Assembly: GCA_963837285.1 (NCBI GenBank)
Contig: CAWIMS010000005.1
Span: 1,844,437-1,908,436 of the forward strand
Source: an uncultured Actinomycetota bacterium
GTDB taxonomy: Bacteria > Actinomycetota > Actinomycetes > Mycobacteriales > Micromonosporaceae
DNA: 64,000 nucleotides
Direction: 5' to 3'
Shown: positions 1 to 64,000 of the stretch, piece by piece
Layout: every line of letters starts with the position of its first letter
Position numbering within the stretch: position 1 is the stretch's first letter
The notes under the pieces: generated by a model
What the model was told of the DNA's origin: nothing
Database searches by the model: none
Seen by the model: the letters and a program-made list of their open reading frames with translations, nothing else
Program-made: the position numbers and the translations under genes

Positions 1-1054
1 CGACCGCCGGTACACGTCCAACCGCAAGGCCGACACGTCCCTGCGCAGTCGCATGTTCTTTCGCCTCGCCAAGTTCAGCAAGGTCGACGAGAAGGCGCTC
101 GACGACACGTTGACCAACGTGCCCGACGATATGCACGAGCAAATGCGAAAGGCGATCAGCTACGACTTCGGCAAGCGGCGGATCACCGAGCTTCTGCCCC
201 GGATCGAGTTCTGGGTGGACAAGCTGCTCGATGACGCCGCCGCCCGCGGCCGCATCGACCTGATCGCTGACTTCTCCGCCAAACTGCCGGTCCTGGTCGT
301 CGCTGAACTGCTCGGGTTCCCGCCGCAGGACGCGCGCCAACTCCAGGACTGGTCAGACAGCTATCTGGTGCTTGTCGACCCCATGATCAAAGACGCCGGC
401 ATCGCGCGGATGAACGGCGCCTTCCGCCAGTTCGACCCTTACATCGCCGATACGTTGCGCCGAAAGCGGGCCGAGCCCGGGGACGACCTGATCACCCGGC
501 TGTTGGAGCGACACGACAACGGCGAGTTCGACGACGGCCAGCTGCGGGTCCTCATCATGATGCTCGTCATCGCCGGGCACGAGGTCATCACCAACCTCCT
601 GGGTAACGCGGTGGCCAGCCTTCTTCGATTCCCCGATCAACGCAAGCGGCTGCGCGAAGAGCCGGAGTTGATGCCGATGGCGATCGAGGAGTTCATCCGG
701 TTCGAGTCGCCGATCCAGGCGGCATGGCGCATCGCGAAAGAGGACATCGAGATCGGGGGCGTCAGGGTTCCGGCGCGACGGGCGATCACCGTGCTGATCG
801 GCGGGGCGAACAACGATCCCGATCAGTTCACGGACCCGCGTCGACTCGACGTCGGCCGCGCCGACAACCGGCACCTGGGATTCGCCCTGGGCTCGCACTA
901 CTGCGCCGGCCCCTGGCTCGCGCGGATCGAAGGGGCGGCCGCGCTGTCGCGCTTCCTGGAGCGCTTCCCGGACTTCCGCGGTGATGTGGACACCTTGAAA
1001 TGGAAGCCCGCCGCCGGTCTGCGTGGGCTCTACGAGCTGCCGCTGGCCCTGTGA
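1..1054 (+). CDS. Cytochrome P450, 5'-truncated by window edge
   Basis: The frame of ORF 53..1054 stays open back to nt 2. It has an EXXR motif (EEFIRFES) and a heme-thiolate loop FALGSHYCAG (FxxGxHxCxG) near the C-terminus. Stop TGA at 1052-1054. Confidence 0.85.
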   Translation, partial: DRRYTSNRKADTSLRSRMFFRLAKFSKVDEKALDDTLTNVPDDMHEQMRKAISYDFGKRRITELLPRIEFWVDKLLDDAAARGRIDLIADFSAKLPVLVVAELLGFPPQDARQLQDWSDSYLVLVDPMIKDAGIARMNGAFRQFDPYIADTLRRKRAEPGDDLITRLLERHDNGEFDDGQLRVLIMMLVIAGHEVITNLLGNAVASLLRFPDQRKRLREEPELMPMAIEEFIRFESPIQAAWRIAKEDIEIGGVRVPARRAITVLIGGANNDPDQFTDPRRLDVGRADNRHLGFALGSHYCAGPWLARIEGAAALSRFLERFPDFRGDVDTLKWKPAAGLRGLYELPLAL

Positions 1055-2103
1055 AAGCACTGCGTTCGGTCGCGGAGATCACGTCCGAATGGTGCTCCGC
1101 CGCCCTCGCCCGATGGATCGGTCCCGCCCGGGTGGCCGACGTGAGGGCCACTCCACTCGGCACGGGGCAGATGGCCGACACGTACCGGCTGCGCCTGAGC
1201 TACCAGCCCGCGAACGCCGGGCCGCCCACCTGCGTGGTGAAGCTCACGGCGGCTTCGTCGGCAAGCCGCACGGCCGCCAAGGTGACGCGTTCCTACGAGG
1301 TCGAGGCGCGGTTCTACCAACACCTCGCCTCGATGCTGCCGGTGCACAGCCCTCGCTGCTACGTCTCGTGCTACGACGAGCAGACCGGCGCGTTCACGTT
1401 GCTCCTCGAGGATGTCGGCGCCGGCCGCGTCGCCGACCAGATCGAGGGATGTGACCCCGGCGAGGTGGAACGTGCCGTCGATCAGCTCGCGGCGCTGCAC
1501 GGGCCGATGTGGGGAAACCCCGCACTGGCCTCGCATGCCTGGCTGCCGCGCCACGACGGCCCCGACGCCGCCTGGATGGCCTCACTGGTCCGAAGGGTCT
1601 ACCCCCGCTTCCTGCGCCGGTTCGGGGACCAGCTGAGGCCCCAGGTCGTCGACCTCCTCGATGTGTTCGTGCCGAAAGTCGAGCGGTACCTTCGTGACCG
1701 CCCCGGCCCGCGCACGGTGGTCCACGGTGACTTCCGCGCCGACAACCTTGTCGTCCACGAGGGCCACATCACCGTGCTGGACTGGCAGACCGCGGCACAC
1801 GAGCCCGCGGTCACCGATCTCTCGTACTTCCTCGGGGCCAGCGTCGACGTTCCACAGCGACGGGAGATCGAGCAGTCCGCGGTGCGGCACTACGTCAGGG
1901 CGCTGAGCAACTACGGTGTCACCCTGTCCGTCGACGACTGCTGGCGCGACTACCGCCGATACGCGTTCGGCGGCCTGTTCATGTGCATTGTCGGGTCGAC
2001 GTTGGTCGCCCAGACCGACCGTGGCGAGGACATGTTCGCAACCATGACGAACAGGCACGGCATGCACGCCATCGACCTCGACTCCAGCGCGCTTCTCCGC
2101 TGA
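1051..2103 (+). CDS. Phosphotransferase-family kinase (APH/EcKL-like)
   Basis: ORF 1000..2103. An in-frame GTG at 1051 forms a GTGA overlap with the P450 stop. The catalytic-loop-like VVHGDFRADNLVV followed by VLDWQ is typical of the aminoglycoside/ecdysteroid-kinase-like fold. Confidence 0.7.
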   Translation: MKALRSVAEITSEWCSAALARWIGPARVADVRATPLGTGQMADTYRLRLSYQPANAGPPTCVVKLTAASSASRTAAKVTRSYEVEARFYQHLASMLPVHSPRCYVSCYDEQTGAFTLLLEDVGAGRVADQIEGCDPGEVERAVDQLAALHGPMWGNPALASHAWLPRHDGPDAAWMASLVRRVYPRFLRRFGDQLRPQVVDLLDVFVPKVERYLRDRPGPRTVVHGDFRADNLVVHEGHITVLDWQTAAHEPAVTDLSYFLGASVDVPQRREIEQSAVRHYVRALSNYGVTLSVDDCWRDYRRYAFGGLFMCIVGSTLVAQTDRGEDMFATMTNRHGMHAIDLDSSALLR

Positions 2104-2112
2104 ACCTCGACG

Positions 2113-2406
2113 TCAGTCCCGACCGTCGCCCTTGCCAGCGCCCTGCCGCAACAGTTCGAGGACGAGGTCCTCGATCTCCTCGACCGTGGTGATGTGCTGT
2201 ACCTGCGCCTGGTCCAGCGGTGGGAGGTCGAACTCATCCTCCAGCGCGAAGCCCAACTCGAGCAGGGCGAGCGAGTGGTATTCGAGATGCTCGACCAGGT
2301 GGGTCGCGCTTGCCTGGACTCCGTCCGGGTTCGGCGCAACTTGCAAGATGATCGATCGGACCTTCGCCCGAACGTCCGCGTCGGCCGATTTGGCGTCAAT
2401 GCTCAT
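2113..2406 (-). CDS. Acyl carrier protein (stand-alone)
   Basis: ORF 2113..2478; the internal ATG at 2406 gives an acidic 97-aa protein. Carrier-protein helix II signature LEYHSLALLELGFALEDEF, with Ser as the putative phosphopantetheine site. Divergent from the FAAL gene. Confidence 0.65.
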   Translation of the reverse strand: MSIDAKSADADVRAKVRSIILQVAPNPDGVQASATHLVEHLEYHSLALLELGFALEDEFDLPPLDQAQVQHITTVEEIEDLVLELLRQGAGKGDGRD

Positions 2407-2584
2407 TGAGTCTTCGCCACCGTTCTCATCGTCGGTTGGATCCACTGTGCCTATCGCGACAGCTGTGTTAGTGCGCATGATGACTCAAGCGCAGCCGATC
2501 CGACATCCTGAACCTATCGCTACGAGCATCGCACCGAATCCAGGGCTACGGCCAGAAGTCACAAACGAAGGAGAAGTGTCCAAA

Positions 2585-4231
2585 GTGACTACCAACCCAC
2601 TGACCTCCTGGATCGATGTGCCGGCATCATACCGAGGCATACGGTTCTGGCGGAACGATGACTGGGAGTGGCAAACATACGAGCACCTGGCCGGGTTCGC
2701 CCGCCGGATCGCCGGAGGGATTGCCGCGTCAGGCATCCGACACGACGACCGGGTTCTTGTCATCGAGCGCTCGGGACCGGAGTTCGTCGCCACGCTGTTC
2801 GGCATCATGCTCGCCGGAGCGATCCCGTGCCCGGTCGCACCGCCACAGCTCTTCCAGAGCGAGCTGCTCTATGCGCGACACCTGCACGCGATCAGCGAAG
2901 CCGCACAGCCGTCGATGGTGATCACCGCGGCCGACCTCGTGGAGCGGCTGACGTTCGGCGGCCACGAAACGCAGGTCCGCACCGCGGCTGAGCTCGCGTC
3001 CGGTGGCGAATACACCGCCGGCCGTTCGGCGAGCGCCGCCCTGCTGCAGTTCACCTCGGGATCGAGCGGACGGGTCAAGGGTGTGCGGGTGCCGGTCTCC
3101 GCCCTCGCCACCAACGTGACCGCCATCAGCACCTGGCTGGAGATGGCCGAAGGTGACGCGACCGCGTCGTGGCTGCCGGTACACCACGACATGGGGTTGA
3201 TCGGATGCCTGGTGACGCCCGTCGTCCAGCAGCGCGACCTGTGGCTGCTGGAGCCGGCCGACTTCGTCCGCGACCCGGCACGCTACCTGGCCTGCTTCAG
3301 CGCGCCCGGTGCCGTGATGACCGCGATGCCGCCGTTCGGCCTTGATTACATCGCTCGCCGGGTATCACCTGAGTCGCTTGCCGGGTCGGACTTCTCCGAC
3401 TGGCGCGCCCTCATCGTCGGCGCGGAGCGCATCGACGTCGGTGTACTGGACCGGTTCATGGCGCTGATGGGCCCGTTCGGATTCGACCGGCGCGCGCTGC
3501 TACCGGCGTACGGGCTGGCGGAGGCCAGCCTTGCCGTCACCGGACTGGCGCTCCGTGAGGAGTTCGCGACGGTTCCGGTCGCGCCGCAGCTCGTGTCGCT
3601 CGGCAAGCCGGTGACGGCGACGGGAACAGACGTCCAGCAGGTGGTCGGTTGTGGGCGTGCGTTGGACGGCGTCGCCGTTTCGGTCGTCGACGAAGCGGGT
3701 GCGCCGCTGCCGGACCGTCACGTCGGGCAGATCGTGGTGCGCGGTGACTCGGTCGCGGAGGGATACGTCCGTGCCGAAGGCGCAACGGGCCTCACCGAAT
3801 GGCGCGACGGCGCGCTCTGGACCGGCGATGCGGGCTTCATGGACGACGGACAGCTGTTCGTCATCGGGCGCCTCGGCGACGCCATGAAGGTCCGTGGACG
3901 GACGGTCTTCGCGGAGGACATCGAGAGCGCGCTGGTTGAGGCTGGTGTGCCGCGCCTCCGCGCAGCCGTCCTCCTCGGCTCGTCTGCGCGGGGCGCGACA
4001 GGTGTGGTCCTCCTCGAACGGCCTGAGGACGGTTGGATCGCGGCAGCGGCGGCCACTCTGCAACGCATCACGGAAGGCGCGTCGGTCGCGATCTTCGACG
4101 TCCCACGGCGGTCCATCTCCCGTACGACCAGCGGCAAGCCGAAGCGCCGGGAGATGTGGGCCGCCTACGTAGCCGGAACGATCGAGGGAACCGAGATCAC
4201 CGGCGTGCCGGTCACCAGCGTGGGCAACTGA
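2585..4231 (+). CDS. Fatty acyl-AMP ligase (FAAL, FadD32-like adenylating enzyme)
   Basis: ORF 2132..4231; the first ~150 aa are a Ser/Arg-rich shadow of the opposite-strand ACP gene. GTG 2585 (alt. 2576) follows GAAGGAG at 2567-2573. Adenylate-forming motifs LLQFTSGSSGRVKGVRV and WTGDAGFMDDGQLFVIGRLGDAMKVRGRTVFAEDIE. Confidence 0.8.
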   Translation: MTTNPLTSWIDVPASYRGIRFWRNDDWEWQTYEHLAGFARRIAGGIAASGIRHDDRVLVIERSGPEFVATLFGIMLAGAIPCPVAPPQLFQSELLYARHLHAISEAAQPSMVITAADLVERLTFGGHETQVRTAAELASGGEYTAGRSASAALLQFTSGSSGRVKGVRVPVSALATNVTAISTWLEMAEGDATASWLPVHHDMGLIGCLVTPVVQQRDLWLLEPADFVRDPARYLACFSAPGAVMTAMPPFGLDYIARRVSPESLAGSDFSDWRALIVGAERIDVGVLDRFMALMGPFGFDRRALLPAYGLAEASLAVTGLALREEFATVPVAPQLVSLGKPVTATGTDVQQVVGCGRALDGVAVSVVDEAGAPLPDRHVGQIVVRGDSVAEGYVRAEGATGLTEWRDGALWTGDAGFMDDGQLFVIGRLGDAMKVRGRTVFAEDIESALVEAGVPRLRAAVLLGSSARGATGVVLLERPEDGWIAAAAATLQRITEGASVAIFDVPRRSISRTTSGKPKRREMWAAYVAGTIEGTEITGVPVTSVGN

Positions 4232-4240
4232 GGGTCCTGC

Positions 4241-6634
4241 TCACTCGCCCCCACCGGCCTGGTTGTGACCATCCACGAACACCAGGCGCATTTCAGCGGT
4301 GTAGGCGTTCCCGGCGGTGTCGGCCAGCCATGACTGCTCGGGTGCGGGCAGCATCTCGCTGAATGTCACCGACGCGCCTTCGGTCTCGGCACCGGTCCGC
4401 AGGAGCTGCGCCAGGACGCCCACCTGTACCTCGCTGCGGAAGTCCACGAACACCGGCTTCGTCTCGGAACTGATCGAGGCGAACACGGTCTCCGGTATCC
4501 CCCGGTTCCGCAGCCAGCGACGGGCTGCCACGAAATGCTCGGGATCGCTGCGCGCGGACACCCAGTCCAGCTCGGCGATGGGGAACGACCAGGTCTCCCG
4601 GAACACGACCAGGTTGTCCACGACCACCCGAGGTGTGTGGTCGTGCCCGCGGACCACCTCCTTGAGCACGTCCATGATGTCGAACATCATCCTGGCGCCG
4701 TGGATGTCGGCCACGTCGAACTGCTCGGCCGCGCCGGGCAGTCCAACGACCAGCTTGTCCCCGTCACGGCGGGCTTCCAACCCGGACAGGGGGAGCTGCC
4801 GGTCGAAGCCGCGCGGCGGGTACGGGGACACGCACAGCCGCCAGTCGCGGGCGTCGTTGAGCCACGGGTAGGTCCGCGCGACCACCCTGGGGTAGCTCTT
4901 GACCGGGCTGAGCATCACCCGGCCGTCGGGGATGGCCGTGGTCAGCATGGCCCGTAGTTCCTCGGTGTCGGGATGGGCCCAGCCGAAGACCGGGGTCTCG
5001 AACGGGCAGTAGGCGACGTGGATCTCGCCGATCACCGGCTGGAACTCGCCACGCGCGAACTCCTGGGCGCCCCGCGCCGCGATGAGCATGTCGATACTGT
5101 GGATCCGGGCGTACGCCCAGCTCGGGTACGCGCCCGCGAACCTCTCCTCGACCTGCCCACGCAGCGTGTGGCTGGTGTGCGTCGTCACATGGGCGTCGGT
5201 GTCCATGCCGAGAATCGCCCGCCAGTGCGCGGCGAACTCCTTGATCAGGTGATCCAGCGGGCGGTTGCCGGGGACGAAGATCCGGTCTGCACAGGAGAGC
5301 ACGAGTTCGTTGAAACCCACCGCCTCGGTACCCATCGCGTCGAAGGCCTCCGAAAGCACGGCCCGCAGCCGCTGCGCCGCCTCATGGGCGAACCAGCGTG
5401 CGCTCGTCAGCAGCAGCGACAGCGGATCGGCGCACGACTCCAGCACCTGCGGCCCGAACGACAGGGCAAGGTCGCGGGCACATTCCACATATGTCAGGCG
5501 CCGGCCGCCATAGACCTGGCCGGGCCGCCGTGCCGGGTCGACTCCGGTCAGCTCGGTGAACTCATGCTCCAGCTGCGCGTTGAGCCTTCGGAGGTCTTCC
5601 GCGTCCTGGTAACCGGCCAGCGCGTCGCGTGCCGCTTCCAGCCGGTCGAGCACACCGGTCGCCCGGTTTCTGACTCCGGCGTCACCGATCACCGCGAGCC
5701 GCTTGCGCAGCTCCCGTTCGGCGTGCTGCACCATCGGCGGTTCCAGGTCCCACAGCAGGAGCCCCTTGGCCGCCAGCCGGTCCAGTTCCTCGTACACCGT
5801 GGCCGGCTCAGAGCCGTACTCGGCCGCTATCACCCGCGCACTACGGCGACCGTCCACGAGTGCCAACAGCCGGACCTCGTCGGCGTCGAGTTCGACGGGC
5901 CCGGCCTGAGTCCGGGCGCGGGCGCCGGAGAGGTAGACGGTGGGGTGGCGGCGAGGTGCGATCCAGGGGCGCACCTCGGGGTCGCTGGACAGGCTCGCCG
6001 CCAGCGCGTCGACGGCCCACGGCTCCAGGAAGAGCTCGCCCCGGCTGACCAGGGCCGGGCCTGGCTTCATCCGCAGCGGCTCGCCGTCGGAGCGGAAATC
6101 GAACCAGCTCACCGGGCCGAAGAACCCGATCGTCTCGTTCTTCGCGCAGTACCGGGCCCAGTACTTGGCCACGATCCGCTGCCGCTTGCGCAGCCGCTGG
6201 TTGTTCGGAGCGTCCGGGCCCATCTGCCCGAGCCCGACGATCATGGGTTCGACAAGGTCGGGGTTCTGCCAGGTCACGGCCTCCAGGAAGTCGGCGCGCC
6301 GGGCGATCCGGCTGAGCAGCTCGGCCTGCCGCGCCGCGCCACGGGCGACCGCGGCGTCCAGTGCCTGGCGGGTGCTGTCACCGGGGTCGTCCAGCCAGCG
6401 GTCCACGGCCGCGGCGTAGCTGGCGTCACCGAGTTCGAGAAGGCCGCCGATGGGGAACCCGGCGCTTCGGAGCGCGCCCTGCGACCAGAGGTGGAAGCCG
6501 CCGGGGAGCGGGATGAAGGTACCGGGCGCGAGGGCGGCACTCGCGGGCGCGGAGGACCGCAGGCGGGCGGCTGGTCCTTGGGCTGTACTTGTGGGGTCTG
6601 CTGTTGCATCGACGATTAATTCGGCGTCGGTCAC
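4241..6634 (-). CDS. Small LanB-like protein (lantibiotic dehydratase N-terminal family, no elimination domain); possible PEARL-type enzyme
   Basis: ORF 4241..7030. GTG 6634 is preceded by GGAG (cttGGAGtccagGTG); the upstream part of the ORF overlaps the P450 gene and is not protein-like. LanB-N-like blocks FLEAVTWQNPDL and YCAKNETIGFFGPVSWFDF. It lacks the RYxxGGPHxRxR block that defines LanB C-terminal domains. Confidence 0.75.
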   Translation of the reverse strand: MTDAELIVDATADPTSTAQGPAARLRSSAPASAALAPGTFIPLPGGFHLWSQGALRSAGFPIGGLLELGDASYAAAVDRWLDDPGDSTRQALDAAVARGAARQAELLSRIARRADFLEAVTWQNPDLVEPMIVGLGQMGPDAPNNQRLRKRQRIVAKYWARYCAKNETIGFFGPVSWFDFRSDGEPLRMKPGPALVSRGELFLEPWAVDALAASLSSDPEVRPWIAPRRHPTVYLSGARARTQAGPVELDADEVRLLALVDGRRSARVIAAEYGSEPATVYEELDRLAAKGLLLWDLEPPMVQHAERELRKRLAVIGDAGVRNRATGVLDRLEAARDALAGYQDAEDLRRLNAQLEHEFTELTGVDPARRPGQVYGGRRLTYVECARDLALSFGPQVLESCADPLSLLLTSARWFAHEAAQRLRAVLSEAFDAMGTEAVGFNELVLSCADRIFVPGNRPLDHLIKEFAAHWRAILGMDTDAHVTTHTSHTLRGQVEERFAGAYPSWAYARIHSIDMLIAARGAQEFARGEFQPVIGEIHVAYCPFETPVFGWAHPDTEELRAMLTTAIPDGRVMLSPVKSYPRVVARTYPWLNDARDWRLCVSPYPPRGFDRQLPLSGLEARRDGDKLVVGLPGAAEQFDVADIHGARMMFDIMDVLKEVVRGHDHTPRVVVDNLVVFRETWSFPIAELDWVSARSDPEHFVAARRWLRNRGIPETVFASISSETKPVFVDFRSEVQVGVLAQLLRTGAETEGASVTFSEMLPAPEQSWLADTAGNAYTAEMRLVFVDGHNQAGGGE

Positions 6635-6813
6635 CTGGACTCCAAGTTCGCGTGGTCTGGAAAGGCCCAGGCAGCCGAACCGGAGGCTTGTGGTGCATGC
6701 GCAGCCCACGCTGACGCCGAGTGCCCGGGCAAGCACGTTCTTGGGGCGGAGTCGGTGGAATAGGACAGTGCCACCAGCAGGTAGGGCGCCGGCCGCGTTA
6801 GTGCGAGTTTCAC
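6631..6813 (-). CDS. Candidate 60-codon ORF (possible scaffold/precursor peptide); very uncertain
   Basis: Track ORF 6631..6813 with a GTG start. Its TGA overlaps the predicted small-LanB GTG start (GTGA). No clear RBS, and third-position GC is lower than in neighbouring genes. Confidence 0.2.
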   Translation of the reverse strand: MKLALTRPAPYLLVALSYSTDSAPRTCLPGHSASAWAAHAPQASGSAAWAFPDHANLESR

Positions 6814-6870
6814 ACGTAGGCAGGGAGTTGGGTAGCCGGACGACTGCCCGATCGCGCACTTGTAACCCAG

Positions 6871-8064
6871 CTACGCCGGGGTCACCCGGATCGGTACGCT
6901 GGAGTATGTACGGAAACTCGGGCTGTGCCGGCGCACGGCCGGCCCGTCGGGTTCCATGCGTGCGAAATGGCGGGCTACGAACCGCAGTACCGATGCCGTC
7001 TCGGCCCGGGCCAGCGCCGCGCCGAGACACACGTGGATCCCCCCGCCCCCGAAACTGAGGTGCGGATTCGGGTGTCGGGTCAGATCCAGCTCACTCGGTC
7101 GCTCGAAGCGATCTTCATCGTGGTTTGCCGAGCCCAGGTGCAGGATGAGCACCCGTCCGGGCCGGATCGCGCGATCGCCGATCTTGACCGGCTGATGCAC
7201 CAGCCTGCTCTTCACCTGCACGGGAGCGTCGAACCTCAGCAACTCTTCGACCGCTCTGGGGGCCAGCTCAGGATCGGCGCGCAGGATCGCCACCTGGTCC
7301 GGGCGGGCCGCGAGCGCCGCAAAGCCGTTTCCGAGCAGGTCGGTCGTTGTCGAGAAACCAGCAAATAGCAGGAATACGACATTGTCGATAAGAGCCTGTC
7401 GACCGGCTGTCGTCTCCTCGACACCACACAAGCGAGAAACGACATCGTCGCCGGGGCTGCGCTGCTTCGCTTCGAAGAGGGTGGTGACCTTGTTCTGCAT
7501 CCACTCCAGCGCCGCGGTGGTCTCCGCTCGCTCGTCTTCCGGGAGATAGGTCGCGAAGGCCTGCGACAGAACTCTCGCCCGGGGGCGTACCTCGTCAAGG
7601 TTCTCCCGGTCCATCCCCACGAAGTCCGCCAGCACCCGGATCGGTAGCTTGTCCGCCAGGTCGGTCACCGCGTCGAACCGACCTTCGTCGACGGCCGGGG
7701 CGAGCAGCTCGTCGACCATCGAATCGACGCGCCGCTGCCGCTCCCGCACCGCGCGCGGGGTGAACTCACTCATGAAGAGACGGCGCAACACCGTGTGCGC
7801 CGGAGGGTCACGGTTCAACATGACGTGTCCGAAGAAATCCGACAGGGGTCCGTCGCCCATGGCGATCCGGTGGTACTCCTCGTCGAACTCGGCGCCGAGG
7901 CGGGCATCGTTGTTCATCGCGGCCACGTCGGCGTATCTCATCACGACCCACTGCGCCGGGCCGCCTCGGCAGAGCGGTCCGGCTTCGCGGAATTTCTGGT
8001 AGATGGGATAGGGGTCTTCGACCGAAGCGAGATCCAACGCGTCGTACTTCGGCGGCAAACTCAC
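6871..8064 (-). CDS. Cytochrome P450
   Basis: ORF 6871..8130. GTG 8064 is preceded by GAAGGAGGAGG. Heme loop FGGGGIHVCLGAALAR and EXXR motif (EELLRFDA). Confidence 0.85.
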   Translation of the reverse strand: MSLPPKYDALDLASVEDPYPIYQKFREAGPLCRGGPAQWVVMRYADVAAMNNDARLGAEFDEEYHRIAMGDGPLSDFFGHVMLNRDPPAHTVLRRLFMSEFTPRAVRERQRRVDSMVDELLAPAVDEGRFDAVTDLADKLPIRVLADFVGMDRENLDEVRPRARVLSQAFATYLPEDERAETTAALEWMQNKVTTLFEAKQRSPGDDVVSRLCGVEETTAGRQALIDNVVFLLFAGFSTTTDLLGNGFAALAARPDQVAILRADPELAPRAVEELLRFDAPVQVKSRLVHQPVKIGDRAIRPGRVLILHLGSANHDEDRFERPSELDLTRHPNPHLSFGGGGIHVCLGAALARAETASVLRFVARHFARMEPDGPAVRRHSPSFRTYSSVPIRVTPA

Positions 8065-8107
8065 GACCCGCCTCCTCCTTCGTAGGCCCTCGACTCCGAA
8101 CTGACGC

Positions 8108-8893
8108 TCACGCGGGCAGCTCACCGTCATCGCCCAGGTGCGCCGCCGCGGCCTGGAGGACCGCGTCGCGCTGCGCGATGAGGTAGAAGTGCCCTCCCGG
8201 AAAGATGTGGAGCGTCATGGGTCCGGCGGTCACGTCGGTCCACGGCTGCATATCGTCCGGCTTCACGTCGGGGTCGTCGTCGCCGACCAACGCCACGACG
8301 GGGGTGGTCAACCGTCCTGGCGACGGCCGGTAGCGGGCGACCGCGCGGTAGTCGCTGCGAAGCCCGGCGAGTACGACGTCGCGTACCTCTGGCCTGTCGA
8401 TCAGGGCCGCCGGCGTGGCGCCCAGCCGCCGCAGCTCGCCGATGAGCGCCTGGTCGGTGAACTCCCTCAGGCCGTTCCGGAGTGGACGGCTCGGTGCAGG
8501 ATGGCTCGACAGGAACGTGGCGACCGGTCGGATACCCAGCGCCTCCAGCCGTAGTGCGGTCTCGAACGCCACGACCGCACCCATGCTGTGACCCAGCAGT
8601 GCGACCCGGCGGGCGGGCGCCGACCATTCCTGGGCACGCAGGGCCTTGACGACACCGTCGGCGAGCCGGTGCACGTCGTCGACGCAGGGCTCGCGTAGCC
8701 GGTCGAGCCGCCCAGGGTACTGCACGGCGGTCAGCTCGACCGTGGTCGGCAGCAGCCGGCCCCACGAGCGAAAGAACGAGGCCGAGCCACCGGCGTGTGG
8801 AAACGCCAGCAGGGCTGTGCGCGCGCGTGGACGAGGATGGGCGCAATGCAGCCAGGCGCCGCTCGCGTAGCGCTGGCTGTTGCGCGGACTCAT
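8108..8893 (-). CDS. Type II thioesterase (alpha/beta hydrolase)
   Basis: ORF 8108..9022. ATG 8893 forms an ATGA overlap with the upstream stop. LLAFPHAGGSASFF and the nucleophile elbow GHSMG are typical of NRPS/PKS editing thioesterases. Confidence 0.85.
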   Translation of the reverse strand: MSPRNSQRYASGAWLHCAHPRPRARTALLAFPHAGGSASFFRSWGRLLPTTVELTAVQYPGRLDRLREPCVDDVHRLADGVVKALRAQEWSAPARRVALLGHSMGAVVAFETALRLEALGIRPVATFLSSHPAPSRPLRNGLREFTDQALIGELRRLGATPAALIDRPEVRDVVLAGLRSDYRAVARYRPSPGRLTTPVVALVGDDDPDVKPDDMQPWTDVTAGPMTLHIFPGGHFYLIAQRDAVLQAAAAHLGDDGELPA

Positions 8894-9960
8894 AGCGCGC
8901 CTTCCTCCATGTCCGCCTCCGCGAGCCCCTGCGCACCCGCCGGCACGCGGGACACCGGTCGGGCATCGAACAACCGGAACCCGGTCACGGCGTCGGCGGT
9001 CAGCAGCTTCTCCTTGGCCCACGCGGGATCGAGCACATCGGCGGCGAAATGCACGCCCGGCGGGACCGCGCCCTCGATCACGGCCAGCCCGGTCATCGCC
9101 GCGGTCGCTCCGGTCAGCTCGCTGGAGCCCTTGCCCAACAGGACCATCGTCGGCATCGTCGGCTCACCGTGTGCCTGGAACACCAGCCGCTGGTACCGCG
9201 TACGCCCGAAGAGGTCGAGCTCGCTGGCCCTGACCACCGCCTCCGCGTCCACCGAATCGGTATGGGTCGCGGCCAACGTCTGGCGCAGCCGAGCGCCGGG
9301 GAAGACGGTGTAGTAAACCAGTTCTGCCAGATCGAGGTGACGTGCCAGCCGTTCCATCTCGGGGCTCAGGTAGGGCACGCCACTCGCTGGCTCGGTGAAG
9401 TACGGGACCTCCCCGTCGATGGCGGGCACGCCGGCCCGCTCCACCCGGGAGCCGTTGCGCCACACGGCGAAGGTCCGGCCGGCCGAGCCGTCCACCGCGG
9501 CCAGATAGTCGGCCGCCGCGCCGAGCGAGAACCGATCCTGCCCGCCGACGTAGCAGACCAGGCGACTGCCCCGCTCCCCCACGAGTTGTCGTGGCAGCAA
9601 GCCGGTCAGGCCGGGCAACATGCCGGCCGAGAGCACGACCGGCTTCGCACGGGCGCGGCCCGACAACAGATCGTGGACCGGCTCGTCTCCGCCCGGGTCG
9701 ACGTAGGCCACGCCGTTGGCTGTCGCCGCGTCCGCCACCATTGCCCGGATCGCCGGCGACGACGCGGTGCAGTTGATGACCAGCCGTAGCGACGCGTAGA
9801 ACCGCTCGAACGTGGCCGGTTCGTTGATGTCGACCACGACGTCCGCCTTCGCCGGGTCCCGGCCGGCGACCACGATCGGTCCCAGTCCCCAGGCCCGTAG
9901 CTGCGCGACCGTCTCGCGGCCAACGGATCCGTATCCACCGATGACGCCGATCGCGGTCAT
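8890..9960 (-). CDS. Saccharopine-dehydrogenase-like NAD(P)-binding oxidoreductase
   Basis: N-terminal Rossmann motif IGVIGGYGSVGRETV. ATGA overlaps with the NRPS stop (9957-9960) and with the TE start (8890-8893). The family assignment rests on overall pattern only. Confidence 0.6.
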   Translation of the reverse strand: MTAIGVIGGYGSVGRETVAQLRAWGLGPIVVAGRDPAKADVVVDINEPATFERFYASLRLVINCTASSPAIRAMVADAATANGVAYVDPGGDEPVHDLLSGRARAKPVVLSAGMLPGLTGLLPRQLVGERGSRLVCYVGGQDRFSLGAAADYLAAVDGSAGRTFAVWRNGSRVERAGVPAIDGEVPYFTEPASGVPYLSPEMERLARHLDLAELVYYTVFPGARLRQTLAATHTDSVDAEAVVRASELDLFGRTRYQRLVFQAHGEPTMPTMVLLGKGSSELTGATAAMTGLAVIEGAVPPGVHFAADVLDPAWAKEKLLTADAVTGFRLFDARPVSRVPAGAQGLAEADMEEGAL

Positions 9961-12900
9961 GGGCCGTCTCGTAGTTGCGCGGCGAGAGCCATGATGGATG
10001 GACCCTCCAGGAGCACTCGGAGCAGGGTGTTGAAGGTCAGCGGCGCCGCCTCGGGGACCTGCTCGATCAATTGACCGGCCAGCTGGGACGCGAGCAGAGA
10101 GTCTCCACCGAGCTCGTAGAACCCCTGGGAGCGTCCCACCGCCGGCAGGTTGAGAACCTCCCGGTACAGGACCGCTATCCGCCGCTCGAGATCGTCGAGC
10201 GGCTCGTCGGCCGCCGGCTCCGCGACTCTGGCCGACCGAGGGATCAGATTACTCAGCCTGTCCCGGTCGACCTTGCCGTTGGCGGTCAGCGGAAGGTGAT
10301 CCACGATCTGCACCACGCTGGGCACCATCACGGCCGGCAACCGCTTTGCGGCGGCGTCGATGATCTGCTGCGGCCGTAGCGACACGCGATCGGTCTTGAC
10401 CTGGCTGCCGTACACATAGAGCCCGATCTTGGTGAAGACGTCGTGCTCCCCGGGAAGTGCCAACACCAACTCGTCGCCGAGCAGCGTGACCCAGTCCTGG
10501 TGCGACACGAACGTCTGGTCCCGGCCGTGTCTCATGTCGGCGAAGTCCTCGGCGCGGCCGTCGGTGAGCAACAGTTCCATCGAGGTCATGATCTGGTAGT
10601 GGTCGCGCGTCATCTCCGCGAACAACAGCCATCCGCCCGGAGCCAGCAGCTCGCGCAGCGCCGCGACGGTGCGACCGACGTGCTTCGTCGCGTGGAAGAC
10701 GTCGCCCAGGACGATGGCATCGAACGAGTTGGGCGAGAATCCCTGCGCGCGGAAGTCGGTGTCGATGTCGAGGGTCGCATAGTGCACCCAGGGGAATTCC
10801 CCGAACGCCTCCTTGGCCCGGTTGAGGAAGAACTGGGAAAGGTCCGTGAACACGTACTCCACGTCGAGGTCGGCCAGCGCCGGGATGACGTCCATGCTGG
10901 TCCCGCCGACGCCGGCGCCGACCTCGAGAACGCGGAACGGCTTCGAACTATTCTTGGCAATGGTGCCGATCGACGCCGCGAGGATCGTGTTGGCCCAGCG
11001 GTTGAAGAGGGTCACGTTGTACAGCGACTCGCCGATGTCCACCCGCCCTTCGGGGAACAGCAGCTGCACCGCGTCGGCCCCTTCGCTTCGGAGCACCTCC
11101 AGCAGACTCCCGGTGCACGCCTTGAAGTAGTCGTGGACCTTCGCCGAACCGGGATCCAGGCGCATGACCAGGTCGTCGACCTCGCGCCAGGCCGCCGCGA
11201 CCGCGGACTGCTCGACCTGGAGCTCCGCGCGGTAGCGGTTGGTGTCCTCCTGGACCAGCAGGCTGTGATCGGTCAGCGCTCGAACCCAGCGGCGTACCAC
11301 GCGGTGGTGCCGTGACGGAGCCTGGGTCTGCGCGATTATCTGTTCCAGCGAATGCGTGTCTCGCGGGTGCTGGAACAGACCGCTGCGCTGGAACGCCTGC
11401 AACATGCTCAGCAACGCGATGTCGTCGAGCCGCCGGAGGTAGCCGACGTACTGTTCACGATCGACGCCCGCGGTGCTCTGGTCGGCGACCGCGTTGGCAG
11501 CCTCGGTCACAACGGCCGCGAGCTCGGTGACGCCATGGTCGGCCTGGGCGCCCGGCTCGATGAACGCCACCAGCCGTCGATCCGATCGCGAGGAATCGTC
11601 GACGATCACGGCCGCGTTGGCGACCTGCGAATCGGCGACCAGTGCCGCCTCGACCTCGGCCAGCTCGATCCGATGGCCCCGAATCTTGACCTGATTGTCC
11701 TCCCGGCCAAGGAACTCGATGTTCCCGTCCGGCAGGTAGCGGCCGAGATCGCCGGTGCGGTAGAGCCGCTCGCCGGTGCGGGGATGCTGGACGAACCGCT
11801 CCGCCGTGCGTACCGGATCGCCCAGGTAGCCTTTGGCGACGCCCGCGCCCCCGATGTAGATCTCACCCGTGACACCGTCGGGGCATTCCTGCCATCGCTG
11901 GTCGAGCACGTACATCTGCTGGTTCGACAACGGCTTGCCGTACGGAATGCTGCGCCACTGCTCGTCGACCGCGTCGATCGGGTAGAAGATCGACCAGATC
12001 GACCCTTCGGTCGCGCCGCCCAGGCTGACCAACTCGATGTCAGGAACGAAGCGACGGATCCGCTCCGGCAGGTTCACCGGGATCCAGTCGCCGGACAGCA
12101 GCGCGAGACGCAATGACGAAACGTCGGCGGTCGGCGCCGTCGACAGGAAGTCGACCATCATCTGCAGGTGAGCCGGCACCGAGTTCCACAGTGTCACCCG
12201 ATGCGCAGCGATCAGCTCGGCCCAGTGTGACGGCATGCCCCGCTGGTCGTGGTCGGGCACGACCAGACAGCCGCCGACGGCGAGTGGCCCGAACATGTCG
12301 TAGACCGACAGGTCGAAACCGAGGTTGGTCAACCCGAGGATCCTGTCCTCCGCGTCGACGCCGAACCGCCGGTTCACGTCCTCCACCGTGTTCAGCGCAC
12401 CGCGGTGGCTGATCTGGACGCCCTTCGGCGAGCCGGTGGAACCGGACGTGTAGATGACGTATGCCATGTCCGGGGTGGGCCGCGCCAGCGCATCCCGGCA
12501 GAACGACGCGAGGTCCACGTCCGTCTCGCGTCCGACCGACTCCTCGATGGTGACCACGTGCACTGCTTCTGGCCAGGACATCCCGTCGCGGAGGTGCTTT
12601 TGGGTCACCACGGTCGTGACGCCGGCGTCGGCGAGCATACCGTCGCGCCGCACGGTTGGCTGATTGGTATCGATGGGCAGATAGGGTGCGCCGGCGAGCA
12701 GGACGCCGAGCACGCCGATGAGCTGGTCGGGGCCGCGATCGGCGATCACCGCGATCGGTGCGGTGGGATGAACTCCCCGGTCCGCCAACTCGATGGCGAG
12801 ACTCGCCGCCCGGCGCAGCAGCACATCGTAGGTCAGTGTCCCCCAGGAGCCGGCCATGGCAGGAAGTTGAGGTGTCCGCAGGGCCTGCTGGACAACGGGC

Positions 12901-14510
12901 TCATGGAGCAGCCGGTGCCCGGGCAGGTCGCGGCTGACAGTCGCATTCGCGTCGCGGCGACGCTCCGCTTGCGTGGCCGGCAGCGCCACGAGCGCCGGCT
13001 GATCCCAGCAGTCGCTTTCATCCGCCAGGCGGTGAAGCAACTGTTCGAAGGCCGCGAACATGTCTTCGACCAGCCCGTCGGGGAAGATTCCCTCCCGGAC
13101 ATCCCAGTTGACGAGCAATGCCTCGTTGGCTACCAGCGCCTGACAGTCGATCCACACCTGTGGGGTCTGGGTCAGCCCGTGTACCAGAGTGGCGTCCCGC
13201 CAGAACTCCGGCTCGCGGTTGTCGAGCGCGATGGCGCTGGTGTACACGATCGGCATCAGCGCGTCGGCCCGGCCTCGGCGCGACCCGAGTTCACGCAACA
13301 CCTCGACACCGGAGCAGGCCATGTTGTCCATGTCCGCCCACAACTGCTCCTGCAGCGCGCGGGCGCCCTCGGTGAAGGTGGCCTCCGCACGCGGCCGCAC
13401 CTCGAGCAGGTCGACCGAGGTGAAGTCCCCGACGAGCAGATCAACCCTTTCGTGTACCGGCAGCCGGCTGAGCATGGTGACGCCGAGCGTGAAGCCGTCC
13501 TGCGACGTCCAGCGGTTGACCGTCTCCGCGTAGGCGGCGAGCACGGCACCCGACGGCGTCAGTCCATGGCGCGCGGTCAGGTCCTGCAGCCGCCGCCACT
13601 GCGCCGGGGCCAGTCGTGTTTCCCACCGGCGGAAGGCGGCGTGACCGCGCTTCTGCGGGTCGGTCCGCACCGGCAGCTTCGGCGCCGTCGGCAGGTCGTC
13701 GATCCGCCGCCACCAGTAGTCGCGCGCCCGGCGGTACCCGCGTCGATCCTTCAGCCGCTGCTGGGCCGCCAGGTAGTCGCGGAACGTGACGTCCAGCGCC
13801 GGCAACGGTTGGTCGGGAGCGTGGCAGAGCTGATGCAACTCGTCCAGCAGCAGTTGGACGCTCATGAAGTCGGCGACCAGCAGGTCGAACGAGAGGTGAA
13901 GCACCGATCGCTCGGGCGTCAACGACAACCTCACGTCGAACATCGGCCAACTGCCGGGCTGGTACGTGCGACGACACATCTGGTCACGAACCGCCGCCAC
14001 CTCGTCCGCCGCCCGGGCGGTGGGCTCGGGGCGAAGGTCCAGGACGGGCATCTCAAACTCGGGAGTGCTGTCCAGGACCTGCTGGAACCCGCGCTCGTCG
14101 ACCACCGCGCGCAGCATCGGGTGCCGTCCGATCAGCTTCTGCCAGGCCGCCGACAGCCGCTGCGGTTCCGCATCGGTGAGGTCGGCTTCCAGATAGACCT
14201 GGCACCCCACGCCTCCGTAGTCCAGACCATCGCTTCGTCCCAGCAGATAAGCGGTCTGCACGTCGGTGAGCGGGAACGGATCGGTGGCGTGGTCCGGCTC
14301 GGCCACGAGCAGGTTCGAGTCGACCTCGTCCTGCAGGTACTCGAGCAACGCCGACCGCTGCCGTCGCAACTCCTCCCGGTCCTCGTCGCCCAGCGCGCCG
14401 CGAGGCGCGCGGAACCGCAACTGACCGTCAGCCGCCCACAGCTGCACGCCGGCCGCCTCCAGCCGGTCGACCAGTTCGGCGGGGTGCGTATCTGCCATCT
14501 GCTCTGTCAC
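9957..14510 (-). CDS. NRPS, single module: TubC-type N-terminal docking domain - Cy - A (Cys code, embedded SAM methyltransferase) - PCP
   Basis: 1517 aa. Docking-like LEAAGVQLWAADGQLRFRAP (aa ~15-40). Cy motifs FPLTDVQTAYLLGR and DLLVAD (DxxxxD, aa 209-214). A motifs YVIYTSGSTGSPKGV, GEIYIGGAGVAKGYLGD, YRTGDLGRY, GREDNQVKIRGHRIELAEVE. The code read by eye, DLYNLSLIWK, indicates Cys. MT motif I VLEVGAGVGG (aa 1194-1203) lies between A8 and A9/A10 (LPAVMVP, NGKVDR). PCP motif FYELGGDSL (Ser1471). Confidence 0.95.
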   Translation of the reverse strand: MTEQMADTHPAELVDRLEAAGVQLWAADGQLRFRAPRGALGDEDREELRRQRSALLEYLQDEVDSNLLVAEPDHATDPFPLTDVQTAYLLGRSDGLDYGGVGCQVYLEADLTDAEPQRLSAAWQKLIGRHPMLRAVVDERGFQQVLDSTPEFEMPVLDLRPEPTARAADEVAAVRDQMCRRTYQPGSWPMFDVRLSLTPERSVLHLSFDLLVADFMSVQLLLDELHQLCHAPDQPLPALDVTFRDYLAAQQRLKDRRGYRRARDYWWRRIDDLPTAPKLPVRTDPQKRGHAAFRRWETRLAPAQWRRLQDLTARHGLTPSGAVLAAYAETVNRWTSQDGFTLGVTMLSRLPVHERVDLLVGDFTSVDLLEVRPRAEATFTEGARALQEQLWADMDNMACSGVEVLRELGSRRGRADALMPIVYTSAIALDNREPEFWRDATLVHGLTQTPQVWIDCQALVANEALLVNWDVREGIFPDGLVEDMFAAFEQLLHRLADESDCWDQPALVALPATQAERRRDANATVSRDLPGHRLLHEPVVQQALRTPQLPAMAGSWGTLTYDVLLRRAASLAIELADRGVHPTAPIAVIADRGPDQLIGVLGVLLAGAPYLPIDTNQPTVRRDGMLADAGVTTVVTQKHLRDGMSWPEAVHVVTIEESVGRETDVDLASFCRDALARPTPDMAYVIYTSGSTGSPKGVQISHRGALNTVEDVNRRFGVDAEDRILGLTNLGFDLSVYDMFGPLAVGGCLVVPDHDQRGMPSHWAELIAAHRVTLWNSVPAHLQMMVDFLSTAPTADVSSLRLALLSGDWIPVNLPERIRRFVPDIELVSLGGATEGSIWSIFYPIDAVDEQWRSIPYGKPLSNQQMYVLDQRWQECPDGVTGEIYIGGAGVAKGYLGDPVRTAERFVQHPRTGERLYRTGDLGRYLPDGNIEFLGREDNQVKIRGHRIELAEVEAALVADSQVANAAVIVDDSSRSDRRLVAFIEPGAQADHGVTELAAVVTEAANAVADQSTAGVDREQYVGYLRRLDDIALLSMLQAFQRSGLFQHPRDTHSLEQIIAQTQAPSRHHRVVRRWVRALTDHSLLVQEDTNRYRAELQVEQSAVAAAWREVDDLVMRLDPGSAKVHDYFKACTGSLLEVLRSEGADAVQLLFPEGRVDIGESLYNVTLFNRWANTILAASIGTIAKNSSKPFRVLEVGAGVGGTSMDVIPALADLDVEYVFTDLSQFFLNRAKEAFGEFPWVHYATLDIDTDFRAQGFSPNSFDAIVLGDVFHATKHVGRTVAALRELLAPGGWLLFAEMTRDHYQIMTSMELLLTDGRAEDFADMRHGRDQTFVSHQDWVTLLGDELVLALPGEHDVFTKIGLYVYGSQVKTDRVSLRPQQIIDAAAKRLPAVMVPSVVQIVDHLPLTANGKVDRDRLSNLIPRSARVAEPAADEPLDDLERRIAVLYREVLNLPAVGRSQGFYELGGDSLLASQLAGQLIEQVPEAAPLTFNTLLRVLLEGPSIMALAAQLRDGP

Positions 14511-14845
14511 ACCCCTCCCTCCTCGACGAGATCACTGTCAGGCAGCGGCTCTCGAACGTTGTCCACGGTCACGAGGAGCTTGGCGACAGTAGGCGTCTCG
14601 AGCAACTGGTACATAGGGATCTCCACCCCCAAGGTTCTCCGTGCCTCCCGGGCGAATCTGGTCGCCGGCAGGCTGTCACCACCGAGAGCAAAGAAGCTCC
14701 GTGTCCGCAAGGTCAGCAGTTTGTCGTGCTCGTTGTTGTGCTCGTTTCTGCGGGCTGAGGCAGTACACTCATCGGTTCGCTTCTCGTGGTGCCCACCAGC
14801 GACAAGGTCGTTGCCACGATGGCGTGAGCAGACACGCGGCCGCAA
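14507..14845 (-). CDS. Small PCP-like carrier protein, atypical/degenerate N-terminus
   Basis: The FFALGGDSLPATRF carrier motif is intact. The stop overlaps the NRPS GTG start (GTGA at 14507-14510). The region before the motif (NEHNNEHDKLLTLRT) is short and A/T-ending codons are unusually frequent. Acidic C-terminal tail PLPDSDLVEEGGV. Confidence 0.5.
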   Translation of the reverse strand: MRPRVCSRHRGNDLVAGGHHEKRTDECTASARRNEHNNEHDKLLTLRTRSFFALGGDSLPATRFAREARRTLGVEIPMYQLLETPTVAKLLVTVDNVREPLPDSDLVEEGGV

Positions 14846-15082
14846 GCGGTCGCGTTGGCCTACCGAGGGTTTCGCCGGTTGTCGCTCGGGAACCGCAGGC
14901 AGGACACGACTCGCACCCTCGCCCCGGAGCCGAGGCCTAAAGTAGCGTCCTGACGGAGAGCACTCCAGAGGACGAGCGCCGGTGTCCGAGTGAGGAAGTC
15001 GCGCAGTTGGTCGGCAGCCTCTGGGCGTCCCGGCCTAGATCCCGTATGCCAGGGTTCCGACGACAGATGGGGACGGACACCG

Positions 15083-15913
15083 GTGGGTGATCTGGAGGAA
15101 GACACTGCGGTCGAGCGTGTCGGCGATGGCCGCTACCGGGCCACCATCTCCTCCGATTGGGCACTGTGGGGGCCGGTCGGTGGATACCTCGCCAGTATCG
15201 CGCTGCGCGCTGCCGGCGCGCATTCGGCTCTGCCGCTGCCGGCGAGCCTGAGTTGCCAGTACCTCTCGCGGGCACGCTTCGACGTCGTCGACATCGAGGT
15301 GGATCGCCAACGCACGTCGCGCAGCGCGGAGTCGCTGACCGTGCTGATGAGGCAGCGCGGCACTCCCGTGATGAGCGCGCAGATCTGGGCGATCGCTGAC
15401 GACATCAAGGGTCCTGAACGGCGGCTTTCGTGCCCGCCGGTTGTGCCGGCGCCGGAGCAGCTCGCCGAGATCGTGCTCGACCCGGATCTCGCCGCGACCA
15501 GGACCGCGACCGCGGCCACGGCCACCGGAACGTTCTGGAAGAACCTCGAGCTGAGGTGGGTGGAGGACCAGAGCCGGTCCGAGGAGCTTCAGATCCACAG
15601 CTGGGTGAAGTTTCGGCCACGGGCGTACTTCAACGACCCGTGGGTGGACGCGTGCCGGGAGCTGATCAGTATCGACACAGCGATCCTGCCGGCGGCCGCG
15701 TGGGCGTTGGCCGGCGACAGGTTCGTCGCCCCCAGCATCGATCTCTATGTCGCGTTCCATTCGCCGCCGCCCCCCGAGGACTACCTGCTCGTGACGGCCC
15801 GAGGCACCGCCGCGGGGGCCGGGTTGGTCAGCGGCACAGCACAGACGCGATCCGTCGACGGCACCCTCACGGCGAGCGGTGGATCCCAGCTCCTCTGCCG
15901 GATGCTGGCGTGA
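15083..15913 (+). CDS. Acyl-CoA thioesterase II-like (double hot-dog, TesB-like) protein
   Basis: ORF 14990..15913. The pattern YRATISSDWALWGPVGGYLASIALRAA ... SLSCQYLSRARFDVVDIEV resembles the TesB/4HBT_3 family. The start is uncertain (14990 ATG or GTG 15083). Confidence 0.55.
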   Translation: MGDLEEDTAVERVGDGRYRATISSDWALWGPVGGYLASIALRAAGAHSALPLPASLSCQYLSRARFDVVDIEVDRQRTSRSAESLTVLMRQRGTPVMSAQIWAIADDIKGPERRLSCPPVVPAPEQLAEIVLDPDLAATRTATAATATGTFWKNLELRWVEDQSRSEELQIHSWVKFRPRAYFNDPWVDACRELISIDTAILPAAAWALAGDRFVAPSIDLYVAFHSPPPPEDYLLVTARGTAAGAGLVSGTAQTRSVDGTLTASGGSQLLCRMLA

Positions 15914-16288
15914 CTAACCCTGGGCAGTCGCGATCTGCCAGGTATTGCCCCAGCCGTCCCGCACCGTTGCCCACCGATCGCCCCACGGCATGTCGGAAGG
16001 GTCTCCGAGCGAGGTCGCGCCGGACTTGATGGCGCGCTGGTAAGCCGTATCGGTGTCCTCGACGTACACGATGAGGAAGGCGGGCGCCATCTCCCACTGG
16101 CCGCCGCCGTCACTGATCATCACCACAGAATCACCCAGCCGCAGCTCGACCGGTCGTCCTGACTGAAGCTCCCCTTCGGCGCCGAACACCTCGCGGAGGA
16201 AGTCGACGAGTCCTTGCGGGTCGTCGGTGATGATCCTCGGTGTGACCGTGTGTCGCCCGGCCCGCTGCCACGATTCCGATGCACCCAT
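15914..16288 (-). CDS. VOC/glyoxalase-bleomycin-resistance family protein
   Basis: ORF 15914..16435; the internal ATG at 16288 gives 124 aa. The C-terminal DMPWGDRWATVRDGWGNTWQIA is typical of small VOC proteins. Confidence 0.75.
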   Translation of the reverse strand: MGASESWQRAGRHTVTPRIITDDPQGLVDFLREVFGAEGELQSGRPVELRLGDSVVMISDGGGQWEMAPAFLIVYVEDTDTAYQRAIKSGATSLGDPSDMPWGDRWATVRDGWGNTWQIATAQG

Positions 16289-16713
16289 AGCTCTGCTTTC
16301 ACTCGTTGCCGCTCGGTGACGAATATTCGCGCGCCCGAGCCACCACCATCGAGACGGCACCGACGGTGCCGGGAGGCTCAAGAACACGAACGGCAACACC
16401 CTAGCGCAGCCGTGAACGCCCGGCAGCCGGGGCAAGTGATGACGGCGGCCGTTGTCCGCATGCTGAGGTGCCGTTGTCGGCCCAGCTCTGTTTGACGAAC
16501 CTCACGGAGTCGCCCGGGGTGCGCAGCCCATGCCGGACGCGCCGTCCGCGCATGGACGGCAAGCCGGACCAAGGTTTCCCCGTTTAACCCGATCACTAGC
16601 TGTGCGGATCATAGTCGACTATTCGGACCGCACGCAAACCGCACTGTTTGTTCCGATGGCATCTGGCTTGTGGAATGTGACGGCCGAAAGGTGAGTGCGG
16701 CGTGCCGGTCGGG

Positions 16714-17340
16714 CTAGGTGTCGGAAGCTCGGACCGTGCGGAGCAGGAAGCCGGGCAGGAAGAACTCCTCGCCGTCCATCGCCGCGGCCACGTCGACCTC
16801 CTCGACCTCGGTGTCGACCCACTCCGGCTCGGGGAAGCCCGCCCGCAGGGACTCCTCGGTCATGCCCCAGCCGTCGACCTCCTCCGGCGACACCGCGAGC
16901 ACGAAGACGGTCGCGCCCGGCGCGGCGAGGCCCGGCAGGAGCGCGAGGTAGTCGTCCACCTCGTCGGCCCCGCCCAGGCTGTGCAGCAGACCGGAGTCGA
17001 ACACCGAATCGAACGGCGCCGACGGCAACGACAGGTCGGCGGCATCCTGGACCTCGAACCGCACCGCGAGGCCCTCGGCGATGGCCTTTGCCCGGGCCCG
17101 GTCAACCGCCACGCGCGAGATGTCGATCGCCGTCACCTCGTAGCCGCGCCGGGCCAGGGCGATTGCCAGATCACCTGTGCCGCAGCCGACGTCGAGCACC
17201 TTCGGGCCCTTCACCCCGTCGTCGAGCACCCTCGCGAGTGCCGGCTGGGGACCACCGATGTCCCAGGGCGGCCCGCCCGGCCCGGCGTCGCGGTAGATCC
17301 CGTCGTACTCGTTGTCATTGAACTCGTCGCGTGCGGTCAC
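16714..17340 (-). CDS. Class I SAM-dependent methyltransferase
   Basis: Motif I VLDVGCGTGDLAIALARRG. GTG 17340 is preceded by GGGGGA. The alternative ATG 17427 lies inside a palindrome, so the shorter form is preferred. Confidence 0.75.
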   Translation of the reverse strand: MTARDEFNDNEYDGIYRDAGPGGPPWDIGGPQPALARVLDDGVKGPKVLDVGCGTGDLAIALARRGYEVTAIDISRVAVDRARAKAIAEGLAVRFEVQDAADLSLPSAPFDSVFDSGLLHSLGGADEVDDYLALLPGLAAPGATVFVLAVSPEEVDGWGMTEESLRAGFPEPEWVDTEVEEVDVAAAMDGEEFFLPGFLLRTVRASDT

Positions 17341-17422
17341 CGCATCCCCCGGGACAACTGGCTCGCCGACCTGAATCGACTCTACGCGTGCAGGGGGCGA
17401 TGCTACGTCGCGGAGGGCGATT

Positions 17423-17451
17423 GTCAAGACCTGTCGATGAGAGGTCTTGAC
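17423..17451. promoter_or_regulatory. Perfect 10-bp inverted repeat GTCAAGACCT-N9-AGGTCTTGAC (candidate operator or hairpin)
   Basis: Read directly from the sequence. It sits at the edge of a ~630-nt lower-GC non-coding spacer between a methyltransferase (-) and a P450 (+). Confidence 0.3.
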
Positions 17452-18063
17452 TTTGCCGCAGCAGCTCCCGGTGCCAGGGCTGCCGCAGAAGGAAGGAACG
17501 CCTCGCCGTGCTCATTCGCAGGACTGGAGTATTGCGCCACCGCGGTTCGCGAAACAACATGCCGCCTTGGCCCCAGTCCCACCGGCGGTGTCGAAACTGT
17601 CGTAACCGGCTGACACGCGCCTACACCACAAAACCGATCGCAGTCGAAACGCGCACACAAACGGTGTCGCAGTCCACAGACAGAACCTTCCGGGCGCCGC
17701 AGGGCGTTACGGCTCCCAGGGGCATACCCGAAAGGACATAGTCGGCTGCCCGCATGGGCAACGCGAACCGCGACCGACGATTGACCCACGTCACAGCAGA
17801 GCCCATCCAGGAGCCGTTCGGCGTGCGGGTTCCTTCCGTTCCGGCTTGCATGCGGCATTGTCGATGCTCTCCATCGCGCTCTCGACGGAAGCGGATGGCG
17901 CCAGTACCGTCCCGGATTGGCTGGGACCCAAGGAGATCGACGGCCCTCGCAGTCGGGTGAGGAAGTCGCTCTGCTGCATGACGGGTGCGCGCGACCCAAC
18001 ACCCGGCCGTCGACCCTGACCGGCGGACCCGCACCGCCGCCGACCGTCGAAAGGCAGCCGACC

Positions 18064-19233
18064 ATGACTTCCGCTCCCGAAATCGACCCGTCCAGCCCGG
18101 CAATGTTGGGGAATCCCTACCCCGTCTACGCGGAGCTCCAGGACAAACATCCCGTCTTCTGGCACGAAAAGGTCGGCGCCTGGATCGTCACCCGCTACGA
18201 GGACTGCCGCGACGTCCTCATCGACTCCGAGCGGTTCATCCGTGACCCCCGCCGGGTCAGCCAGCCCTCCTCCGAGGAGAGCGCGAGCGTCGCGACCCTC
18301 GGCGCGGAACGGCAAAACGACCTGAGGCGGCTCCTCATCGGCTCGATGCACTCCCAGGACACCGAGCAGCTCGGCCGCAACGTTCGGGCGAAAATCGACC
18401 AGATCCTCGCGACCGTCGCGTCCCGGCCGTCGTTCGACTGGATACCCGAGGTCGCCGCGCCACTCGCCGGCTCGATCACGGCGGAGTTGCTCGGCGTCCG
18501 GGAACCCGACCCCCGGATCTTCCAGGCGATCGCCGAGGGCATGGCCCTCAAGTTCGACGAGGACCTTGGTGAATACGACGCCGCGGCGGAACGCCGGATC
18601 CAGGAGGCCGTCGCGGCCTTTGGAGCCGTCATCGAAGAGTGGCTCGGCGCGGACGACACCCACGGCACGATCCTGACCCTCAAAAACCGGGCCGACGAGT
18701 TGAGCGTCCCTCTGCCGGTTATCAAGAACAGCATCGGCCTCCTTTTCAGCGGGAGCTACACCACGATCTTCGGCAGCTCCGGAAACCTCGCCTACACGGT
18801 CATGGAACGGCCCGACATCCTCGATCAGCTCCGCGACCCGGCCCTGCTGGGCACCGGGATCGACGAGTTCCTGCGGTTCCACGGACCGACGTGGGCCACC
18901 GGCCGGGTCGCGAAGCACGCGACGGAGATCCGGGGTGTCACCATCAAGCAGGGCGATCCGATCTTGGTTGTTGTCGCCGCCGCGAACCGCGATCCGGCCC
19001 AGTTCCCGCGGCCGCAGGACATCGTGCTCGACCGCACCCCCAACAAGCACCTCGCCTTCGGATGGGGCCCCCGCTCGTGCGTCGGGTCGCTGTTCGGTCA
19101 GCTCGCCCTCCGGCAGCTGATCGGCGCCCTGCACGACACACCGGCACCGCTGCGGTTGATCGGCACCCCGGTCCCGCTCCCCACGATCACGGTACGAAGC
19201 TTCGGCTCGCTCCCGGTCACGTTCCAGGCGTAA
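18064..19233 (+). CDS. Cytochrome P450
   Basis: ORF 17917..19233; ATG 18064 (MTSAPEIDP) follows GAAAGG. Heme loop FGWGPRSCVGS and EXXR motif (DEFLRFHG). Confidence 0.9.
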   Translation: MTSAPEIDPSSPAMLGNPYPVYAELQDKHPVFWHEKVGAWIVTRYEDCRDVLIDSERFIRDPRRVSQPSSEESASVATLGAERQNDLRRLLIGSMHSQDTEQLGRNVRAKIDQILATVASRPSFDWIPEVAAPLAGSITAELLGVREPDPRIFQAIAEGMALKFDEDLGEYDAAAERRIQEAVAAFGAVIEEWLGADDTHGTILTLKNRADELSVPLPVIKNSIGLLFSGSYTTIFGSSGNLAYTVMERPDILDQLRDPALLGTGIDEFLRFHGPTWATGRVAKHATEIRGVTIKQGDPILVVVAAANRDPAQFPRPQDIVLDRTPNKHLAFGWGPRSCVGSLFGQLALRQLIGALHDTPAPLRLIGTPVPLPTITVRSFGSLPVTFQA

Positions 19234-19242
19234 GGACAGTAG

Positions 19243-19282
19243 CCGTTCGGGCCCAGGCCGTCCCCGGCCTGGGCCCGAACGG
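19243..19282 (+). terminator. Intrinsic-terminator-like hairpin (18-bp perfect stem, 4-nt loop)
   Basis: CCGTTCGGGCCCAGGCCG-TCCC-CGGCCTGGGCCCGAACGG begins 10 nt after the P450 TAA. There is no U-tract, as is common in actinobacteria. Confidence 0.6.
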
Positions 19283-19587
19283 GCTGCCTGCCTAGAAGTG
19301 CGGCGGATGCGGTGCCGAGACCCGCCACGACTCCACAGTGGTGGGAATGTTGCGGGTCACCGGGCCGGTGGTGCGACGACCTCCGTCGGACGTCTTCAGC
19401 GGGCATCATCCCCCGTGATGTGACCACTCTCAGCCTCCCCGTGTGACTTTGACCAGCGCCATTCGCCGATCAAGAATCCCAGGCCGGCCGTAGTCGGGCA
19501 ATCGCCCCGACAGTTGTCAATACCCCTTGAGGGAACGCAGAGAAAACCCAGCCACCACAACGCTCCGGGCCGGATGTCAATCGGAAT

Positions 19588-20577
19588 CTACAGCCAACCG
19601 CACCGGACGGCGCGCACGCCCGCCTCGAACCGGCTGTGCGCGTCCAACCGGTCCATCAGGGTCGCCATCATGCGCCGCACCGACCGCAACGACAGACCCA
19701 GCCGCCGCCCGGCCGACTCGTCGGTGAGCCCGGTGGCCAGCAGGCGCAGCAGCTCGCGTTGCTGGTTCGTGAGCGCCTTGTCCGAGCGCGCCGGCAGTGG
19801 CGTGCCGAACGGTGCCGCCTGCGCCCACACCGCCTCGAACAGACAGACCAGCGCCAGCATGACGCCCGGGCCGCCGACCTGGACCGCACCCAGCCGGGTG
19901 TTGTCCGGATCGATCGGTAGCAGTCCGGTCGTCTGGTCGAACAACACCATACGTATCGGAAGCATCGCGGTCGTCCGCACTTGGCCACCAAGCTCGGTGA
20001 GCCATCGGGCGTACCGCACGGTCGCCTGGTCGTTGCGCATGCTGTCCAGGTACACCGTGCGTACCGTGAGGCCGCGGTCGAGCAGATGCCGGTCGAGCGG
20101 CCCGCTGGCCGCCAGGCTGGCGGTCGACTGCGCGCCTCCGGGCATGAACGACAGGCAACTGCTCGACGCCTCCTGCGCCAACTGCTCCAGCCGCCGGTGT
20201 ACCGCGTCCGTGCCGCGCAGGTTCTCGACCTCGTCGCCACGGCCGCCGAACCGATGCCGGGCGTACTCGGCGGCGAGCTGCGCCATCGACGCCCGGCTCT
20301 CCGCGAGCGCCTGCTGCCGGCGGGCGACGTCGGCCTCCTGCCGGGCGATCAGCGCGCCGAGCGCGACCGCCGGACTGACCGGGCGGAGCGCCTCGGAATC
20401 GCCGTCGGCAGACCGGCAAAGCAGCGCGAGTTCGGCGAGTTGGTCGAGTGCGGCGCGCACGTCAGACTCGGGCAGTGCCAGGTGGTCGGCGAGCTGCGCC
20501 ACGCCCCAGCTGTCGTTGGCCAGCATCGCCCGGTACACGGATTCGCAGGTCTGGTCGAGCCCGATTACTTCCAGCAT
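19588..20577 (-). CDS. LuxR-family transcriptional regulator
   Basis: ORF 19588..20619; ATG 20577 is preceded by GGGGGTACGAGG. C-terminal LuxR HTH LTNQQRELLRLLATGLTDESAGRRLGLSLRSVRRMM, plus an N-terminal winged-helix-like region. Confidence 0.85.
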   Translation of the reverse strand: MLEVIGLDQTCESVYRAMLANDSWGVAQLADHLALPESDVRAALDQLAELALLCRSADGDSEALRPVSPAVALGALIARQEADVARRQQALAESRASMAQLAAEYARHRFGGRGDEVENLRGTDAVHRRLEQLAQEASSSCLSFMPGGAQSTASLAASGPLDRHLLDRGLTVRTVYLDSMRNDQATVRYARWLTELGGQVRTTAMLPIRMVLFDQTTGLLPIDPDNTRLGAVQVGGPGVMLALVCLFEAVWAQAAPFGTPLPARSDKALTNQQRELLRLLATGLTDESAGRRLGLSLRSVRRMMATLMDRLDAHSRFEAGVRAVRCGWL

Positions 20578-20841
20578 CCTCGTACCCCCGTACGCCGTGG
20601 ATCCCAGGCAAATGATCATAGGTCACCGTCACTGCCGGCCGACTGATGCTGGCAGGGAGATGCCGGGCAGGTTGGTGCCAGCCGGCGGGCCTGCTGGCGG
20701 AGCGGTACGCGGCGCAGACTTCAGACAGCGACGCACGTCTCACGGAGGTACTCCATGAACGCGCTGAACCACCGCCGCCCGTACACCCTGACGCGGCGTC
20801 CCGGCGCCGGTTGGGACTGACCGCATGAGGGCGCCCAGTCG

Positions 20842-21120
20842 ATGCTGATGACCCTCGCAGCCCTCGACGCACCGGCCCGGGGCCCGCGCTCACGGGTCGA
20901 GGCGCAGATCGCGGCCGACATCCTGTGGGCCGCCACACGCCCCGAGGACCTCATCGAACACATCTATGTCCGGGCCGTCCGGCACGGCTTGTATCTCGTT
21001 TTCTACCAGCGCGCACCGGATCCGGAAATCGCGGCCAGGACCGTGGTGCGGCTGTGCCAGCGGGCCGGTCACGCCTCACCACTCCTGCGCGGCTGGGCGG
21101 TTCACATTCTCGAACCGTGA
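20842..21120 (+). CDS. Hypothetical small protein upstream of SARP gene
   Basis: 92-aa ORF with mostly G/C-ending codons and no recognisable motif. Confidence 0.35.
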   Translation: MLMTLAALDAPARGPRSRVEAQIAADILWAATRPEDLIEHIYVRAVRHGLYLVFYQRAPDPEIAARTVVRLCQRAGHASPLLRGWAVHILEP

Positions 21121-21163
21121 GCCGGCCGCCGCTGTCCATGACCTGCCGTGGGAAGGACTCACA

Positions 21164-22042
21164 GTGTCTTTTGGGGTACTCGGCCCGCTGTGCGTGGGCC
21201 GCGACGGAGTTCGGCACGTGCCGACCGCGCCGAAGCAACGGCAGCTTCTCGCTCTCCTGCTGATGAACGCCAATCAGGTCACCTCGGTGTCCGAGTGCAT
21301 CGAGGAGCTGTGGGGGGACCGTCCACCGAACACGGTCATCCCGACCCTCTACACCTACGTGATGCAGCTGCGGAAGGCGTTCGGCGGGCAGGAGCCACGG
21401 AATGGACGGACCTGTGCCCGTCTGGTCACCAGGAATCGCGGTTACACGTTCGCGGTCAATCCCGGCGACGTCGACCTGCACGTGTTCGAGGAACGGGTGG
21501 AGCAGGCCCGCCGGGCGCTCGAAGACGACAATGACGAGCTGGCCGCCGAACTGTTCCACGACGCGCTGGCTGTCTGGCGCGGGCCGGCCCTCGTCGACGT
21601 ACATCTCGGGCCGCTGCTGCGGTGCCGCGTCGCGGGCCTGGAAGAGTCCCGGATCAGCGTCCTGGAGCAGCGCATCGAGGCGGATCTGCGCCTCGGCCGG
21701 CATCAGGAGCTGCTCGGCGAGCTCTCGATGCTGGTGGAAAAGCACCCGCTGCATGAGAACCTGCACGCCCAGCTCATGCTGGCCCTCTACCGGTCCGGCC
21801 GGCACGCGCATGCCCTGGACGTGTACCAGCGGCTGCGGCGGCTGCTCGCCGATGAGCTGGGCATGGAGCCCCTGCCCCGGATCCGGCGGCTACACGGCGC
21901 GATCCTCCGCTCTGATCCGGCGCTGGACACCCGGGCGGACGTGCGGTCCAGGTTGTCACTGGACATCATGGACCGGCCGGCTCAGCCGGCGGAGCACCCG
22001 CACCGTGCCCGCCGGCCGAGACGGCCACCGCCGCAGCGCTGA
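21164..22042 (+). CDS. SARP-family regulator (OmpR-type winged helix + BTAD)
   Basis: ORF 20966..22042; GTG 21164 follows GGAAGGA. FGVLGPLCVGRDG...KQRQLLALLLMNANQVTSVSECIEELWG and the BTAD-like ...LHAQLMLALYRSGRHAHALDVYQRLRRLLADELGMEP. Confidence 0.85.
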   Translation: MSFGVLGPLCVGRDGVRHVPTAPKQRQLLALLLMNANQVTSVSECIEELWGDRPPNTVIPTLYTYVMQLRKAFGGQEPRNGRTCARLVTRNRGYTFAVNPGDVDLHVFEERVEQARRALEDDNDELAAELFHDALAVWRGPALVDVHLGPLLRCRVAGLEESRISVLEQRIEADLRLGRHQELLGELSMLVEKHPLHENLHAQLMLALYRSGRHAHALDVYQRLRRLLADELGMEPLPRIRRLHGAILRSDPALDTRADVRSRLSLDIMDRPAQPAEHPHRARRPRRPPPQR

Positions 22043-22059
22043 CTGACCGATCGGACCGG

Positions 22060-22359
22060 TCAGACCTCCTGCGGCGAGCCGGTCATCCTGACGTCGGTCA
22101 GGTGTGGGTCGCCCTTGATGAAGGGCTTCAATTCGGCGTACCGGCTCCGGAACTCGACCTGCTGTGTCGCCTGGTCGAACGACTCGGCGTCCGTCCACTC
22201 GGCGACCATGAAGTAGACGTTGGCGTCTTTCTGGGAGCGGGCCAGCACGAATCGCACGATCCCCGGCTGCGTCAGCATGAAACTGGCGACCGGCTCGAAG
22301 TGGCGTTCAAACTGCTCGGCCGGACCGAGCAGCGTGAGCTTGTTGAGGAAGATGACCAC
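22060..22359 (-). CDS. Antibiotic biosynthesis monooxygenase (ABM, ActVA-Orf6-like)
   Basis: 99 aa with an ABM-like pattern (VRFVLARSQKDANVYFMVAEWTDAESFDQA). The type II PKS context supports the call. Confidence 0.75.
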   Translation of the reverse strand: MVIFLNKLTLLGPAEQFERHFEPVASFMLTQPGIVRFVLARSQKDANVYFMVAEWTDAESFDQATQQVEFRSRYAELKPFIKGDPHLTDVRMTGSPQEV

Positions 22360-22372
22360 GACGCCTCCGTTC

Positions 22373-23440
22373 TCAGCTGATCTGCCCGGCGAACCGCGGC
22401 AGGACGTGCTCGGCGAACAGCCGCATGGTCCGTTCCGACTCCTGGAGCGGTGGGTTTCCGGAGATGACCTGGAGGCTCACCGTGACGTCGCCGTACCAGT
22501 CCGCAATCGTCCGGACCCGGTCGAGCACCTCGGCCGGGGATCCGACCAGCACCTTGCCGTCCCGTAGCTGGCTGTCGAAGTCGCTACCGCGGATCCGCTC
22601 GACGATCTGCTCGTACCCGCGGTAGGCGTCGCTGCGCGTGTGGCTCCACGCGGCCACCGCTTCGAGCAACGTCTCGTTGGTACGCGCCGAGTAGACCCGG
22701 CCCCACCGGTACGCCTCGGCGGGGTCCTCGGCGAGATAGCAGTTGTAGCTGAGATGGATCGGGCCGGTGTCCGGGTCGAACCCGGCGTCGGCGCGTGCTT
22801 TCCGGTACAGCGCAAGCATTTCCTGAAGCTTGTCGCGCTTGTTGATGGCCGGCACGACCATCAGCCCGTACCCGGACCTGCCGGCCGCCTCGCAACTGTC
22901 CGGTGTCACCGCCGATGCGACGAGGATCGGCGGGTGTGGCCGCTGGTACGGTCGAGGCAGCAGCGTAACGGGCCCGAACCGGTGGAACCGGCCGGTCCAG
23001 ACGACGTTCTCCTCCGCCCACAGCCGGCGGCACGCCTCGACCCCTTCGTCGAAACGCAGCCGACTCTCGTCCATGGGTACCTCGAAGGCCTGGAACTCGT
23101 CGGGCAGGAAGGCGCGGCCGAACCCGACGTCGAGGCGACCCTGCGAGATGTTGTCCAGCATCGCCAGCTTGCCGGCGAGCTTGACCGGGTGCGAGAAGGC
23201 CGGGATGACCGCGCCGGTGACCAGCCGGACCCGCCGGGTACGGGCGGCCACGGCGGCCAGGAACGTCACCGGGTCGGGGCTGTAGCCGCCGTATGCGTGG
23301 AAGTAGTGCTCGACGGTCTTGACGTGGTCGTAGCCCAGTTCATCGGCGAGTTCGGCCAGGCTCAAGGACTCCGCGAAGTACCGGGCGGCATTCTTGTCCG
23401 CGGACCCGACGGTGGGAAACAGGTTGATCCCGAACTTCAT
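22373..23440 (-). CDS. Luciferase-like (LLM class) flavin-dependent oxidoreductase
   Basis: MKFGINLFPT...LGYDHVKTVEHYFHAYGGYSPDP is the typical LLM N-terminus. 355 aa. Confidence 0.85.
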   Translation of the reverse strand: MKFGINLFPTVGSADKNAARYFAESLSLAELADELGYDHVKTVEHYFHAYGGYSPDPVTFLAAVAARTRRVRLVTGAVIPAFSHPVKLAGKLAMLDNISQGRLDVGFGRAFLPDEFQAFEVPMDESRLRFDEGVEACRRLWAEENVVWTGRFHRFGPVTLLPRPYQRPHPPILVASAVTPDSCEAAGRSGYGLMVVPAINKRDKLQEMLALYRKARADAGFDPDTGPIHLSYNCYLAEDPAEAYRWGRVYSARTNETLLEAVAAWSHTRSDAYRGYEQIVERIRGSDFDSQLRDGKVLVGSPAEVLDRVRTIADWYGDVTVSLQVISGNPPLQESERTMRLFAEHVLPRFAGQIS

Positions 23441-23462
23441 GAAGACAGGCTGTCATCGGCGG

Positions 23463-24539
23463 CTAGCGGCGAGGTAAAAGCCCGATAGTGCGGGCCAGCA
23501 GCCGGGTCGCGTTGCGGTGTAACGGGAAATCCGCGCCGTGCGGAAGGACGCCGCTGTCGGTGGCCAACCGGACCAGCCGCGCGGTGATGAGACAGAAGCG
23601 GAAGCCGGCGAACACTTCGTAGTAGTCCAGCTGCCGCACCTGCCGGCCGGTCAGTTCCTCGTACCGCGCGACGGTCTCGGCACGGTCGGGCAGTCCGGGC
23701 AGCCGTGTGGCGCCGATTCCCGCGCTGAGATGCCGGTCGAGGTACAGGTACCAGGCGAGGTCGATCTCAGGTGGACCCAGCCCGGCCATCTCCCAGTCGA
23801 GCACGGCGGCCGGGCGGACGCCGGCAAAGATGATGTTTCCGAGCCGGGCGTCCCCCCAGAGCAGGCTCGACGGTCCGCGTTCCGGTGGCGGGTGGCCGCG
23901 CAGCCACTCCAGTGCCGCGAGCGGCACGGGCGCGTCCGCGCAGCCGAAGAAGTCCAGGTGGTCGGCGTAGGAGTTGAGCTGCTGGACGAGCGGGGTCGGC
24001 CCGGATGCCGGCTGGTCGAGCCCGTCGATACCCAGCGCCACCGGGTCGAGTCGGTGGATGCGGCACAGGATGTCGATACCCGCGTACCACAGCCGGGCAC
24101 GGTCGGCGGGCGTCAACTCGGTGACCCATCCGGCCGCGTGGTAGGACGGCAGGTCGGCCGGCACCCGACCGGCCACGAAGTCCATGACGGCGAACGGCGC
24201 GCCGAGCACGTCCGGGGTCGGTTCGAATCCCCGCGGCGCGGGCACCGGCACGTCGGTGTGTTCGTGCAGCGCGCTCATGACCCGGTACTGCTCGGCGAAG
24301 CGCGACCACGGGTACAGCCGGTGCCCGCTCGGGGCGACACGCACCACGAGTACCTCCCGCAGGGTGCCGGCCGGCCCGGTGCGGCCGACGTCCACCAGCA
24401 GGGTCTCGGTGGAGAACCCCTGGCGAGGCACCTCGACGCCGTGCACGACCACATCGGTGCCGGCCGGGGCGCGCTCGCGCAGCCAGGCGCCCAGCTGGGC
24501 CCGCGTCAGTTCGGGGTCACGTTGCTGCGGTACTGGCAT
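23463..24539 (-). CDS. Phosphotransferase-family protein (APH-like)
   Basis: Catalytic region LLWGDARLGNIIFAGVRPAAVLDWEMAGLGPPEIDLAWYL. Confidence 0.8.
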   Translation of the reverse strand: MPVPQQRDPELTRAQLGAWLRERAPAGTDVVVHGVEVPRQGFSTETLLVDVGRTGPAGTLREVLVVRVAPSGHRLYPWSRFAEQYRVMSALHEHTDVPVPAPRGFEPTPDVLGAPFAVMDFVAGRVPADLPSYHAAGWVTELTPADRARLWYAGIDILCRIHRLDPVALGIDGLDQPASGPTPLVQQLNSYADHLDFFGCADAPVPLAALEWLRGHPPPERGPSSLLWGDARLGNIIFAGVRPAAVLDWEMAGLGPPEIDLAWYLYLDRHLSAGIGATRLPGLPDRAETVARYEELTGRQVRQLDYYEVFAGFRFCLITARLVRLATDSGVLPHGADFPLHRNATRLLARTIGLLPRR

Positions 24540-24641
24540 GTCTTTTCACCGCGGCCCACGGTACGGGCGGCACGAAAGCCTTGCAATCGCACGCTATCCG
24601 CCCTCCAGCCGGCCTTCAGATCCGCTCGTCAGGCTGATGGA

Positions 24642-25547
24642 ATGGCGGGACGCATGGAGGAGGTGTCGGATTCGGTCTTCGCGTACGTGCAACCCGACGG
24701 AGGCTGGTGTGTCAGCAATGCGGGGCTGGTGGTCGGGCGGACCACGGCCGCCGTCATCGACACCGCCGCCACCGAGCAGCGGGCCCGTCGGCTGCGCGAG
24801 GAGGTGACACGGATTGCGCCCGCACCGCCCCGGATGCTGGTCAACACCCACCACCACGGCGATCACACCTTCGGAAACTGGTTGTTCGGACCGGATGTCA
24901 CGGTGGTGGCTCACGAGCTGGCCCGCGCCGAGATGGCGCGCGGCGGGTTGGCGCTGCGCGCCGTATGGCCGGACGTCGAGTGGGGCGAGATCCACCTCGC
25001 CCTGCCGTCGGTCACCTTCACCGACCGGCTCACCCTCCACCTCGACGAGGTCGAACTCCAACTGATCCACGTCGGCCCGGCGCACACGACCAACGACGTG
25101 GTCGTGTGGCTGGCTGACCGCGGTGTCCTGTTCGCCGGTGACGTGGTGCTGTCGGGCTGCACCCCGTTCGTCCTCATGGGATCGTTGGAGGGCTCCCTGC
25201 GGGCCATCGCCGAGCTGCGCGCGCTGCGGCCGCGCACCGTCGTGTGTGGACACGGGCCGGTGTGCGGACCCGGGGTGCTCGACACCACCGAGCGGTACCT
25301 GCGGTGGGTGCGCGACCTCGCCCGGGCGGGCAGCGCGGCGGGCCTGAGCCCGCTGGAGACCGCGCTGGAAGCCGATCTCGGCGAATTCGGGGCGCTGCTC
25401 GACGCCGAGCGCCTCGTCGCGAACCTCACCCGGGCGTACCGGGAACTGCGCGGCACGGAGGCGCTCGGCGCGCACCTGCCGTCCGCTCCGGTCTTTCGGG
25501 ACATGGCGGCCTGGAACGGCGGGCGGATGCCGTCCTGCCTGGCGTGA
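24642..25547 (+). CDS. MBL-fold metallo-hydrolase (possibly ActIV-like cyclase/thioesterase)
   Basis: ORF 23538..25547 is mostly antisense shadow. ATG 24642 (alt. 24654). HxHxDH motif NTHHHGDHTFGN. The ActIV-like role is inferred from PKS context only. Confidence 0.8.
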   Translation: MAGRMEEVSDSVFAYVQPDGGWCVSNAGLVVGRTTAAVIDTAATEQRARRLREEVTRIAPAPPRMLVNTHHHGDHTFGNWLFGPDVTVVAHELARAEMARGGLALRAVWPDVEWGEIHLALPSVTFTDRLTLHLDEVELQLIHVGPAHTTNDVVVWLADRGVLFAGDVVLSGCTPFVLMGSLEGSLRAIAELRALRPRTVVCGHGPVCGPGVLDTTERYLRWVRDLARAGSAAGLSPLETALEADLGEFGALLDAERLVANLTRAYRELRGTEALGAHLPSAPVFRDMAAWNGGRMPSCLA

Positions 25548-25563
25548 CGGGCGCGGTCCCGCG

Positions 25564-26499
25564 TCAAACCTGGGTGACCGTGGCCGCGTACTCCTTGGCG
25601 TGCTGCATCGTGGTGGTGCTGTTCTGGCCCAGGGCCGTGCGAACCATGGCGCGCGCGTCGTCGACGGTCGCGTCCTCGCCGAGGATCGCGGGGATCGCCG
25701 ACGGTTTGATGACGACGGTGTGGATCGAGGTGATCTCGACTCCGTCCGCGTCTTCGGCGATGAGCCACCGCCCGGTGTGCGCGGTCATCAGGGCCGGCGT
25801 CCGGAGTTGCTTGTACACGATCTCGCGCGACGGGAGGCAGACCCGCACCGACGTGGTGGTGTGCGTCGAACCGTCGCTGGTCCGGGTGTCCATCTCGAGG
25901 AGTTGGACGCCGGGGGTGTCCTCGCGCAGGTCGACCCGCGAGACGTGGGGCAGCCGCTCCGGCCACGCCTGCGCCCGGTAGATGAAGTCGTAGACGTCCT
26001 CGGCCGCGCCGTCGCCGCGGACGACGTCGGCGAATGACAGCAGCAGCGCGCGGTGCCGGTCCTGCTGCTCCGCCCAGGTCTTGAGCGCGTCGAGTTCCGC
26101 GTGGCTGTTGCGGTCGACGGCGCGCGTGATCCATTCCAGGCTGGCCGGGTCGTCGTCGACCGGCCGGAAGTCGTGGGTGAGCCGGACCAGGCTTTCCCCT
26201 TCCGACAGCGGTTCGACGATCCACGCACCGCCCATGGCGGCTACCGGCGGTGCGGACACCTCCTGGCGGAACGCGATCCGCAGCCGCGTGCGGTCTAGGT
26301 GCCGACGCGACGTCCAGGTCTTGACCGCACCGTTGGCGGTGGCCCAGATCCGGAGCCGCTCATCGGTGTCGCCGCGTTCGAGGTACTCCACGTGGACGGT
26401 CGGCGGGAAGATGATGGGCCAGCTCGTCACGTCGGCGAGCAGTTCGAAGACGAGTGCCGCCGGAGCCAGCAGTGTGATCCGGTGTTCGGTCTCGTACAT
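25564..26499 (-). CDS. Didomain polyketide aromatase/cyclase (SRPBCC, TcmN/ActVII-like)
   Basis: 311 aa with two SRPBCC halves. The N-terminus MYETEHRITLLAPAALVFELLADVTSWPIIFPPTVHVEYLE is typical of ARO/CYC. RBS GAGAGGA. Confidence 0.85.
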   Translation of the reverse strand: MYETEHRITLLAPAALVFELLADVTSWPIIFPPTVHVEYLERGDTDERLRIWATANGAVKTWTSRRHLDRTRLRIAFRQEVSAPPVAAMGGAWIVEPLSEGESLVRLTHDFRPVDDDPASLEWITRAVDRNSHAELDALKTWAEQQDRHRALLLSFADVVRGDGAAEDVYDFIYRAQAWPERLPHVSRVDLREDTPGVQLLEMDTRTSDGSTHTTTSVRVCLPSREIVYKQLRTPALMTAHTGRWLIAEDADGVEITSIHTVVIKPSAIPAILGEDATVDDARAMVRTALGQNSTTTMQHAKEYAATVTQV

Positions 26500-26512
26500 G
26501 CTGCTCGTCCTC

Positions 26513-27298
26513 TCAGTAGTTGCCCAGCCCGCCGCAGACGTTGATCGCCTGCGCGGTGACCGGCGCGGCCGCGTCGGAGACCAGATAGCAGACCATGCCG
26601 GCGACCTCCTCCGGCGTCGTGTACCGGCCCAGCGGGATCTTCGCTTCGAACCGCTCCAGCACGGCCGCCTCGTCGGTACTCCACATCTGGGCGTATCCCT
26701 GGCGGACCCGCTGGGCCATCGGCGTCTCGACGTAACCGGGGCAGACCGCGTTCACCGTGACTCCGGTCTTGGCCAGCTCCAACCCGAGCGCCTTGGTGAA
26801 GCCGACGACACCGTGCTTGGACGCAGAGTACGGCGCGCCGAACACGACGCCCTGCTTGCCGCCGGTGGACGCGATGTTGACGACCCGGCCGTACCCTCGG
26901 GCCAGCATGCCGCCCGCCGTCAGGACCTCACGGGTCACCCAGAAGACGCTGTTGAGGTTGGTGTTGATGACGTCGAGCCACAGGTCGTCGGCGATCTCGG
27001 CGGTAACCCCGCCGCCGCTGCGGCCGGCGTTGTTGACGAGCACGTCCACCGGCCCGGCCTGCTCCACCGCGGCCCGTACGAACCCGCGTACGTCCGCCAC
27101 CACGCGGACGTCGCAGGAGCGGCCGTCCACGTCGTACCCCTCCGCGCGCAGGCGCTTGGCGGTCAGCGCGACGGCGTCGACGTCGCGGGCACAGATGAAC
27201 ACCCGAAACCGGCGTTCGGCGAGCGCCCTCGCCACGGCAAGGCCGATCCCGCTGGTCGCCCCGGTGACGATCGCCACCCGTCGTCCCTCGTCCGGCAT
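26513..27298 (-). CDS. Polyketide ketoreductase (SDR, ActIII-like)
   Basis: VAIVTGATSGIGLAVARALA and YSASKHGVVGFTKALGLELAKTGVTVNAVCPGYVETPMA. RBS GGAGGAG. Confidence 0.9.
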   Translation of the reverse strand: MPDEGRRVAIVTGATSGIGLAVARALAERRFRVFICARDVDAVALTAKRLRAEGYDVDGRSCDVRVVADVRGFVRAAVEQAGPVDVLVNNAGRSGGGVTAEIADDLWLDVINTNLNSVFWVTREVLTAGGMLARGYGRVVNIASTGGKQGVVFGAPYSASKHGVVGFTKALGLELAKTGVTVNAVCPGYVETPMAQRVRQGYAQMWSTDEAAVLERFEAKIPLGRYTTPEEVAGMVCYLVSDAAAPVTAQAINVCGGLGNY

Positions 27299-27308
27299 GT
27301 CTCCTCCT

Positions 27309-27563
27309 CTAGCGGATGTGCGCGTTGACGAGGTCGAGGAACGCCCGCAGGCTGGTGGCCTCGGAAACCACCTCGTCGCTGAGTTTCACGCCGTAGTCGC
27401 GCTCCACCCGGCTGGACACCTCCAGTACCGCGAGCGAGTCGTATCCGAGGTCGGTGAAGTCGGCGTCCAGGTTGTCGCCGCCGAGGTCCACCGACTCGCC
27501 CTCACCGGCGCACTCGCGCATGATCCGCTTCAGCTCGTCGATCGACAGTTCCTGCATGGGCAT
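27309..27563 (-). CDS. Type II PKS acyl carrier protein
   Basis: 84 aa with LGYDSLAVLE (DSL serine). RBS GGGGAG. Confidence 0.9.
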   Translation of the reverse strand: MPMQELSIDELKRIMRECAGEGESVDLGGDNLDADFTDLGYDSLAVLEVSSRVERDYGVKLSDEVVSEATSLRAFLDLVNAHIR

Positions 27564-27604
27564 GTCGGACTCCCCTCACACTGTTCTTCCCGGCGGTTCG
27601 GCAC

Positions 27605-28813
27605 TCAATTGACGGCCCGCACGACCATCGCCGAGTTGAACCCGCCGTGGCCCCGCGCGAGCACCAGGGCCACGCGCAGCGGGCCGGGCCGCGCCTCGGT
27701 CACCAGATCGATGCCATATTCGGGTACCGGCCGCGTGGTGTGTACGGTCGGCGGGATGACGCCGTCGCGGATCGACAGCAACGCGGCGACGACGTCCAGC
27801 GGCGCGCCACCGGAGTAGAGACGGCCGGTCATCGTCTTCGGCGCGGTCACCGGCACACCGCCCCGGCCGAACAGCTTCGCGATCGCCTCGGCCTCGCTCC
27901 GGTCCAGATCGGGGACACCGGCGGCGTCGGCGAAGACGACGTCGACCTCACCGCTGGTCAGTCCGGCTTCGACAAGCGCCAGCTCGGCCGCGCGGCGCAG
28001 CCCGGGCTCCCGACCCGTTCCCGGCTTCGGGTCGAACGTCGCGCCGTATCCGGCGATCTCGCCGTACGGTGTAGCGTTGCCTGACCGCTCGCCGTCTTCC
28101 AGGACGACGATCGCTCCGCCTTCGCCGGCGACGTGGCCGCACGCCTCCACGTCGAACGGCAGGTACGCCCGGCACGGGTCGGCGCGGGTACTGAGCCCGC
28201 CACTGGACAGCAGCGCGACCCAGCCCCACGGGCACAGCGAGCTGTCAACACCGCCGGACACCACCAGGCGGGTACCCCGGCGGACGTGCCGCCTGGCATG
28301 GGCGATCGCGTCGAGCCCGCCCGCCTGGTCGCTGACGAGCACGCCGCCGGGTCCCCGCATGCCGTGCCGGATCGAGATCTGGCCGGTGTTGACCGCGTAG
28401 AACCAGGCGAACGACTGGTACGCGCTGACGTGCTCGGGACCCTTGCTCCACAGCTTCTCCAGTTCCCGCTGGCCGAACTCGAAGCCGCCCGAGGAACTGG
28501 CGGTGACGACGCCGATGTCGTACCCGGAAACGTCCGCCGGATCGACCCCGGCGTCGGCGAGTGCCCAGTCCGTGGCGACCAGGGCCATCCGTGTCATGTG
28601 GTCGGTCTGCGGAAGCAACCGGCTCGGCAGATGGTCACCCGGCTGGAACCCGGGCACCTGCCCGGCCAACCGTGCCGGATACCCGCTGGCATCGAACCTG
28701 GTGACCGGCGCGATTCCGCTCTGCCCGGCCAGGGTCGCGCGCCAGTAGTCGGCCATCCCGAGACCGTTCGGCGCGACCACTCCGATGCCGGTCACCACCG
28801 CTCGCGGGGTCAT
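27605..28813 (-). CDS. Chain-length factor (KS-beta)
   Basis: ORF 27605..28927; ATG 28813 forms an ATGA overlap with the KS-alpha stop. It is KS-like, but the active-site Cys is replaced by Gln ([12 protein letters not shown]), the CLF hallmark. Confidence 0.9.
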
Positions 28814-30066
28814 GCCGCCCGCGCCAGCAGCATCGCACTCTGGAAGCCGCCGAACCCGCTGCCAACGCTCAGTACCCGATCGACGCGCCGCTCCCGAGCG
28901 GTGAGCGGCACGTAGTCCAGATCGCACTCCGGATCGGGCTCGTGCAGGTTGGCCGTCGGTGGTATCACGCCGTGCTCGATGGCCAGCGCGCAGGCGGCGA
29001 TCTCGATCGAGCCGATGGCGCCGAGCGAATGCCCCACCATCGACTTGATCGAGCTGACCGGCGTCCGGTACGCGTGTGCGCCGAGGCTGAGCTTGAACGC
29101 GGCGGTCTCGTGCCGGTCATTCTGTTTGGTACCCGAGCCGTGGGCGTTGATGTAGTCGACGTCCCCGGCCCCGGCGCCGGCCTGCGCCATCGCGGCACGG
29201 ATCGCCTCGGCCATCTCACGCCCGTCCGGACGCAGCCCGGTCATGTGGTATGCGTTGCATCGCGACGCGAAGCCGGCTATCTCGGCGTAGACGTGCGCTC
29301 CCCGTCGACGGGCGCTGTCGAGTTCCTCGAGAACCAACATCGCCGCCCCCTCGCCGAGCACGAACCCGTTACGGGTGCGGTCGAACGGACGGGAGGCGTG
29401 CTCGGGATCGTCGTTGCGCGGCGACGTCGCCTTGATCGCGTCGAAGCAGGCGAGCGTGATGGGCGAGATCGGCGCATCGGTGGCACCGGCGACCATCACC
29501 TCGGCGGAGCCCTCGTGGATCAGCTCGCAGGCGTACCCGACCGAGTCCAGACCGGACGTGCATCCGGTCGATACGAGGGTGACCGGGCCCTCGGCGCCGA
29601 CGGTCCAGGCGACCTCGGCCGCGAGCGAGCTGGGCACGAAGTGCCGGTACAGGTGTGGCACCGCGTACGCGTGGTCCACCAGCCAGGACCTGCCGCCGTC
29701 GCTCACCACGACGTACTCCTCTTCGAGCCCCATCGTGGCGCCGACGGCGCTGCCCAGGCTCACCCCGGTCCGCGTCGGATCCAGCTCGCCGAACTCCAGG
29801 CCGCTGTCGGCCACCGCCTCCCGGGCGGATACGACCGCGAGCTGCGCGGCGCGGTCCATCCGCCGTACCTCCTGGGGGCTCAGGCCGTGCTGTACCGGGT
29901 CGAAGTCACACTCGGCCGCGATCCGTGAACGAAACGGCGAGGCGTCGAACGTGGAGATGATCCGGGTCGCGGTGCGCCCCGCGGTCAGCGTTTCCCAGAA
30001 CCTCTCGACGCCGGCGCCACCCGGCGCGAAGACGCCGATTCCGGTGATGCCAACACGACGGCTCAT
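28810..30066 (-). CDS. Type II PKS ketosynthase alpha
   Basis: ORF 28810..30162; ATG 30066 follows GGGAGG. Active-site [15 protein letters not shown], plus the two His regions ([16 protein letters not shown]). Confidence 0.95.
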
Positions 30067-30220
30067 GACCTCGGTACCTCCCACAGGTGGTCGCGGTGCC
30101 TCTCGGGTCGCCGTCGGCTCCGCATCCGAGTCGAGACTGGCAACGGGTGATAGAGGCGGCATAGAAGCGACCTAAGCGGCGTCCGGCCGACGAGGCCCTG
30201 CCACTAGCGGCGCTCTATCG

Positions 30221-30253
30221 GTCGTGAAGGTGCGCGCTGTCATGCTTCACGAC
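30221..30253. promoter_or_regulatory. 9-bp perfect inverted repeat GTCGTGAAG-N15-CTTCACGAC in the KS-alpha/SDR divergent region
   Basis: Read directly from the sequence. It lies 27-59 nt upstream of the SDR ATG (30280). Confidence 0.3.
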
Positions 30254-30279
30254 GCGACGACCCGGCGGAGAGGGACGCT

Positions 30280-31023
30280 ATGCGGCTGAAGGGAAGGACC
30301 GCCGTCGTAACCGGCGGGACCAGTGGACTCGGCAGGTGCATAGCCCGGGCTTTCGTGGCCGAGGGGGCCACCGTGGTGTGCGCCGCCCGCCGGGTGCCGC
30401 CCGCGCGGGAAGCGGACCGGTTCGACGGGTACCCCGACCGCGTCGCGTTCCACCAGGTCGACGTGCGCGATCCGGAGGCGGTGGAGGACCTGATGCGGGC
30501 GGCCGCGGACCGGTTCGGCCTGCTGGACGTGGTGGTTGCGGGCGCTGGCGTCAGCCGGCCCGGCCCGGCGGCCACCCTGTCCACCGAGGGTTGGCACGAG
30601 GTGATCGACACCAACCTCACCGGCGTGTTCCACTGCGTGCGGGCCGCGGTACCGCATCTCGAACGCTCCGGCGGCGGTCGCATCATCACCGTCTCGTCCG
30701 CGCTGGCTGTACGGGTGGCACCCGGAGCCTCCGCGTACTGCGCGTCGAAGGCCGCCGTGGAGATGTTCACGAAGGTCTGCGCGATCGAACTGGCCCCGAA
30801 AGGGATCACCGTCAACTGCCTGTCGCCGGGATTCCTCGACGAGGGAATCGGCAAGGCGCTCGCGGGCAACGCGACGGTCTGGGCGCGCTACCGCCCCAAG
30901 CTCGCCATGGGTCGCCTTGGTACCGGAGACGAGGCGGCATCGGCCGCTGTGTTCCTGGCCGGAGACGACAGCTCCTACGTCAACGGGCATGTGCTGGAGG
31001 TGAACGGTGGACTCGACTGGTAA
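30280..31023 (+). CDS. SDR-family oxidoreductase (FabG-like)
   Basis: TAVVTGGTSGLGRCIARAF, YCASKAAVEMFTK. RBS GGAGAGGGA. Confidence 0.85.
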   Translation: MRLKGRTAVVTGGTSGLGRCIARAFVAEGATVVCAARRVPPAREADRFDGYPDRVAFHQVDVRDPEAVEDLMRAAADRFGLLDVVVAGAGVSRPGPAATLSTEGWHEVIDTNLTGVFHCVRAAVPHLERSGGGRIITVSSALAVRVAPGASAYCASKAAVEMFTKVCAIELAPKGITVNCLSPGFLDEGIGKALAGNATVWARYRPKLAMGRLGTGDEAASAAVFLAGDDSSYVNGHVLEVNGGLDW

Positions 31024-31444
31024 CACGCTTGCCGTCAGGACGGCGTACCCCGAAATCCTGCAGTTCTACGCGAAGCACATGCGGCTGCTCGACGAGGGAG
31101 CCGCGGAGGAATGGGCGGACGACTTCACCGGGGACGCCGTATTCACCCAGAACGTCAAGCCCGTCCCGTGGCGGGGCCGGGGCGAGATCGCCGCGTTGAT
31201 GCGGCGTGGCGCCGACCGGCTGGCAGCGAGCGGTATCGTCCGGCGCCACTGGCTCAGCATGGTGTCGATCGACCGGGAGGACGACGACACCGTCCACACG
31301 CGCTACTACGCGGTGATCTTCGAAACCCCCAAGGGCGGAAAGCCGTCGGTGCACCTGTGCACGACCGGCGAGGACGAACTCGTCCGGCACGGTGATCGCT
31401 GGTTGGTGAGGTACCGCAGCATCGCCCACGACGGAGTGGCATGA
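31007..31444 (+). CDS. NTF2/SnoaL-like protein
   Basis: 145 aa. The pattern (FYAKHMRLLDEG...WADDFTGDAVF...RRHWLSMVSI...) is consistent with the SnoaL_4/NTF2 fold. GTG start overlaps the SDR 3' end. Confidence 0.6.
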   Translation: MDSTGNTLAVRTAYPEILQFYAKHMRLLDEGAAEEWADDFTGDAVFTQNVKPVPWRGRGEIAALMRRGADRLAASGIVRRHWLSMVSIDREDDDTVHTRYYAVIFETPKGGKPSVHLCTTGEDELVRHGDRWLVRYRSIAHDGVA

Positions 31445-31463
31445 GCCCGAAGGGAAGATCTTC

Positions 31464-33119
31464 ATGACGAGCAGCGAACACCAGTGCGACGTCTTCATCC
31501 TCGGCTCGGGCCTGGCCGGCTCGATCACCGCGTCGATCCTCGCGCGCCAGGGCGCCTCGGTGGTGCTCGCCGACGCGGCCTCGCATCCCCGCTTCGCGGT
31601 CGGCGAGTCGATGACCCCGCAGATGGTCGAGTGGTTGCACATCCTGGCCCTCCGCTACGACGTACCGGAAATCAAGAACCTCCTGGACTTCGACACGGTC
31701 ATCGATCGGATCGGACCGTCCCACGGCCGGAAGGAGAGCTTCGGGTTCGTCAAGCACGACCCGGGCCAGGAGCCAGATCCGCACGAGACCACGATGTTCC
31801 TGATCCCGCAGATGCTCACCAAGGCCTGCCACCTGTTCCGGCAGGACTCGGACGCCTACTACTTCCACGTGGCGGCCCGGTACGGCTGCGTGACGAGGCA
31901 GAACTGGCGGGCCGCCGATCTGGACTTCGACGATGACGGGGTCACCGTCAGCGGGCAGAACGGCGAGGTGTTCCGGGCCCGGTACCTGATCGACGCCAGC
32001 GGCTTCCGGTCCCCGCTGGCCGAGAAGTTCGATCTGCGCGACAAGCCGTGCCGGTTCAAGCACCACGCCCGCTCGCTGTTCACCCACTACATCGGGATCA
32101 AGCCGTTCGACGACGTGAGCCGGCACCCGGAAAGCCTGCGCCCGCCGGGCCGCTGGCACGCGGGTACGCTGCATCACCTGATCGAGCGGGGCTGGTTCTG
32201 GATCATCCCGTTCGACAATCACAAGGACGCCAAGAATCCACTGTGCAGTGTCGGGCTCACGTTCGACGAACGGCTGTATCCCAAGCCCACGGACATGACG
32301 CCGGACGAGGAGTTCGACCACTACCTCGACATGTACCCGGCCATCAAGCGACAGTTCGACGGGGCGCAGCGGGTCCGCGAATGGGTCTCCACCGACCGGA
32401 TCCAGTACTCCTCGAAGCGATCCGTCGGATACCGCTGGTGCCTGATGTCGCACGCCGCCGGGTTCATCGACCCGCTGTTCTCGCGCGGCCTGTCCAACAC
32501 GTTCGAGGTGGTCGATGCCCTCGCCGGCCGGATCCTCGCCGCGTTGGGGGACGACGACTTCTCGGTCGAGCGCTTCGAGTACGTGGACCGGCTGGAGCGC
32601 GGCCTGCTGGACTACAACGACGAACTGGTGAACAGCTCGTACATCTCCTTCTCGCACTTCCCCCTCTGGAACGCGGTGTTCCGAGTCTGGGGGGCCACGC
32701 AGACCCCCGGTGCGTTCCGGCTGACCCACGCTCGGCTGGCGTACACCCGTGACGGCGACGACCGGCACTTCCAGGAACTGGAGAACAGCAGGTACCCGGG
32801 ACTGTGGTGGCCGGAGGACGACCTGGTGAAGAACCTGCTCGAACTCACGGCGGAGACCTGCGAGAAGTACGAGGTCGGCGAGCTGGACGGGGACACCGCC
32901 GCGGCGACGATCCTCGCGCGGGTCCAGGAGTGCGAGCTGGTCAACTCCACCTTCGGGTGGAAGGACCCGGAGCACCACTTCGCCGCGCCGAGCACCCGGG
33001 ACATGCTCCGCTACCTGTACTGGGCGAGCACCAGGGCGCCGGCCGGACTGCGCCGGCACGGACGCGCGATGGCGAACGGAATCCTCTGGTCCGCCCTGCA
33101 CGGCAAGCGGGTCCACTGA
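31464..33119 (+). CDS. Flavin-dependent halogenase
   Basis: FAD motif ILGSGLAGS, halogenase signature GWFWIIP (WxWxIP), and FIDPLFSRG (FxxPxxSxG). Confidence 0.85.
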   Translation: MTSSEHQCDVFILGSGLAGSITASILARQGASVVLADAASHPRFAVGESMTPQMVEWLHILALRYDVPEIKNLLDFDTVIDRIGPSHGRKESFGFVKHDPGQEPDPHETTMFLIPQMLTKACHLFRQDSDAYYFHVAARYGCVTRQNWRAADLDFDDDGVTVSGQNGEVFRARYLIDASGFRSPLAEKFDLRDKPCRFKHHARSLFTHYIGIKPFDDVSRHPESLRPPGRWHAGTLHHLIERGWFWIIPFDNHKDAKNPLCSVGLTFDERLYPKPTDMTPDEEFDHYLDMYPAIKRQFDGAQRVREWVSTDRIQYSSKRSVGYRWCLMSHAAGFIDPLFSRGLSNTFEVVDALAGRILAALGDDDFSVERFEYVDRLERGLLDYNDELVNSSYISFSHFPLWNAVFRVWGATQTPGAFRLTHARLAYTRDGDDRHFQELENSRYPGLWWPEDDLVKNLLELTAETCEKYEVGELDGDTAAATILARVQECELVNSTFGWKDPEHHFAAPSTRDMLRYLYWASTRAPAGLRRHGRAMANGILWSALHGKRVH

Positions 33120-33148
33120 CACCACCCCGCGCCCGCAAGGAGTACACG

Positions 33149-33679
33149 ATGACAACGGAGCGATCCGCCGGTGTCACCGGGCGGCTGTTGCGCGAGGTGT
33201 GCGGGCTCTTCGTCACCGGCGTCACCGTGGTGACCAGCGTGGCGGACGGCCGGCCGATCGGTACGACCGTCAACTCGTTCACCTCCGTCTCGCTGGAGCC
33301 CCCGCTCGTACTTTTCTGTCTGCACCGGCAGTCCCGGCTGCGACGTGGGTTGGCCGAGTCCCGCCGGTTCGCGGTCAACTTCCTGACCGGCAGGCAGGAA
33401 CAGCTCGCCTGGAGCTTCGCCACAAAGCACACCGGGATCGTCCCGCCGGACGCGTACGGCGACTGTGCCGTGGGGATGCCGGTGCTCAACGAGTCGCTGG
33501 CATTCATCGCCTGCACGATCACCGAGGAGTTCGAGGGCGGTGACCACACCATCGTGGTCGGTGAGGTCGTCGAGCTCGGCTCGCCGCGACGCGGCCACGA
33601 ACCGTTGATCTTCCACCGGGGAACGCTCAGCGCGCTCGAGGACCGGCTCTGGTCCGCCCAACCCATCTGGGACGGGTGA
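33149..33679 (+). CDS. Flavin reductase (HpaC-like)
   Basis: ATG 33149 follows AAGGAG. GLFVTGVTVVTS...GTTVNSFTSVSLEPPLVLFCL is the typical flavin reductase domain. Confidence 0.85.
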   Translation: MTTERSAGVTGRLLREVCGLFVTGVTVVTSVADGRPIGTTVNSFTSVSLEPPLVLFCLHRQSRLRRGLAESRRFAVNFLTGRQEQLAWSFATKHTGIVPPDAYGDCAVGMPVLNESLAFIACTITEEFEGGDHTIVVGEVVELGSPRRGHEPLIFHRGTLSALEDRLWSAQPIWDG

Positions 33680-33872
33680 GGCGACGACCACCCGCAACGA
33701 CCGGAAAGGCCGAACATGCGCAGCATGGGCAGCATGGGCAGCGCCCAGGACATGAAGTACGCGACGGTGCTCGCCGGTATCGCGGCGCCCGAGGTCGCGC
33801 CCGAGGTCGCCGAGCCAGTGGCCGCCCCGGCCGGCCGCTGACCCACAACGGAACTCCAGGAGAAGAGGTGCC

Positions 33873-34841
33873 ATGCGCGCGGTTCGTTACCACAGATACG
33901 GTGACCCCGAGGTTCTGCGGGTGGAGGAGGCACCGTCCCCGTCGCCGGGGCCGAACCAGGTTCTGATCCGCACCGAGGCGATCGGGGTCAACTTCATCGA
34001 GACCCAGCGGCGCCGCGGCACCGGTCCGTTCCCACCGCCGCTGCCGGCGAGCCCGAACGGTGACGTGGTCGGTGTGGTGGAGGCTCTCGGCGATGGCGTG
34101 GACACTGTCTCCGTCGGCGACCGGGTCGCGGCCGCTGTGATGTCGGACGCCTACGCCGAGCAGGTGGTGGCGGATGCCACGTTCCTGACGCCACTTCCGT
34201 CCGAACTGGACGCCGCGCACGCCAGTGTCCTCGCCTCGCCGGCTCAGGTGGCCCTCTGTCTGCTGCGCGCCGGGCGGGTCTCCACGGGGGACACCGTGCT
34301 GGTGCACGCCGCCGCCGGCACCATCGGACACCTCGCCACTCAGCTGGCCAAGCTGTTGGGCGCAGGCCGCGTGATCGGCACCGCCGGCTCACCCGGGAAG
34401 CTCGCCTTCGCGCGGGAGTACGGTGCGGACGACGCCATCAACTACCGCGATGACAACTGGGTGGCACAGGCGCGGGAGGCCGCCGGCGGGCACGGCGTCG
34501 ACGTCATCCTCGACGGCGTCGGTGGCGACATCCTACTCAAGGGCATTGACGCGTTGGCGCCGTTCGGCCGGCTGGTGTTTTTCGGCGCGGCGCAGGGAGC
34601 GCCGAGCGTTCCGGTGATGCGTCTGCTCGAGATGAAGTACATCGTGGGCAGCGCATTCAACGCCTGGTGGAAGCACGAACCCGAGGCCCTGAAGAAGGGC
34701 CTAGCGGAGCTGGTCGACTACGTCTGCACCGGGCGGCTACGGGTGGGCCTGCACGCCACCCTGCCGCTCGAACGGGCCGCTGACGCCCACCGGATGATCG
34801 AGGAGCGGGCGCACCTCGGCCGGTTGTTGCTTGTGCCCTAG
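33873..34841 (+). CDS. Zinc-type alcohol dehydrogenase/quinone oxidoreductase (MDR family)
   Basis: [19 protein letters not shown]...NFIE and the nucleotide motif [28 protein letters not shown]. Confidence 0.85.
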
Positions 34842-34876
34842 CACCGGGCGCAAAATGGCACCCCGGCCATCCCGCG

Positions 34877-35308
34877 GCCGAGCAGTGCGAAGGCTGCACG
34901 TGGGTCACCACCCAGGTCATGGACCTGTCCTATCTGCATTCCCGCGACATCACGTACGCGGTCTTCTGTCAGGGTCCCTACGACGAAAGCACCCACTACC
35001 GCGACTTCATGGGTTGGGACATGCCCTGGTACTCGGCACAGCCCTCCCTCGACACGCTCCTCATCGGGCGCCGGAGCGGCGTGGAGGCAATGGACTACAG
35101 CTACGCGCTCATGGACCTCACCGTGTATGGGCGCCAGGAATCGTGGGAGGACTCCCCCACCGGCTGGCCACAAGAGTGCACCATCACGCGTACCAGCGGC
35201 GGTGCACCCGATTGGCCACCGGTGCCAGCGTGGCCGGACGGACGCCCGATCGCCCAGTGGCCGCGACTCGAAGCCGGACGCTCCGACGACCTCGCCGTTG
35301 GGCGCTGA
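34877..35308 (+). pseudogene. 5'-truncated DUF899 (thioredoxin-like) gene remnant
   Basis: The frame of ORF 34919..35308 reads ...[29 protein letters not shown]...[13 protein letters not shown]...[15 protein letters not shown]. This matches only the C-terminal ~60% of DUF899 proteins as I recall them. The N-terminal ~100 aa has no room because the upstream oxidoreductase gene ends at 34841. Confidence 0.5.
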
Positions 35309-35385
35309 ATTCGAGGGTGGATCCGGTCCACGGGCCGGGTCCACCCTCGGCACACGGACGTCGGTCGCGCCGGCCAGGCACCGGT

Positions 35386-36102
35386 TCAGGCCGTGCGGCT
35401 GCGCACGACCTCTTCGATGATCTGCCGGAGGGCATCGCGGGCGGGGTCGAGAGTGACCCCGGCCATGGCGAGCGCCGCGCCCGCGTCGCTGTCCGGGTCG
35501 TGGAGGATGCCGAGGAGCAGGTGCTCGGTACCGACGTAGTTGTGTCCCAGGCCGACCGCCTCGCTCAACGCCTTGGCCAGGGCCGCCCGGGTCGCCGGCT
35601 CGACCGGGATGACGGTTGGCGCGCCGTCGCCGGTCTCCCGCAGCCCGGAGCGGATTGTCTCGGGATCGCCGCCGAGCCGGGTCACCACCTGCACGGCAAG
35701 CGCCTGCGGATCGGCGAGCAGGCCGAGCAACAGGTCGGCCGGGCGGACCGCCGGATGCTCCAGCCGTCGGGCGTGCTCGGCGGCGTCGGTCAGCGCGTTA
35801 CGCGCACGCGGCGCGAGCCCCTTGAACGCGCCGCCGCGCACGACGTCGTCCATGGTCAGCGCGGATTGCCGCGGCGTGTACCGCTGTTGTGCGGCTTGCC
35901 GGCTCATCCCCAGATGGGTACCGATGTCCGACCACGAATAGCCCTCGGCCCGGGCCTGCTCGACGAAGTAGCCGATGAGGCGGTCACCGAGGCGGCCCAG
36001 TTCGGCGCTCAGCTCCTCCGCCGTCGTGATTTTGGTCAGCGGGTCGGTCCCATCGCGGTCGACCCGTTCGATCAGCGTGTACAACTCCACCGGGCTCGTC
36101 AT
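35386..36102 (-). CDS. Clp N-terminal (Clp_N repeat) domain protein with N-terminal HTH-like segment
   Basis: GYSWSDIGTHLGMSRQAAQQRY (HTH-like), followed by two Clp_N-type repeats (...HPAVRPADLLLGLL..., ...HNYVGTEHLLLGIL...). Confidence 0.75.
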   Translation of the reverse strand: MTSPVELYTLIERVDRDGTDPLTKITTAEELSAELGRLGDRLIGYFVEQARAEGYSWSDIGTHLGMSRQAAQQRYTPRQSALTMDDVVRGGAFKGLAPRARNALTDAAEHARRLEHPAVRPADLLLGLLADPQALAVQVVTRLGGDPETIRSGLRETGDGAPTVIPVEPATRAALAKALSEAVGLGHNYVGTEHLLLGILHDPDSDAGAALAMAGVTLDPARDALRQIIEEVVRSRTA

Positions 36103-36162
36103 GTCAACAGAATGGTTGACGCTTGCCCGGCTGTCAACCTTGACGTTGACAGGGATCGGACG

Positions 36163-37011
36163 CTATCCAGGGCGGCGGTGCGCCGTGACGAGATAGCTCT
36201 GCGGCCACCGGTTGTCGCCGCGCGGCACCGGCGGCCAGGTCCACCGGCCGAAGTGGGCACCGTCGTCGCCGTACCGGGTGACCTGCGCGTCCCAGCCGTG
36301 CCCCGCCAGCAGTGCCTCCGGGTCGTCCGTGCCGAACCGCATGGGCATTCCCGCGTCGGTGAACTTGCGCAGCCACGGCGCGAACGGCGGGAAGGTCAGC
36401 AACGAGCGCCCGACGAAATCGGTCAGCAGCGCGTCGCCGGCATGGGCCAGCCCGCCGATGGCGCCCAGGAGCTGGTCGATCTGCCCGGCGTCGAGGTACA
36501 TCAGCAGTCCCTCGACCAGCCAGACCGTCGTGCTGTCGCGCAGGCCGGCCGCCACCAGCGCGGCGGCCCAGCCGCCGGCCAGGTCAGCGCGGACCGGGGT
36601 CCGGTCGACCTTGGCCTGTGCGCCGAGGCCCGCGAGCCGGTCTTCCTTGACGGCCAGCACCTCGGGCCGGTCGAGCTCGAAGAACCGCACCCCGGCCGGC
36701 AGTGGCAGCCGGAACGCGCGAGCGTCCATGCCGGCGGCCAGCATGACGACCTGGCGGGCATGCCCGTCGGCGAGCAACCGCAGCAGCGCGTCGTCGAAGA
36801 AGCGGGTACGGATCGGAACCGTCATGCCGGTGCCGTCGCCGGGTGCCGACATGCTGGTGAGCAGGCGTTCCCCTTCCGGCCCCGCCAGCGCGGCGGCGTA
36901 CGGGTCCTGGAACAGCGCGTCCGGCCGGGCCGTCTCACGGGCCCGCTCGGCGGCCATCCACTGCGCGGTGAGCGACACCGGATGGGCGGGGGGAACGTCT
37001 ACATCGGACAC
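36163..37011 (-). CDS. SAM-dependent O-methyltransferase, leucine-carboxyl-methyltransferase (LCM/TIGR00027-like) family
   Basis: ORF 36163..37074. GTG 37011 lies 7 nt after the YcaO stop, with GAGG upstream. SLTAQWMAAERARE...DPYA...IRTRFFDD...VVMLAAGMDARAFRL. Confidence 0.75.
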   Translation of the reverse strand: MSDVDVPPAHPVSLTAQWMAAERARETARPDALFQDPYAAALAGPEGERLLTSMSAPGDGTGMTVPIRTRFFDDALLRLLADGHARQVVMLAAGMDARAFRLPLPAGVRFFELDRPEVLAVKEDRLAGLGAQAKVDRTPVRADLAGGWAAALVAAGLRDSTTVWLVEGLLMYLDAGQIDQLLGAIGGLAHAGDALLTDFVGRSLLTFPPFAPWLRKFTDAGMPMRFGTDDPEALLAGHGWDAQVTRYGDDGAHFGRWTWPPVPRGDNRWPQSYLVTAHRRPG

Positions 37012-37018
37012 AATCGCC

Positions 37019-38926
37019 TCACGGGAACGGATGCGGGTGCGGGTTGATGTCGGCCACGGTGAGCGTACGGTCACGGTACCCGAGCCGGTGTGGCACCTCG
37101 AACAGGCGGGGTAGGCCGTCCACCCTCCGGGCGCGGTGCCCGAACGTCATCGGCAGGGTGCCGGGGACGATCGCCTTCACGCAGGCGAAGCCTCCGGCGC
37201 GGTGTTCGGGTGTGGTCTGGTCCACCACGACGACGTCGAGGCCGTCACCGAGATAGCGGCCGAGCAGTTCGTCCAGGTCGGCGCGCAGGTCGTCGTGGTG
37301 GGGCCAGTGCCAGGTGCCGGCGAAGTCGCCGAACGGGCGGGGCTCGGCGTCGAGCAGGAAGTCGAAGCGCCCGAAGGCCTCCGGGTGGTTGTAGAGCAGC
37401 GCATGGTCGTCCATGACGCGTACCAGGTCGGGATCGCGCACCATGGCGGCGGCCCGGTCCCGGTCACGCGGGTAGGTCAGCAGCCGGTACTCGATCATCA
37501 TCGCCAGTTCCTGCAACGCGTTGACCACGCCGCGTTCCGGCGTGAGCGCGGAACCGCCGGCGCACATGGCCTTCGGGCGGTCCGGGTCGCCGGACCCGTC
37601 GACGGCCATCACCCAGAAGGACGGGATGCGCTGTTCAAGGGTGTCCGTGAAGACGAGGACCTGATAGCCGGTGTGATGGCGGATCCGTTCGACGATCAGG
37701 CCGATCCGCGGGCCGGCGGCGCTGGCCGGGTCGAGTCGCGGCACCGGCATCCGGGCGTACCAGGTCATCAGGAACGCGTCGCGTTCGGCGATCTCGACCA
37801 GGCCGTGGATGACGGCCTCCTCCAGGCAGCTGCCGAGGGCGCAGCCGTTGGAGATCTCGTAGACGAACGGCCGGTGCTCGGGCGGCCCACCGCCGTGCCG
37901 CCGGTGCAGGCCGTAGTACACATAGGACTCCGGTACCAGTACCGGCCGGCCGCTACCGAAGGAATAGCCCCACACCCAGTTCATGACCAGCTCGTCGTGG
38001 TAGGGCTGGAAGGGGAAGTCCGCGGTCGCGTACCGGTCCGGCGGGTACAGGCCGAGGGCTACCGGGTCGAGCGCCTCGCCGACCAGCTCCCGATGGCAGC
38101 CCCGCACGACGGTACGCCGGCCACCGGGCCGGACGCCGCCCATCCGTTCGAGCGCCTCGGCGATCGCGGTGAGCCGGGAGCTGCCGAAGTCGAGGGTACG
38201 CCCGTAGCCTTCCTCGCTGGCCGCGCCGCCCGCCCGGTGTGCCGTCACCATCGGCAGCAGGTAGTCGCCGCTGGGCCGCAGTGGATTGAGCAGCCCGGTC
38301 TCGGCGTCGACGTAGGAGGCGAGCAGCTCCGGTTCGACCGCGGCGAGATCCCGGATCCGTACCGTCGACGGCGACACCTTCGGCAGCGACCGTGGCACCA
38401 CCACCGCGGCGGCGGGGGTGTCGGCGGGCAGGCCGCCGCAGGCCGGGCAATCGGGGTCGGGCAGGAACCGGTGTACCCGTACCCCCAGCGTGGCGAGGTC
38501 GAGCATGACCGCCGCGCCGTCGACGCGGCTGGTCCGCCCGGCGGACCATGCGGCGACCTCACGTGCCACGATCGCGGCGGCGGCGTCGACAGCCAGCGGG
38601 CCGAGCAGCGGAGACACTGTCCGGGGCAGGGCGTCCTCGTGCGCTGACGGCAGGTCGCCGAACCCACGGGCGGCGGCGCGGCGGCGGCGCAGGCACGCCC
38701 TGCACCCGGCGACCCCGGGCCGGACCAGCGGCCCGATCACGATCCGGTCCAGCTCGCCCTGGACCGGCAGCCACGGCGTGCGGTCAGCGGTCGCCCACAC
38801 CGCTTCGGTACCCGCGACCGTGTCGCCCGCCACGATGGTAAGTGGGCGCTCTGTCCACTCCGGACGGAGAACGGGCACGAGTGCGTCGTAGAGGTCTCCC
38901 GAGCCGACGACGGTCACTGTGGTCAT
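37019..38926 (-). CDS. Fused E1-like/YcaO cyclodehydratase (PatD/TruD-type)
   Basis: 635 aa. The N-terminal half has Cys pairs (GCRACLRRR, DPDCPACGG). YcaO motifs SSRLTAIAEALERMGG and GLVEIAERDAFLMTWY. ATGA overlap with the upstream gene at 38923-38926. Confidence 0.9.
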   Translation of the reverse strand: MTTVTVVGSGDLYDALVPVLRPEWTERPLTIVAGDTVAGTEAVWATADRTPWLPVQGELDRIVIGPLVRPGVAGCRACLRRRRAAARGFGDLPSAHEDALPRTVSPLLGPLAVDAAAAIVAREVAAWSAGRTSRVDGAAVMLDLATLGVRVHRFLPDPDCPACGGLPADTPAAAVVVPRSLPKVSPSTVRIRDLAAVEPELLASYVDAETGLLNPLRPSGDYLLPMVTAHRAGGAASEEGYGRTLDFGSSRLTAIAEALERMGGVRPGGRRTVVRGCHRELVGEALDPVALGLYPPDRYATADFPFQPYHDELVMNWVWGYSFGSGRPVLVPESYVYYGLHRRHGGGPPEHRPFVYEISNGCALGSCLEEAVIHGLVEIAERDAFLMTWYARMPVPRLDPASAAGPRIGLIVERIRHHTGYQVLVFTDTLEQRIPSFWVMAVDGSGDPDRPKAMCAGGSALTPERGVVNALQELAMMIEYRLLTYPRDRDRAAAMVRDPDLVRVMDDHALLYNHPEAFGRFDFLLDAEPRPFGDFAGTWHWPHHDDLRADLDELLGRYLGDGLDVVVVDQTTPEHRAGGFACVKAIVPGTLPMTFGHRARRVDGLPRLFEVPHRLGYRDRTLTVADINPHPHPFP

Positions 38927-39924
38927 GCCGGTCCCTCCTCATCGCACAGGTCCGCGGCGGCGAGGGCGGCCAGGCCACGCAGGAACCGTTCCTCCGCAAG
39001 CCCGATGCCGAGCCGGTTGCACAGCAGGTGGGCGCAGTTGTCGATGGCGAACGCGGTGGCCGGCAACGGCATCCCGGTGGACGCTGCCAGGCCGGTCGGC
39101 GTGAACCGGTCAGACGCCTCCAGGCCCGCGAGGGTGCGCCACAGGTCGTCGACCGACCGGCACCACCCGTCCAGAAACGTGTCGCCGGTCGTCCCGGGAC
39201 CGCGTACCCGGCGGGCCACGGCCGCGAGAGTGGCGCGGCGCTTCTGGTACACCGCCGCGTCCCGGGCGGTGTCGTCGGCCGTGGACACGGCCTGTGCCCA
39301 GATCCGGCGGGTCCGGTCGAGCCGCCGCGCGAGGTGGGCCGGGTCGGACTCGCCAGCCAGCAGCGCCCCGAAGGCGAGCACCCGGCGGCGCTCGGCGGGC
39401 ACCTTCCGGCCGACCAGGTCCAGCGCGAGGTCGCTGGAGCGCTCGAAGTGCCGTTCGACGGCCGCGAGCGGGGCGCCGGTGCCGTACTTGTGGTGCTCGG
39501 GTCGGTACTCGAAAACCCGCAGAGAGTTGTTGGACTGCAAGGGAAGGTCGGGCTCGCCCGGCTCGGCGCGGTCAAGCACGCGAGCCTGCCGCGCGTATTC
39601 CTCGGGTGACAGCGTGTCGGCCGACGGGTGCACAGCGAAGAACCGGTGGCTGTGCCGACGAGCAGCGGTGCGAACATCGGTCGCACCGCTGCCGTCGTGC
39701 GGCAGCAGGCGCAGTCGAATGTGCGGACCGCCCCGCCAGTACCGCAGGAAGAAATACCGGGCGAGCAGGTTACCCTCCCGCAACTCGGCTACCAGCGGAA
39801 GCACCAGCTCGCGAAGCAACAGATCCGACGAACCCTGGTAGAACAGATGAACGCTCAGCCAGCCACGCCGGGATGGTGCGTCGGCTGGATCCGGCCGCAC
39901 CGCCGTCGGGATGTCTGGTCGCAC
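38923..39924 (-). CDS. LanB C-terminal-like protein (thiopeptide-type bacteriocin biosynthesis domain): glutamate-elimination enzyme or [4+2] pyridine synthase
   Basis: WLSVHLFYQGSSDLLLRELVLPLVAELREGNLLARYFFLRYWRGGPHIRLRL is the signature N-terminal block of the Lant_dehydr_C family. GTG start lies 34 nt after the precursor stop. Confidence 0.8.
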   Translation of the reverse strand: MRPDIPTAVRPDPADAPSRRGWLSVHLFYQGSSDLLLRELVLPLVAELREGNLLARYFFLRYWRGGPHIRLRLLPHDGSGATDVRTAARRHSHRFFAVHPSADTLSPEEYARQARVLDRAEPGEPDLPLQSNNSLRVFEYRPEHHKYGTGAPLAAVERHFERSSDLALDLVGRKVPAERRRVLAFGALLAGESDPAHLARRLDRTRRIWAQAVSTADDTARDAAVYQKRRATLAAVARRVRGPGTTGDTFLDGWCRSVDDLWRTLAGLEASDRFTPTGLAASTGMPLPATAFAIDNCAHLLCNRLGIGLAEERFLRGLAALAAADLCDEEGPA

Positions 39925-39958
39925 GTTTCTATCCGGGTTCCGGTGCCGTTCGGATCAA

Positions 39959-40129
39959 TCAGCAGCAGTAGCAGCTGCAACACAACAGGGGCGGCAGCAC
40001 GAAGGAGGCACCCACCTCGGGCATGCTGTAGCCAGCGGTCAGAGAGTCTTCCCAGGAATCACCTTCGACGCCGAGTGGTTCCAGCGTGAGGTCTTCCAGG
40101 GCGTCGGCGAACGCCTTGTCAACGGGCAT
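39959..40129 (-). CDS. Thiopeptide-type RiPP precursor peptide (56 aa): MPVDKAFADALEDLTLEPLGVEGDSWEDSLTAGYSMPEVGA / SFVLPPLLCCSCYCC
   Basis: This is the internal ATG 40129 of track ORF 39959..40309, preceded by GAGGAGGG with a 7-nt spacer. Acidic leader and a Cys-rich C-terminus (6 Cys, 2 Ser in the last 15 aa). It is first in the minus-strand RiPP operon. Confidence 0.85.
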   Translation of the reverse strand: MPVDKAFADALEDLTLEPLGVEGDSWEDSLTAGYSMPEVGASFVLPPLLCCSCYCC

Positions 40130-40203
40130 GGTTGCACCCTCCTCAATCAGAGGCGGCGGCCGCGGAGTGCGGCCGATGACAATTGCCGGAGGGTACTGAC
40201 GCA

Positions 40204-40220
40204 ATTGACGAGGGGTCAAT
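40204..40220. promoter_or_regulatory. Palindrome ATTGAC-N5-GTCAAT in the divergent RiPP promoter region
   Basis: Read directly from the sequence. It lies in the 332-nt lower-GC intergenic region between the precursor (-) and the ThiF-like gene (+). Confidence 0.25.
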
Positions 40221-40461
40221 GGAATCACTTGACCGACGACTCTTGGTGGCGAATGAACACATGCCGCTCCGGACGTGCGGTTATGTTCAACAAATGGCAT
40301 GGTCCACAAAGGACTCTGCCCATAAGGTCTGCCCGATAGGGAAAGACGGTCGCAACCATTCGAACAAGCTTCGAGCCAGGGACAACACGGCAGGGTTGAC
40401 GTCAGCGGATCTGGTAGCCCATATTCGGCCGTGCTGGCGATTCGGCATTCCTGGAGTTCCC

Positions 40462-41424
40462 GTGAAACCGAGACTGGCCGACGACGTCCATTTCCTGCCC
40501 CGCCCCGATGGAGTATTCGTTCTGCTCACCTCGCAGCCGGATCGCGGTTTCGGGATCAGCGGCCGGCATGCGTACGAGTGGCTGACCCGCATCGCCCCGT
40601 TCCTCACCGGTGAACATGACCTGGACGCGCTCCTGGGTGGCGTCGGCGAGCAGCGGCGGGAGCGCGTCCGGGCGCTGATCGCGAGACTCCATAGTGGAGG
40701 CGCCCTTCGCGACGCGTCCGGTGACCTCCCGCACAGCCTGCCCGGGGAGGTCCGCGACCGGTACGCCCCGGTGATCGGCTTCATCGGCCGCGGTGCCGAC
40801 TCGCCGGAGCACCGGTTCCAGCGCTACCGGGAGTGCCACCCGGTCGTCGTCGGCTCCGGGCTGCTGGTCGCGCCGTTGGTGCAGGCGCTGCTGACGACCG
40901 GGGTGACACAGGTACAGGTGATCCGGACCGCCGACCAGCCAATCGACCTGGACCGGATGCGCGACTGCCTGGCGCTGGTGGGGCCCGACGCGTGGGAGCG
41001 GGTACGGGTCGGGACCGGGGACCCGACCGGCGCGCTGGCCGCCGCCGGCGGCGTCCTCCACGTCAGCGACGTCCCCGACCCGGACCGCAGGGACCGGCTG
41101 GTCGCGTCGGGTGCCGCACGCGGACGGATCTTCGGCTCGGCCACCGTCGACGGTGACGTGGCGCTGATCGGCCCGGTGGGCGACGCCGCACGCCTGAGCC
41201 CCGGCGCCGCGTGCCCGAGCCCCGGCCCGGAAACGGCCGCGTCCCCCACCGGGTCCGTCAGCGACCTCCTCGCGGGTCCGGTGCCCGCGCTCGTCGCCAA
41301 CCACCTCTGCGCGGCGTTCCTCAAGCAGGTCACCGGGCTGCCGAACGACGCGGCGGAGCGGATCGTCGAGCTCGACCTGGAGACGTTGCGCACCCGCGTA
41401 CGACCGGTGGTCACGACGCCATGA
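40462..41424 (+). CDS. Ocin-ThiF-like/E1-like protein (short form; probable leader-binding partner)
   Basis: ORF 40183..41424 with GTG 40462. HRFQRYRECHPVVVGSGLLVAPLVQALLTTGVTQVQVI is paralogous to the N-terminal half of the 47324..49333 product (RFQRYRNSPVLVVGAGAALVTLL). Confidence 0.65.
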   Translation: MKPRLADDVHFLPRPDGVFVLLTSQPDRGFGISGRHAYEWLTRIAPFLTGEHDLDALLGGVGEQRRERVRALIARLHSGGALRDASGDLPHSLPGEVRDRYAPVIGFIGRGADSPEHRFQRYRECHPVVVGSGLLVAPLVQALLTTGVTQVQVIRTADQPIDLDRMRDCLALVGPDAWERVRVGTGDPTGALAAAGGVLHVSDVPDPDRRDRLVASGAARGRIFGSATVDGDVALIGPVGDAARLSPGAACPSPGPETAASPTGSVSDLLAGPVPALVANHLCAAFLKQVTGLPNDAAERIVELDLETLRTRVRPVVTTP

Positions 41425-43001
41425 CCAGCACGGTGGACGGCACGGTGGACGGCACGGCGACCGGGTACTGGCACGACGCGATCTACGACCCACTCGGCAC
41501 GCTGCTCGACGGCGTCGAGGACCGCAACGTCAAAGAAGGCGATCCCGGCGAGCCGCTGCGGCACAAGACGTACCCTGGCCTGCCCCGCCGGGCGCTGCCA
41601 CCACCCGCGCTGACCTTGTGCACACCGCCGGCCGGGGCGTGGCTCGGCACCTTCCTCTACTACTCCTACGGCGTCCATCGCCACGACCCGGAGCCGGGCA
41701 GTTGGCCGTACCACCGGCTGGTGCCGTCCGCCCGTTGCTTCTTCCCGACCGAGTTCTACCTCGCGCTGGCGCCCGGCCGCGACGACGGTGACGAGGGAGT
41801 GCACTACTACGACCCGATGCACCACACGCTCGTCCGGCTCCGCGACGGCGACCACCGCGGCGTCCTTGCCGACGCCACCGGCGCGGACCTGAGCGGCGCC
41901 GCCGCCGTGGTGGTGCTGTCCGCGCTGTTCTGGAAGACCGCTTTCCGGTACCGCGACTACGCCTACCGGCTGTGCGCCCAGGAGGCGGGCCTGGTCGCCG
42001 GCAACGTCCTGCTGGTGGCCGAGGCGCTGGGGATGTCGGCGCACGTCCACTTCCTCTTCCGGGACCGGTCGGTGCACCGGCTGCTGGGCCTGCGGGAACC
42101 GGCCGAGAACGCCTTCGCCGTCGTCGCCCTGTACCCGTGTGACGCGAGCGGGCGCGGCCGGCCGCTGCGGCCCGCGCCGGCAGGTGCCGGCGACGCCGCC
42201 GAGGCCCTGCCGGACCTGCGCACCGTCCACGGTGAACCGTCCGGGTACGACGCCGATGCGGTGCCGGTGTTGACCCGCGTCAGCCGGGCCGCCCTCATGC
42301 CGACGGCCGCCTCGCCGGTCGGCGGCGTGGGGATCCGGCCCGCGCGACCGCCCGCGACGACCCCGGTCCTGACGGCACCGGTCGACCCGCCCGCCGGCAC
42401 GGACGCCGACCTGGCTGGCGCGCTGCGGGCCCGCGACTCCGGCCCCGGCTACCTGGCCTTCCGGCCGGCCGACGTGCCGGCGGAAGCCGTGTGGCGCATC
42501 GTCCGCGACGTGACCCGCCCGTACCCGTGCGATGTCGCCGCACCCTCCGGCGAGCCCGTGACCGACTGCCACCTGGTGGTCCGGTCGGCCACCGGCATCG
42601 CGGCGGGCGTCTACCGGGTGACGTCCGGGGTTGCCCTGGAGGCCCACCGCATCGGGCCGGTCGACGAGGTACTGCACGACATCGCCCTGGCCGACTTCAC
42701 GATGTCCACGGTGGACTTCGCCGGTGCCCCGCTGACCGCGTTCGTGTCCGTACCTCGCCGTGCCGCGGACGTTCTCGGAGCGCGTGGCTTCCGGATCCTC
42801 AGCCAGGCCGCCGGCATCGCCGCTCAGCGGATCTGTGTGGCGAGCGCGTACAGCGGGCTGGTGGCGCGGGTCCACAACGGATACTCCGCGGTGGCGGCGG
42901 AGCGGTGGCTCGGGCTGGCAGACGGCGACACGGTGCTGTTCCAGATCGCGATCGGCGCCGCGCGTCCCGCTCCGGCGCTCAAGCTCCCGGTGGTGTTCTG
43001 A
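41421..43001 (+). CDS. SagB-type FMN dehydrogenase (two nitroreductase-like halves), copy 1
   Basis: ATG 41421 forms an ATGA overlap with the upstream stop. HRLVPSARCFFPTEFYLAL...GVHYYDP and FRYRDYAYRLCAQEAGLVAGNVLLVAEALGM. Confidence 0.8.
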   Translation: MTSTVDGTVDGTATGYWHDAIYDPLGTLLDGVEDRNVKEGDPGEPLRHKTYPGLPRRALPPPALTLCTPPAGAWLGTFLYYSYGVHRHDPEPGSWPYHRLVPSARCFFPTEFYLALAPGRDDGDEGVHYYDPMHHTLVRLRDGDHRGVLADATGADLSGAAAVVVLSALFWKTAFRYRDYAYRLCAQEAGLVAGNVLLVAEALGMSAHVHFLFRDRSVHRLLGLREPAENAFAVVALYPCDASGRGRPLRPAPAGAGDAAEALPDLRTVHGEPSGYDADAVPVLTRVSRAALMPTAASPVGGVGIRPARPPATTPVLTAPVDPPAGTDADLAGALRARDSGPGYLAFRPADVPAEAVWRIVRDVTRPYPCDVAAPSGEPVTDCHLVVRSATGIAAGVYRVTSGVALEAHRIGPVDEVLHDIALADFTMSTVDFAGAPLTAFVSVPRRAADVLGARGFRILSQAAGIAAQRICVASAYSGLVARVHNGYSAVAAERWLGLADGDTVLFQIAIGAARPAPALKLPVVF

Positions 43002-43002
43002 G

Positions 43003-45642
43003 ATGGCCGGGGCCGGCGAGATCGGGGTGCGGATCGCCGGCCTGCCCGCCGCCGCGGTCGAGGGGCTGCGGTGCCCGGACGCGGCCGGCTGCGTCGGGGA
43101 GATCCTCGCCCTGGAGGACCGGCTCGACGCCGAGGCGCGGGCCATCTGTGCGGCCCTGTACGAACTGATCGGCGACGATCGGGGGCCCGGCGGCAAGCCC
43201 CGGCTCGTCGGCCTCCGGCGGGCGATCCACGCCGGCCGGCGTCCCACGGCGCACCTGGTCCACGAGGACGTGCAGCGGGCTCTCGCGCCGGAACTCGCGG
43301 ACCTGATCCGGTGCTGGGCGGGCCGGCTGGACCGGCGCGACGCGCTGTACCGGCAGTTGCCCGACCTGCTGCGCGCCGACGTCGACGCGGCCGCGGCCGC
43401 GCTCCGCGCGACGGTGGCGGGCCCGACCATGCAACTGGGGCTGGTGTACTCGCACCCCGCCATGTTCCGCGACGCCCGCCACTGGGTCGCGCGGTCCGGC
43501 GGTCGCCCGGCCGACAAGGTGGCCGTCCGGCTGGCCCGGTACGTGTCCCGCGCAGCCGCCAAGACCAGTCCCCTGACCACGTTCACTGCCAGCGGCCTCG
43601 GCGAGTGGCGGGACGGCGGTCCCCCGCTCGCGCTGTGCGACCGGTCCCCGCGCAGCGCCGTCGAACTCGATCTCACCGCCCTGCACCGGATGATTGTCGG
43701 GCTGGCCACCCGGCCCGCCACCGCCGGGCAGATGCTGGTCCGGGTCAACCCGACCGCGACCGTCGACGGCGACCAGGTGCGGTTCGTCGCGCCCGGTGGT
43801 TCGGGCACCGCACGCGCGGTGCGGCTCACGCCGGCCGTCGACGCGCTGTTGCTCCGCGTGCCGCCCGGGACGACCCGTGCGCAACTGCGCGACCGGCTCG
43901 CCACGGCCGTCGCCGACCCGGCGCACGCCGCCCGCGCCGACGAGTTCGTCGACCGGCTGCTGCGCGCCGGACTGCTCGAACTGCATCTGCCCATCGCCGA
44001 CCAGGCGCTGCATCCCCGAGCGGTCCTGGCCTGGTTGGACGGGCCGGCCCGGGACCTGTCCGGGGATCCGGAGGTCGCCCGGTTGCGCACCGTCCTGGGC
44101 CAGATCGCCGACCTGCTCGACGCGTACGCGGCGTCGGCCGACGCCACGCGGCGGCTCGCGTACCGGGAACGGATCGACGGCGCCGCCCGGGATCTCGCGG
44201 GGCGGGATGACCCGCCCGCCTTCTACGAGAACGCCGTGCTGCCCGGTACCTGCCTGACCGCCGACACCGGCCGGTGGGCGACCACAATGGACGACCTGGC
44301 CGCCGTGACGGAGTTCGGCCGGCTGTACGACCCCGGTCTGCCGGCGCGGCTGATGCTGCCCACGTACGTCGCCGAACGGTACGGCCCCGGCGCCGCGATC
44401 CCGTTCCTGTGCTTCTACGCCGCCTGGGAGGCGGAACTGCGCGACCGACCGCGCCCGGCGGACCGGCTGGTGGCGGCGGCCGACCTCGATCCGGCGCAGT
44501 TGTGGACCCGGTCCGGCCAGGCCGGCACGGTGGCACAGGATCTGACGACAAGCTCGATTCCCGACCTCGCCCGGTTGGGCCGGCTACGGCAGGCGGCCTC
44601 GGCACTCCTGGGCCGGGCACCGGTCGGCGCTGACGCGGCCGTCACGATCGCGCCCGGCGAACTGCGGCGAGCGGCCGCCGGCTGTCCCGGCGGCCCATCC
44701 CAGGCGGGGCAGCCGCTGTCGTGTTACGTGCAGCCCTACATCGCCGGTGGCCACACCCGGCTCGTCTTCAATTCGGCCCGGTTCGGCCTCGGCACCGGCC
44801 GTACCCGCATCCGGCACCTGGTCCGCACGGCGCACGGACCCGATGCGGTAGCGGACCCGTCCCAGCCACTGCCGGCACCCCACGACGGGCCGCTGTACGT
44901 GGAGGTCGAGTCGGCGTTCGGCTCCTCGCTCAACCAACGTGACCCGGCTGTCGACCTCGTCCTCGCGTACCCGGGCACGGTCAGCGCCCGGCCCGAGCGG
45001 TGCCGGGTGCCGCTCGGCGAGCTGCGGGTCGTCCACGATCCGTCGGCGGGACGGGTCCGTCTGGAGTGGACCCGTGCCGGCCGGGAGGTGCAGCCGGTCC
45101 ACCTCGGACTGCTGGCCGTGCCGATGCTGCCACCGGCGGTGCGTTTCCTGGTCGGCGCGTTCAGTGCGGCGTCGTACCTGTTCACACCGTCGCTGCTGGC
45201 GTGGAGCGAGGTCGCCGGAGCCACCCCGTTGGACATCCGTTCCTGGCCGCGCCTGCAGGCCGGCGGCGTGACCCTGCGCCGAGCCGGCTGGTGGGTGCCC
45301 TCGGCGCTGGTACCCCGGCGCGCTGCCGGCCAGTCGGACGCGGCCTACCTGCTGGACCTCGCACGCTGGCGGCGCCGGGTGGGGCTGCCGGAACGGTGCT
45401 TCGTCCGCGCCGCGGCGAGCGGCTGGCGAGCCGACGCCGCTCTGCTGGGCAAGGAGCGCAAGCCGATGTACGTCGACTTCGGCAGCTGGCACCTCGTCCG
45501 GGTGTTCGAACGGATGGCCGGCCCCGCCGACGTCGATATCACCGTCGAGGAGGCCCTGCCGGACCTCGCCGACCTGCCCCGCACCGAGTCGGGAGAGCGG
45601 CGCGTGGTGGAACTCGTCGTCGAGCTGCCCGGGTATCCATAG
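43003..45642 (+). CDS. Split LanB, N-terminal glutamylation-type lantibiotic dehydratase
   Basis: ATG 43003 lies 1 nt after the upstream stop. 879 aa. VSRAAAKTSPLTTFTASGLG matches the LanB (R..TPFG.FA)-type block. There is no GPHxRxR elimination block. Confidence 0.85.
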   Translation: MAGAGEIGVRIAGLPAAAVEGLRCPDAAGCVGEILALEDRLDAEARAICAALYELIGDDRGPGGKPRLVGLRRAIHAGRRPTAHLVHEDVQRALAPELADLIRCWAGRLDRRDALYRQLPDLLRADVDAAAAALRATVAGPTMQLGLVYSHPAMFRDARHWVARSGGRPADKVAVRLARYVSRAAAKTSPLTTFTASGLGEWRDGGPPLALCDRSPRSAVELDLTALHRMIVGLATRPATAGQMLVRVNPTATVDGDQVRFVAPGGSGTARAVRLTPAVDALLLRVPPGTTRAQLRDRLATAVADPAHAARADEFVDRLLRAGLLELHLPIADQALHPRAVLAWLDGPARDLSGDPEVARLRTVLGQIADLLDAYAASADATRRLAYRERIDGAARDLAGRDDPPAFYENAVLPGTCLTADTGRWATTMDDLAAVTEFGRLYDPGLPARLMLPTYVAERYGPGAAIPFLCFYAAWEAELRDRPRPADRLVAAADLDPAQLWTRSGQAGTVAQDLTTSSIPDLARLGRLRQAASALLGRAPVGADAAVTIAPGELRRAAAGCPGGPSQAGQPLSCYVQPYIAGGHTRLVFNSARFGLGTGRTRIRHLVRTAHGPDAVADPSQPLPAPHDGPLYVEVESAFGSSLNQRDPAVDLVLAYPGTVSARPERCRVPLGELRVVHDPSAGRVRLEWTRAGREVQPVHLGLLAVPMLPPAVRFLVGAFSAASYLFTPSLLAWSEVAGATPLDIRSWPRLQAGGVTLRRAGWWVPSALVPRRAAGQSDAAYLLDLARWRRRVGLPERCFVRAAASGWRADAALLGKERKPMYVDFGSWHLVRVFERMAGPADVDITVEEALPDLADLPRTESGERRVVELVVELPGYP

Positions 45643-47327
45643 TGGACGGCTTGAGCGCGGCCCGCCGGTACCTGCGCGACTGCGGCCACGCCGAAGTCAG
45701 CGGCGCCGTCGACGAGGCGACCGTGCCGCCGCCGTTCCCGACGCTGCGCGGGGCGCCGCGGATACCGTTGCCGTACCCGATCGGCCAGGGCATCGCCGTC
45801 GACGCGGCGGGCAGCCCGGTATCGTTGTCCCGCGCGGTCCTGGGCGACCTCGCCGGGTACCTTCTCGGGCTGACCCGCATCCACTGGCTGCCCGACGCCG
45901 AGCTGGAGACGCTGAGCCGCACGGGCCTGCTGTCCGCGGACGCGGACAGCTCGGTGGTGCCCGGGCGGCCGACCCCGTCCGGGGGCCGCCGCTACCCGTC
46001 CGAGCTCTACCTGGCCAGCCGGGTGCTGCCGGGCCTGCCCGCCGGGCTGTACCGCTACGCGCCGGCCCGGCACGCGCTGGAACGGTTGCGGGCCACCGAC
46101 ACCCGTGCCGACGTGCTCGGGTCGCTGTCCACGCCGCCGCACGGCACACCGGACGTGATCCTGTTCCTCACCAGCGTGTTCTGGCGCACCGCGGTCAGGT
46201 ACGGCGAGTACGCCTACCGCCTGCAGGCCCTCGACGCCGGTGCGCTGGCCGGGCATGCCCTCGCCCTCGGAGACGCCGCCGGACTGCACGCGACGATCCA
46301 CCTCGACTTCGCCGACGGGCCGGTCCACGGTCTCCTCCGGGTCGATGCGGCGCGGGAGAACTGCCAGGTGATCGTCACGATGACGGCCGAAGCGGGACCG
46401 GCGGACGGTCCGCCGCCAGCGGGCACCAGCCCGGAGCCTGCGCCTCCGATCGCGCTTCCCGGCCCGGCGCGGGACGTGCTGCCGCTGTCCGCCGCGCTGC
46501 ACGCCGCTTCCGCGCGCGATGCCTCTCTGCGCGATGCCTCTCTGCGCGATGCCTCTCTGCGCACCGCCTCCCCGCACGCCGCCTCCCCGCACGCCGCCTC
46601 CCCGCACGCCGCCTCCGTGCGCGACGCGCCTACGGGCGCCGGCAACGGCGTTGAGGCGTGTGCCGGGCAGAACGCGTCAGGCGGAGTCCGGCTCGCCGGC
46701 CGGCCGGTGCGCGCCGCCGCCGGGATACCGCACCGCTATTCGGCGACGCCGGGATTCCGCCCGGACCCGATCCGTGCCGACGACCTCGCCGCCATCCTCG
46801 CCACCGCGTGCGCCGGTTACGCCGGTGACCTCCCGGACACCACCGGGTACGCCACCCAGGTCCCGCTGTACGTCATCGCCAACCGCGTGACGGGCCTGAC
46901 CGCCGGTGCGTACCGGTACGACCCGGTGTCCGGGCGGCTCGCGGCGGTGCGGACCGGCGATCTGCTCCCCGTACTCGCGCCCGGCCTGACCGTGTCGTAC
47001 CCGGCCGTGTCCGAGGCCGGTGCCGTCGTCGTCGCGGTCGGCGACTACGAGCGCGGCTTCCCGCGGCGCGGGGACCGCTGGTACCGGATGCACACCATCG
47101 GGTGCGGCCTGGTCGCCGAACGCGTCTGCCTGGCGGCGGCGGCCCTGCGGCTCGGATCGCACCTGCGGTGCGACTTCGATCCGGCGGTCGTCGGTCACGT
47201 GCTCGGACTCGACCCGCGGGCGCAGACACCGGTCGCGATGGTCCTTGCCGGGCCGCCACGGCTGCCGCTGCCGCTGCACGTCCCGTTGACGCTGGGTGCC
47301 GTATCCACAAGGGAGGCAGGACGATGA
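45642..47327 (+). CDS. SagB-type FMN dehydrogenase (two nitroreductase-like halves), copy 2, with repeat linker
   Basis: GTG 45642 shares one nt with the upstream TAG (TAGTG). GGRRYPSELYLASRVLPGLPAGLYRYAPARHAL and VRYGEYAYRLQALDAGALAGHALALGDAAGL. The second half contains GAYRYDPVSGRL. Confidence 0.8.
   Translation: MDGLSAARRYLRDCGHAEVSGAVDEATVPPPFPTLRGAPRIPLPYPIGQGIAVDAAGSPVSLSRAVLGDLAGYLLGLTRIHWLPDAELETLSRTGLLSADADSSVVPGRPTPSGGRRYPSELYLASRVLPGLPAGLYRYAPARHALERLRATDTRADVLGSLSTPPHGTPDVILFLTSVFWRTAVRYGEYAYRLQALDAGALAGHALALGDAAGLHATIHLDFADGPVHGLLRVDAARENCQVIVTMTAEAGPADGPPPAGTSPEPAPPIALPGPARDVLPLSAALHAASARDASLRDASLRDASLRTASPHAASPHAASPHAASVRDAPTGAGNGVEACAGQNASGGVRLAGRPVRAAAGIPHRYSATPGFRPDPIRADDLAAILATACAGYAGDLPDTTGYATQVPLYVIANRVTGLTAGAYRYDPVSGRLAAVRTGDLLPVLAPGLTVSYPAVSEAGAVVVAVGDYERGFPRRGDRWYRMHTIGCGLVAERVCLAAAALRLGSHLRCDFDPAVVGHVLGLDPRAQTPVAMVLAGPPRLPLPLHVPLTLGAVSTREAGR
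46515..46619 (+). repeat. Seven in-frame 15-nt tandem units (RDASL x3, RTASP, HAASP x2, HAASV)
   Basis: CGCGATGCCTCTCTG x3, then CGCACCGCCTCCCCG, CACGCCGCCTCCCCG x2 and CACGCCGCCTCCGTG. The array sits between the two halves of dehydrogenase copy 2. Confidence 0.9.
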
Positions 47328-49333
47328 GCGACGCGGCAACCGGGCTCGCCGGGATGCGACCGCACCTGCGCGACGGCGTTCACTGGGTACCGACCGGATC
47401 CGGTGGCGTCCACGCCGTCACCAGCCGCGGACGGTTCACCCTGCCCGGTGGCGACGGCCATCGGTGGGTCACCCGGCTGACGCCCTTCCTCGACGGTACC
47501 CACACCGTCGCCCAACTGACCGCGAGCGTTCCGCCGGAACGCCGGGCGAAGGTCGAGGAGGTCCTGCGCTGGCTGCACCGCCACGGCCTCGTGCGGGACC
47601 TGTCGCGGGAACGCCCGCACACCCTGACCGACGCCGACCAGCGCAGGTACGCCGGCACGCTGCGCTACCTGGCCGAGCACACCGAGGCGGCCGGCCACCG
47701 GTTCCAGCGGTACCGGAACAGCCCGGTACTCGTCGTCGGCGCCGGTGCCGCGCTGGTCACCCTGCTGCGGGCCACCCTCCGCGCCGGTAGCCGGCAGGTG
47801 ACCGTGGTCGACACCGGTGCCGCCGACCGGGACCGGCTCGTCGACGTCGTGTCCGCCGCGGTACGCGTGGACCCGGACCAGATGTGCACGCTGCTCGACG
47901 GCGAGGCCACGCCCGAGCTGGTCGGCGCCGTCGACCTGGTCATGCACGTGGCCGGCCCCGATACGCTGCCGCGCGCCGAGAAGCTGGACGCGCTCTGCGC
48001 CGACCGGGGCGCGGCGCTCTGCCAGGCGGTGATCGCGGACGGCGAGGCGTGGCTCGGCCCGGTCAGCGATCCGGACGATCCGGCTACACAGTGGACGGCG
48101 GCCTGGCGGCGGCTCGGCACCTGGCCTGCCGCCGCACCGTCCCTGGTGGACGATGGAGTCCTTGACCTGCTGGCCGCCCAGCTCGTTCTGCGATGCCTGC
48201 GCCGCCTCACCGGCATCGATGACGCCGCCGGACACACCGTGGTCCGGCTCGACACCGGCACGCTGGGCACCTCGATACACCCGTTCACGCCGCATCCGCT
48301 GGCGGTGCCGGCGACCGCGCAGACTGCCGGCGACTTCTCGCGGCGGATCGCCGAACTTCGCGCCGCGCCTGAGGCGGGCGATGCCGACTTCTCCCGAGCG
48401 GCTTCGTCCCTTGTGGACGAACATACCGGGGTCCTGACGTATCTCGGCGAACGGTCCTTCCAGCAGCTCCCGTTGTGGGTGACGGAGGCAACCGTCACCG
48501 ACCCGCGCGGAGTCGCGGCGACGGTCCACGGCGCCGCCACCGGCTTCACCACCGCCCGGCACCGGGCCGCCCGCCGGGCGCTGGAACTGTACGCCTCGGC
48601 CATGTTCGACCGGCGACGGCTCCTCGCCGCGGACGGCACGGTACCCGATGTGCCGCCCCCGCCCGGTGACGGCTGGCTCCGCGGATGGCGCCTCGACGAC
48701 CGCGGCGAACGGCTCGTTCCGGCGTCCGCCGTCTTCACCACCGCGCCCGGCGGGCCGCACCTGCCGGCCGGCGTGGCATCCGGACCGACCTGGGCGGCCG
48801 CGGTCGAAACCGGCCTCCTGCGCTTGTGCCGGGAACTCACCGTGGCCGACGCGCTCACCGCCGCCGGCCCCTTCCCGGCTGTCGAACTGGACCGGGCCGG
48901 GCTGGACGGGACCGCGCTCGATGAGGCCGGGCAGCGCATGCTCGGCATCCTGCGGCTGTTCCGGGCACCGGTCACGGCGTACGACATCACGGGTGCGCTC
49001 GGCGTGCCCACGTACGCCGTGTACCTGGACGGCCGGCCGGTCGCCTATGCTGCCGGGTGGTCGCCGGCCGACGCGTTACGCGACGGCCTGGAGCAGGCGG
49101 TTCTCGCCTGCCAGTCCGACCTGGCCGGCGAGCCCGACTACCGTCCACCGCCCGTACCCGGTCTGCTCAACCGCGCCCGAGAGGGCCGCCCGTCTCCACC
49201 ACCGGCCGGGTACGCGCGGGTCGTCGACGTCCTGGCGGCGCGGGTCGGCCCGCCGGTCGCCGTCCCGCTCGACCACGATCCCGCGCTGGCCACCGCACTC
49301 CCGTTCGCCGTCCGGGTCGTCGCCGGCCCGTGA
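47324..49333 (+). CDS. Ocin-ThiF-like protein, long form (E1-like N-terminal half, YcaO-like but motif-degenerate C-terminal half)
   Basis: ATG 47324 forms an ATGA overlap. 669 aa. Rossmann-like VLVVGAGAALVTLL. The C-terminal half follows the YcaO pattern (GAATGFTTARHRAARRALELYAS, GPTWAAAVETGLLRLCRE, ITGALGVPTYAVYL) but lacks the E..ER / ERD acidic motifs. Confidence 0.65.
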   Translation: MSDAATGLAGMRPHLRDGVHWVPTGSGGVHAVTSRGRFTLPGGDGHRWVTRLTPFLDGTHTVAQLTASVPPERRAKVEEVLRWLHRHGLVRDLSRERPHTLTDADQRRYAGTLRYLAEHTEAAGHRFQRYRNSPVLVVGAGAALVTLLRATLRAGSRQVTVVDTGAADRDRLVDVVSAAVRVDPDQMCTLLDGEATPELVGAVDLVMHVAGPDTLPRAEKLDALCADRGAALCQAVIADGEAWLGPVSDPDDPATQWTAAWRRLGTWPAAAPSLVDDGVLDLLAAQLVLRCLRRLTGIDDAAGHTVVRLDTGTLGTSIHPFTPHPLAVPATAQTAGDFSRRIAELRAAPEAGDADFSRAASSLVDEHTGVLTYLGERSFQQLPLWVTEATVTDPRGVAATVHGAATGFTTARHRAARRALELYASAMFDRRRLLAADGTVPDVPPPPGDGWLRGWRLDDRGERLVPASAVFTTAPGGPHLPAGVASGPTWAAAVETGLLRLCRELTVADALTAAGPFPAVELDRAGLDGTALDEAGQRMLGILRLFRAPVTAYDITGALGVPTYAVYLDGRPVAYAAGWSPADALRDGLEQAVLACQSDLAGEPDYRPPPVPGLLNRAREGRPSPPPAGYARVVDVLAARVGPPVAVPLDHDPALATALPFAVRVVAGP

Positions 49334-49353
49334 CCACACCGGAGGACCGACCC

Positions 49354-50454
49354 ATGCAGACACCGACCTGGCGAGCAGTCCACGTGTACTACTACGACGA
49401 GAACAAGGACGACCTGATCCTCGACGCGGTCCGGCCGGTGCTGCGCCGCGTCGCCGAGGACGTGCGGTGCGCGTACTTCGTGCGACACTGGCGGCGCGGG
49501 CCGCACGTGCGGATTCCGGTGCTCGCGACGCCCTCGGCCTTCACGTCGGTGGTCGAGCCCGCCGTCGCCGACATCGTCCGCGGCTACCTCGCGCGGCGAC
49601 CGTCCACGACCGCCCTGCCACCGGAGGCGGTCCTGCTGCCGATGCACGAACGCCTCGCGGAACTGGAGATGGAGACCGGACCGCTGCGCCCGCTCGTGCC
49701 CGACAACAGCGTTCTGTTCACGGAGCACGACCGGCGCCTCGACATGCTCGACGGCGAGGTGGGTTCGGACCTGCTCGCCGAGTTCTACGCCACGACCAAC
49801 GACCTCGCGTTCGCCATGCTGGAGGAGATCCGGTCCGGCCGTACCCGAGAGTTCGTGGGCCTGTCGCTCATGCTCGCGGTCGCCCACGCGTTCGGTGGCG
49901 AACCGGCCATCGAGCGCGGGTTCGTCTCGTTCCGGTCGCATGCCGAGGCGTTCCTGTACGGATCCTCCGACCAGGTGGGGATCCGCGCCCGCTTCGACCG
50001 GGAGTACCTGGCCAACGCCCGGGCGCTGACCGGGCTGGTACGCGCCGTAATGGACACCGTGGACGGCCGGTCCACCGCCGTGCCGTTCGTCACCGAGTGG
50101 GTGGCCGCGTTACGTCCACTCTGGACGGTGTCCGAGTCGCTCGTCGCCTCCGGCCGCCTGCGGCTCACCGCCGGGGTACCGGAAGGCGACAGCGACGCCG
50201 CGGCGGGAAAGCTCGCCGACAGCCCGATACACCGGCTCATGCTCGGCAGTGACACGTTCCGGCGACTCGTCTTCGACGATCCGCAGTTCACGCGGTACCG
50301 CCTGGTGCTCAACTACACGTATCTGCACCTGGCCCGGCTCGGGATCATGGGGTACGGCCGGTACCGCCTGTGCCACCTGGCCGCGAACGCGGTCGAAAAG
50401 GCGCTTGGCGTCGATGCCATACGGATCGTCGAGGAAGCGGCAGGCCGGCGGTAG
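49354..50454 (+). CDS. LanB C-terminal-like protein, second copy (elimination enzyme or [4+2] pyridine synthase)
   Basis: ATG 49354 follows GGAGGA. WRAVHVYYYDENKDDLILDAVRPVLRRVAEDVRCAYFVRHWRRGPHVRIPV. Confidence 0.8.
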   Translation: MQTPTWRAVHVYYYDENKDDLILDAVRPVLRRVAEDVRCAYFVRHWRRGPHVRIPVLATPSAFTSVVEPAVADIVRGYLARRPSTTALPPEAVLLPMHERLAELEMETGPLRPLVPDNSVLFTEHDRRLDMLDGEVGSDLLAEFYATTNDLAFAMLEEIRSGRTREFVGLSLMLAVAHAFGGEPAIERGFVSFRSHAEAFLYGSSDQVGIRARFDREYLANARALTGLVRAVMDTVDGRSTAVPFVTEWVAALRPLWTVSESLVASGRLRLTAGVPEGDSDAAAGKLADSPIHRLMLGSDTFRRLVFDDPQFTRYRLVLNYTYLHLARLGIMGYGRYRLCHLAANAVEKALGVDAIRIVEEAAGRR

Positions 50455-50570
50455 GCCGGTCCTTTCTCGCCATGAGTGGTTGTTCGGTGCCTCGAGTGGC
50501 GTACGCCGTACGAGACCGGATCGTCACAGCGGCCGCCGACTCGGACGTGGCCAGGAAGGGCGACCCGCAG

Positions 50571-51182
50571 ATGGACAACAGCTGCGCCAACCGCATCGCC
50601 CTGACCTTCGACGACGGAACCTCGTCCTATCGGCCCAAGCTGCTGCAGGTGCTGCGGGACAAGCAGGTGCACGCCACGTTCTTCGACAACGGGGTACGGG
50701 TGCAGGCCAACCCGCAGATCGCCCGGTTCCAGGTGGCCGAGGGTCACGTCGAGCTCAACCACACTGTCCTACATGTACACATGGACGAGATGACCCTGGC
50801 GGCCAACCGGGACGAGGTGCTGCGTAACGCGGCAACCCTGGCCGCCGCCGGTGCGCCGTTGACGTTCCACGGCATCCGCCCGCCGTTCGGTGGTTCCGAC
50901 CCCGACGTGCAGCGGCTGCTGATCGAGATGGGGTACACGTACTTCCTGAACCGCATCGACGCCGAGGACTGGCGGCCGGACAAGAGCGCCGCCGCGATTC
51001 GCGACGACATCATCGCGCAGCTCACTCCTGGCGTGATCATCGGACTGCACGACGGCCCGATCGACACCCCGGCCGGCGCGGCCACCGTCGAGGCCGTCGG
51101 CCAGATCATCGACCGGGCCCGCGAACTCGGGTACTGCTTCGGCGTCGTCGACCGCAGCGGACACGTCGTGGCGGACCGGTAG
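50571..51182 (+). CDS. NodB-homology polysaccharide-deacetylase-family hydrolase
   Basis: RIALTFDDG, FFDNG, ELNHTVLHVH. ATG 50571 follows AGGAAGGG. The alternative ATG 50472 would add ~33 codons that are poor in G/C-ending codons. Confidence 0.7.
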   Translation: MDNSCANRIALTFDDGTSSYRPKLLQVLRDKQVHATFFDNGVRVQANPQIARFQVAEGHVELNHTVLHVHMDEMTLAANRDEVLRNAATLAAAGAPLTFHGIRPPFGGSDPDVQRLLIEMGYTYFLNRIDAEDWRPDKSAAAIRDDIIAQLTPGVIIGLHDGPIDTPAGAATVEAVGQIIDRARELGYCFGVVDRSGHVVADR

Positions 51183-51209
51183 GTCTCGTCCGGGCGACCG
51201 ATCCCGCAG

Positions 51210-51665
51210 GTGACCAACCCCGTGCCGTACCACCTGCCACTCGCCTTCGGTACGGTCGACCGGATCCCCGAGCCGTGGGTACGCATTCCGTCACCGATCG
51301 GGATCAGCACCGCGCACCAGCCGGCCACCTTCGTCCGTGGACAGGCCGCCATGCTGACGCTGACCGTGACCAACCACTCCAGCCGGCCCACCGACGGGAG
51401 CCCGGTGCTGGTGACCGACGAGATCCCGGCCGGCCTGACCGTGACGTCAGCCGCCGGACCCGGCTGGTCCTGCGACCTGGACGGCCCGCTGACCTGTACC
51501 CGCACCGATGTACTGGCGCCGCACCGCTCGTACCCGCCGATCGTGGTCCGGGTCGACGTGGCTGCCGACGCACCGGCCGCGATCGTGCACCAGCCGACGC
51601 TGCTCGGTCACGGCGAATCATGGTCCGCCGAGACGACTGAGACCATCGCCGTACGGGCGTCGTGA
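51210..51665 (+). CDS. DUF11-like repeat-domain protein
   Basis: LTLTVTNHSSRPTDGSPVLVTDEIPAGLTVTSAAGPGWSC resembles the conserved-repeat (DUF11) domain. GTG start, no signal peptide seen. Confidence 0.4.
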   Translation: MTNPVPYHLPLAFGTVDRIPEPWVRIPSPIGISTAHQPATFVRGQAAMLTLTVTNHSSRPTDGSPVLVTDEIPAGLTVTSAAGPGWSCDLDGPLTCTRTDVLAPHRSYPPIVVRVDVAADAPAAIVHQPTLLGHGESWSAETTETIAVRAS

Positions 51666-52007
51666 ACCGGCATGTGTCCGGCCGACCACGGATGAAATCG
51701 GAGCGGGCGAGAACCGCGACGGGCATTCCGGCGTCTCGCCGATCCCCATCGCTGTCGACCGGGACGGCCACCTCGCGCGGAAGGACGCTGTCATACCCGC
51801 GATGCTGTACGCGGCAGGCGCCAACACACACGGCTGCGGTGACCCGCGTGGCGGCCGTGCGCCGCGCCGCCATGGCGTGCGCAGACCTCGACGGGCTGCT
51901 CACCCGGGGGGTACCCGATGAGGTGGCCCCGGGGTCGACAGCGGTACGGATCGTTGAGGACAATGCCATCTTCGCTCGCCTCAACAGGCGCTCGACAAGG
52001 AGAAGTC

Positions 52008-52784
52008 ATGGCAACCTTCAGCCGGTCCGACGATCTGCGGGGAGCCGAGTTCGCCGGCGCGGATCTGCGTGGCGCCCGGTTCGTCGGGGCTGACCTGTCC
52101 GGCGTCGTGATGCGCGCCGTCGATGTGCGTGAAGCAGACATCGACTCACCGTGGCTCTTCGATGGCGAGAGCTTCCTGCGCGTCAACGGCGTCGATGTGA
52201 TCCCGCTCGTCGAGGCCGAGCTCAACCGCCGCTTTCCCGGCCGCGCCGACCGGCGTGCCGGAGATCCGGATGGCCTGCGCGCGGCCTGGGCCAGGCTCGA
52301 GCGCACCTGGGCGGCCACGCTGGAGCGCGTCGCGGCGATGCCGGCTGGCACGGTCGACGTGTCGGTCGGCGGGGAGTGGTCGTTCGCGCAGACACTGCGG
52401 CACCTGGTCATGGCCACGGACACCTGGCTGGGCCGGGCGATTCTAGAGGCCGAACAGCCATACCACCCCATCGGTCAAGCGGACGCCGGCGCCGAGGCCG
52501 ATGGCCTGGACATGTCGATTTTCATGACGGTCACACCGTCGTACGCCGAGGTGCTCGAAGTCCGGGCGGGCCGCGTCGCGATGGTGCGCGACTTCCTCGC
52601 CACCGTCACACCCGACGATCTGGCCGCGCCGCGCACGAACCCGTGGGCCCCCGATTACCAGGAGACCACCCTGTCCTGCCTGCACGTGATCCTCGAGGAG
52701 GAGTGGGAGCACCACCGCTACGCCGTGCGCGACCTCGACGCGATCGATGCGGCTGAGCCTGGCCAGGGCCACACGCTGGGCTGA
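52008..52784 (+). CDS. Pentapeptide-repeat + DinB-like protein
   Basis: ATG 52008 follows AAGGAG. DLRGAEFAGADLRGARFVGADLSGVVM pentapeptide repeats. DinB-like WSFAQTLRHLVMATDTW ... EEEWEHHRYAVRDL. Confidence 0.7.
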   Translation: MATFSRSDDLRGAEFAGADLRGARFVGADLSGVVMRAVDVREADIDSPWLFDGESFLRVNGVDVIPLVEAELNRRFPGRADRRAGDPDGLRAAWARLERTWAATLERVAAMPAGTVDVSVGGEWSFAQTLRHLVMATDTWLGRAILEAEQPYHPIGQADAGAEADGLDMSIFMTVTPSYAEVLEVRAGRVAMVRDFLATVTPDDLAAPRTNPWAPDYQETTLSCLHVILEEEWEHHRYAVRDLDAIDAAEPGQGHTLG

Positions 52785-52879
52785 TGCGTTCTGAAAGCGA
52801 TTTGACATCGGCGACTGCTTGGTTGAATCCCTGGGCCGTACCCGGTCATCGGCATGGCATGCAGGGAGGACCAATCGGC

Positions 52880-53056
52880 ATGGTCGGTCTCATCGCCGTC
52901 GCCACGTTCGGTGTCGCCACGGCAGCCGATCCGGCGCAGGCCGCACCCACCACCCGAATCTCAGGTCCGGTGAGCGCGGCAATCCACCACAATCCTCCTG
53001 GGTGCACTGCCCCCGATGGGTGTACCCACGGGTACTTCTTCGACTACTGGTACTGA
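52880..53056 (+). CDS. Candidate small secreted peptide (58 aa)
   Basis: The internal ATG of ORF 52784..53056 is preceded by GGGAGGA with a 9-nt spacer. Hydrophobic N-terminus MVGLIAVATFGVATAADPAQA/AP, two Cys (CTAPDGC) and an aromatic C-terminus HGYFFDYWY. The n-region lacks a basic residue, so the call is weak. Confidence 0.3.
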   Translation: MVGLIAVATFGVATAADPAQAAPTTRISGPVSAAIHHNPPGCTAPDGCTHGYFFDYWY

Positions 53057-53107
53057 CAAGCCGGCGCATTCGGTCGCTGGCGTTGGCCGGGGGGGGTAGC
53101 GGGTGAC

Positions 53108-55939
53108 ATGGCCAGAAATGAGCGGGGTTGCATAGCCGCGTCGTTGACGATCTCGGTTCTCGGGCCGTTTCAGCTGACCATGAACGGACAGCCGCTGACC
53201 GTGACGAGCGGTCGCTTGCGTACATTGCTCACGGCGCTCGCCGTCTGCGCCGGGCAGCCAGTGTCCGTGGATCGGTTGGCTGCCGCGTTGTGGGGCGACC
53301 GCCTTCCCGGCAATCCACGGCGCGGTGTGCAGCTCTACCTCGTGCGGCTCCGCGATCTGATCGGCGAGGCGTCGGTCGCCACCACGCCCAACGGGTACGC
53401 CCTGCGACTCTCACCGGACAATGTGGACGCCCTCCGCTTCGAGCAGCTGCTGGACGCCGGCGAGGGCGAGGCAGCCGAAGCCGTACGCTATGCCCGCCTG
53501 CGCGAAGCGCTCCGGCTCTGGCGAGGCACACCGTTCGAAGACATCGACTCCCCAACGCTGGCAGAGTCGGAGGCGCCGCGCCTGACCGAACGGTACCTCG
53601 TGGCGGTGGAGCAGCGCGTCGACCTGGATCTGGCGGCCGGTCAGACGAAAGCCCTGGTGGCGGAGTTGGGCGAGCTGACAACCCGATTCCCGTTGCGCGA
53701 GTCGTTGTGGCGGCGGCTGCTGGTGGCGCTGGACCGGTGCGGCCGTCAGGCAGAGGCGCTCGACCGGTACGAGGCGGTCCGGTCGCAGCTTGCCGACGAG
53801 CTTGGCGTGGACCCGGGTCCGGATCTACAGCGGTTGTATACCAACCTACTGGCCGGCAGGAGTTTGCGGCCGTCACCCGAACCCGTGGTGACGCCTGGTG
53901 TGCAACGCCCGGTCCCGCGGCAGCTACCGGCCGATGTCGCCACCTTCGCCGGCCGCGAAGATGTGCTCAAATACCTGGACGAGATCGTGCCCAGGGACCC
54001 GACCCCGGACCCGGCGGTGGCGGTGGTGCACGGACCGGCCGGTGTGGGCAAGACCGCGCTGGCGGTGCACTGGGCGCACCAGGTGGCGGAGCGGTTCCCG
54101 GACGGCCAGCTGTACGTCAACCTGCGCGGCTTCGATCCATCCGGCCCAGCTTTGGCGGCCGCCGACACACTGCGCGGGTTTCTGGACGCACTGGGGACAC
54201 CGCCCGACCAGATCCCGGCCACCTTCTCCGCGCAGGTCGGTCTGTACCGGAGCATGCTCGCCGACCGGCGGGTACTCATCATGCTCGACAACGCCGCCGA
54301 CGTCGGCCAGGTACGACCGATGCTGCCCACCGGCGCCGGCTGCCTGGCCATCGTCACCAGTCGCAACCGGCTGCCGGGTCTGGTCGTCGCCGACGGCGCC
54401 CGCCCGGTCGAGCTGGACCCGCTCAGCCTGGACGAGGCGCGGCTACTGCTGGAACGCCGCCTCGGCCGCGAGCGAATAGCCGCGGAGCCTGCCGCGGTCG
54501 ACGACATCGTGCACCGGTGCGGCGGTCTGCCGCTCGCCCTCGCCATCGTGGCTGCCCGCGCGATGTCCCATCCGAAGTTCCCGCTCGCCGCATTGACCGT
54601 GGAGCCGTGCGCCGCGCCGGGCCGGCTCGACGCCCTCGCCGGGCTCGATGCCGAGACGGACGTGCGGGTCGTGTTCTCCTGGTCCTATCGACCCCTGCCC
54701 ACGTCCGCCGCCCGGCTGTTCCGCCTGCTCGGGGTCCACCCAGCCGACGAGGTTACCGCGCCGGCCGCGGCCAGCCTCGCCGCGGTCCCGGTCGGGCAGG
54801 CGCGGCTGCTCCTTGTCAGGCTCGCTCAGGCGAACCTCGTCACCGAGCACGCGCCCGGCCGGTACGCGCCACACGACCTGCTCCGTGCGTACGCCGCCGA
54901 GCTGGCCGCCAGGCATGACACCGATGTCGACCGGCGCGCCGCACTGCACCGCGTCCTCGATCACTACCTGCACACCGGCTGTGCCGCCTCACGCCTGATC
55001 GACCCGCACCGGCTCCCGATCACGCTGTCACCGCCGCAACCCGGCACGGCTCCGGAACCGTTGCACGACAACGAGCAGGCGATAGCGTGGTTCCACACCG
55101 AACGAACTGCGATCCTGTCGGCCATCGAGCGCGCCTCGATCGACGGATTCGACACCCACGTCTGGCAGCTCGCCTGGAGCGTCGCACAGTTCCTGGCGAT
55201 CGGGATGTACTGGCGGGACCAGTTGGCGGTCCTGGGCCTGGCGCTGGCGTCAGCGACCCGGCTGGGTCTGCGTTCCGAGCAGGCGCGCGTGCACCGTCAC
55301 CTGGGTCAGACCCTGAACGAGCTCGGCGACTACGACAAGGCCCACGAGCATCTTCGTAGCGCGCTGGAACTGTACGAGCACGTCGGGGACTGTCGTGGCC
55401 GGGCGGTCGTGCACAGTATCCGCTCTCAGTTGTTCGCGGACCGGCAGATGTTCGACGAGGCGCTCACCCATGCGCGAGAGGCCTACGAACTGTTCCGGGC
55501 GATGGGTGATCGCCGGGGTGAGGGCTACACCCTCGACGAGATCGGTTGCTACCACGCCTGGCGTGGCGACCTGGAGCAGGCGTTGGCCTACTGCGAACGG
55601 GCGATCGTCATTCAGCGTCAGATCGACGACAAGGTAGGTCTGGCGTCCACCTGGGACAGTCTCGGCTATATCAACCAACAGCTCGGCCGGTGCGAGGACG
55701 CGGTCAGCCGGTATCAACAGGCACTCGACCTGTACCGGCAGCTGGGGCACCATGTCCACGAAGCGGAGACGCTGGACAAGATCGGCGACACCCACCACGC
55801 GGCCGGCAACGGGTCGGCCGCGGCCGCCGCGTGGCGCCAGTCGGTGAACACCTTCGCGCAGCTCGGCAGTCCCGAGGCGGACGCGGTGCGAACCAAGCTT
55901 TCCCGAACTCACCCAGCTCCGGCTCCCCGTCGGGAGTAG
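53108..55939 (+). CDS. AfsR-like large SARP regulator (winged helix + BTAD + NB-ARC ATPase + TPR)
   Basis: 943 aa. ISVLGPFQLTMNGQPL...RLRTLLTALAV, BTAD region, P-loop GPAGVGKTALAVHWAH, and TPR-like C-terminal repeats. Confidence 0.9.
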   Translation: MARNERGCIAASLTISVLGPFQLTMNGQPLTVTSGRLRTLLTALAVCAGQPVSVDRLAAALWGDRLPGNPRRGVQLYLVRLRDLIGEASVATTPNGYALRLSPDNVDALRFEQLLDAGEGEAAEAVRYARLREALRLWRGTPFEDIDSPTLAESEAPRLTERYLVAVEQRVDLDLAAGQTKALVAELGELTTRFPLRESLWRRLLVALDRCGRQAEALDRYEAVRSQLADELGVDPGPDLQRLYTNLLAGRSLRPSPEPVVTPGVQRPVPRQLPADVATFAGREDVLKYLDEIVPRDPTPDPAVAVVHGPAGVGKTALAVHWAHQVAERFPDGQLYVNLRGFDPSGPALAAADTLRGFLDALGTPPDQIPATFSAQVGLYRSMLADRRVLIMLDNAADVGQVRPMLPTGAGCLAIVTSRNRLPGLVVADGARPVELDPLSLDEARLLLERRLGRERIAAEPAAVDDIVHRCGGLPLALAIVAARAMSHPKFPLAALTVEPCAAPGRLDALAGLDAETDVRVVFSWSYRPLPTSAARLFRLLGVHPADEVTAPAAASLAAVPVGQARLLLVRLAQANLVTEHAPGRYAPHDLLRAYAAELAARHDTDVDRRAALHRVLDHYLHTGCAASRLIDPHRLPITLSPPQPGTAPEPLHDNEQAIAWFHTERTAILSAIERASIDGFDTHVWQLAWSVAQFLAIGMYWRDQLAVLGLALASATRLGLRSEQARVHRHLGQTLNELGDYDKAHEHLRSALELYEHVGDCRGRAVVHSIRSQLFADRQMFDEALTHAREAYELFRAMGDRRGEGYTLDEIGCYHAWRGDLEQALAYCERAIVIQRQIDDKVGLASTWDSLGYINQQLGRCEDAVSRYQQALDLYRQLGHHVHEAETLDKIGDTHHAAGNGSAAAAAWRQSVNTFAQLGSPEADAVRTKLSRTHPAPAPRRE

Positions 55940-55954
55940 CCCACACCGTAGGCG

Positions 55955-56744
55955 GTGATCGGGAAGGCTCAAGCAGGGGGCAGCGTGGTCATGGCGGCAT
56001 CGCTAGCATTCCGCGTCATGACGACGAAGCCAAGTCGTCGGTCGGGTCGGGTTGTCCGGCAATACGGCCGAGGTATCTCTGATGGCCGTCGAGCCTTCAT
56101 TTGCCGGTCGTGTCCGGCGACATTCCCAAGTGGAGATCATGACGAAGCGCTGGTCTGGTACATCGGTGGCCGCGACGACCTGATCTTCAAGACCGCCCAG
56201 GACAACGACCTGCTCAAGCACGCGGTACCGACGTGGAGCACCGAGAAATCGCGGGCGGAACTGGTCGACTGGCGCGGCACCTACCAATGCGCTACCGGCA
56301 CAAAGGCGACACGACCTGGAACGAGCAGCCGGTGCAGGCCAACCGGTTCGACACCACCTGGACCGTCGACGGCGACCAGTGGGAGTACCAGGTCCGCACC
56401 GACAACGGTGACGACCTCAATCCGGCTGGTCACCGATCGTCGGCGCCACCGCGCACCCGCAGACCGCGCCACCGCCGGTTGGCATCATCGCCACGTCCAC
56501 CGGCACCGGTATCAATGTCGTCTGGGGCGCACCGACCGGCCAGTACACCGACACGATCGACCGGTGCGGGGTTCTCGTCTTCGACGCGGACACCCCTGGC
56601 GCGTTCGTCCAGACCATCGGGGTCAGGGGCCTGTCCGTACACGTTGACGGCCTGGTCCCCGGCCATCACTACGTGGTCGCGGTAACCACCTGGAATGCCG
56701 CCGGCGGAGGCCTTCCCGGTGTCGCCGGAACGGTCATCGTCTAA
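55955..56744 (+). pseudogene. Fibronectin-type-III-repeat gene interrupted by two frameshifts
   Basis: The coherent FN3-like sequence jumps frames near 56285-56289 (..VDWRGTYQ | MRYRHKGDTTWNE..) and near 56418-56421 (..YQVRTDNGDDLN | SGWSPIVGAT..). It ends ..VDGLVPGHHYVVAVTTWNAAGGGLPG.. with TAA at 56742-56744. Confidence 0.5.
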
Positions 56745-56847
56745 ACATCCCGTTGCCCTGGATACGGTCGGGAGCGCAATTCGGTGGTCCGTTCCGGGTG
56801 CGCGGGGCGACCATGGTCGGCATGGCGAGGGACCGGGCGTGTCAGGG

Positions 56848-57888
56848 ATGAGGTTGCCGCCCCAGGGCGGGCTGCCGCCGGTGGACGCGGTGGCCGGCGC
56901 CGTCGTGGAGATCGCCTGTGACGAGTCCGGGTTCTCCGGCACCAACCTGCTCGATCCGGCCACCCCGGTGATCACTCATGCGAGTGTCGACCTGTGCGCC
57001 GGCGAGGCGGTGGAGCTGATCGCGACGCTGCAGTCGGGGTTTCGGTACCCGCCGCACGAGTTCAAGTCCGGGCGGTTGCTTCGCGGCCCGAACACGGGTC
57101 AGGCGCTGGACTGGTTCCTGGCGGCGCTGCGCGGCCGGGCGCATGTGCACCTGGTCGACAAGGAGTACTTCCTGGTAACCCGGATCGTCGACCTGTTGCT
57201 GGCCGAGCCGTCCTACGCCGCCGGCACCCGGCTGACCCAGGACCAGCGTCCGGCCGCCCTCACTTTGTACCGGGCCGGACGCGCGGCCGGTGCCGACTGG
57301 GCTGCCTTCCTCGCGGCCTTTGTCGAGCTGGTCCGGACCAAGCGGCGGCACCGGCCGGGTCGCCAGGTCGTGGAACAGTTCTTCCAGGCGCGGGATGCGT
57401 TGATCCGAGACAGGCTCGGCACGCCGGCCGAGGCTGTCCTCGACCGGCTCAGCCGGACCCGGGTGTCGGCCGTCCTGACCAGGCTGGCCGACGACGACCG
57501 GTCAATCCCGCCACCGCTGGAGCCGATGCTGCCGGCGCTCGCCGAGACCGTACTGTTCTGGAGCGGCGGACTGCGGCAGGTGCTGGTCATCCACGACGAG
57601 CAGAGCGCCCTCACCGCCGGCCGGTTGAGCCGCCTCCAGCGGGTACTGGCCGACAGCGCCAGCCCGCCGGCCACGCTGCCGCCGGCCACGCTGTCACCGC
57701 TGGCCGGGCTGGTGACGGTCGACTCCCGCGACGATCCACGCGTCCAGGTCGCCGACCTCCTCGCCGGGGTGGCCCGCCGGTTACCGGCAACCGCCGACGA
57801 CGGCGCACTCGGGCCGTTCCTGTCCCCGACGTCACTGCGCGACCCCGAGCAGTCCCGAGCCATGACCCGCGGTCGATCCGAAGCCTAG
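56848..57888 (+). CDS. Hypothetical protein, DUF3800-like
   Basis: ORF 56695..57888 with ATG 56848. The N-terminal IACDESG and C-terminal DDPRVQVADLLAG resemble DUF3800 signature positions. Assignment is tentative. Confidence 0.45.
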   Translation: MRLPPQGGLPPVDAVAGAVVEIACDESGFSGTNLLDPATPVITHASVDLCAGEAVELIATLQSGFRYPPHEFKSGRLLRGPNTGQALDWFLAALRGRAHVHLVDKEYFLVTRIVDLLLAEPSYAAGTRLTQDQRPAALTLYRAGRAAGADWAAFLAAFVELVRTKRRHRPGRQVVEQFFQARDALIRDRLGTPAEAVLDRLSRTRVSAVLTRLADDDRSIPPPLEPMLPALAETVLFWSGGLRQVLVIHDEQSALTAGRLSRLQRVLADSASPPATLPPATLSPLAGLVTVDSRDDPRVQVADLLAGVARRLPATADDGALGPFLSPTSLRDPEQSRAMTRGRSEA

Positions 57889-57919
57889 GACCGGACCAAC
57901 CCGGCCGCTTCCGCTACAC

Positions 57920-58390
57920 CTAGGGAATGTCCATGCACAACTCGATTCGGGTACCTCTCGGGGAGGAGTCCAGCATCAGCCGGCTGCACAACATCTGGGC
58001 CAGCCACAGTCCGCGACCACCCTCGGCTGTCGGGTCGGGATACTGCGGACGGCCGTAACCTTCCGGCATGCCGGCACCGCGGTCATTGACCACACATCGG
58101 ACGTACCCGGCCTCCAAGCAGACCACGACCTCGCCGCTACCACCACCGTGGATGACAGCGTTGGCGAGGATCTCGCCGACCGCGACGACGAACTCATCCG
58201 AACGCGCGGCGTCCAGCCCGGCCGACGAGGAGCACCGACCTATCTCCCGACGGACCGCGCTCACCGTCGCGGCGACGAACGGAGCGCTGTACAGCACGCC
58301 AAAAGAAGGCCTGGCCAGTCGCCGGCGAGCGGTGTTGCCACGCGGTAGGCCGGTGCCGTCACCTGTGCTGACGGTTGTCGGGTCCGACAC
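57920..58390 (-). CDS. Anti-sigma-factor-type Ser kinase / HATPase_c protein (RsbW/SpoIIAB-like)
   Basis: EILANAVIHG (N-box-like), NDRGAGMP and GGRGLWLAQ (G-box-like). Confidence 0.7.
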   Translation of the reverse strand: MSDPTTVSTGDGTGLPRGNTARRRLARPSFGVLYSAPFVAATVSAVRREIGRCSSSAGLDAARSDEFVVAVGEILANAVIHGGGSGEVVVCLEAGYVRCVVNDRGAGMPEGYGRPQYPDPTAEGGRGLWLAQMLCSRLMLDSSPRGTRIELCMDIP

Positions 58391-58943
58391 GAGGTCCCCT
58401 GGGTGCCTGAAGGTGCGGCCACCGGGGTCTCGGGCGGCGTATGAACGACATAGATAATACGGAACAGCGCGGCTCCACCGTTACCCTACCCACGAAAACT
58501 CGTTTCATTCGCAAACGTCAGGTCAGATGGTCGGCCGTGAGCGGCGCGGCACGCCGCACCGGGCGACTCCATCGCCACGGCGGACCAGGTTGCAACGGGA
58601 GGTCCTACCGCCGGTTGGCGGGCGCGGCTCGCGGGCCAATGGGGTCAGAGGGGTTTCTGATCCGTCCACGACGGCGCGGGAAAGGTCCGACAGGCGGCCC
58701 ATTAGATCCGATTTTGAGTAAAGACGAAACCTCGCGTACCTTTACTTGATCACCGACGCGGACCACGGATGGCGCGGCGGCGAAGATCACCTACTATGGC
58801 ACCGGTCGAGCGGCAGCTTGATCGCCGAAGGTCGTGGTGACCAGGGTTACCTGGTCACCGGTCACCCTCCTGGGCGCGCCGGCGAGGCGCAGGTCCGCAG
58901 ATCGCGAGGGAGCCGACCACGGACGCCGGCCGGGGATGAGGAG

Positions 58944-59390
58944 TCACCGGCGCTGCTTGGCTGCCGCCGAGAGATGGCCGAGCCAGGCAATGAGCGCGGC
59001 GTCGAGCGCGGCCTGCATGTCGGCTACGGCCGCCTGCACCGGCTCGCCGCTCCATGACTCGTCGGTGTTGACGCGCACTCCGCCCGGCACGGGCGTGAAG
59101 GTCCAGCTATGAATGCCGGTAATGCCTTCCGCCGGTCCGCCCCAGAGCGTGTGGCGCTGTGGTTCGACCCGGTAGACCGTTGACTTGATCCCCAGGTCAT
59201 GGGTGCGCCAAGTGAAGTCGGCGCCGGGACCGAACGGCCCGTCGAGGTGGGCGTCGTCGATCTCCGGCTGCCAGGTGGGCCAGGCCTCGACATCGGTGTG
59301 CAACCGCCACACCAACCCCGGCGGCGCGGCGATGACAGCACTGTGACGGGCGATTACGGGCGCGGCGGTGTCGATGCCGTCCGGGTACAT
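58944..59390 (-). CDS. SRPBCC (polyketide cyclase/dehydrase-like) family protein
   Basis: The internal ATG 59390 of ORF 58944..59705 gives 148 aa. VWRLHTDVEAWPTWQPEI...WTF is the typical SRPBCC pattern. Confidence 0.75.
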   Translation of the reverse strand: MYPDGIDTAAPVIARHSAVIAAPPGLVWRLHTDVEAWPTWQPEIDDAHLDGPFGPGADFTWRTHDLGIKSTVYRVEPQRHTLWGGPAEGITGIHSWTFTPVPGGVRVNTDESWSGEPVQAAVADMQAALDAALIAWLGHLSAAAKQRR

Positions 59391-59523
59391 GATGGCCTCC
59401 GATGAAGTAGCAGCCGTCGCCCTGAGTTTGTGGGCGAAACCGTCTCGACGAAGGCGAGGCCGCCCACGTCGAGTCGGTATCAGCGGTGGTGGGCATGGTC
59501 GACTGTCTTGTTCCGCCCGGGGC

Positions 59524-59709
59524 CTACCCCCGCGATGGGGATGCGTCGATGGACGACAGCGTCGACGGATCGATATCGAGCATCCGGAGCAGCGCCCCGT
59601 TCCTACTCGTGTCGACGATCGCCGGAAGGTCCCGGTCCACCCAGTCCGCCCGGTCCAGCAGACCCCTTGATCGCAGTATCGCGATGATCTCGGCTCTGGC
59701 GACATGCAT
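59524..59709 (-). CDS. Small conserved hypothetical (61 aa), paralog of 60683..60859
   Basis: MHVARAEIIAILRSRGLLDRADWVDRDLPAIVDTSRNGALLRMLDIDPSTL aligns without gaps to the other copy. Confidence 0.5.
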   Translation of the reverse strand: MHVARAEIIAILRSRGLLDRADWVDRDLPAIVDTSRNGALLRMLDIDPSTLSSIDASPSRG

Positions 59710-59766
59710 TCTTGGGCTCCTTTGTCCTGCTGGGCAGATGGATGGGGTCCGAGGCCTGCTGCGGCG

Positions 59767-60132
59767 CTACGCCGCGCGTCGTGTAGCGGGCAGCGTCACC
59801 GTGATCTCCGCTTCGAGCCAACCGGTCAGCCGAATGGCCAGTACGTCACTGTTGATCGTGACCAGCGCGACCGTGCCCGTCTCCAGGACGGTCTCGATCA
59901 GGTCACGTTCATCGGTCGACATCGAGGTGAGCGAGATCGCCACGATCCGTTGACGCGGGAGAGCCTCGCGGAGCCGAGCCGTCAGACCGTCCGTAACCGC
60001 TCGCTGCTGACAGACCAGCACCAGCGCTTGCCCAGCCGCGGCCGCCCGCAGCGCCGCCAGTGAGGGTCGATGAACGAGGGTGTCCAAGGTTACTTCCATG
60101 ACCGTGACCATCGCCGACTCCCTCGGGCGCAC
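59767..60132 (-). CDS. Hypothetical protein
   Basis: 121-aa ORF upstream of, and co-oriented with, the small paralog. No motif recognised and the start is uncertain. Confidence 0.35.
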   Translation of the reverse strand: MRPRESAMVTVMEVTLDTLVHRPSLAALRAAAAGQALVLVCQQRAVTDGLTARLREALPRQRIVAISLTSMSTDERDLIETVLETGTVALVTINSDVLAIRLTGWLEAEITVTLPATRRAA

Positions 60133-60682
60133 TGTAAGGGTCGCAAGCGTCGGACTTCATGGCGGTCGCGGCGGACCGGCCTGGCACCAGTCGTGCACCG
60201 ACCCTACACCCCATCCATCAGTGCCCGCCGTGCCCCGGATGCTGCGGACACGGACCGCGACACCGTACGTTCCGGCCGGATCGAGCCGGTGAGGTCGGAC
60301 TCGCAAGCGTACTCGACCATGTCCACGTTGGACAGCGGACCGCGGCCGGTGCCCGGCCGAGTATTCCTGGCAGGGGTATCATGCACTGGTCACGGCCAGT
60401 CGTTGTGCCGTGCTCGTTGTTCATGCCGCCGCCCCAGACCCCGACGGTCGTCTGATCGACGTTCGACGATCCCTTGGGGACTGTGATGATCGCGCCCTCG
60501 GCGACACCGCCACCGACATCGGCTAGTGCCGCGCCGACTGTCCGCCGTGATCATATCGATCGCTTGATCTCCCGGATCGCGACCGGCGACCGGGCGGCTG
60601 GCCCCTGGTCGGCGTTGACTCGCCCGCGACGCTACGGCTCTCCATTACGCCATCGATGCGACCCGAGTTGAGAGGAACACCC

Positions 60683-60859
60683 ATGCAGATCGACAAAGCT
60701 GAGATCATCTCAGCTCTCCGGTCCAGAGGGCTGCACGCGAGGGCTGACTGGGTCGATCGGGAACTGCCCGACCTCGTCGACACGTACAAGAACGGCGCCC
60801 TACTCCAGATGCTCGGCGTCGACCCCGACGCCCTCTCACCCGCCAACCCGCAGGGCTGA
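60683..60859 (+). CDS. Small conserved hypothetical (58 aa), paralog of 59524..59709
   Basis: ATG 60683 follows GAGAGGAA. MQIDKAEIISALRSRGLHARADWVDRELPDLVDTYKNGALLQMLGVDPDAL. Confidence 0.5.
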   Translation: MQIDKAEIISALRSRGLHARADWVDRELPDLVDTYKNGALLQMLGVDPDALSPANPQG

Positions 60860-60996
60860 GCCGCCCGCCGCGACGCGCCGGACGGCGTTGCGGAAGTCCG
60901 GTACATCGCTGATGCGGTCCTTGAGTAGATAGCCGCCCCGCCGACGGAGTCGCGAGCAGCTTCATGGCCAGTCGGGGAGGCCAGGGCCTTGATCAA

Positions 60997-61043
60997 CTAT
61001 CCGTCAGGGACTCGAACCCCGAACCCGCGGACTAGGAGTCCGC
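60997..61043 (-). other. tRNA-Arg(CCT) 3' fragment (anticodon arm to acceptor 3' strand), putative att-site remnant
   Basis: The minus strand reads GCGGA-CTCCTAG-TCCGC GGGTT CGGGG-TTCGAGT-CCCTG ACGG.... That is a perfect anticodon stem, a loop with U33 and anticodon CCT, a 5-nt variable loop and a canonical T-arm. No D-arm or 5' acceptor strand lies upstream; the lsr2 stop is 9 nt away. Confidence 0.6.
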
Positions 61044-61052
61044 CGGGAAGGG

Positions 61053-61406
61053 TCAGCGGCCGGCCTCGGCGTGGTAGCGGTCGACGATGTCCTGCTTGAT
61101 GCGGCCCCGATCGGACACGGTGATGCCCTTGCTCTGGGCCCATTCGCGGATGGCCCGGCTCTGGTCCCGGTCCACTGCGGCCGGCGCTCGCCCGCGCCCT
61201 ACGGAGGCGGGTGCGGCGGTGGCACCGGCCCGACCCACCTTCGACCCGGCCTGGACGTAGCGGGCCAACTCGTATCGCATTTTCGTGGCGTTCTTCGCGG
61301 ACAGGTCGATCTCGTACTGGACTCCGTCGATAGCGAATCGGACGGTCTCTTCGGCTTCGCCGCCATCGATATCGTCAACGAGCATGTGGATGGTTCGCCT
61401 GGCCAT
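61053..61406 (-). CDS. lsr2: Lsr2-family nucleoid-associated protein
   Basis: ATG 61406 follows GGAAGGA. MARRTIHMLVDDIDGGEAEETVRFAIDGVQYEIDLSAKNA...AIREWAQSKGITVSDRGRI matches the Lsr2 dimerisation and DNA-binding domains. Confidence 0.9.
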   Translation of the reverse strand: MARRTIHMLVDDIDGGEAEETVRFAIDGVQYEIDLSAKNATKMRYELARYVQAGSKVGRAGATAAPASVGRGRAPAAVDRDQSRAIREWAQSKGITVSDRGRIKQDIVDRYHAEAGR

Positions 61407-61594
61407 CAGAGTTCCTTCCACAATAGCGATCCGATTTCGGGTTACTGTCGAACAGTAACTGACAGTCACTGGCACGCAAGTATCAGGGCAGTTCCGTGCC
61501 GTATCCATGCCATATCGGCGGGATCACTCGTTCGGTGCCCCAGTACAGCGTTGGTCCCCGCACCCTCAAGAGGATGCGGGGACCGAACACCGCC

Positions 61595-61630
61595 CCGGTG
61601 AGATCAGGTCGACCGCCCTGATCTCACCGG
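61595..61630 (-). terminator. Hairpin (14-bp perfect stem, 8-nt loop) downstream of the cold-shock gene; a second 10-bp hairpin lies at 61553-61584
   Basis: CCGGTGAGATCAGG-N8-CCTGATCTCACCGG, ~93 nt after the csp stop on the transcribed strand. Confidence 0.55.
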
Positions 61631-61722
61631 TCGTTCACGGCACACGGCCACCGTCGTCGTGACGGCGGAGTCCGGGCCGGAAACCTCCGGAAATTCTAGG
61701 AACCTGTAGATCACACGCCGGG

Positions 61723-61926
61723 TCAGACGACGCGGACGTTTTCGGCCTGTGGGCCCTTCTGCCCGCGGGTGATCTCAAACTCGACCCGCTGATTCTCCTC
61801 CAGCGACCGGTAACCGCCGGACTGGATGGCGGAGAAATGCACGAAGACGTCGTCGCCGCCCCCATCCTGGGCGATAAATCCGAAGCCCTTGTCCGCGTTG
61901 AACCACTTCACCGTGCCCTGTGCCAT
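61723..61926 (-). CDS. cspA: Cold-shock protein, CspA family
   Basis: 67 aa: [34 protein letters not shown] (RNP1/RNP2 motifs). RBS GGGGAG. Confidence 0.95.
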
Positions 61927-62409
61927 TTCCACTCCCCTGCCAGACGAACCCGAGCCGAAGTCGCTGCCCGAATCTGTCCCGATTACGTCCACGCCGGACG
62001 TGTACCAACCCGCTGACACTAACAGGGCCACCACGGGGGCCGGCAGCCGGCCGTGCCAACAGGCATGCCGACGCACCCGTCCTCCTCCCACCGGCGCCCG
62101 GTACAACCAGGTACCGGCCTTGTCCAGCGCCAACGGCGGCGCCCGCCCCGCGGTCGGCCGGCGCTGTGACTGCCAGCGACAGGTGGCGCGAAGGGGGGCC
62201 GTGAGTTCGTAGAACACCTGTGTGGCTGGGTTGGTCTCGAGGACCGAGAGGGACGTCGAGGAACCTATCGGAGTACACACCGCGCGAACCGGCGTCCATC
62301 GCATTACGACCCGACGGGTGACACCGGGATCACGGTCCGCCGTGGCCGGGGGCGGCTACCACGCCGTTGCGGGACAGCGCCGATCGCCGCCCGCGATTAG
62401 CCTCCGCCC

Positions 62410-63257
62410 GTGGACATCATCGAAGCCGCATCGGTACCGATGCCGGACGGTGACCTGGAGTGCTGGCAGTCGTGTCTCGCGGTGGCCACGCCAGCGGTGG
62501 CCTGGGTCACCGCGTCCGCCGGTGAGACGCTGACCTACCTGCTGCGTACCGACGACGCCGGGGCCACCTGGACCCCGCAGCTGGCCTGGCACGGCGACCC
62601 GTACCGGGTCACCGCGTTCGGGCCGGACCGGGCCGTGGTCCAGCTGGGTACCTGGGGCGAGGCGCTGGTGAACGGCCAGCCGGTGCCGCCCAGCGGGCGG
62701 CGGGCTGAACTGGCGCACGCCGCGGTCGGCCACACCGTGGACGGCGGCCGGACCTGGATGATGGCCGGGATATAAGCCGCCGGGTCCATCCGCTGCTGAG
62801 CCCGCCGCACTACGCCGACGACGGGAGCGCGGTGATGGTGCTGCGCGCCGACTTCGGGTCGGAGTCCGCACCGACCCCGCCCGCCGCCGGGCTGTACGCC
62901 TACCGGCTGGCCCCCGGCGCGGAGACCTGGTCGGCGCCGGTGAAGTTGCCGACCGTGCGGTCCGGGGAGGGGCCCGACCTGGCCAGCTACGGCCGGGACG
63001 GGCGCCTGTGGGCCGCCTCCGGCCACGACCTGTGGCGCAGCGACGATCCGGGAGGGCCCTGGACGCACACCGTCGTCCCGCTGTCCGCGGACATCTGCAT
63101 CGCGACGATCGGCACCTGCCGCGCGGGAACCGTGTGGCTGGCGACCCGGCCACGGCCGGCAGCAGTGCCACGTCCCCGGCGAGGAACCGGCAGCCGGCTC
63201 TACCACAGCGGCGACGGCGGCGCGTCCTGGCAGGAGATCGCCATCCGGTGCGGCTGA
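62410..63257 (+). pseudogene. BNR/Asp-box beta-propeller gene split by one frameshift
   Basis: ORFs 62410..62775 and 62832..63257 carry SxDxGxTW-type boxes (TDDAGATW, TVDGGRTW, SDDPGGPW, SGDGGASW). The second frame is open back to ~62740, so one indel near 62766-62772 joins them. Confidence 0.5.
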
Positions 63258-63433
63258 CTCCGGCAGGCGGGCAGGGCGACCTGCGAGGTGGCGATGGCCC
63301 TGTCAGCGTCGGCAATGCTGGCCTGCCGGAGATCGCCTTTGCGCCGGTACCGCGAGCGCGCCAGACTGAGCCTGTGGCCAGTGTCGACAGACCAGGGAAC
63401 GGAACAGTTCCCGGGCGTGCCGCGCGACGCTGG

Positions 63434-64000
63434 TTGTCCATCGGTACCGCTGCCGCGGAGCCGGACCCACAGCGGGCCGGTCGGCGCGCGGCCCTCCAGG
63501 CCATAACGGGTGCACAGGTACGACTGCTGATGGTGTTCTGCGCGGGACGCCACGACCCGGCGGCGGTACTGGCCGGCATCGGAGAGGTCGCGGCGGGGGT
63601 ACCGCTGATCGGTTGCTCCTCGCGTACGGTGATCGGCGCGGACGGTGCCAGCGATGACGCGGTGGTCGTGGTAGCGCTGGGCGGTCCCGGCTTCACCGCC
63701 CGCACCGCCGTCGGGTACAGCGCGACAGCTGCCCAGCGCCAGGCCGGTGCGCAGGCAGCCGCGTGCGCCAAGACCATCGGCGCCACCGGCGACAACCGCC
63801 ACCGCGTCCTGGTCTTGCTGACCGACGGTCTCGCGCCCCATCAGGAGGAGATCATCGCGGGCGTGTACGGGGTGGTAGGCGCCTCTGTGCCGCTGGTGGG
63901 TGGATCAGCGACCCCCGACCCGCTGTCCGGAGCAACGTTCCAGCTCTGCGACGACAAGGCGTACACCGACGCCGTCGTCGGCGCGGAGATCATCTCGGAC
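63434..64000 (+). CDS. FIST-domain sensory protein, 3'-truncated by window edge
   Basis: An open frame without a stop to the window end (not in the ORF track). It reads ..RLLMVFCAGRHDPAAVLAGIGEVAAGVPLIGCSSRTVIG...VVVVALGG...HRVLVLLTDGLAPHQEEIIAGVY...VPLVGGSA, a FIST_N-like pattern. Start uncertain (TTG 63434 or ATG 63530). Confidence 0.6.
   Translation, partial: MSIGTAAAEPDPQRAGRRAALQAITGAQVRLLMVFCAGRHDPAAVLAGIGEVAAGVPLIGCSSRTVIGADGASDDAVVVVALGGPGFTARTAVGYSATAAQRQAGAQAAACAKTIGATGDNRHRVLVLLTDGLAPHQEEIIAGVYGVVGASVPLVGGSATPDPLSGATFQLCDDKAYTDAVVGAEIISD

Follow-up and report, generated by a model that had tools for sequence, protein, structure and literature searches.

The gene at 4241–6634 (−) of the window (the whole 64,000-nucleotide stretch of DNA that was analysed) most likely encodes an uncharacterised protein of the NRPS-associated PEARL class that was first described in 2024, and not a new kind of system. 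Its 797-aa product, hereafter the target, has a LanB-N fold and PEARL-type motifs, has no elimination partner and is found in a conserved location together with an NRPS cassette. We consider it probable that the target is a PEARL-like, SnaE-type amide ligase serving the adjacent NRPS pathway. Its annotation as a small LanB/PEARL-like protein is based on Pfam, AF2, Foldseek, motif alignments, family invariants and the PqqD profile.

The gene starts with a GTG at 6634, with GGAG just 5′ of it; use of the next in-frame start upstream, at 7030, would overlap the P450 gene. An identical 797-aa protein (P0001) is called in public assemblies, and the lengths of the orthologues (775–812 aa) are consistent with this size. 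The sole Pfam match was PF04738 (Lant_dehydr_N; 96.2 bits, where the Pfam cutoff is 28), in two stretches, and the PF14028 elimination domain was absent from the Pfam results. An NCBIfam search gave no meaningful match. An earlier note on this DNA had described LanB N-terminal-like blocks (FLEAVTWQNPDL, beginning at residue 116, and YCAKNETIGFFGP, at residue 162) and the lack of an elimination domain, and had proposed an HMM check with these two Pfam families; the Pfam result agrees with it on both points.

The AF2 model of the target (pLDDT 91, pTM 0.90) was matched by Foldseek to TbtB, MibB, MadB, GodF and NisB, with E values of 1e-18 to 1e-24. The structural comparison proposed earlier thus led to the glutamylation domains of TbtB, MibB and NisB. 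The best match was the split LanB TbtB (E 4.5e-24, TM 0.62), for which both full lengths were covered (TM 0.62/0.62), whereas the target-normalised TM was only 0.50–0.53 with the longer full-length LanBs, consistent with the target having no elimination domain. A cryptic elimination domain was rejected. A single-sequence phmmer search of the target against PDB chains returned nothing relevant, and a 32-sequence family profile was needed to detect TbtB and GodF among them. When this family profile was compared by hhalign with the thiopeptide LanB-N of the window, only the N-terminal third was aligned. The target also has an RRE/PqqD-like winged helix at about residues 232–296 (PqqD profile match, E 0.01; Foldseek local match to PqqD). 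This retained domain could reflect a peptide or protein substrate.

PEARLs and SnaE carry the motifs QRxxxKN[DE]T and E[IL]R, while dehydratases carry RxxxR[ST]TPFG and are devoid of the Arg of E-x-R (PMC11212132, Fig. S12). The target has the PEARL/SnaE-type motifs, RYCAKNETIGFF plus a C-terminal E781-x-R783; aligned with the blocks of that figure, they read YWARYCAKNETIGFF and YTAEMRLVFV. The alignment to characterised PEARLs covers these two short published blocks. Within the tRNA-binding-type motif (Q)RxxxKN[DE]T, which is ARYCAKNETIGFF in the target, Y158, R161 and K165 are invariant and are the putative tRNA-binding residues, and in the subclade of the target Ala or Thr replaces the Gln found in the QR motif of PEARLs. 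E781-M-R783 is invariant in 32 out of 32 homologues. A C-terminal Glu-x-Arg is required for carboxylate phosphorylation in TglB (E801/R803) and BhaB7 (E813/R815), and its Arg is missing in TbtB, NisB, MibB and the thiopeptide LanB-N of the window (42736–45642). The latter has the TbtB-like dehydratase motifs RAAAKTSPLTTF and VVELVVEL and was therefore an internal control for the PEARL-type motifs of the target. LanB-N proteins of both the PEARL and the dehydratase type are encoded within this one window.

R56, Y375/R378, D515, E537/H539, R679, F718 and K726 are also invariant among the 32 homologues. They have the same order and near-identical spacing as the listed ATP/Mg ligands of BhaB7 (R34, Y426/R429, D558, E575/H577, R715, F755 and K763), the mapping of D515/E537/H539 being by spacing alone. 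In order and spacing, the invariant positions of the family agree with the ATP/Mg and tRNA residues given for BhaB7 and TglB. We regard D515, E537, H539, R679, F718, K726, E781 and R783 as putative ATP/acyl-phosphate residues. With the family HMM, the highest score among all the published fragments came from SnaE (56.8 bits; 24.2 bits for its other fragment), below which were the RiPP PEARL fragments of BhaB7, BhaB5 and TglB (32–35 bits); the dehydratase fragments scored at most 5.5 bits. A protein database query with the published 58-aa SnaE fragment yielded no candidate. At the sequence level, the PEARL reading put forward in the earlier note is supported, the motifs being of the PEARL type rather than the dehydratase type. 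KN[DE]T together with a C-terminal E-x-R, as against [ST][ST]P without the Arg, can be used as practical markers when 'lantibiotic dehydratase' genes of NRPS clusters are re-annotated.

Upstream of the target gene and on the same strand are, as described earlier, genes for a stand-alone PCP (14507–14845, −), an NRPS (9957–14510, −), an oxidoreductase (8890–9960, −), a type II thioesterase (TEII, PF00975; 8108–9022, −) and a cytochrome P450 (6871–8130, −; 74–76% identity in loci L003, L005 and L007). The NRPS, directly downstream of the PCP, has the order TubC-type N-terminal docking-Cy-A-embedded methyltransferase-PCP, judged from domain order and motifs. Its Cy motif is DLLVADFMS, without HHxxxDG, and its A domain has FDLSVYD and a Cys-type code. 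It ends in the PCP, with neither a TE domain nor a downstream module. The NAD(P)-binding oxidoreductase (68–77% identity) is translationally coupled to the NRPS. A 'reductase' gene is indeed present at this place, but the label rests on a weak Sacchrp_dh_NADP match, the only one found; there was no NCBIfam match and the PDB sequence search was empty, which leaves a PchG-type thiazolinyl reductase assignment unsupported. This enzyme may reduce the thiazoline. The TEII is a candidate for free-acid release and is missing from the three orthologous cassettes.

On the other side, a fatty acyl-AMP ligase-like (FAAL) gene (2585–4231, +; 71–75% identity) is convergent with the target gene, as claimed, their stops being 9 bp apart. 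Between it and an APH/EcKL-family kinase gene (1051–2103, +; kept in the cassette, 73–77% identity) is a conserved acyl carrier protein gene (ACP; 2113–2400, −; motif LEYHSLALLEL, 78–81% identity). A TesB-like (4HBT_3) thioesterase is encoded at 14990–15913 (+), and a homologue of it is near every close orthologue of the target examined. The P450 stop and the target start are separated by 236 bp (6635–6870), in which we saw neither a conserved small ORF nor a consensus promoter or terminator. A scan of 4000–7200 gave no promoter and one terminator-like site, at chance level, inside the target gene. No tRNA genes were found in the window. The order and strand of the genes are those of the operon proposed earlier; however, because of the 236-bp gap, the target gene is only a putative member. 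Its description as the last gene of the operon is specific to this genome: three orthologous cassettes begin with the small LanB gene, which the NRPS gene follows directly. The position of the gene within the cassette is thus not conserved.

The cassette itself is kept in Microtetraspora malaysiensis, Nonomuraea mangrovi and Nonomuraea sp. In these three Streptosporangiaceae genomes besides the window, the small LanB, Cy-A(Cys)-MT-PCP, oxidoreductase, P450, FAAL, ACP and kinase occur together with 67–82% identity. This conserved synteny links the small LanB to the FAAL/NRPS cassette and supports its assignment to that cassette and not to the thiopeptide genes of the window. The Nonomuraea and Microtetraspora loci also carry tryptophan dioxygenase and HpaB-type oxygenase genes. 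Counting one genome per species, we observed at least 588 matches for relatives of the target, mostly beside NRPS or PKS genes. Among 83 family loci, an adenylation domain was present within 10 kb in 70 and a ketosynthase (KS) in 34, and PF14028-like or YcaO genes in none. TE-small LanB fusions were found in 15 of the best 120 homologues, and an MbtH fusion in one. The closest relatives of the target are from Streptosporangiaceae and Micromonosporaceae, and its subclade (≥55% identity), made up of these two families, is always near a TesB-like thioesterase and P450s. The Plantactinospora (72%) and Planotetraspora (55%) relatives do not have a Cy-NRPS within 10 kb, so the acceptor may not be a thiazoline acid. 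A 41%-identical relative is located among housekeeping genes.

For the pathway we infer the catalysis by the small LanB, the identity of the acceptor carboxylate, the added amino acid and the order of the steps. An acyl or aryl acid would be loaded onto the ACP by the FAAL-like enzyme, and Cy-A(Cys)-MT-PCP would condense it with cysteine; the resulting thioester would carry a thiazoline or thiazolidine that is methylated and possibly reduced. As the NRPS lacks both a TE domain and an additional module, a trans thioesterase (TEII or TesB-like) would release the free carboxylic acid. The small LanB would then phosphorylate the free carboxylate of the small-molecule intermediate with ATP. Attack on the acyl phosphate by the amine of an aminoacyl-tRNA and hydrolysis of the tRNA ester would lengthen the intermediate by one amino acid, away from the assembly line. 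Where the free carboxylate comes from is an assumption, since the cassette has a Cy domain instead of a ureido-forming C domain.

The earlier note had presented the pairing of this chemistry with an NRPS as undescribed. It had in fact been published in 2024, when SnaE of the NRPS-PKS threopeptin cluster was characterised and a broader class was predicted (Yu & van der Donk, ACS Cent Sci 2024, PMC11212132). SnaE adds Thr to the free carboxylate of an NRPS product (PMC11212132). SnaE (ADD43711.1; Stackebrandtia nassauensis) and the target are both annotated as lantibiotic dehydratases, have a PF04738-type domain only, are NRPS-associated without a scaffold peptide gene, and share EAVxWQNP, RYxxKN[DE]TIGFF and QxWL...YTxExR. 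However, the acceptor carboxylate of SnaE comes from a ureido-forming C domain (EHHxxHDG) of an Arg-Arg NRPS-PKS, whereas the target is accompanied by a single Cy-A(Cys)-MT-PCP module with FAAL and ACP priming and no ureido-forming C domain. Its partners, a TesB-like thioesterase, P450s and a kinase, are also different from those of SnaE.

PEARLs acting on small molecules were reported in 2026 for sinefungin biosynthesis (SinB1 and SinB2; bioRxiv 10.64898/2026.05.21.726688). They resemble our reading of the target in having small-molecule rather than peptide substrates, but their acceptor is a nucleoside-amino acid and no NRPS is involved. SinB2 needs the pathway kinase SinF for substrate recognition; a kinase is conserved in the target cassette too, a parallel that is only by analogy. 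TbtB and the thiopeptide LanB-N of the window share the adenine-stacking Arg and Phe and the KP motif with the target. Unlike the target, they have KTSP and VELVVEL motifs and no Arg at the E-x-R position, and they are encoded alongside PF14028 partners, YcaO and a precursor peptide.

We propose, tentatively and at less than even odds, that the target subclade is a post-assembly-line extension device, in which a trans thioesterase frees a heterocyclic (thiazoline or thiazolidine) NRPS acid and the PEARL adds an amino acid from aminoacyl-tRNA, replacing a terminal C-A-T module. In such a device, substrate recognition might come from the retained RRE-like domain or from the conserved kinase. If this is true, a PEARL would for the first time be seen to work on the normal C-terminal carboxylate of a non-ribosomal product after its release, as opposed to a chain-reversed ureido acid. 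SnaE is the only NRPS-associated PEARL characterised to date, while relatives of the target are very common. A cassette without a ureido-forming domain would test whether PEARLs extend ordinary released NRPS acids, and this compact gene set, kept in four genomes, is suited for heterologous expression.

Two other readings are improbable and stand about equal. The target could be a classical RiPP-type PEARL that extends the C-terminus of a scaffold peptide (a pearlin), the amino acid-derived product then being passed on to the NRPS enzymes or modified by them. The RiPP PEARLs (TglB, AmmB2/B3 and BhaB1/BhaB5/BhaB7) have, like the target, a LanB-N fold without elimination domain, the tRNA-binding R/K motif and the E-x-R. 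The PEARL-type motifs, the retained RRE/PqqD-like winged helix, the PqqD annotation of the homologue P0083 and the use of scaffold peptides by all the PEARLs characterised before 2024 are in favour of this reading. However, RiPP PEARLs have their ribosomal scaffold peptides encoded nearby, and none was found at the target cassette. By tblastn, the small non-genic ORFs in 1–21 kb of the window had no convincing match in the orthologous loci; the sole match, ORF 19098–19427 (L002/L006), is out of frame and lies where a P450 gene borders. The 87-aa ORF of L085 is unmatched in the window, and the only unannotated small gene of the cassette is the ACP beside the FAAL. The scaffold-peptide picture of the earlier note is therefore a poor fit, and scaffold-free PEARLs (SnaE, SinB1/B2) exist.

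Alternatively, the target could perform other aminoacyl-tRNA chemistry on the NRPS product, for example by making a stable ester with a hydroxyl, or an amide with an amine, with no activation of a carboxylate, or by an amination like those of the Gly-tRNA-dependent AmmB3 and BhaB5. In its favour, PEARL relatives do add Gly-derived nitrogen to oxidised indole, the orthologous Nonomuraea and Microtetraspora loci have the oxygenase genes named above, and P450s are conserved partners. On the other hand, the residues tied to carboxylate phosphorylation are all invariant, and nothing in the window directly supports an oxidised aromatic acceptor. The SnaE-type reading is preferred over both.

It is very unlikely that the target is a split LanB dehydratase half that glutamylates the thiopeptide precursor in trans, with a PF14028 protein (38923–39954 or 48925–50454), as an extra dehydratase: it shares the TbtB fold and the window has two PF14028 genes and a precursor, but the thiopeptide set already includes a TbtB-type LanB-N with dehydratase motifs, which the target does not have while carrying the PEARL E-x-R, and PF14028-like and YcaO genes are absent within 10 kb in the family loci. 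The nearest PF14028 gene is 32 kb off, in a self-contained thiopeptide set beyond a type II PKS cluster. Neither a PF14028 gene nor a precursor adjoins the target, whose tRNA motif is not of the dehydratase type, and thiopeptide genes are missing from the orthologous cassettes. From the resident LanB-N, this distance and the synteny, we rejected the target as a part of the thiopeptide cluster.

The TTA noted earlier at codon 6 of the target gene is real (6617–6619, −), and TTA is rare here: the ORFs of the window have only 4 such codons among about 18,800. It is missing at this place from all four orthologues checked, and the target has its closest relatives in Streptosporangiaceae and Micromonosporaceae rather than in Streptomyces. 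The case for bldA-type control is accordingly weak, and conserved bldA control was rejected.

Both LanB-C-like proteins of the thiopeptide cluster belong to PF14028, as indicated by the earlier note, but its GPHxRxR motif is exact only in the one at 38.9 kb (GPHIRLR), the other having GPHVRIP. A crude scan for Ser/Cys/Thr-rich tails gave off-frame ORFs only, and the thiopeptide precursor peptide, with the core SFVLPPLLCCSCYCC, was spotted by reading the intergenic region.

The small LanB gene lies at 4241-6634 on the minus strand and has a GTG start with GGAG before it; an in-frame extension to 7030 would overlap the upstream P450 gene. The 797-aa product is identical to P0001, a protein called in public assemblies, and its orthologues are 775–812 aa long. 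Pfam searches found PF04738 (Lant_dehydr_N) as the sole domain (96.2 bits; cutoff 28) and did not find PF14028, the elimination domain; an NCBIfam search returned nothing relevant. An AlphaFold2 model built with 32 homologues was confident (mean pLDDT 91, pTM 0.90), and its only significant Foldseek matches in the PDB were LanB glutamylation domains: TbtB (E 4.5e-24), MibB, MadB, GodF and NisB. The TM-scores were 0.54–0.65 when query-normalised and 0.50–0.53 when normalised to full-length LanBs, the latter being consistent with the protein having no hidden elimination domain. The earlier note's description of a small LanB without this domain was therefore borne out, both in Pfam and in the matches to TbtB, MibB and NisB, and the two LanB-N-like peptide blocks that it reported were located at residues 116 and 162. 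A PqqD/RRE-like winged helix is kept at about residues 232–296 (window ∼5747–5941; profile match at E 0.01 and local Foldseek matches), and thus a peptide or protein partner is possible. The domain persists though no peptide substrate is evident.

Next, we used the alignment in Fig. S12 of Yu & van der Donk (PMC11212132) as a motif yardstick. Dehydratases have the tRNA-binding motif RxxxR[ST]TPFG and a C-terminal block without Arg, whereas peptide aminoacyl-tRNA ligases (PEARLs) and SnaE, the PEARL-like enzyme of the threopeptin NRPS-PKS cluster, have QRxxxKN[DE]T and a C-terminal E-x-R needed for carboxylate phosphorylation (PMC11212132). The small LanB carries YWARYCAKNETIGFF and YTAEMRLVFV (E781, R783) at these positions. 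The thiopeptide LanB-N protein of the same window carries RAAAKTSPLTTF and RVVELVVEL, almost identical to TbtB, so that the two proteins fall on opposite sides of the motif split and provide an internal control. An HMM built on the small LanB family scored 56.8 and 24.2 bits against SnaE fragments and 32–35 bits against BhaB7, BhaB5 and TglB fragments, versus at most 5.5 bits against every dehydratase fragment. The BhaB7/TglB residues reported to contact ATP/Mg or the CCA end of the tRNA (R34, Y205/R208, Y426/R429, D558, E575/H577, R715, F755, K763, E813/R815) have as counterparts R56, Y158/R161, Y375/R378, D515, E537/H539, R679, F718, K726 and E781/R783, assigned by order and near-equal spacing except in two aligned blocks. 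These are invariant or near-invariant in the family; the one deviation in this subclade is Ala or Thr in place of the Gln before R161. At sequence level, the motifs support the PEARL-type function that the earlier note had proposed as possible.

The gene follows, on the same strand, genes for a stand-alone PCP (14507-14845), an NRPS (9957-14510), an NAD(P)-binding oxidoreductase (8890-9960), a type II thioesterase (8108-9022) and a P450 (6871-8130), the last separated from it by 236 bp. Convergent with it is a fatty-acyl-AMP-ligase-like enzyme (2585-4231; best NCBIfam match the FAAL subfamily, 313 bits). Between this and an APH/EcKL kinase (1051-2103, plus strand), which is conserved with the cassette, lies an ACP (2113-2400, minus strand; LEYHSLALLEL) that was absent from the earlier list. 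The kinase shows weak, far sub-threshold NCBIfam similarity to LxmK, a class V lanthipeptide kinase (E 1.9e-7). The NRPS comprises a TubC-type docking domain, a cyclisation domain (Cy; DLLVADFMS), an adenylation domain with Cys-code residues (A4 motif FDLSVYD among them), an embedded methyltransferase and a PCP; neither HHxxxDG nor a TE domain was found in it.

A complete thiopeptide-type gene set is present at 37019-51182: a YcaO (37019-38938, minus strand), a PF14028 protein with GPHIRLR (38923-39954, minus strand), an ocin_ThiF-like protein (40180-41424), two nitroreductase-type dehydrogenases, a TbtB-type LanB-N protein (PF04738; 42736-45642), a second ocin_ThiF-like protein with a weak YcaO match (46829-49333), a second PF14028 protein with GPHVRIP (48925-50454) and a deacetylase. 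The likely precursor is 39959-40138 (minus strand), inside ORF 39959-40309, and ends in MPVDKAFADALEDLTLEPLGVEGDSWEDSLTAGYSMPEVGA/SFVLPPLLCCSCYCC. We take its Ser1...Cys9-Cys10-Ser11-Cys12 spacing to be reminiscent of the thiomuracin and GE2270 cores; core residues 2–8 (FVLPPLL) are unusual in having no Cys, Ser or Thr. Between this set and the NRPS cassette lies a type II PKS cluster (22060-34841), with genes for KS-alpha, CLF, ACP, ketoreductase, cyclase, a SnoaL-like protein, a flavin halogenase, luciferase-like and ABM monooxygenases and a metallo-beta-lactamase-fold protein.

We compared the close orthologues (67–72% identity) of Microtetraspora malaysiensis, Nonomuraea mangrovi and Nonomuraea sp. 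NPDC050536. At all three loci the small LanB is directly upstream of the same 1,508–1,517-aa NRPS (74–78% identity), followed by the same oxidoreductase, P450, FAAL, ACP and kinase at 68–81% identity (ACP, 78–81%), and thiopeptide and type II PKS genes are both absent from the 10 kb on either side. The wider family, at 32–37% identity, has at least 588 matches with one genome taken per species. When window proteins were compared by tblastn with 83 of its loci, an adenylation domain was found within 10 kb in 70 and a ketosynthase in 34, while a PF14028-like gene or a YcaO gene was found in none. Of the 120 best homologues, 15 (e.g. P0037, P0039, P0041, P0045) are fused to an N-terminal type II thioesterase and one (P0044) to MbtH. 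Synteny, domain counts and fusions together link the gene with NRPS chemistry rather than with the thiopeptide set.

Some members have other surroundings. In Plantactinospora (72%) and Planotetraspora (55%), the 10-kb surroundings have no Cy-NRPS but do contain P450s, a TesB-like thioesterase, an ABC transporter, a glyoxalase-fold protein and C and PCP proteins that stand alone, with a stand-alone A domain additionally in Plantactinospora; these contexts caution that the acceptor may be another acid shared by such pathways. Thioesterase and MbtH fusions were seen directly upstream of NRPS genes (loci L004, L088), and extra tblastn matches with the SnaE C-terminal fragment indicated that some loci (L041, L072, L075) have a further small LanB paralogue at most 10 kb away. 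P0032 of Sphaerimonospora mesophila (L087 10001-12313; 41% identity) keeps the PEARL-type motifs with no NRPS nearby, among the housekeeping genes pdxS/pdxT, yebC, a GNAT acetyltransferase, ruvCAB, secDF and relA. In the upstream 1–10 kb, the Nonomuraea and Microtetraspora cassettes (L003 and L085) also hold genes for tryptophan 2,3-dioxygenase, an A-PCP didomain, an O-methyltransferase, an HpaB-type oxygenase, a NovG-like regulator and two TesB-like thioesterases, pointing to a building block derived from tryptophan. In the window they were not seen; its left edge may cut them off.

As to a scaffold peptide, no small non-genic ORF of window 1–21 kb was convincingly matched at the orthologous loci; tblastn gave a single match, off-frame and at the edge of a P450 gene. 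An 87-aa ORF of one Nonomuraea locus (L085) has no window match, and the only extra small gene in the cassette region is the ACP. The most likely mechanism, which we infer, is that FAAL and ACP would prime the Cy-A(Cys)-MT-PCP module, giving a thiazoline or thiazolidine acyl thioester with no downstream module or TE domain. A trans thioesterase would release it as the free acid, and the PEARL-like enzyme would use ATP to phosphorylate a free carboxylate and then join it to an aminoacyl-tRNA, the route proposed for SnaE. Other family members, in which a thioesterase is fused to the small LanB, agree with this ‘release, then extend’ logic.

The earlier note's interpretation thus holds in part: the PEARL-type reading is supported, but the pairing of NRPS and PEARL, which it had thought undescribed, is already known from SnaE (PMC11212132). 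However, the SnaE-type acceptor route uses a ureido-forming C domain, which the NRPS here does not have; the present cassette differs in being FAAL/Cy-type, conserved in Streptosporangiaceae and partnered by a thioesterase, a P450 and a kinase. We found no description of such a FAAL/Cy-NRPS cassette with a small LanB in the literature searched, and it is a well-defined, conserved candidate for a second type of NRPS–PEARL partnership. The substrates of the sinefungin PEARLs SinB1 and SinB2 are small molecules, and SinB2 needs a pathway kinase for substrate recognition (bioRxiv 10.64898/2026.05.21.726688), which by analogy may parallel the cassette kinase.

The rare TTA at codon 6 is real (6619-6617), one of four TTA codons among ∼18,800 in this ∼69% GC window, in which no tRNA genes were found. 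It is missing from the four orthologues examined, and the bldA-type control suggested earlier is speculation. Two of the other TTA codons (49076-49078 and 50110-50112, plus strand) are within the thiopeptide region, where ORF boundaries are loose; the former sits at the overlap of two ORFs.

What the first reader, a model, noticed from the sequence alone, without database searches (positions are those of the whole stretch)
36163..51182. Thiopeptide/pyritide-class RiPP cluster in two divergent, translationally coupled operons
Seen: the minus operon runs precursor (40129->39959), LanB-C-like (GTG 39924), fused E1-YcaO (ATGA overlap 38923-38926), then an LCM-type methyltransferase (GTG 7 nt after the stop). 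The plus operon runs ThiF-like (40462), SagB-type dehydrogenase (ATGA 41421-41424), split LanB N-terminal dehydratase (1-nt gap), a second dehydrogenase (TAGTG), long ThiF-like/YcaO-like (ATGA 47324-47327), a second LanB-C-like, then NodB hydrolase. Established: split LanB, an extra LanB-C-like [4+2] enzyme, YcaO/E1 and FMN dehydrogenase together form the core thiopeptide set (Tbt/Tcl/Pbt systems). Inference: the product is a pyridine-bridged, thiazole-bearing macrocycle. No radical SAM, P450 or TfuA lies inside the operons, so tailoring is minimal.
Basis: partly seen in the sequence, partly recalled or inferred. Interest (0 to 1): 0.85.

Follow-up and report, generated by a model that had tools for sequence, protein, structure and literature searches.

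The report
New thiopeptide antibiotic gene cluster
This is an intact gene cluster for an undescribed thiopeptide, a ribosomal peptide closed into a ring by a pyridine and carrying thiazoles; it comes from an uncultured soil actinobacterium, is related to the thiomuracin/GE2270 antibiotics, and has a ring made mostly of unmodified hydrophobic residues, which makes it a useful but not surprising new member of a well-known class.

Summary
Ten genes in two divergent, tightly coupled operons (36163-50454) encode a complete thiopeptide pathway:
- a 56-aa precursor (leader ...SLTAGYSMPEVGA, core SFVLPPLLCCSCYCC);
- a fused E1-like/YcaO cyclodehydratase;
- a PbtF/TbtF-like protein with a leader-binding domain (RRE);
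- two SagB-type dehydrogenases;
- a TbtB-like glutamylating dehydratase and its elimination partner;
- a pyridine synthase scoring above NCBI's TbtD/PbtD equivalog cut-off (447 vs 325 bits; 44% identical to TbtD);
- a second, short RRE protein;
- an LCM-type methyltransferase.

The methyltransferase is conserved directly after the YcaO gene in the two relatives where that flank could be read. The NodB gene is not conserved and probably lies outside the cluster.

The precursor meets the thiomuracin/GE37468 family model. It keeps Ser1, Cys9-Cys10-Ser11-Cys12 but has no Cys at positions 2-8. The predicted product is therefore a 29-membered pyridine macrocycle with only two ring thiazoles and a thiazole/Tyr tail, probably methyl-esterified ([M+H]+ 1493.51).

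Relatives with this leader occur only in soil MAGs and metagenomes. No held paper contains the core sequence. It is a thiopeptide, not a pyritide.

Verdict: new member of a known kind, with moderate interest.

The parts
36163..37011 (-). LCM/TIGR00027-type SAM-dependent methyltransferase (282 aa). Predicted C-terminal carboxyl O-methyltransferase (inferred).
   Evidence: Pfam LCM 1e-44; TIGR00027 202 bits (cut-off 94). GTG starts 7 nt after the YcaO stop. An orthologue lies directly after the YcaO gene in L085 (72% id) and L086 (62% id).
37019..38926 (-). Fused E1-like/YcaO cyclodehydratase (635 aa), TbtG/PbtG-type. It has no RRE of its own and ends in PHPHPFP.
   Evidence: TIGR03604 339 bits plus TIGR03882 139 bits. 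Aligns to TruD/LynD from about LynD residue 231 onward. C-terminal PxPxP-type motif seen in the translation.
38923..39924 (-). LanB C-terminal-like protein (333 aa); most likely the TbtC-type glutamate-elimination partner of the split dehydratase.
   Evidence: Lant_dehydr_C 1e-36; TIGR03891 80 bits (cut-off 48); only 79 bits on the pyridine-synthase model, whose cut-off is 325. In collinear clusters its homologue sits between the LanB-N and TbtD-type genes.
39959..40129 (-). Precursor peptide (56 aa): leader MPVDKAFADALEDLTLEPLGVEGDSWEDSLTAGYSMPEVGA, core SFVLPPLLCCSCYCC.
   Evidence: NF033399 thiomuracin/GE37468 family, 35 bits (cut-off 29). GAGGAGG ribosome-binding site. Seven homologues share the leader, Ser1 and CCSC.
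40130..40461 (.). Divergent intergenic (promoter) region.
   Evidence: 332 bp between the two start codons. The only promoter-like match in or beside the two operons is on the + strand at 40396-40425 (TTGACG-18-CATATT).
40462..41424 (+). Short F-like protein (320 aa): RRE plus Rossmann-like domain, without the C-terminal half of full-length F proteins.
   Evidence: TIGR03693 positions 13-253. Residues 8-83 match the PbtF RRE, PDB 8t19. 33% identical to residues 11-325 of the long F protein. A short form ending at the same point is found in 21 loci. The closest four representatives are 322-339 aa; most others are 600-720 aa.
41421..43001 (+). SagB-type FMN dehydrogenase 1 (526 aa, two nitroreductase-fold domains), 'E-type' clade.
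   Evidence: TIGR03605 90 bits. Matches PDB 3eo7 and McbC, with R-Y at the McbC K201-Y202 position. Clade analysis and motifs.
43003..45642 (+). Split LanB N-terminal (glutamyl-tRNA-dependent glutamylation) dehydratase (879 aa), TbtB orthologue.
   Evidence: Lant_dehydr_N 5e-29. Full-length match to PDB 6ec7, E 7e-88, query residues 4-875. That entry's molecule name is generic; identifying it as TbtB rests on my own knowledge.
45642..47327 (+). SagB-type FMN dehydrogenase 2 (561 aa), 'G-type' clade, with a tandem-repeat linker.
   Evidence: TIGR03605 147 bits. PDB 3eo7/McbC alignment with the PSGG..YP and R-Y motifs. Two 15-bp arrays at 46514-46616.
47324..49333 (+). Full-length F protein (669 aa, TbtF/PbtF-like): N-terminal RRE, Rossmann-like domain, and a diverged YcaO-like C-terminal half that is probably non-catalytic.
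   Evidence: TIGR03693 130 bits. Residues 15-92 match the PbtF RRE, PDB 8t19, E 3e-10. Pfam YcaO 38.7 bits over residues 450-590. Only E 0.7 against the cluster's own YcaO, and no PxPxP end.
49351..50454 (+). Pyridine synthase (367 aa), TbtD/PbtD equivalog; catalyses the formal [4+2] cycloaddition and leader elimination.
   Evidence: NF045556 447 bits (cut-off 325). PDB TbtD 5wa3 E 3e-66 and PbtD E 2e-50. 44% identical to TbtD.
50571..51182 (+). NodB-type polysaccharide deacetylase (203 aa from ATG 50571; in-frame alternative starts lie upstream). Probably NOT part of the cluster.
   Evidence: Pfam Polysacc_deac_1 1e-25. 116-nt gap after the pyridine synthase gene. No homologue in any related locus.

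Best explanation
Region 36163-50454 is an intact biosynthetic gene cluster for an undescribed thiopeptide of the pyridine-centred thiomuracin/GE2270 lineage.

Proposed pathway (enzyme roles inferred by homology; no product has been observed):
1. The 56-aa precursor is bound through its leader by the RRE of the long F protein (47324-49333), and possibly also by the short F-like protein (40462-41424).
2. The fused E1-like/YcaO enzyme (37019-38926) cyclodehydrates Cys9, 10, 12, 14 and 15 to thiazolines.
3. The two SagB-type flavoenzymes oxidise the thiazolines to thiazoles.
4. The TbtB-like enzyme glutamylates Ser1 and Ser11, and the small LanB-C-like protein (38923-39924) eliminates glutamate to give two dehydroalanines.
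5. The TbtD-type synthase (49351-50454) joins Dha1 and Dha11 in a formal [4+2] cycloaddition. Water and the leader are lost, giving a trisubstituted pyridine that closes a 29-membered ring.
6. The LCM-type methyltransferase most likely methyl-esterifies the C-terminal (thiazole) carboxylate.

Predicted product: pyridine ring closed through Phe-Val-Leu-Pro-Pro-Leu-Leu-Thz-Thz, with a tail Thz-Tyr-Thz-Thz-COOMe. Calculated [M+H]+ is 1493.512 for the ester and 1479.496 for the free acid.
For: - **Families and operon structure:** every enzyme family reaches its curated cut-off where one applies, and all junctions show operon coupling.
- **Orthology to characterised enzymes:** TbtD (PDB 5wa3, E 3e-66, 44% id), TbtB (6ec7, E 7e-88, full length) and the PbtF RRE (8t19, E 3e-10).
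- **Precursor:** it hits the thiomuracin/GE37468 family model above cut-off. In eight family members the leader, Ser1 and the CCSC motif are invariant while ring positions 2-8 vary. This is the pattern expected if Ser1, the later Ser and the flanking thiazoles are what the pyridine synthase needs.
- **YcaO roles:** the fused E1-like/YcaO enzyme ends in PHPHPFP, as azoline-forming YcaOs do, while the long F protein's YcaO-like half does not.
- **Synteny:** all ten genes recur at 62-77% identity in a public soil MAG (L082/L085). The same order recurs in four more loci; L001 lacks the second dehydrogenase, and the methyltransferase flank could be read only in L085 and L086.
- **Methyltransferase:** it is conserved in L085 and L086. 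The L001 core (SIPPIPPLCCCSCCC) has no Tyr, so Tyr O-methylation cannot be its conserved role.
- **Mass formula:** it reproduces m/z 1366.26, which I recall as the reported value for thiomuracin GZ.
Against: - No product has been observed; every chemical step is inferred from homology.
- Thiomuracin-type dehydratases and pyridine synthases are reported to need multiple azoles (PMC9247985). This core lacks thiazoles at positions 2, 4 and 6, so processing rules may differ.
- The roles of the extra RRE protein and of the second dehydrogenase are unexplained.
- The methyltransferase's nearest solved relatives (ML2640, Rv0731c) have no known substrate, so the methylation site is a guess.
- Whether the C-terminal Cys15 is cyclised is unknown.
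- No resistance or export gene was identified next to the cluster.
Confidence: 0.85

Rival explanations
1. It is the same cluster, but the short RRE protein and first dehydrogenase (40462-43001) are not redundant thiazole-synthase parts. They would install an additional, so far undescribed modification, or act on a defined subset of residues, so the product would differ from the simple prediction.
For: - The pair is translationally coupled.
- It is conserved in about 21 loci alongside the canonical dehydrogenase / F protein / YcaO set.
- The short form is rare among about 700 F-protein relatives.
- The two dehydrogenases belong to deeply separated clades with different FMN-region motifs, SARCFFP.E versus PSGG..YP.E.
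Against: - E-type dehydrogenases are the only dehydrogenase in loci whose precursor core matches cyclothiazomycin (my own knowledge) and in Saccharopolyspora-type loci, so they are ordinary azoline oxidases there.
- L001 lacks the G-type enzyme altogether and still has six Cys to process.
- Duplicated dehydrogenases are already known in the berninamycin cluster (PMC9290621).
- Both copies keep the R-Y dyad.
Confidence: 0.2
2. The methyltransferase acts elsewhere: on the Tyr13 hydroxyl, a free Cys thiol or a nitrogen, or on an unrelated cellular substrate, rather than on the C-terminal carboxylate.
For: The TIGR00027/LCM family is functionally heterogeneous, and its solved members have no assigned substrate. 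The tail contains both Tyr and Cys.
Against: - The gene follows the YcaO gene directly (7 nt here) in three clusters, including one whose core has no Tyr.
- The family's founding activities, as I recall them, are carboxyl methylations: PP2A Leu carboxyl methylation and TcmP.
Confidence: 0.25
3. The cluster is silent or decayed, or makes a linear azole-containing peptide (goadsporin-like) without macrocyclisation.
For: Most relatives are known only from metagenomes, so no product has ever been seen. The ring interior lacks the azoles that characterised Tbt enzymes prefer (PMC9247985).
Against: - All ten ORFs are intact, with coupled starts.
- The pyridine synthase scores well above the equivalog cut-off.
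- Ser1 and CCSC are invariant across eight precursors.
- An identical core with one leader change occurs in an independent metagenome.
Confidence: 0.05

Closest known systems
Thiomuracin (tbt/tpd), GE2270 (pbt) and GE37468 (get) clusters: 29-membered, pyridine-centred thiopeptides that target EF-Tu
   Same: - Orthologous TbtB (E 7e-88), TbtD/PbtD (447 bits, 44% id) and PbtF RRE.
- The precursor meets the GetA family model.
- Leader end ...SLTAG(H/Y)xM(T/P)EVGA|S, 15-residue core, and Ser1/Ser11 spacing with Cys9-Cys10-Ser11-Cys12, as in SCNCFCYICCSCSSA (thiomuracin core quoted from my own knowledge).
   Different: - Positions 2-8 (FVLPPLL) have no Cys, so only two ring thiazoles are expected instead of five, and position 2 stays unmodified.
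- None of the ring residues of thiomuracin is kept.
- There are no radical SAM or P450 tailoring genes.
- There is an extra short RRE protein and a second dehydrogenase.
- There is an LCM methyltransferase.
- The genes are arranged in divergent operons.
- No EF-Tu gene lies in the window.
Lactazole A (laz cluster, Streptomyces lactacystinaeus)
   Same: Low Cys/Ser/Thr content in the ring, an unmodified residue at position 2 and almost no tailoring. These features are described as unusual among thiopeptides (PMC7210931).
   Different: - Lactazole has a 32-membered ring.
- It uses LazF, a fusion of dehydrogenase and elimination domain, and a split LazD/LazE cyclodehydratase.
- Here the enzymes are separate and Tbt-type, and the Ser1/Ser11 spacing predicts a 29-membered ring.
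Cyclothiazomycin-type clusters (core SNCTSTGTPASCCSCCCC, seen in L052, L061, L070, L075; the compound name rests on my own knowledge of that core)
   Same: - Unmodified residue at position 2.
- Cys-rich CCSC(C)CC tail.
- Their sole dehydrogenase belongs to the same 'E-type' clade.
- Pyridine synthase about 41-43% identical.
   Different: - Ser1/Ser14 spacing.
- Extra Ser/Thr residues used for further dehydrations and, as I recall, for a thioether.
- One full-length F protein and one dehydrogenase.
- No LCM methyltransferase.
Uncharacterised Streptomyces/Kitasatospora/Streptacidiphilus/Catenulispora clade with core S(F/Y)CCAPPPNCCNCSCS (L004-L019, L036)
   Same: It is the next-closest pyridine synthase clade (44-50% id). 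It shares the short F-like protein plus E-type dehydrogenase in addition to the G-type dehydrogenase, long F protein and YcaO. The precursor is encoded divergently upstream.
   Different: The leader and core differ, with Ser1/Ser14 spacing. There is no LCM methyltransferase. The gene order is collinear on one strand apart from the precursor. No product has been described for it either.
Pyritides (mro cluster, Micromonospora rosaria)
   Same: A pyridine-closed macrocycle whose ring residues are mostly unmodified; split LanB plus a [4+2] enzyme.
   Different: Pyritide precursors have no Cys and their clusters lack azole-forming genes (PMC9247985). Here a YcaO, an F protein, two dehydrogenases and five core Cys are present.
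Berninamycin cluster (ber)
   Same: A precedent for two McbC/SagB-type dehydrogenases (berE1/E2) and two genes annotated as YcaO cyclodehydratases (berG1/G2) in one thiopeptide cluster (PMC9290621).
   Different: As I recall, berninamycin is oxazole-rich with a 35-membered ring, which gives an obvious reason for two sets. The core here has only Cys to cyclise.

Membership tests
Thiopeptide RiPP class | Precursor peptide with a leader and a Cys/Ser-containing core | tested here: met
   56-aa ORF with a ribosome-binding site; NF033399 35 bits against a cut-off of 29.
Thiopeptide RiPP class | ATP-dependent YcaO cyclodehydratase with an RRE-bearing partner (F protein) | tested here: met
   TIGR03604 339 bits plus TIGR03882. 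The long F protein matches the PbtF RRE and TIGR03693, the latter below its full-length cut-off.
Thiopeptide RiPP class | FMN-dependent azoline dehydrogenase | tested here: met
   Two SagB-domain proteins above the TIGR03605 cut-off; R-Y dyad at the McbC K201-Y202 position.
Thiopeptide RiPP class | Split LanB dehydratase (glutamylation domain plus a separate elimination domain) | tested here: met
   Full-length TbtB match, E 7e-88. A Lant_dehydr_C/TIGR03891 protein that fails the pyridine-synthase cut-off.
Thiopeptide RiPP class | Dedicated [4+2] pyridine synthase | tested here: met
   NF045556 447 bits against a cut-off of 325; TbtD and PbtD PDB matches.
Thiopeptide RiPP class | Mature product contains azoles, Dha-derived residues and a six-membered nitrogen heterocycle | not testable with these tools
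   Needs expression and MS/NMR. The class definition is taken from PMC9247985.
Thiomuracin/GE2270/GE37468 subfamily | Precursor of the GetA/TbtA family with Ser1/Ser11 spacing and the Cys9-Cys10-Ser11-Cys12 motif | tested here: met
   Model hit above cut-off; core SFVLPPLLCCSCYCC read directly.
Thiomuracin/GE2270/GE37468 subfamily | Thiazoles from Cys2, Cys4 and Cys6, and the conserved ring residues that (from my own knowledge) contact EF-Tu | tested here: not met
   Positions 2-8 are FVLPPLL, with no Cys and no Asn3. The ring interior is hypervariable within this clade.
Thiomuracin/GE2270/GE37468 subfamily | Radical SAM or P450 tailoring genes, and a resistant EF-Tu copy near the cluster | tested here: not met
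   None lies in the operons. There is no EF-Tu hit anywhere in the window.
Pyritides | Precursor without Cys, and a cluster without azol(in)e-forming genes | tested here: not met
   Five core Cys; a YcaO, an F protein and dehydrogenases are present. The definition is from PMC9247985.
Lactazole-like thiopeptides | LazF-type fusion of dehydrogenase and glutamate-elimination domain | tested here: not met
   The dehydrogenases and the elimination protein are separate genes here. A LazF-like fusion does occur in a neighbouring cluster on the L001 contig.

The most novel reading that the evidence does not exclude
This clade may be a natural 'minimal-azole' branch of the Tbt-type machinery. Only Ser1 and the CCSC motif are fixed, and a 6-7-residue azole-free, Pro-rich ring interior is free to vary, so the ring could display different sequences and hit a target other than EF-Tu. 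The conserved short RRE protein and E-type flavoenzyme may carry out site-specific or new chemistry not seen in characterised thiopeptide pathways.
Probability: 0.2. Interest if true: 0.6.

Novelty: new member of a known kind. Interest (0 to 1): 0.4.

Why it matters
Thiopeptides are potent inhibitors of protein synthesis, and engineering them is limited because characterised Tbt-type enzymes need several azoles in the substrate (PMC9247985). This cluster is a natural Tbt-type pathway whose ring interior carries no azoles and varies freely among relatives. Its enzymes could therefore be more permissive scaffolding tools. Its product would have an unmodified hydrophobic ring stretch that I did not find in the held literature. 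Its ring keeps none of thiomuracin's ring residues, and no resistant EF-Tu gene lies nearby. It also comes from an uncultured soil actinobacterial lineage, so the compound is reachable only by synthesis or heterologous expression. None of this overturns current understanding: it extends a well-mapped class.

Tried and rejected
- **Source genome:** an exact-sequence look-up of the pyridine synthase and of its 100%-identical database entry P0001 found no contig on record. The window's genome is not among the GTDB representative genomes scanned.
- **Literature:** searches for core fragments PPLLCCSC and FCCAPPP returned nothing. The thiopeptide census (Schwalen 2018) and the thiomuracin substrate-specificity paper (Zhang 2016) are not held, so I could not check their precursor lists. 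A search for 'carboxyl methyltransferase' plus 'thiopeptide' gave nothing relevant.
- **A second active YcaO?** I considered that the long F protein's YcaO-like half might form a thioamide or amidine. I rejected this as unlikely: the Pfam hit is only 38.7 bits, BLAST against the cluster's own YcaO gives E 0.7, there is no PxPxP end, and no TfuA gene is present.
- **One dehydrogenase degenerate?** Both keep the R-Y dyad, and each clade is the sole dehydrogenase in other clusters, so this was not supported.
- **Cluster boundary:** NodB, the Clp_N protein, the DUF11 protein and the pentapeptide-repeat/DinB protein have no counterpart at related loci, so I treat them as outside. The SARP regulator is left undecided.
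- **Other scans:** Rfam and tRNA scans of the window found nothing. The terminator scan gave fewer hits than shuffled sequence.
- **Not attempted:** dN/dS (relatives are too diverged, 62-77% aa identity) and structure prediction (homologues from the fetched loci cannot be submitted as an alignment).

Full report
**Observation**

The window is high-GC DNA (about 66-76% G+C). Third-position GC analysis and ORF listing give one gene per stretch across 36163-51182.

Minus operon:
- Precursor ATG 40129, with GAGGAGG 7 nt upstream, to stop 39959.
- GTG 39924 starts the next gene.
- ATGA overlap at 38923-38926.
- The methyltransferase GTG (37011) lies 7 nt after the YcaO stop.

Plus operon:
- GTG 40462, preceded by GGAG.
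- ATGA overlap at 41421-41424.
- A 1-nt gap at 43002.
- TAGTG at 45640-45644.
- ATGA overlap at 47324-47327.
- GGAGGA and then ATG 49351.

The 332-bp intergenic region holds the only sigma-70-like match in or beside the two operons, on the + strand at 40396-40425 (the scan's one other match lies downstream at 51935-51964).

**Identity of the genes**

Pfam and NCBIfam scans and sequence searches of the PDB place each product as follows.

| Coordinates | Strand | Size | Assignment | Key evidence |
|---|---|---|---|---|
| 36163-37011 | - | 282 aa | LCM/TIGR00027 methyltransferase | Pfam LCM 1e-44; 202 bits |
| 37019-38926 | - | 635 aa | Fused E1-like/YcaO cyclodehydratase | TIGR03882 + TIGR03604 (339 bits; cut-off 219) |
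| 38923-39924 | - | 333 aa | Lant_dehydr_C/TIGR03891 protein | Fails the pyridine-synthase model (79 vs 325 bits) |
| 39959-40129 | - | 56 aa | Precursor peptide | NF033399 35 bits (cut-off 29) |
| 40462-41424 | + | 320 aa | Short F-like protein | First ~250 positions of the ocin-ThiF-like (F protein) model only |
| 41421-43001 | + | 526 aa | SagB-domain flavoprotein, two nitroreductase folds | TIGR03605 90 bits |
| 43003-45642 | + | 879 aa | TbtB-type dehydratase | Full-length match to 6ec7, E 7e-88 |
| 45642-47327 | + | 561 aa | SagB-domain flavoprotein, two nitroreductase folds | TIGR03605 147 bits |
| 47324-49333 | + | 669 aa | Long F protein | Residues 15-92 match the solved PbtF RRE (8t19, E 3e-10) |
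| 49351-50454 | + | 367 aa | Pyridine synthase | NF045556 447 bits (cut-off 325); TbtD 5wa3 E 3e-66, PbtD 2e-50; 44% id to TbtD |

Further details:
- The YcaO enzyme aligns to TruD/LynD only from about LynD residue 231, so it has no RRE of its own. It ends in PHPHPFP, the proline-rich end I recall as typical of azoline-forming YcaOs.
- In collinear relatives the homologue of the 333-aa protein sits between the LanB-N and TbtD-type genes. It is therefore most likely the TbtC-type elimination partner.
- The C-terminal half of the long F protein is a weak YcaO-like domain: Pfam 38.7 bits, but E 0.7 against the cluster's own YcaO and no PxPxP end.

**The precursor**

The sequence is MPVDKAFADALEDLTLEPLGVEGDSWEDSLTAGYSMPEVGA|SFVLPPLLCCSCYCC. 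It meets the 'thiomuracin/GE37468 family thiazolyl RiPP peptide' model.

Set against the thiomuracin core SCNCFCYICCSCSSA (quoted from my own knowledge), it keeps the length, Ser1 and Cys9-Cys10-Ser11-Cys12. It replaces positions 2-8 with FVLPPLL.

**Relatives**

- The pyridine synthase has one 100%-identical database entry on an unnamed 3.04-Mb NCBI/ENA contig. The source genome is not among the GTDB representatives.
- The closest locus is contig MNDW01000183.1 of MAG 'Actinobacteria bacterium 13_2_20CM_2_72_6' (L082/L085). It has the same divergent layout, and all ten genes are 62-77% identical, including the methyltransferase directly after the YcaO gene. Its core is SDILPPLLCCSCYCC.
- MAG MFD02840.bin.1.283 (L001/L086) has the same layout and methyltransferase, with core SIPPIPPLCCCSCCC. 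It lacks the second dehydrogenase.
- Two further metagenome loci (L002, L084) carry a collinear version, with all their genes read on one strand.
- A search of 5.8 billion proteins with the precursor found only four metagenomic peptides. One has an identical core.
- Across eight family members the leader, Ser1 and CCSC are invariant, while the ring interior is hypervariable.
- No held paper contains the core strings.

**Cluster limits**

- The methyltransferase is in. It is coupled to the YcaO gene here and conserved after it in the two relatives whose flank could be read.
- NodB (50571-51182), the Clp_N protein (35386-36102), the DUF11 protein and the pentapeptide-repeat/DinB protein have no counterparts at any related locus. 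I treat them as outside the cluster.
- A SARP-type regulator at 53108-55939 may or may not belong. A BTAD-family regulator also lies near L002.
- No EF-Tu gene is present in the window.

**The non-standard part**

- In the 80-odd loci fetched, most TbtD-type clusters have one full-length F protein and one dehydrogenase.
- This clade, and the next clade out (about 17 Streptomyces, Kitasatospora, Streptacidiphilus and Catenulispora genomes with the undescribed core S(F/Y)CCAPPPNCCNCSCS), have an additional short F-like protein followed by a dehydrogenase.
- The short protein has an RRE (PbtF match). It is 33% identical to residues 11-325 of the long F protein and ends where the long protein's C-terminal half begins.
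- The short form ends at the same point in all 21 loci that carry it.
- Among about 700 relatives in 1.84 billion representative proteins, the four closest are 322-339 aa, and most of the others listed are 600-720 aa.
- A neighbour-joining tree splits the dehydrogenases into two deep clades with distinct motifs, SARCFFP.E versus PSGG..YP.E. Each clade is the sole dehydrogenase in some other cluster type, and both window copies keep R-Y at the McbC K201-Y202 position.
- Both are therefore probably active azoline oxidases. The simplest reading is a merger of two thiazole-synthase modules, with redundancy or division of labour.
- Duplicated dehydrogenases have a precedent in the berninamycin cluster (PMC9290621).
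- A distinct function for the extra pair cannot be excluded.

**Mechanism and product (inferred)**

1. The leader is bound by the RRE protein(s).
2. The YcaO enzyme cyclodehydrates the five Cys, and the dehydrogenases oxidise the rings to thiazoles.
3. Ser1 and Ser11 are glutamylated and eliminated to dehydroalanine.
4. TbtD-type [4+2] cycloaddition follows, with loss of water and the leader.

The Ser1/Ser11 spacing gives a 29-membered ring, as in thiomuracin. Because L001's core has no Tyr yet keeps the methyltransferase, the conserved methylation target is most likely the C-terminal carboxylate. This fits the carboxyl-methylating founders of the LCM family as I recall them.

Calculated [M+H]+ values are 1479.496 (acid) and 1493.512 (methyl ester). 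The same formula gives 1366.260 for thiomuracin GZ, the value I recall as reported.

**Comparison with known systems**

- It works like, and is a member of, the thiopeptide class. All five enzymatic hallmarks and the precursor test positive; the product itself is untestable here.
- Within the class it belongs to the TbtD/PbtD lineage. It fails the features that define the EF-Tu-binding thiomuracin/GE2270 compounds: Cys2/4/6, the ring residues, the tailoring genes and a resistant tuf gene.
- Its low-azole ring with an unmodified residue at position 2 resembles lactazole, for which these features are called unusual (PMC7210931). The enzymes, however, are not Laz-type.
- It is not a pyritide, because pyritide clusters lack Cys and azole-forming genes (PMC9247985).

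**Verdict**

This is a real, intact, well-supported thiopeptide cluster with an unreported core, from an uncultured soil actinobacterial lineage. I rate it a new member of a known kind. Thiopeptide clusters are numerous, so it is not surprising, and interest is moderate (0.4). The azole-poor, hypervariable ring made by Tbt-type enzymes and the conserved extra RRE/dehydrogenase pair are worth an experiment.

Noticed in passing
window 4241-14531 (- strand): A 949-aa ORF (4241-7090) carries only a Lant_dehydr_N domain. It lies next to a P450 (6871-8214), a 452-aa ORF with no Pfam hit (8890-10248) and an NRPS C-A-MT module with a TubC_N docking domain (9957-14531). It may be a stand-alone LanB-N or PEARL-like enzyme in a non-ribosomal context.
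   Followed up: no
window 25564-33119: Type II polyketide genes: two ketosynthase-like genes at 27605-30171, a cyclase, two ketoreductases, a SnoaL-like protein and a Trp-halogenase-like flavoenzyme at 31464-33119. They lie directly upstream of the thiopeptide cluster, so the window spans parts of at least three biosynthetic regions.
   Followed up: partly
window 46514-46616: Two perfect in-frame 15-bp tandem arrays (RDASL x3.3 and AASPH x3.5) lie in the linker between the two nitroreductase domains of the second dehydrogenase. This stretch is absent from the closest orthologue in L082.
   Followed up: partly
L004-L019 and L036, precursor at about 3000-3800 (- strand): About 17 Streptomyces, Kitasatospora, Streptacidiphilus and Catenulispora genomes encode a precursor with core S(F/Y)CCAPPPNCCNCSCS next to a TbtD-type cluster that has the same extra short-F/dehydrogenase pair. 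The core string was not found in the held literature.
   Followed up: partly
L001 14462-21116: The MAG contig carrying the related cluster has a second thiopeptide gene set 3 kb downstream: Lant_dehydr_N, a 584-aa protein, a YcaO, and a fusion of Lant_dehydr_C with a nitroreductase. That fusion resembles lactazole's LazF.
   Followed up: no
L087 6695-22022: A related metagenomic cluster (YcaO 57% id; precursor core SCGCCSPAACCCSCAW) has a glycosyltransferase inserted between the precursor and the LanB-C gene. A sugar epimerase/dehydratase, a radical SAM gene, a carbamoyltransferase and a hybrid PKS-NRPS follow. It may encode a glycosylated thiopeptide.
   Followed up: no
window 51918-52784 and 35386-36102: A pentapeptide-repeat/DinB_2 fusion protein and a protein with two Clp_N domains flank the cluster. 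Pentapeptide-repeat proteins protect targets in some antibiotic producers, but neither gene is conserved at related loci.
   Followed up: partly
window 42001-50000: The plus operon is richer in G+C (73-76%) than the window average of about 66-71%.
   Followed up: no

What the first reader, a model, noticed from the sequence alone, without database searches (positions are those of the whole stretch)
39959..40129. Precursor with a GE2270/thiomuracin-like leader end but an azole-poor hydrophobic core SFVLPPLLCCSCYCC
Seen: a 56-aa ORF with a strong SD (GAGGAGGG-N7-ATG). The leader ends ...DSLTAGYSMPEVGA and the core is S1 F V L P P L L C9 C10 S11 C12 Y C C. Established (from memory, to be verified): the GE2270 and thiomuracin precursors end their leaders ...ESLTAGHGM(P/T)EVGA. 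Their cores, S1CNC(V/F)C..C9C10S11C12.., use Ser1 and Ser11 for pyridine formation, giving a 29-membered ring. Inference: the S1/C9-C10-S11-C12 register is identical here, so the same ring size is expected. However, positions 2-8 (FVLPPLL) contain no Cys/Ser/Thr, whereas known members carry three azoles and the EF-Tu-contacting residues there. Both Ser residues would be consumed by the cycloaddition, leaving no Dha/Dhb tail, and the tail would be thiazole-Tyr-thiazole-thiazole. This is a structural intermediate between thiopeptides and azole-free pyritides, and I do not recognise it as a described compound.
Basis: partly seen in the sequence, partly recalled or inferred. Interest (0 to 1): 0.9.

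Follow-up and report, generated by a model that had tools for sequence, protein, structure and literature searches.

The report
Thiopeptide precursor with azole-poor ring
This is a real 56-residue precursor gene inside a complete thiopeptide-antibiotic gene cluster; its predicted product keeps the GE2270-type 29-atom pyridine ring but has seven ordinary hydrophobic residues where known members carry thiazoles and the target-binding Asn, so it is an undescribed variant of a well-known class, not a new class.

Summary
The ORF exists exactly as described, on the minus strand at 39959-40129, with GAGGAGGG 7 nt before the ATG. It passes NCBI's curated model for thiomuracin/GE37468-family precursors. 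It aligns without gaps to PbtA, the GE2270 precursor, from the leader end through C9-C10-S11-C12. It sits in a full thiopeptide cluster. That cluster has a TbtB-like glutamylase, a small Lant_dehydr_C partner, a fused E1-like/YcaO cyclodehydratase, two F-type proteins (one with a PbtF-like RRE), two SagB dehydrogenases and a pyridine synthase above the TbtD/PbtD equivalog cutoff. Four other cores with the same leader occur in metagenomes and one MAG. Between relatives, synonymous codon changes outnumber replacements. The likely product is a pyridine macrocycle closed between Ser1 and Ser11 (29 atoms), with Phe-Val-Leu-Pro-Pro-Leu-Leu unmodified, thiazoles at Cys9, 10, 12, 14 and 15, and possibly a C-terminal methyl ester. 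It lacks the Asn that EF-Tu binders need. No paper in the searchable library contains the core. However, azole-poor thiopeptides (lactazoles) and azole-free pyritides are already known, and related uncharacterised precursors exist. I rate it a new variant of a known kind, with moderate interest (0.42, not 0.9).

The parts
40137..40144 (-). Shine-Dalgarno GAGGAGGG, 7 nt upstream of the precursor ATG
   Evidence: Read directly from the sequence.
40007..40129 (-). Leader region of the precursor (41 aa, ...EDSLTAGYSMPEVGA)
   Evidence: NF033399 scores 35 bits against a cutoff of 29. The leader aligns ungapped to the PbtA leader. The block A10-L19 and D28...S42 is invariant in 5 family members.
39959..40006 (-). 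Core SFVLPPLLCCSCYCC plus stop codon
   Evidence: Translation. C9-C10-S11-C12 is in register with PbtA. The same core is found on L001, L002 and P0001.
38923..39924 (-). C protein: 333-aa Lant_dehydr_C, inferred to be the glutamate-elimination partner of B (TbtC role). It is not the pyridine synthase.
   Evidence: Pfam PF14028 at 127 bits and TIGR03891 at 80 bits. The TbtD_PbtD model scores only 79 bits against a cutoff of 325. There is no TbtD/PbtD hit in the PDB. Orthologues follow the precursor in L003, L004 and L006-8. The gene model is confirmed as an exact database protein.
37019..38926 (-). G protein: fused E1-like (cyclo_dehyd_2) plus YcaO cyclodehydratase, 635 aa. Its ATG overlaps the stop codon of C.
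   Evidence: PF02624 at 270 bits, TIGR03604 at 339 bits and TIGR03882 at 139 bits. PDB hits to TruD and LynD at E~1e-23. 63% identical in L003 and 53% in L006. The gene model is exact.
36163..37011 (-). LCM/TIGR00027-family SAM methyltransferase, 282 aa, starting 7 nt after the stop of G. It is a candidate C-terminal carboxyl methyltransferase, but its membership in the pathway is uncertain.
   Evidence: PF04072 at 153 bits and TIGR00027 at 201 bits. The same position after G holds a 62% identical gene in L003, whose core has no Tyr. Against: a 92.7% identical gene sits in a non-thiopeptide context on L009, and the gene is absent after G in L006/7.
40462..41424 (+). F' protein: 320-aa ocin_ThiF-like paralogue of the N-terminal half of F. 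It is transcribed divergently from the precursor.
   Evidence: TIGR03693 at 82 bits. 32% identical to F residues 11-325. Orthologues are present in L003, L005 and L006. The gene model is exact.
41421..43001 (+). E1: SagB-type azoline dehydrogenase, 526 aa
   Evidence: PF00881 and TIGR03605 at 90 bits. Orthologues at 53% in L003 and 45% in L006. The gene model is exact.
43003..45642 (+). B: tRNA-Glu-dependent glutamylation enzyme (Lant_dehydr_N), 879 aa, a TbtB homologue
   Evidence: PF04738. PDB 6EC7 at E=7e-88 over the full length. The gene model is exact.
45642..47327 (+). E2: second SagB-type dehydrogenase, 561 aa
   Evidence: TIGR03605 at 145 bits. 30% identical to E1. It is present on the P0002 contig and in L006/7 but absent from L003. 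The gene model is exact.
47324..49333 (+). F: full-length ocin_ThiF-like protein, 669 aa, with an N-terminal leader-binding RRE. Its C-terminal half has only a weak YcaO-like signal.
   Evidence: TIGR03693 at 129 bits. Residues 15-92 match the PbtF RRE, which was crystallised with PbtA (8T19_A, E=3e-10). The Pfam YcaO hit is 39.8 bits and partial. There is no YcaO hit in the PDB and no similarity to G. The gene model is exact.
49354..50454 (+). D: [4+2] pyridine synthase, 366 aa, a TbtD/PbtD equivalog
   Evidence: NF045556 at 446 bits against a cutoff of 325. PDB hits to TbtD (5WA3, E=5e-66) and PbtD (5W98, E=3e-50). 63% identical in L003. The gene model is exact.
35386..36102 (-). ClpC2 (Rv2667)-like protein, 238 aa, 60 nt downstream of the methyltransferase. 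Its link to the cluster is doubtful.
   Evidence: The PDB search matches both the Rv2667 N-terminal domain (8ADA, E=5e-10) and ClpC2/ClpC1 N-terminal domains (E~1e-18 to 1e-20). The gene is not present next to the related clusters L003 and L006/7.

Best explanation
The ORF is the structural gene (the 'A' gene) of a complete thiopeptide cluster of the thiomuracin/GE2270 type.

Proposed pathway. All steps are inferred from homology; none has been shown chemically.
1. The 41-residue leader is bound by the RRE of the F protein. Its conserved ALEDLTLEPL and DSLTAGYSMPEVGA blocks are the likely contacts.
2. The G cyclodehydratase (E1-like plus YcaO), together with the SagB dehydrogenases E1 and E2, converts Cys9, 10, 12, 14 and 15 into thiazoles. 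Cys15 would become a C-terminal thiazole-4-carboxylate.
3. B (TbtB-like, Glu-tRNA dependent) and the 333-aa C protein dehydrate Ser1 and Ser11 to dehydroalanines.
4. D (a TbtD/PbtD equivalog) joins Dha1 to the Dha11/Cys10-carbonyl aza-diene. Water and leader-carboxamide are then lost, giving a trisubstituted pyridine.

Predicted product:
- a 29-membered ring: pyridine-CO-Phe-Val-Leu-Pro-Pro-Leu-Leu-Thz-Thz;
- a tail: Thz-Tyr-Thz-Thz;
- the pyridine carries two thiazolyl groups and one carboxamide, not three thiazolyls, because residue 2 is Phe;
- calculated monoisotopic M = 1458.463, [M+H]+ = 1459.470.

The adjacent LCM-family methyltransferase may add a C-terminal methyl ester, giving [M+H]+ 1473.486. 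I put this step at about 0.4.

The ring lacks Asn3 and the three azoles of the EF-Tu binders. The target is therefore probably not EF-Tu and is unknown.
For: - Precursor family membership: NF033399 scores above its cutoff for this peptide and for 9 of 10 relatives tested.
- The alignment to PbtA is ungapped and includes C9-C10-S11-C12.
- D passes the TbtD/PbtD equivalog cutoff and matches TbtD and PbtD structures.
- B matches TbtB over its full length.
- The N-terminus of F matches the PbtF RRE that was crystallised with PbtA.
- G is a strong YcaO/TOMM cyclodehydratase.
- There are two SagB dehydrogenases.
- The gene set and order are conserved in the MAG locus L003 and in L006/7.
- Coupled starts suggest operons. 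The G start codon overlaps the stop codon of C, and the F start codon overlaps the stop codon of E2; both starts have an upstream RBS.
- Four of the five family cores keep S1...S11.
- Codon differences point to purifying selection on the peptide.
- The mass formula was checked by reproducing thiomuracin GZ at 1366.26, a value recalled from memory.
- The 29-atom EF-Tu binders need a conserved Asn (PMC3917276; PMC7136475). This core has Val at that position.
- For the methyl ester: the LCM family is a carboxyl-methyltransferase family (established knowledge). The gene keeps its place after G in L003, whose core (S, I, P, L and C only) offers no side-chain acceptor.
Against: - There is no transcript, peptide or mass-spectrometry evidence.
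- Characterised thiopeptide pathways are reported to need multiple azoles for Dha formation and for the [4+2] step (PMC9247985 introduction). Here, no azole can form at positions 2-8, and residue 2 next to Dha1 is Phe. The B, C and D enzymes would have to work with azoles only on the C-terminal side.
- The relative L003 has S1...S12, so the register is not invariant in the family.
- Which Cys residues are cyclised or oxidised cannot be predicted.
- The role of the methyltransferase is weakened by a 92.7% identical gene in an unrelated context (L009) and by its absence from L006/7.
- The elimination role of C is assigned by exclusion only.
Confidence: 0.75

Rival explanations
1. The cluster is cryptic or its enzymes cannot complete maturation of this azole-poor core. 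The actual product would then be a linear or partly processed azole peptide, or nothing at all.
For: Characterised pathways are reported to require several azoles before dehydration and cycloaddition (PMC9247985). Lactazole was itself a cryptic product (PMC7210931). No expression data exist. The region is genomically plastic.
Against: All genes are intact, with coupled starts. The same architecture with equally azole-poor cores persists across relatives that have diverged to 43-63% enzyme identity. Codon differences in the precursor are mostly synonymous. Persistence of a dedicated TbtD equivalog argues that cyclisation happens.
Confidence: 0.13
2. The leader/core boundary or the cycloaddition partners differ from S1/S11. 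For example, the conserved leader Ser at position -7 (GYSMPEVGA) might take part, giving a different ring.
For: Ser-7 is invariant in the five closest sequences. L003 shows that the spacing can shift to S12.
Against: The position is Gly in PbtA. In the wider family it is Gly or Ser (GFGMTE, GYGMHE, GHGMTE), so it behaves as a leader residue. The GA|S junction is conserved in all relatives. S1 and S11 are the only Ser/Thr residues in the core.
Confidence: 0.03
3. The peptide or a near-identical core is already linked to a described natural product, or is already catalogued in a published thiopeptide genome-mining dataset, so nothing here is new.
For: The key datasets and papers could not be read: Schwalen 2018, the cyclothiazomycin cluster paper and the thiomuracin specificity papers. 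NCBI's model would already name this gene a thiomuracin/GE37468-family peptide. From memory, the cyclothiazomycin core ends in ...CCSCCCC, like the relatives P0003, P0004 and L003.
Against: Full-text searches for the core and its sub-motifs returned no papers. No thiopeptide discovery title from 2019 onward fits. All relatives come from metagenomes or MAGs and are unnamed or 'hypothetical protein'. The enzymes are singletons at 90% identity.
Confidence: 0.1

Closest known systems
GE2270A precursor PbtA and the pbt pathway (Planobispora rosea)
   Same: The leader end and the core register are shared: ESLTAGHGMPEVGA|S...C9C10S11C12, in an ungapped alignment. The pyridine synthase is homologous to PbtD, and the RRE of F is homologous to PbtF. 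A 29-atom ring is expected.
   Different: Core positions 2-8 are FVLPPLL here and CNCVCGF in PbtA. This core therefore has no azoles at positions 2, 4 and 6 and no Asn3, which is needed for EF-Tu binding. The tail is CYCC rather than a Ser/Pro tail. No P450, radical-SAM or N-methyltransferase tailoring genes were seen among the conserved genes.
Thiomuracin pathway TbtA-G (Thermobispora bispora)
   Same: B matches the TbtB structure 6EC7 at E=7e-88. D matches TbtD at E=5e-66 and passes the TbtD/PbtD equivalog model. The A-G enzyme logic is the same.
   Different: This cluster has an extra F-like paralogue and a second dehydrogenase. The core lacks the N-terminal thiazoles. It has only two Ser residues, so no Dha residues would remain in the tail after the cycloaddition.
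Lactazole A (laz cluster, Streptomyces lactacystinaeus)
   Same: Lactazole is a natural thiopeptide with low Cys/Ser/Thr content, an unmodified residue at position 2 (so the pyridine bears a carboxamide) and several unmodified residues inside the ring (PMC7210931).
   Different: Lactazole has a 32-membered ring. LazC is only weakly similar to TbtD, whereas D here is a TbtD/PbtD equivalog. In the laz cluster the elimination domain is fused to the dehydrogenase (LazF); here C is a separate protein. The leader family also differs.
Pyritides (MroA1/A2, MroBCD, Micromonospora rosaria)
   Same: Both have a pyridine macrocycle whose ring interior is made of unmodified residues, formed by a split LanB pair plus a [4+2] enzyme (PMC9247985).
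   Different: Pyritide precursors have no Cys and their cluster has no azole-forming genes. Here there are six Cys, a YcaO, F proteins and two dehydrogenases. This is therefore a thiopeptide, not a pyritide.
Cyclothiazomycin precursor (from memory; not verified here)
   Same: It has a Cys-rich ...CCSCCCC C-terminus flanking the second cycloaddition Ser, as in the relatives P0003, P0004 and L003.
   Different: It has a larger ring and extra Ser/Thr for Dha/Dhb and a thioether bridge.

Membership tests
Thiopeptide (pyridine-type RiPP) biosynthetic cluster | Short precursor with an N-terminal leader and a Cys/Ser-rich C-terminal core | tested here: met
   The 56-aa ORF has 6 Cys and 2 Ser in a 15-aa core. 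NF033399 scores above its cutoff.
Thiopeptide (pyridine-type RiPP) biosynthetic cluster | YcaO cyclodehydratase with an ocin_ThiF-like (RRE) partner and an azoline dehydrogenase | tested here: met
   G: PF02624 at 270 bits and TIGR03604 at 339 bits. F and F': TIGR03693, plus a PbtF RRE match. E1 and E2: TIGR03605.
Thiopeptide (pyridine-type RiPP) biosynthetic cluster | Split LanB dehydratase (glutamylation plus elimination proteins) | tested here: met
   B matches TbtB (6EC7, E=7e-88). C is a stand-alone Lant_dehydr_C/TIGR03891 protein. Its elimination role is inferred by exclusion.
Thiopeptide (pyridine-type RiPP) biosynthetic cluster | Dedicated [4+2] pyridine synthase | tested here: met
   NF045556 equivalog at 446 bits against a cutoff of 325. 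TbtD and PbtD structures are matched.
Thiopeptide (pyridine-type RiPP) biosynthetic cluster | Mature product contains a six-membered N-heterocycle, azoles and a macrocycle | not testable with these tools
   This needs HRMS/MS or NMR of the product.
GE2270/thiomuracin/GE37468 subgroup (29-membered, EF-Tu-binding, series d) | Precursor of the thiazolyl_GetA family with a ...TAGxxMxEVGA|S leader end | tested here: met
GE2270/thiomuracin/GE37468 subgroup (29-membered, EF-Tu-binding, series d) | Ser1 and Ser11 flanked by C10 and C12, giving the 29-atom ring register | tested here: met
   The register is ungapped against PbtA. It is conserved in 4 of 5 family cores but not in L003.
GE2270/thiomuracin/GE37468 subgroup (29-membered, EF-Tu-binding, series d) | Azole-forming residues at core positions 2, 4 and 6 (tri-thiazolyl pyridine centre) | tested here: not met
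   Positions 2-8 are FVLPPLL. PbtA has C2, C4 and C6.
GE2270/thiomuracin/GE37468 subgroup (29-membered, EF-Tu-binding, series d) | Conserved Asn/MeAsn at position 3, required for EF-Tu binding | tested here: not met
   The residue is Val3 here. The Asn requirement is stated in PMC3917276 and PMC7136475.
Pyritides | No Cys in the core and no azole-forming genes in the cluster | tested here: not met
   The core has six Cys. A YcaO, F proteins and dehydrogenases are present. The definition is taken from PMC9247985.
Lactazole-like thiopeptides | LazC-type pyridine synthase, LazF fusion of elimination domain and dehydrogenase, compact five-enzyme cluster | tested here: not met
   D is a TbtD/PbtD equivalog. 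C and the dehydrogenases are separate proteins. The features are taken from PMC7210931. No Laz sequences were compared directly.

The most novel reading that the evidence does not exclude
The product is a 29-membered thiopeptide that has abandoned EF-Tu and uses its unmodified hydrophobic Pro-rich loop (FVLPPLL) to bind a different target. The one concrete lead is the ClpC1 N-terminal domain. A full-length ClpC2 (Rv2667)-like protein is encoded 60 nt downstream of the methyltransferase. In mycobacteria, ClpC2 acts as a decoy that protects against the hydrophobic cyclic peptide cyclomarin, which binds the ClpC1 N-terminal domain (PMC13192320, PMC10892018). If this is right, it would be the first thiopeptide aimed at the Clp system. 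It would also show that a TbtD-type pathway naturally tolerates an azole-free ring interior.
Probability: 0.05. Interest if true: 0.8.

Novelty: new variant of a known kind. Interest (0 to 1): 0.42.

Why it matters
If the predicted product is made, three things follow.

1. Thiomuracin/GE2270-type enzymes (B, C and D) would be shown to dehydrate and cyclise, in nature, a substrate whose ring interior carries no azoles. That is useful for engineering, because these pathways have been regarded as needing many azoles.
2. It would add a scaffold with the GE2270 ring size but none of the EF-Tu pharmacophore, so a different and still unknown bioactivity is likely.
3. It would point to a small, metagenome-only group of related precursors with variable Pro-rich loops. 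These look like a natural library displayed on a constant pyridine/poly-thiazole clamp.

This is an incremental step within a well-understood class, not a new kind of system.

Tried and rejected
- **Pyridine synthase assignment.** I first assumed that the Lant_dehydr_C gene beside the precursor (38923-39924) was the pyridine synthase. I rejected this. It scores 79 bits against a cutoff of 325 on the TbtD/PbtD model and has no PDB TbtD hit. The gene at 49354-50454 is the equivalog.
- **Second YcaO.** I first read the cluster as having two YcaO cyclodehydratases. I downgraded this. The 669-aa protein is an F protein with a PbtF-like RRE. Its YcaO signal is weak and partial, with no PDB YcaO hit and no similarity to G.
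- **Literature searches.** Searches for SFVLPPLLCCSCYCC, for CCSCYCC, and for CCSCCC combined with 'thiopeptide' gave 0 papers. A search for the thiomuracin core string also gave 0. A scan of thiopeptide genome-mining papers from 2019 onward gave nothing that matches.
- **Papers not held.** These could not be read: Schwalen 2018, Wang 2010 (cyclothiazomycin), Zhang 2016, Bogart 2019, Hudson 2015 and Burkhart 2017.
- **Extra precursor copies in the window.** None were found (tblastn).
- **Attenuator or terminator after the precursor.** None was found, and the fold is no better than shuffled sequence.
- **tRNA and Rfam scans of the window.** Nothing was found.
- **ClpC2-like gene as a conserved cluster member.** It is not found in L003 or L006/7.
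- **Methyltransferase as a firm cluster member.** This is weakened by L009.
- **Taxon of the source.** I could not determine it. The source is an NCBI/ENA genome with a 3.04-Mb contig. It has about 69-70% G+C, and its nearest genomic relative is an uncultured Actinomycetota MAG.
Full report
**Observation**

The finding is accurate. A minus-strand ORF at 39959-40129 encodes MPVDKAFADALEDLTLEPLGVEGDSWEDSLTAGYSMPEVGASFVLPPLLCCSCYCC. GAGGAGGG lies at 40137-40144, 7 nt upstream of the ATG. The core has only two hydroxyl residues (S1, S11) and six Cys. Positions 2-8 (FVLPPLL) cannot form azoles or dehydroamino acids.

**Is it a real gene?**

Four lines of evidence say yes.
- The peptide scores 35.0 bits on NCBIfam NF033399, 'thiomuracin/GE37468 family thiazolyl RiPP peptide' (cutoff 29).
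- A search of PDB chains finds PbtA, the GE2270 precursor (8T19_B), at E=2e-4. The alignment is ungapped: ESLTAGHGMPEVGASCNCVCGFCCSC against DSLTAGYSMPEVGASFVLPPLLCCSC.
- The exact peptide is encoded on three other public contigs.
- Related peptides with the same leader carry four further cores: SDILPPLLCCSCYCC, SAILACLCCCSCCC, SVGPPPVCCCSCCC and SIPPIPPLCCCSCCC.

Codon comparison supports purifying selection. Against L004 there are 19 synonymous and 7 replacement codon differences; against L002 there are 5 and 0.

**Surroundings**

The ORF sits in a complete thiopeptide cluster. Gene starts were confirmed because the same proteins exist as exact entries from the source genome.

Downstream on the minus strand:
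- C, a 333-aa Lant_dehydr_C protein (38923-39924).
- G, a 635-aa E1-like plus YcaO cyclodehydratase (37019-38926). PF02624 scores 270 bits and TIGR03604 339 bits; it resembles TruD and LynD in the PDB.
- An LCM/TIGR00027 methyltransferase (36163-37011).

Divergent on the plus strand:
- F' (40462-41424, ocin_ThiF-like).
- E1 (41421-43001, SagB dehydrogenase).
- B (43003-45642). It matches the TbtB structure 6EC7 at E=7e-88.
- E2 (45642-47327, a second SagB dehydrogenase).
- F (47324-49333). Its N-terminus matches the PbtF RRE crystallised with PbtA.
- D (49354-50454).

D passes the NCBIfam equivalog model for the TbtD/PbtD pyridine synthase: 446 bits against a cutoff of 325. It also matches TbtD (E=5e-66) and PbtD (E=3e-50) structures.

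I corrected two of my own first readings.
- The Lant_dehydr_C gene next to the precursor is not the pyridine synthase. It scores 79 bits on that model and has no TbtD hit. By exclusion, it is the elimination partner of B.
- The 669-aa protein is an F protein, not a second cyclodehydratase. Its YcaO signal is weak and partial, and it has no similarity to G.

**Conservation of the system**

- The MAG locus L003 (uncultured Actinomycetota, CAVUDJ010000016.1) has the same layout, A-C-G-MT and, divergently, F'-E1-B-F-D. Enzyme identity is 45-63%. It lacks E2.
- Loci L006/L007 carry a more distant precursor (core SFIPICFTCTTCSCCC). Their order is A-C-G-F'-E1-B-E2 on one strand.
- A profile search of 1.84 billion representative proteins found only 16 relatives. 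All are short peptides with an ...AG(Y/H)(S/G)M(P/T)E(V)GA|S leader end and Cys-rich C-termini around one Ser.
- Several of these are also azole-poor and Pro-rich between S1 and C10-S11: SVPNPPVPVCSCCCCW, SAIGPGFFVCSCCCCICGA and SVISSTFFVCSCCCCC.
- The relatives looked up come from metagenomes and are unnamed or 'hypothetical protein'. Nine of the ten tested pass NF033399.

The window peptide therefore belongs to a rare, uncharacterised branch of the thiomuracin/GE2270 precursor family.

**Mechanism (inferred from homology)**

1. The leader is bound by the F-protein RRE.
2. G with E1/E2 makes thiazoles at Cys9, 10, 12, 14 and 15.
3. B and C dehydrate Ser1 and Ser11.
4. D performs the formal [4+2] cycloaddition between Dha1 and the Dha11/Cys10-carbonyl aza-diene. 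Water and leader-carboxamide are then lost.

Counting backbone atoms gives 9 residues x 3, plus 2, which equals 29 ring atoms. This is the same as in GE2270.

Because residue 2 is Phe, the carbonyl of Ser1 stays an amide. The pyridine therefore bears two thiazolyl groups and one carboxamide, as in lactazole, rather than three thiazolyls. No Ser or Thr is left for tail dehydroamino acids.

Calculated masses are M 1458.463 and [M+H]+ 1459.470, or 1473.486 for the methyl ester. The same arithmetic reproduces thiomuracin GZ at 1366.26, a value I recall from memory.

**The methyltransferase**

For a role in the pathway:
- It starts 7 nt after the stop of G.
- It keeps that position in L003 (62% identity), whose core contains only S, I, P, L and C. 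The C-terminal carboxylate is then the obvious common acceptor.
- LCM-family enzymes are carboxyl methyltransferases (established knowledge).

Against:
- A 92.7% identical gene lies on contig L009 with no thiopeptide gene within 10 kb. DNA similarity to the window is confined to the gene itself plus a 214-bp segment.
- L006/7 lack it.

I therefore treat the methyl ester as possible (about 0.4), not as established.

**Target**

Reviews state that the 29-atom thiopeptides bind EF-Tu and require a conserved Asn/MeAsn (PMC3917276; PMC7136475). This core has Val3 and none of the ring thiazoles. No EF-Tu gene was detected among the window ORFs that I scanned. EF-Tu is thus an unlikely target. This is an inference.

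A ClpC2 (Rv2667)-like protein is encoded just after the methyltransferase. ClpC2 is reported as a decoy against cyclomarin, which binds the ClpC1 N-terminal domain. The gene is absent from the related clusters, so this stays a low-probability lead.

**Comparison with known systems**

- By curated models it belongs to the thiomuracin/GE2270 precursor family and uses a TbtD/PbtD-type synthase.
- It fails two features that define the EF-Tu-binding subgroup: azoles at positions 2, 4 and 6, and Asn3.
- It is not a pyritide, because Cys and azole-forming enzymes are present.
- It is not lactazole-like in its enzymes. It does share lactazole's low Cys/Ser/Thr content and unmodified residue 2.
- That precedent, and the statement that lactazole-like clusters were 251 of 508 predicted thiopeptide BGCs, lower the surprise.

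**Novelty and score**

No paper in the searchable library contains the core or its sub-motifs. No recent thiopeptide discovery paper matches. The enzymes are singletons at 90% identity. I could not read the main thiopeptide genome-mining dataset, so prior cataloguing cannot be excluded.

Verdict: a genuine precursor in an intact cluster, and a new variant of a known kind. Interest is 0.42.

The main open point is biochemical. Characterised pathways are said to need multiple azoles for dehydration and cycloaddition, so it is untested whether TbtB/C/D-type enzymes will process a substrate with no azoles N-terminal to Cys9.

Noticed in passing
window 35386-36102 (-): A full-length ClpC2 (Rv2667)-like protein lies 60 nt downstream of the cluster's methyltransferase. 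It has an N-terminal domain like Rv2667 and a C-terminal Clp_N domain like ClpC1-NTD/ClpC2. ClpC2 is a reported decoy for antibiotics that bind the ClpC1 N-terminal domain. The gene is not conserved next to the related clusters L003 and L006/7.
   Followed up: partly
L009 9976-10841 and 11774-11986; window 36177-37042 and 19372-19585: The methyltransferase gene alone (92.5% DNA identity) and a 214-bp non-coding-looking segment are shared with a metagenome contig whose other genes are unrelated. In L009 the two pieces lie 0.9 kb apart. In the window they lie 16.6 kb apart, with the ClpC2-like gene and the type II PKS genes in between. The region looks like a recombination-prone BGC island. The 214-bp piece is unexplained, with no tRNA or Rfam hit.
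   Followed up: partly
L003 10001-10168 (+): The MAG relative has the core SIPPIPPLCCCSCCC, with the second Ser at position 12. The same chemistry would give a 32-membered ring. The L003 cluster lacks the second dehydrogenase E2 and is followed by MMPL and ABC transporter genes.
   Followed up: partly
metagenome contigs of P0003 (JGI 3300050046) and P0015 (JGI 3300041965): Three to five tandem ORFs of 54-64 aa surround the precursor homologue. These are probably multi-precursor loci.
   Followed up: no
window 47324-49333 (+): The F protein has a partial Pfam YcaO match (39.8 bits, model positions 78-225) in its C-terminal half. It has no YcaO hit in the PDB and no similarity to G. This may be a degenerate YcaO-like domain.
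   Followed up: partly
window 4241-14510 (-): A second, unrelated Lant_dehydr_N-only protein (929 aa, 4241-7030) lies beside P450 genes and an NRPS module with TubC-dock, C, A and MT domains (9957-14510). It could be a PEARL-like or hybrid RiPP/NRPS locus.
   Followed up: no
window about 22000-34000: A type II polyketide cluster lies directly beside the thiopeptide cluster. It has KS-alpha and KS-beta (28810-30162, 27605-28927), an ACP (27309-27563), a ketoreductase, a cyclase/aromatase, a SnoaL-like protein, a halogenase-like flavoprotein (31464-33119), a luciferase-like monooxygenase and a SARP regulator.
   Followed up: no
window 50472-55939 (+): Downstream of the pyridine synthase lie four genes: a polysaccharide deacetylase, a DUF11/DUF7933 repeat protein, a DinB_2 protein with a pentapeptide-repeat segment (51918-52784) and a 943-aa SARP/NB-ARC/TPR regulator. 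A tblastn search of L003, which extends only about 1.1 kb beyond its D gene, found no match to any of them, and it is unknown whether they serve the thiopeptide cluster.
   Followed up: no
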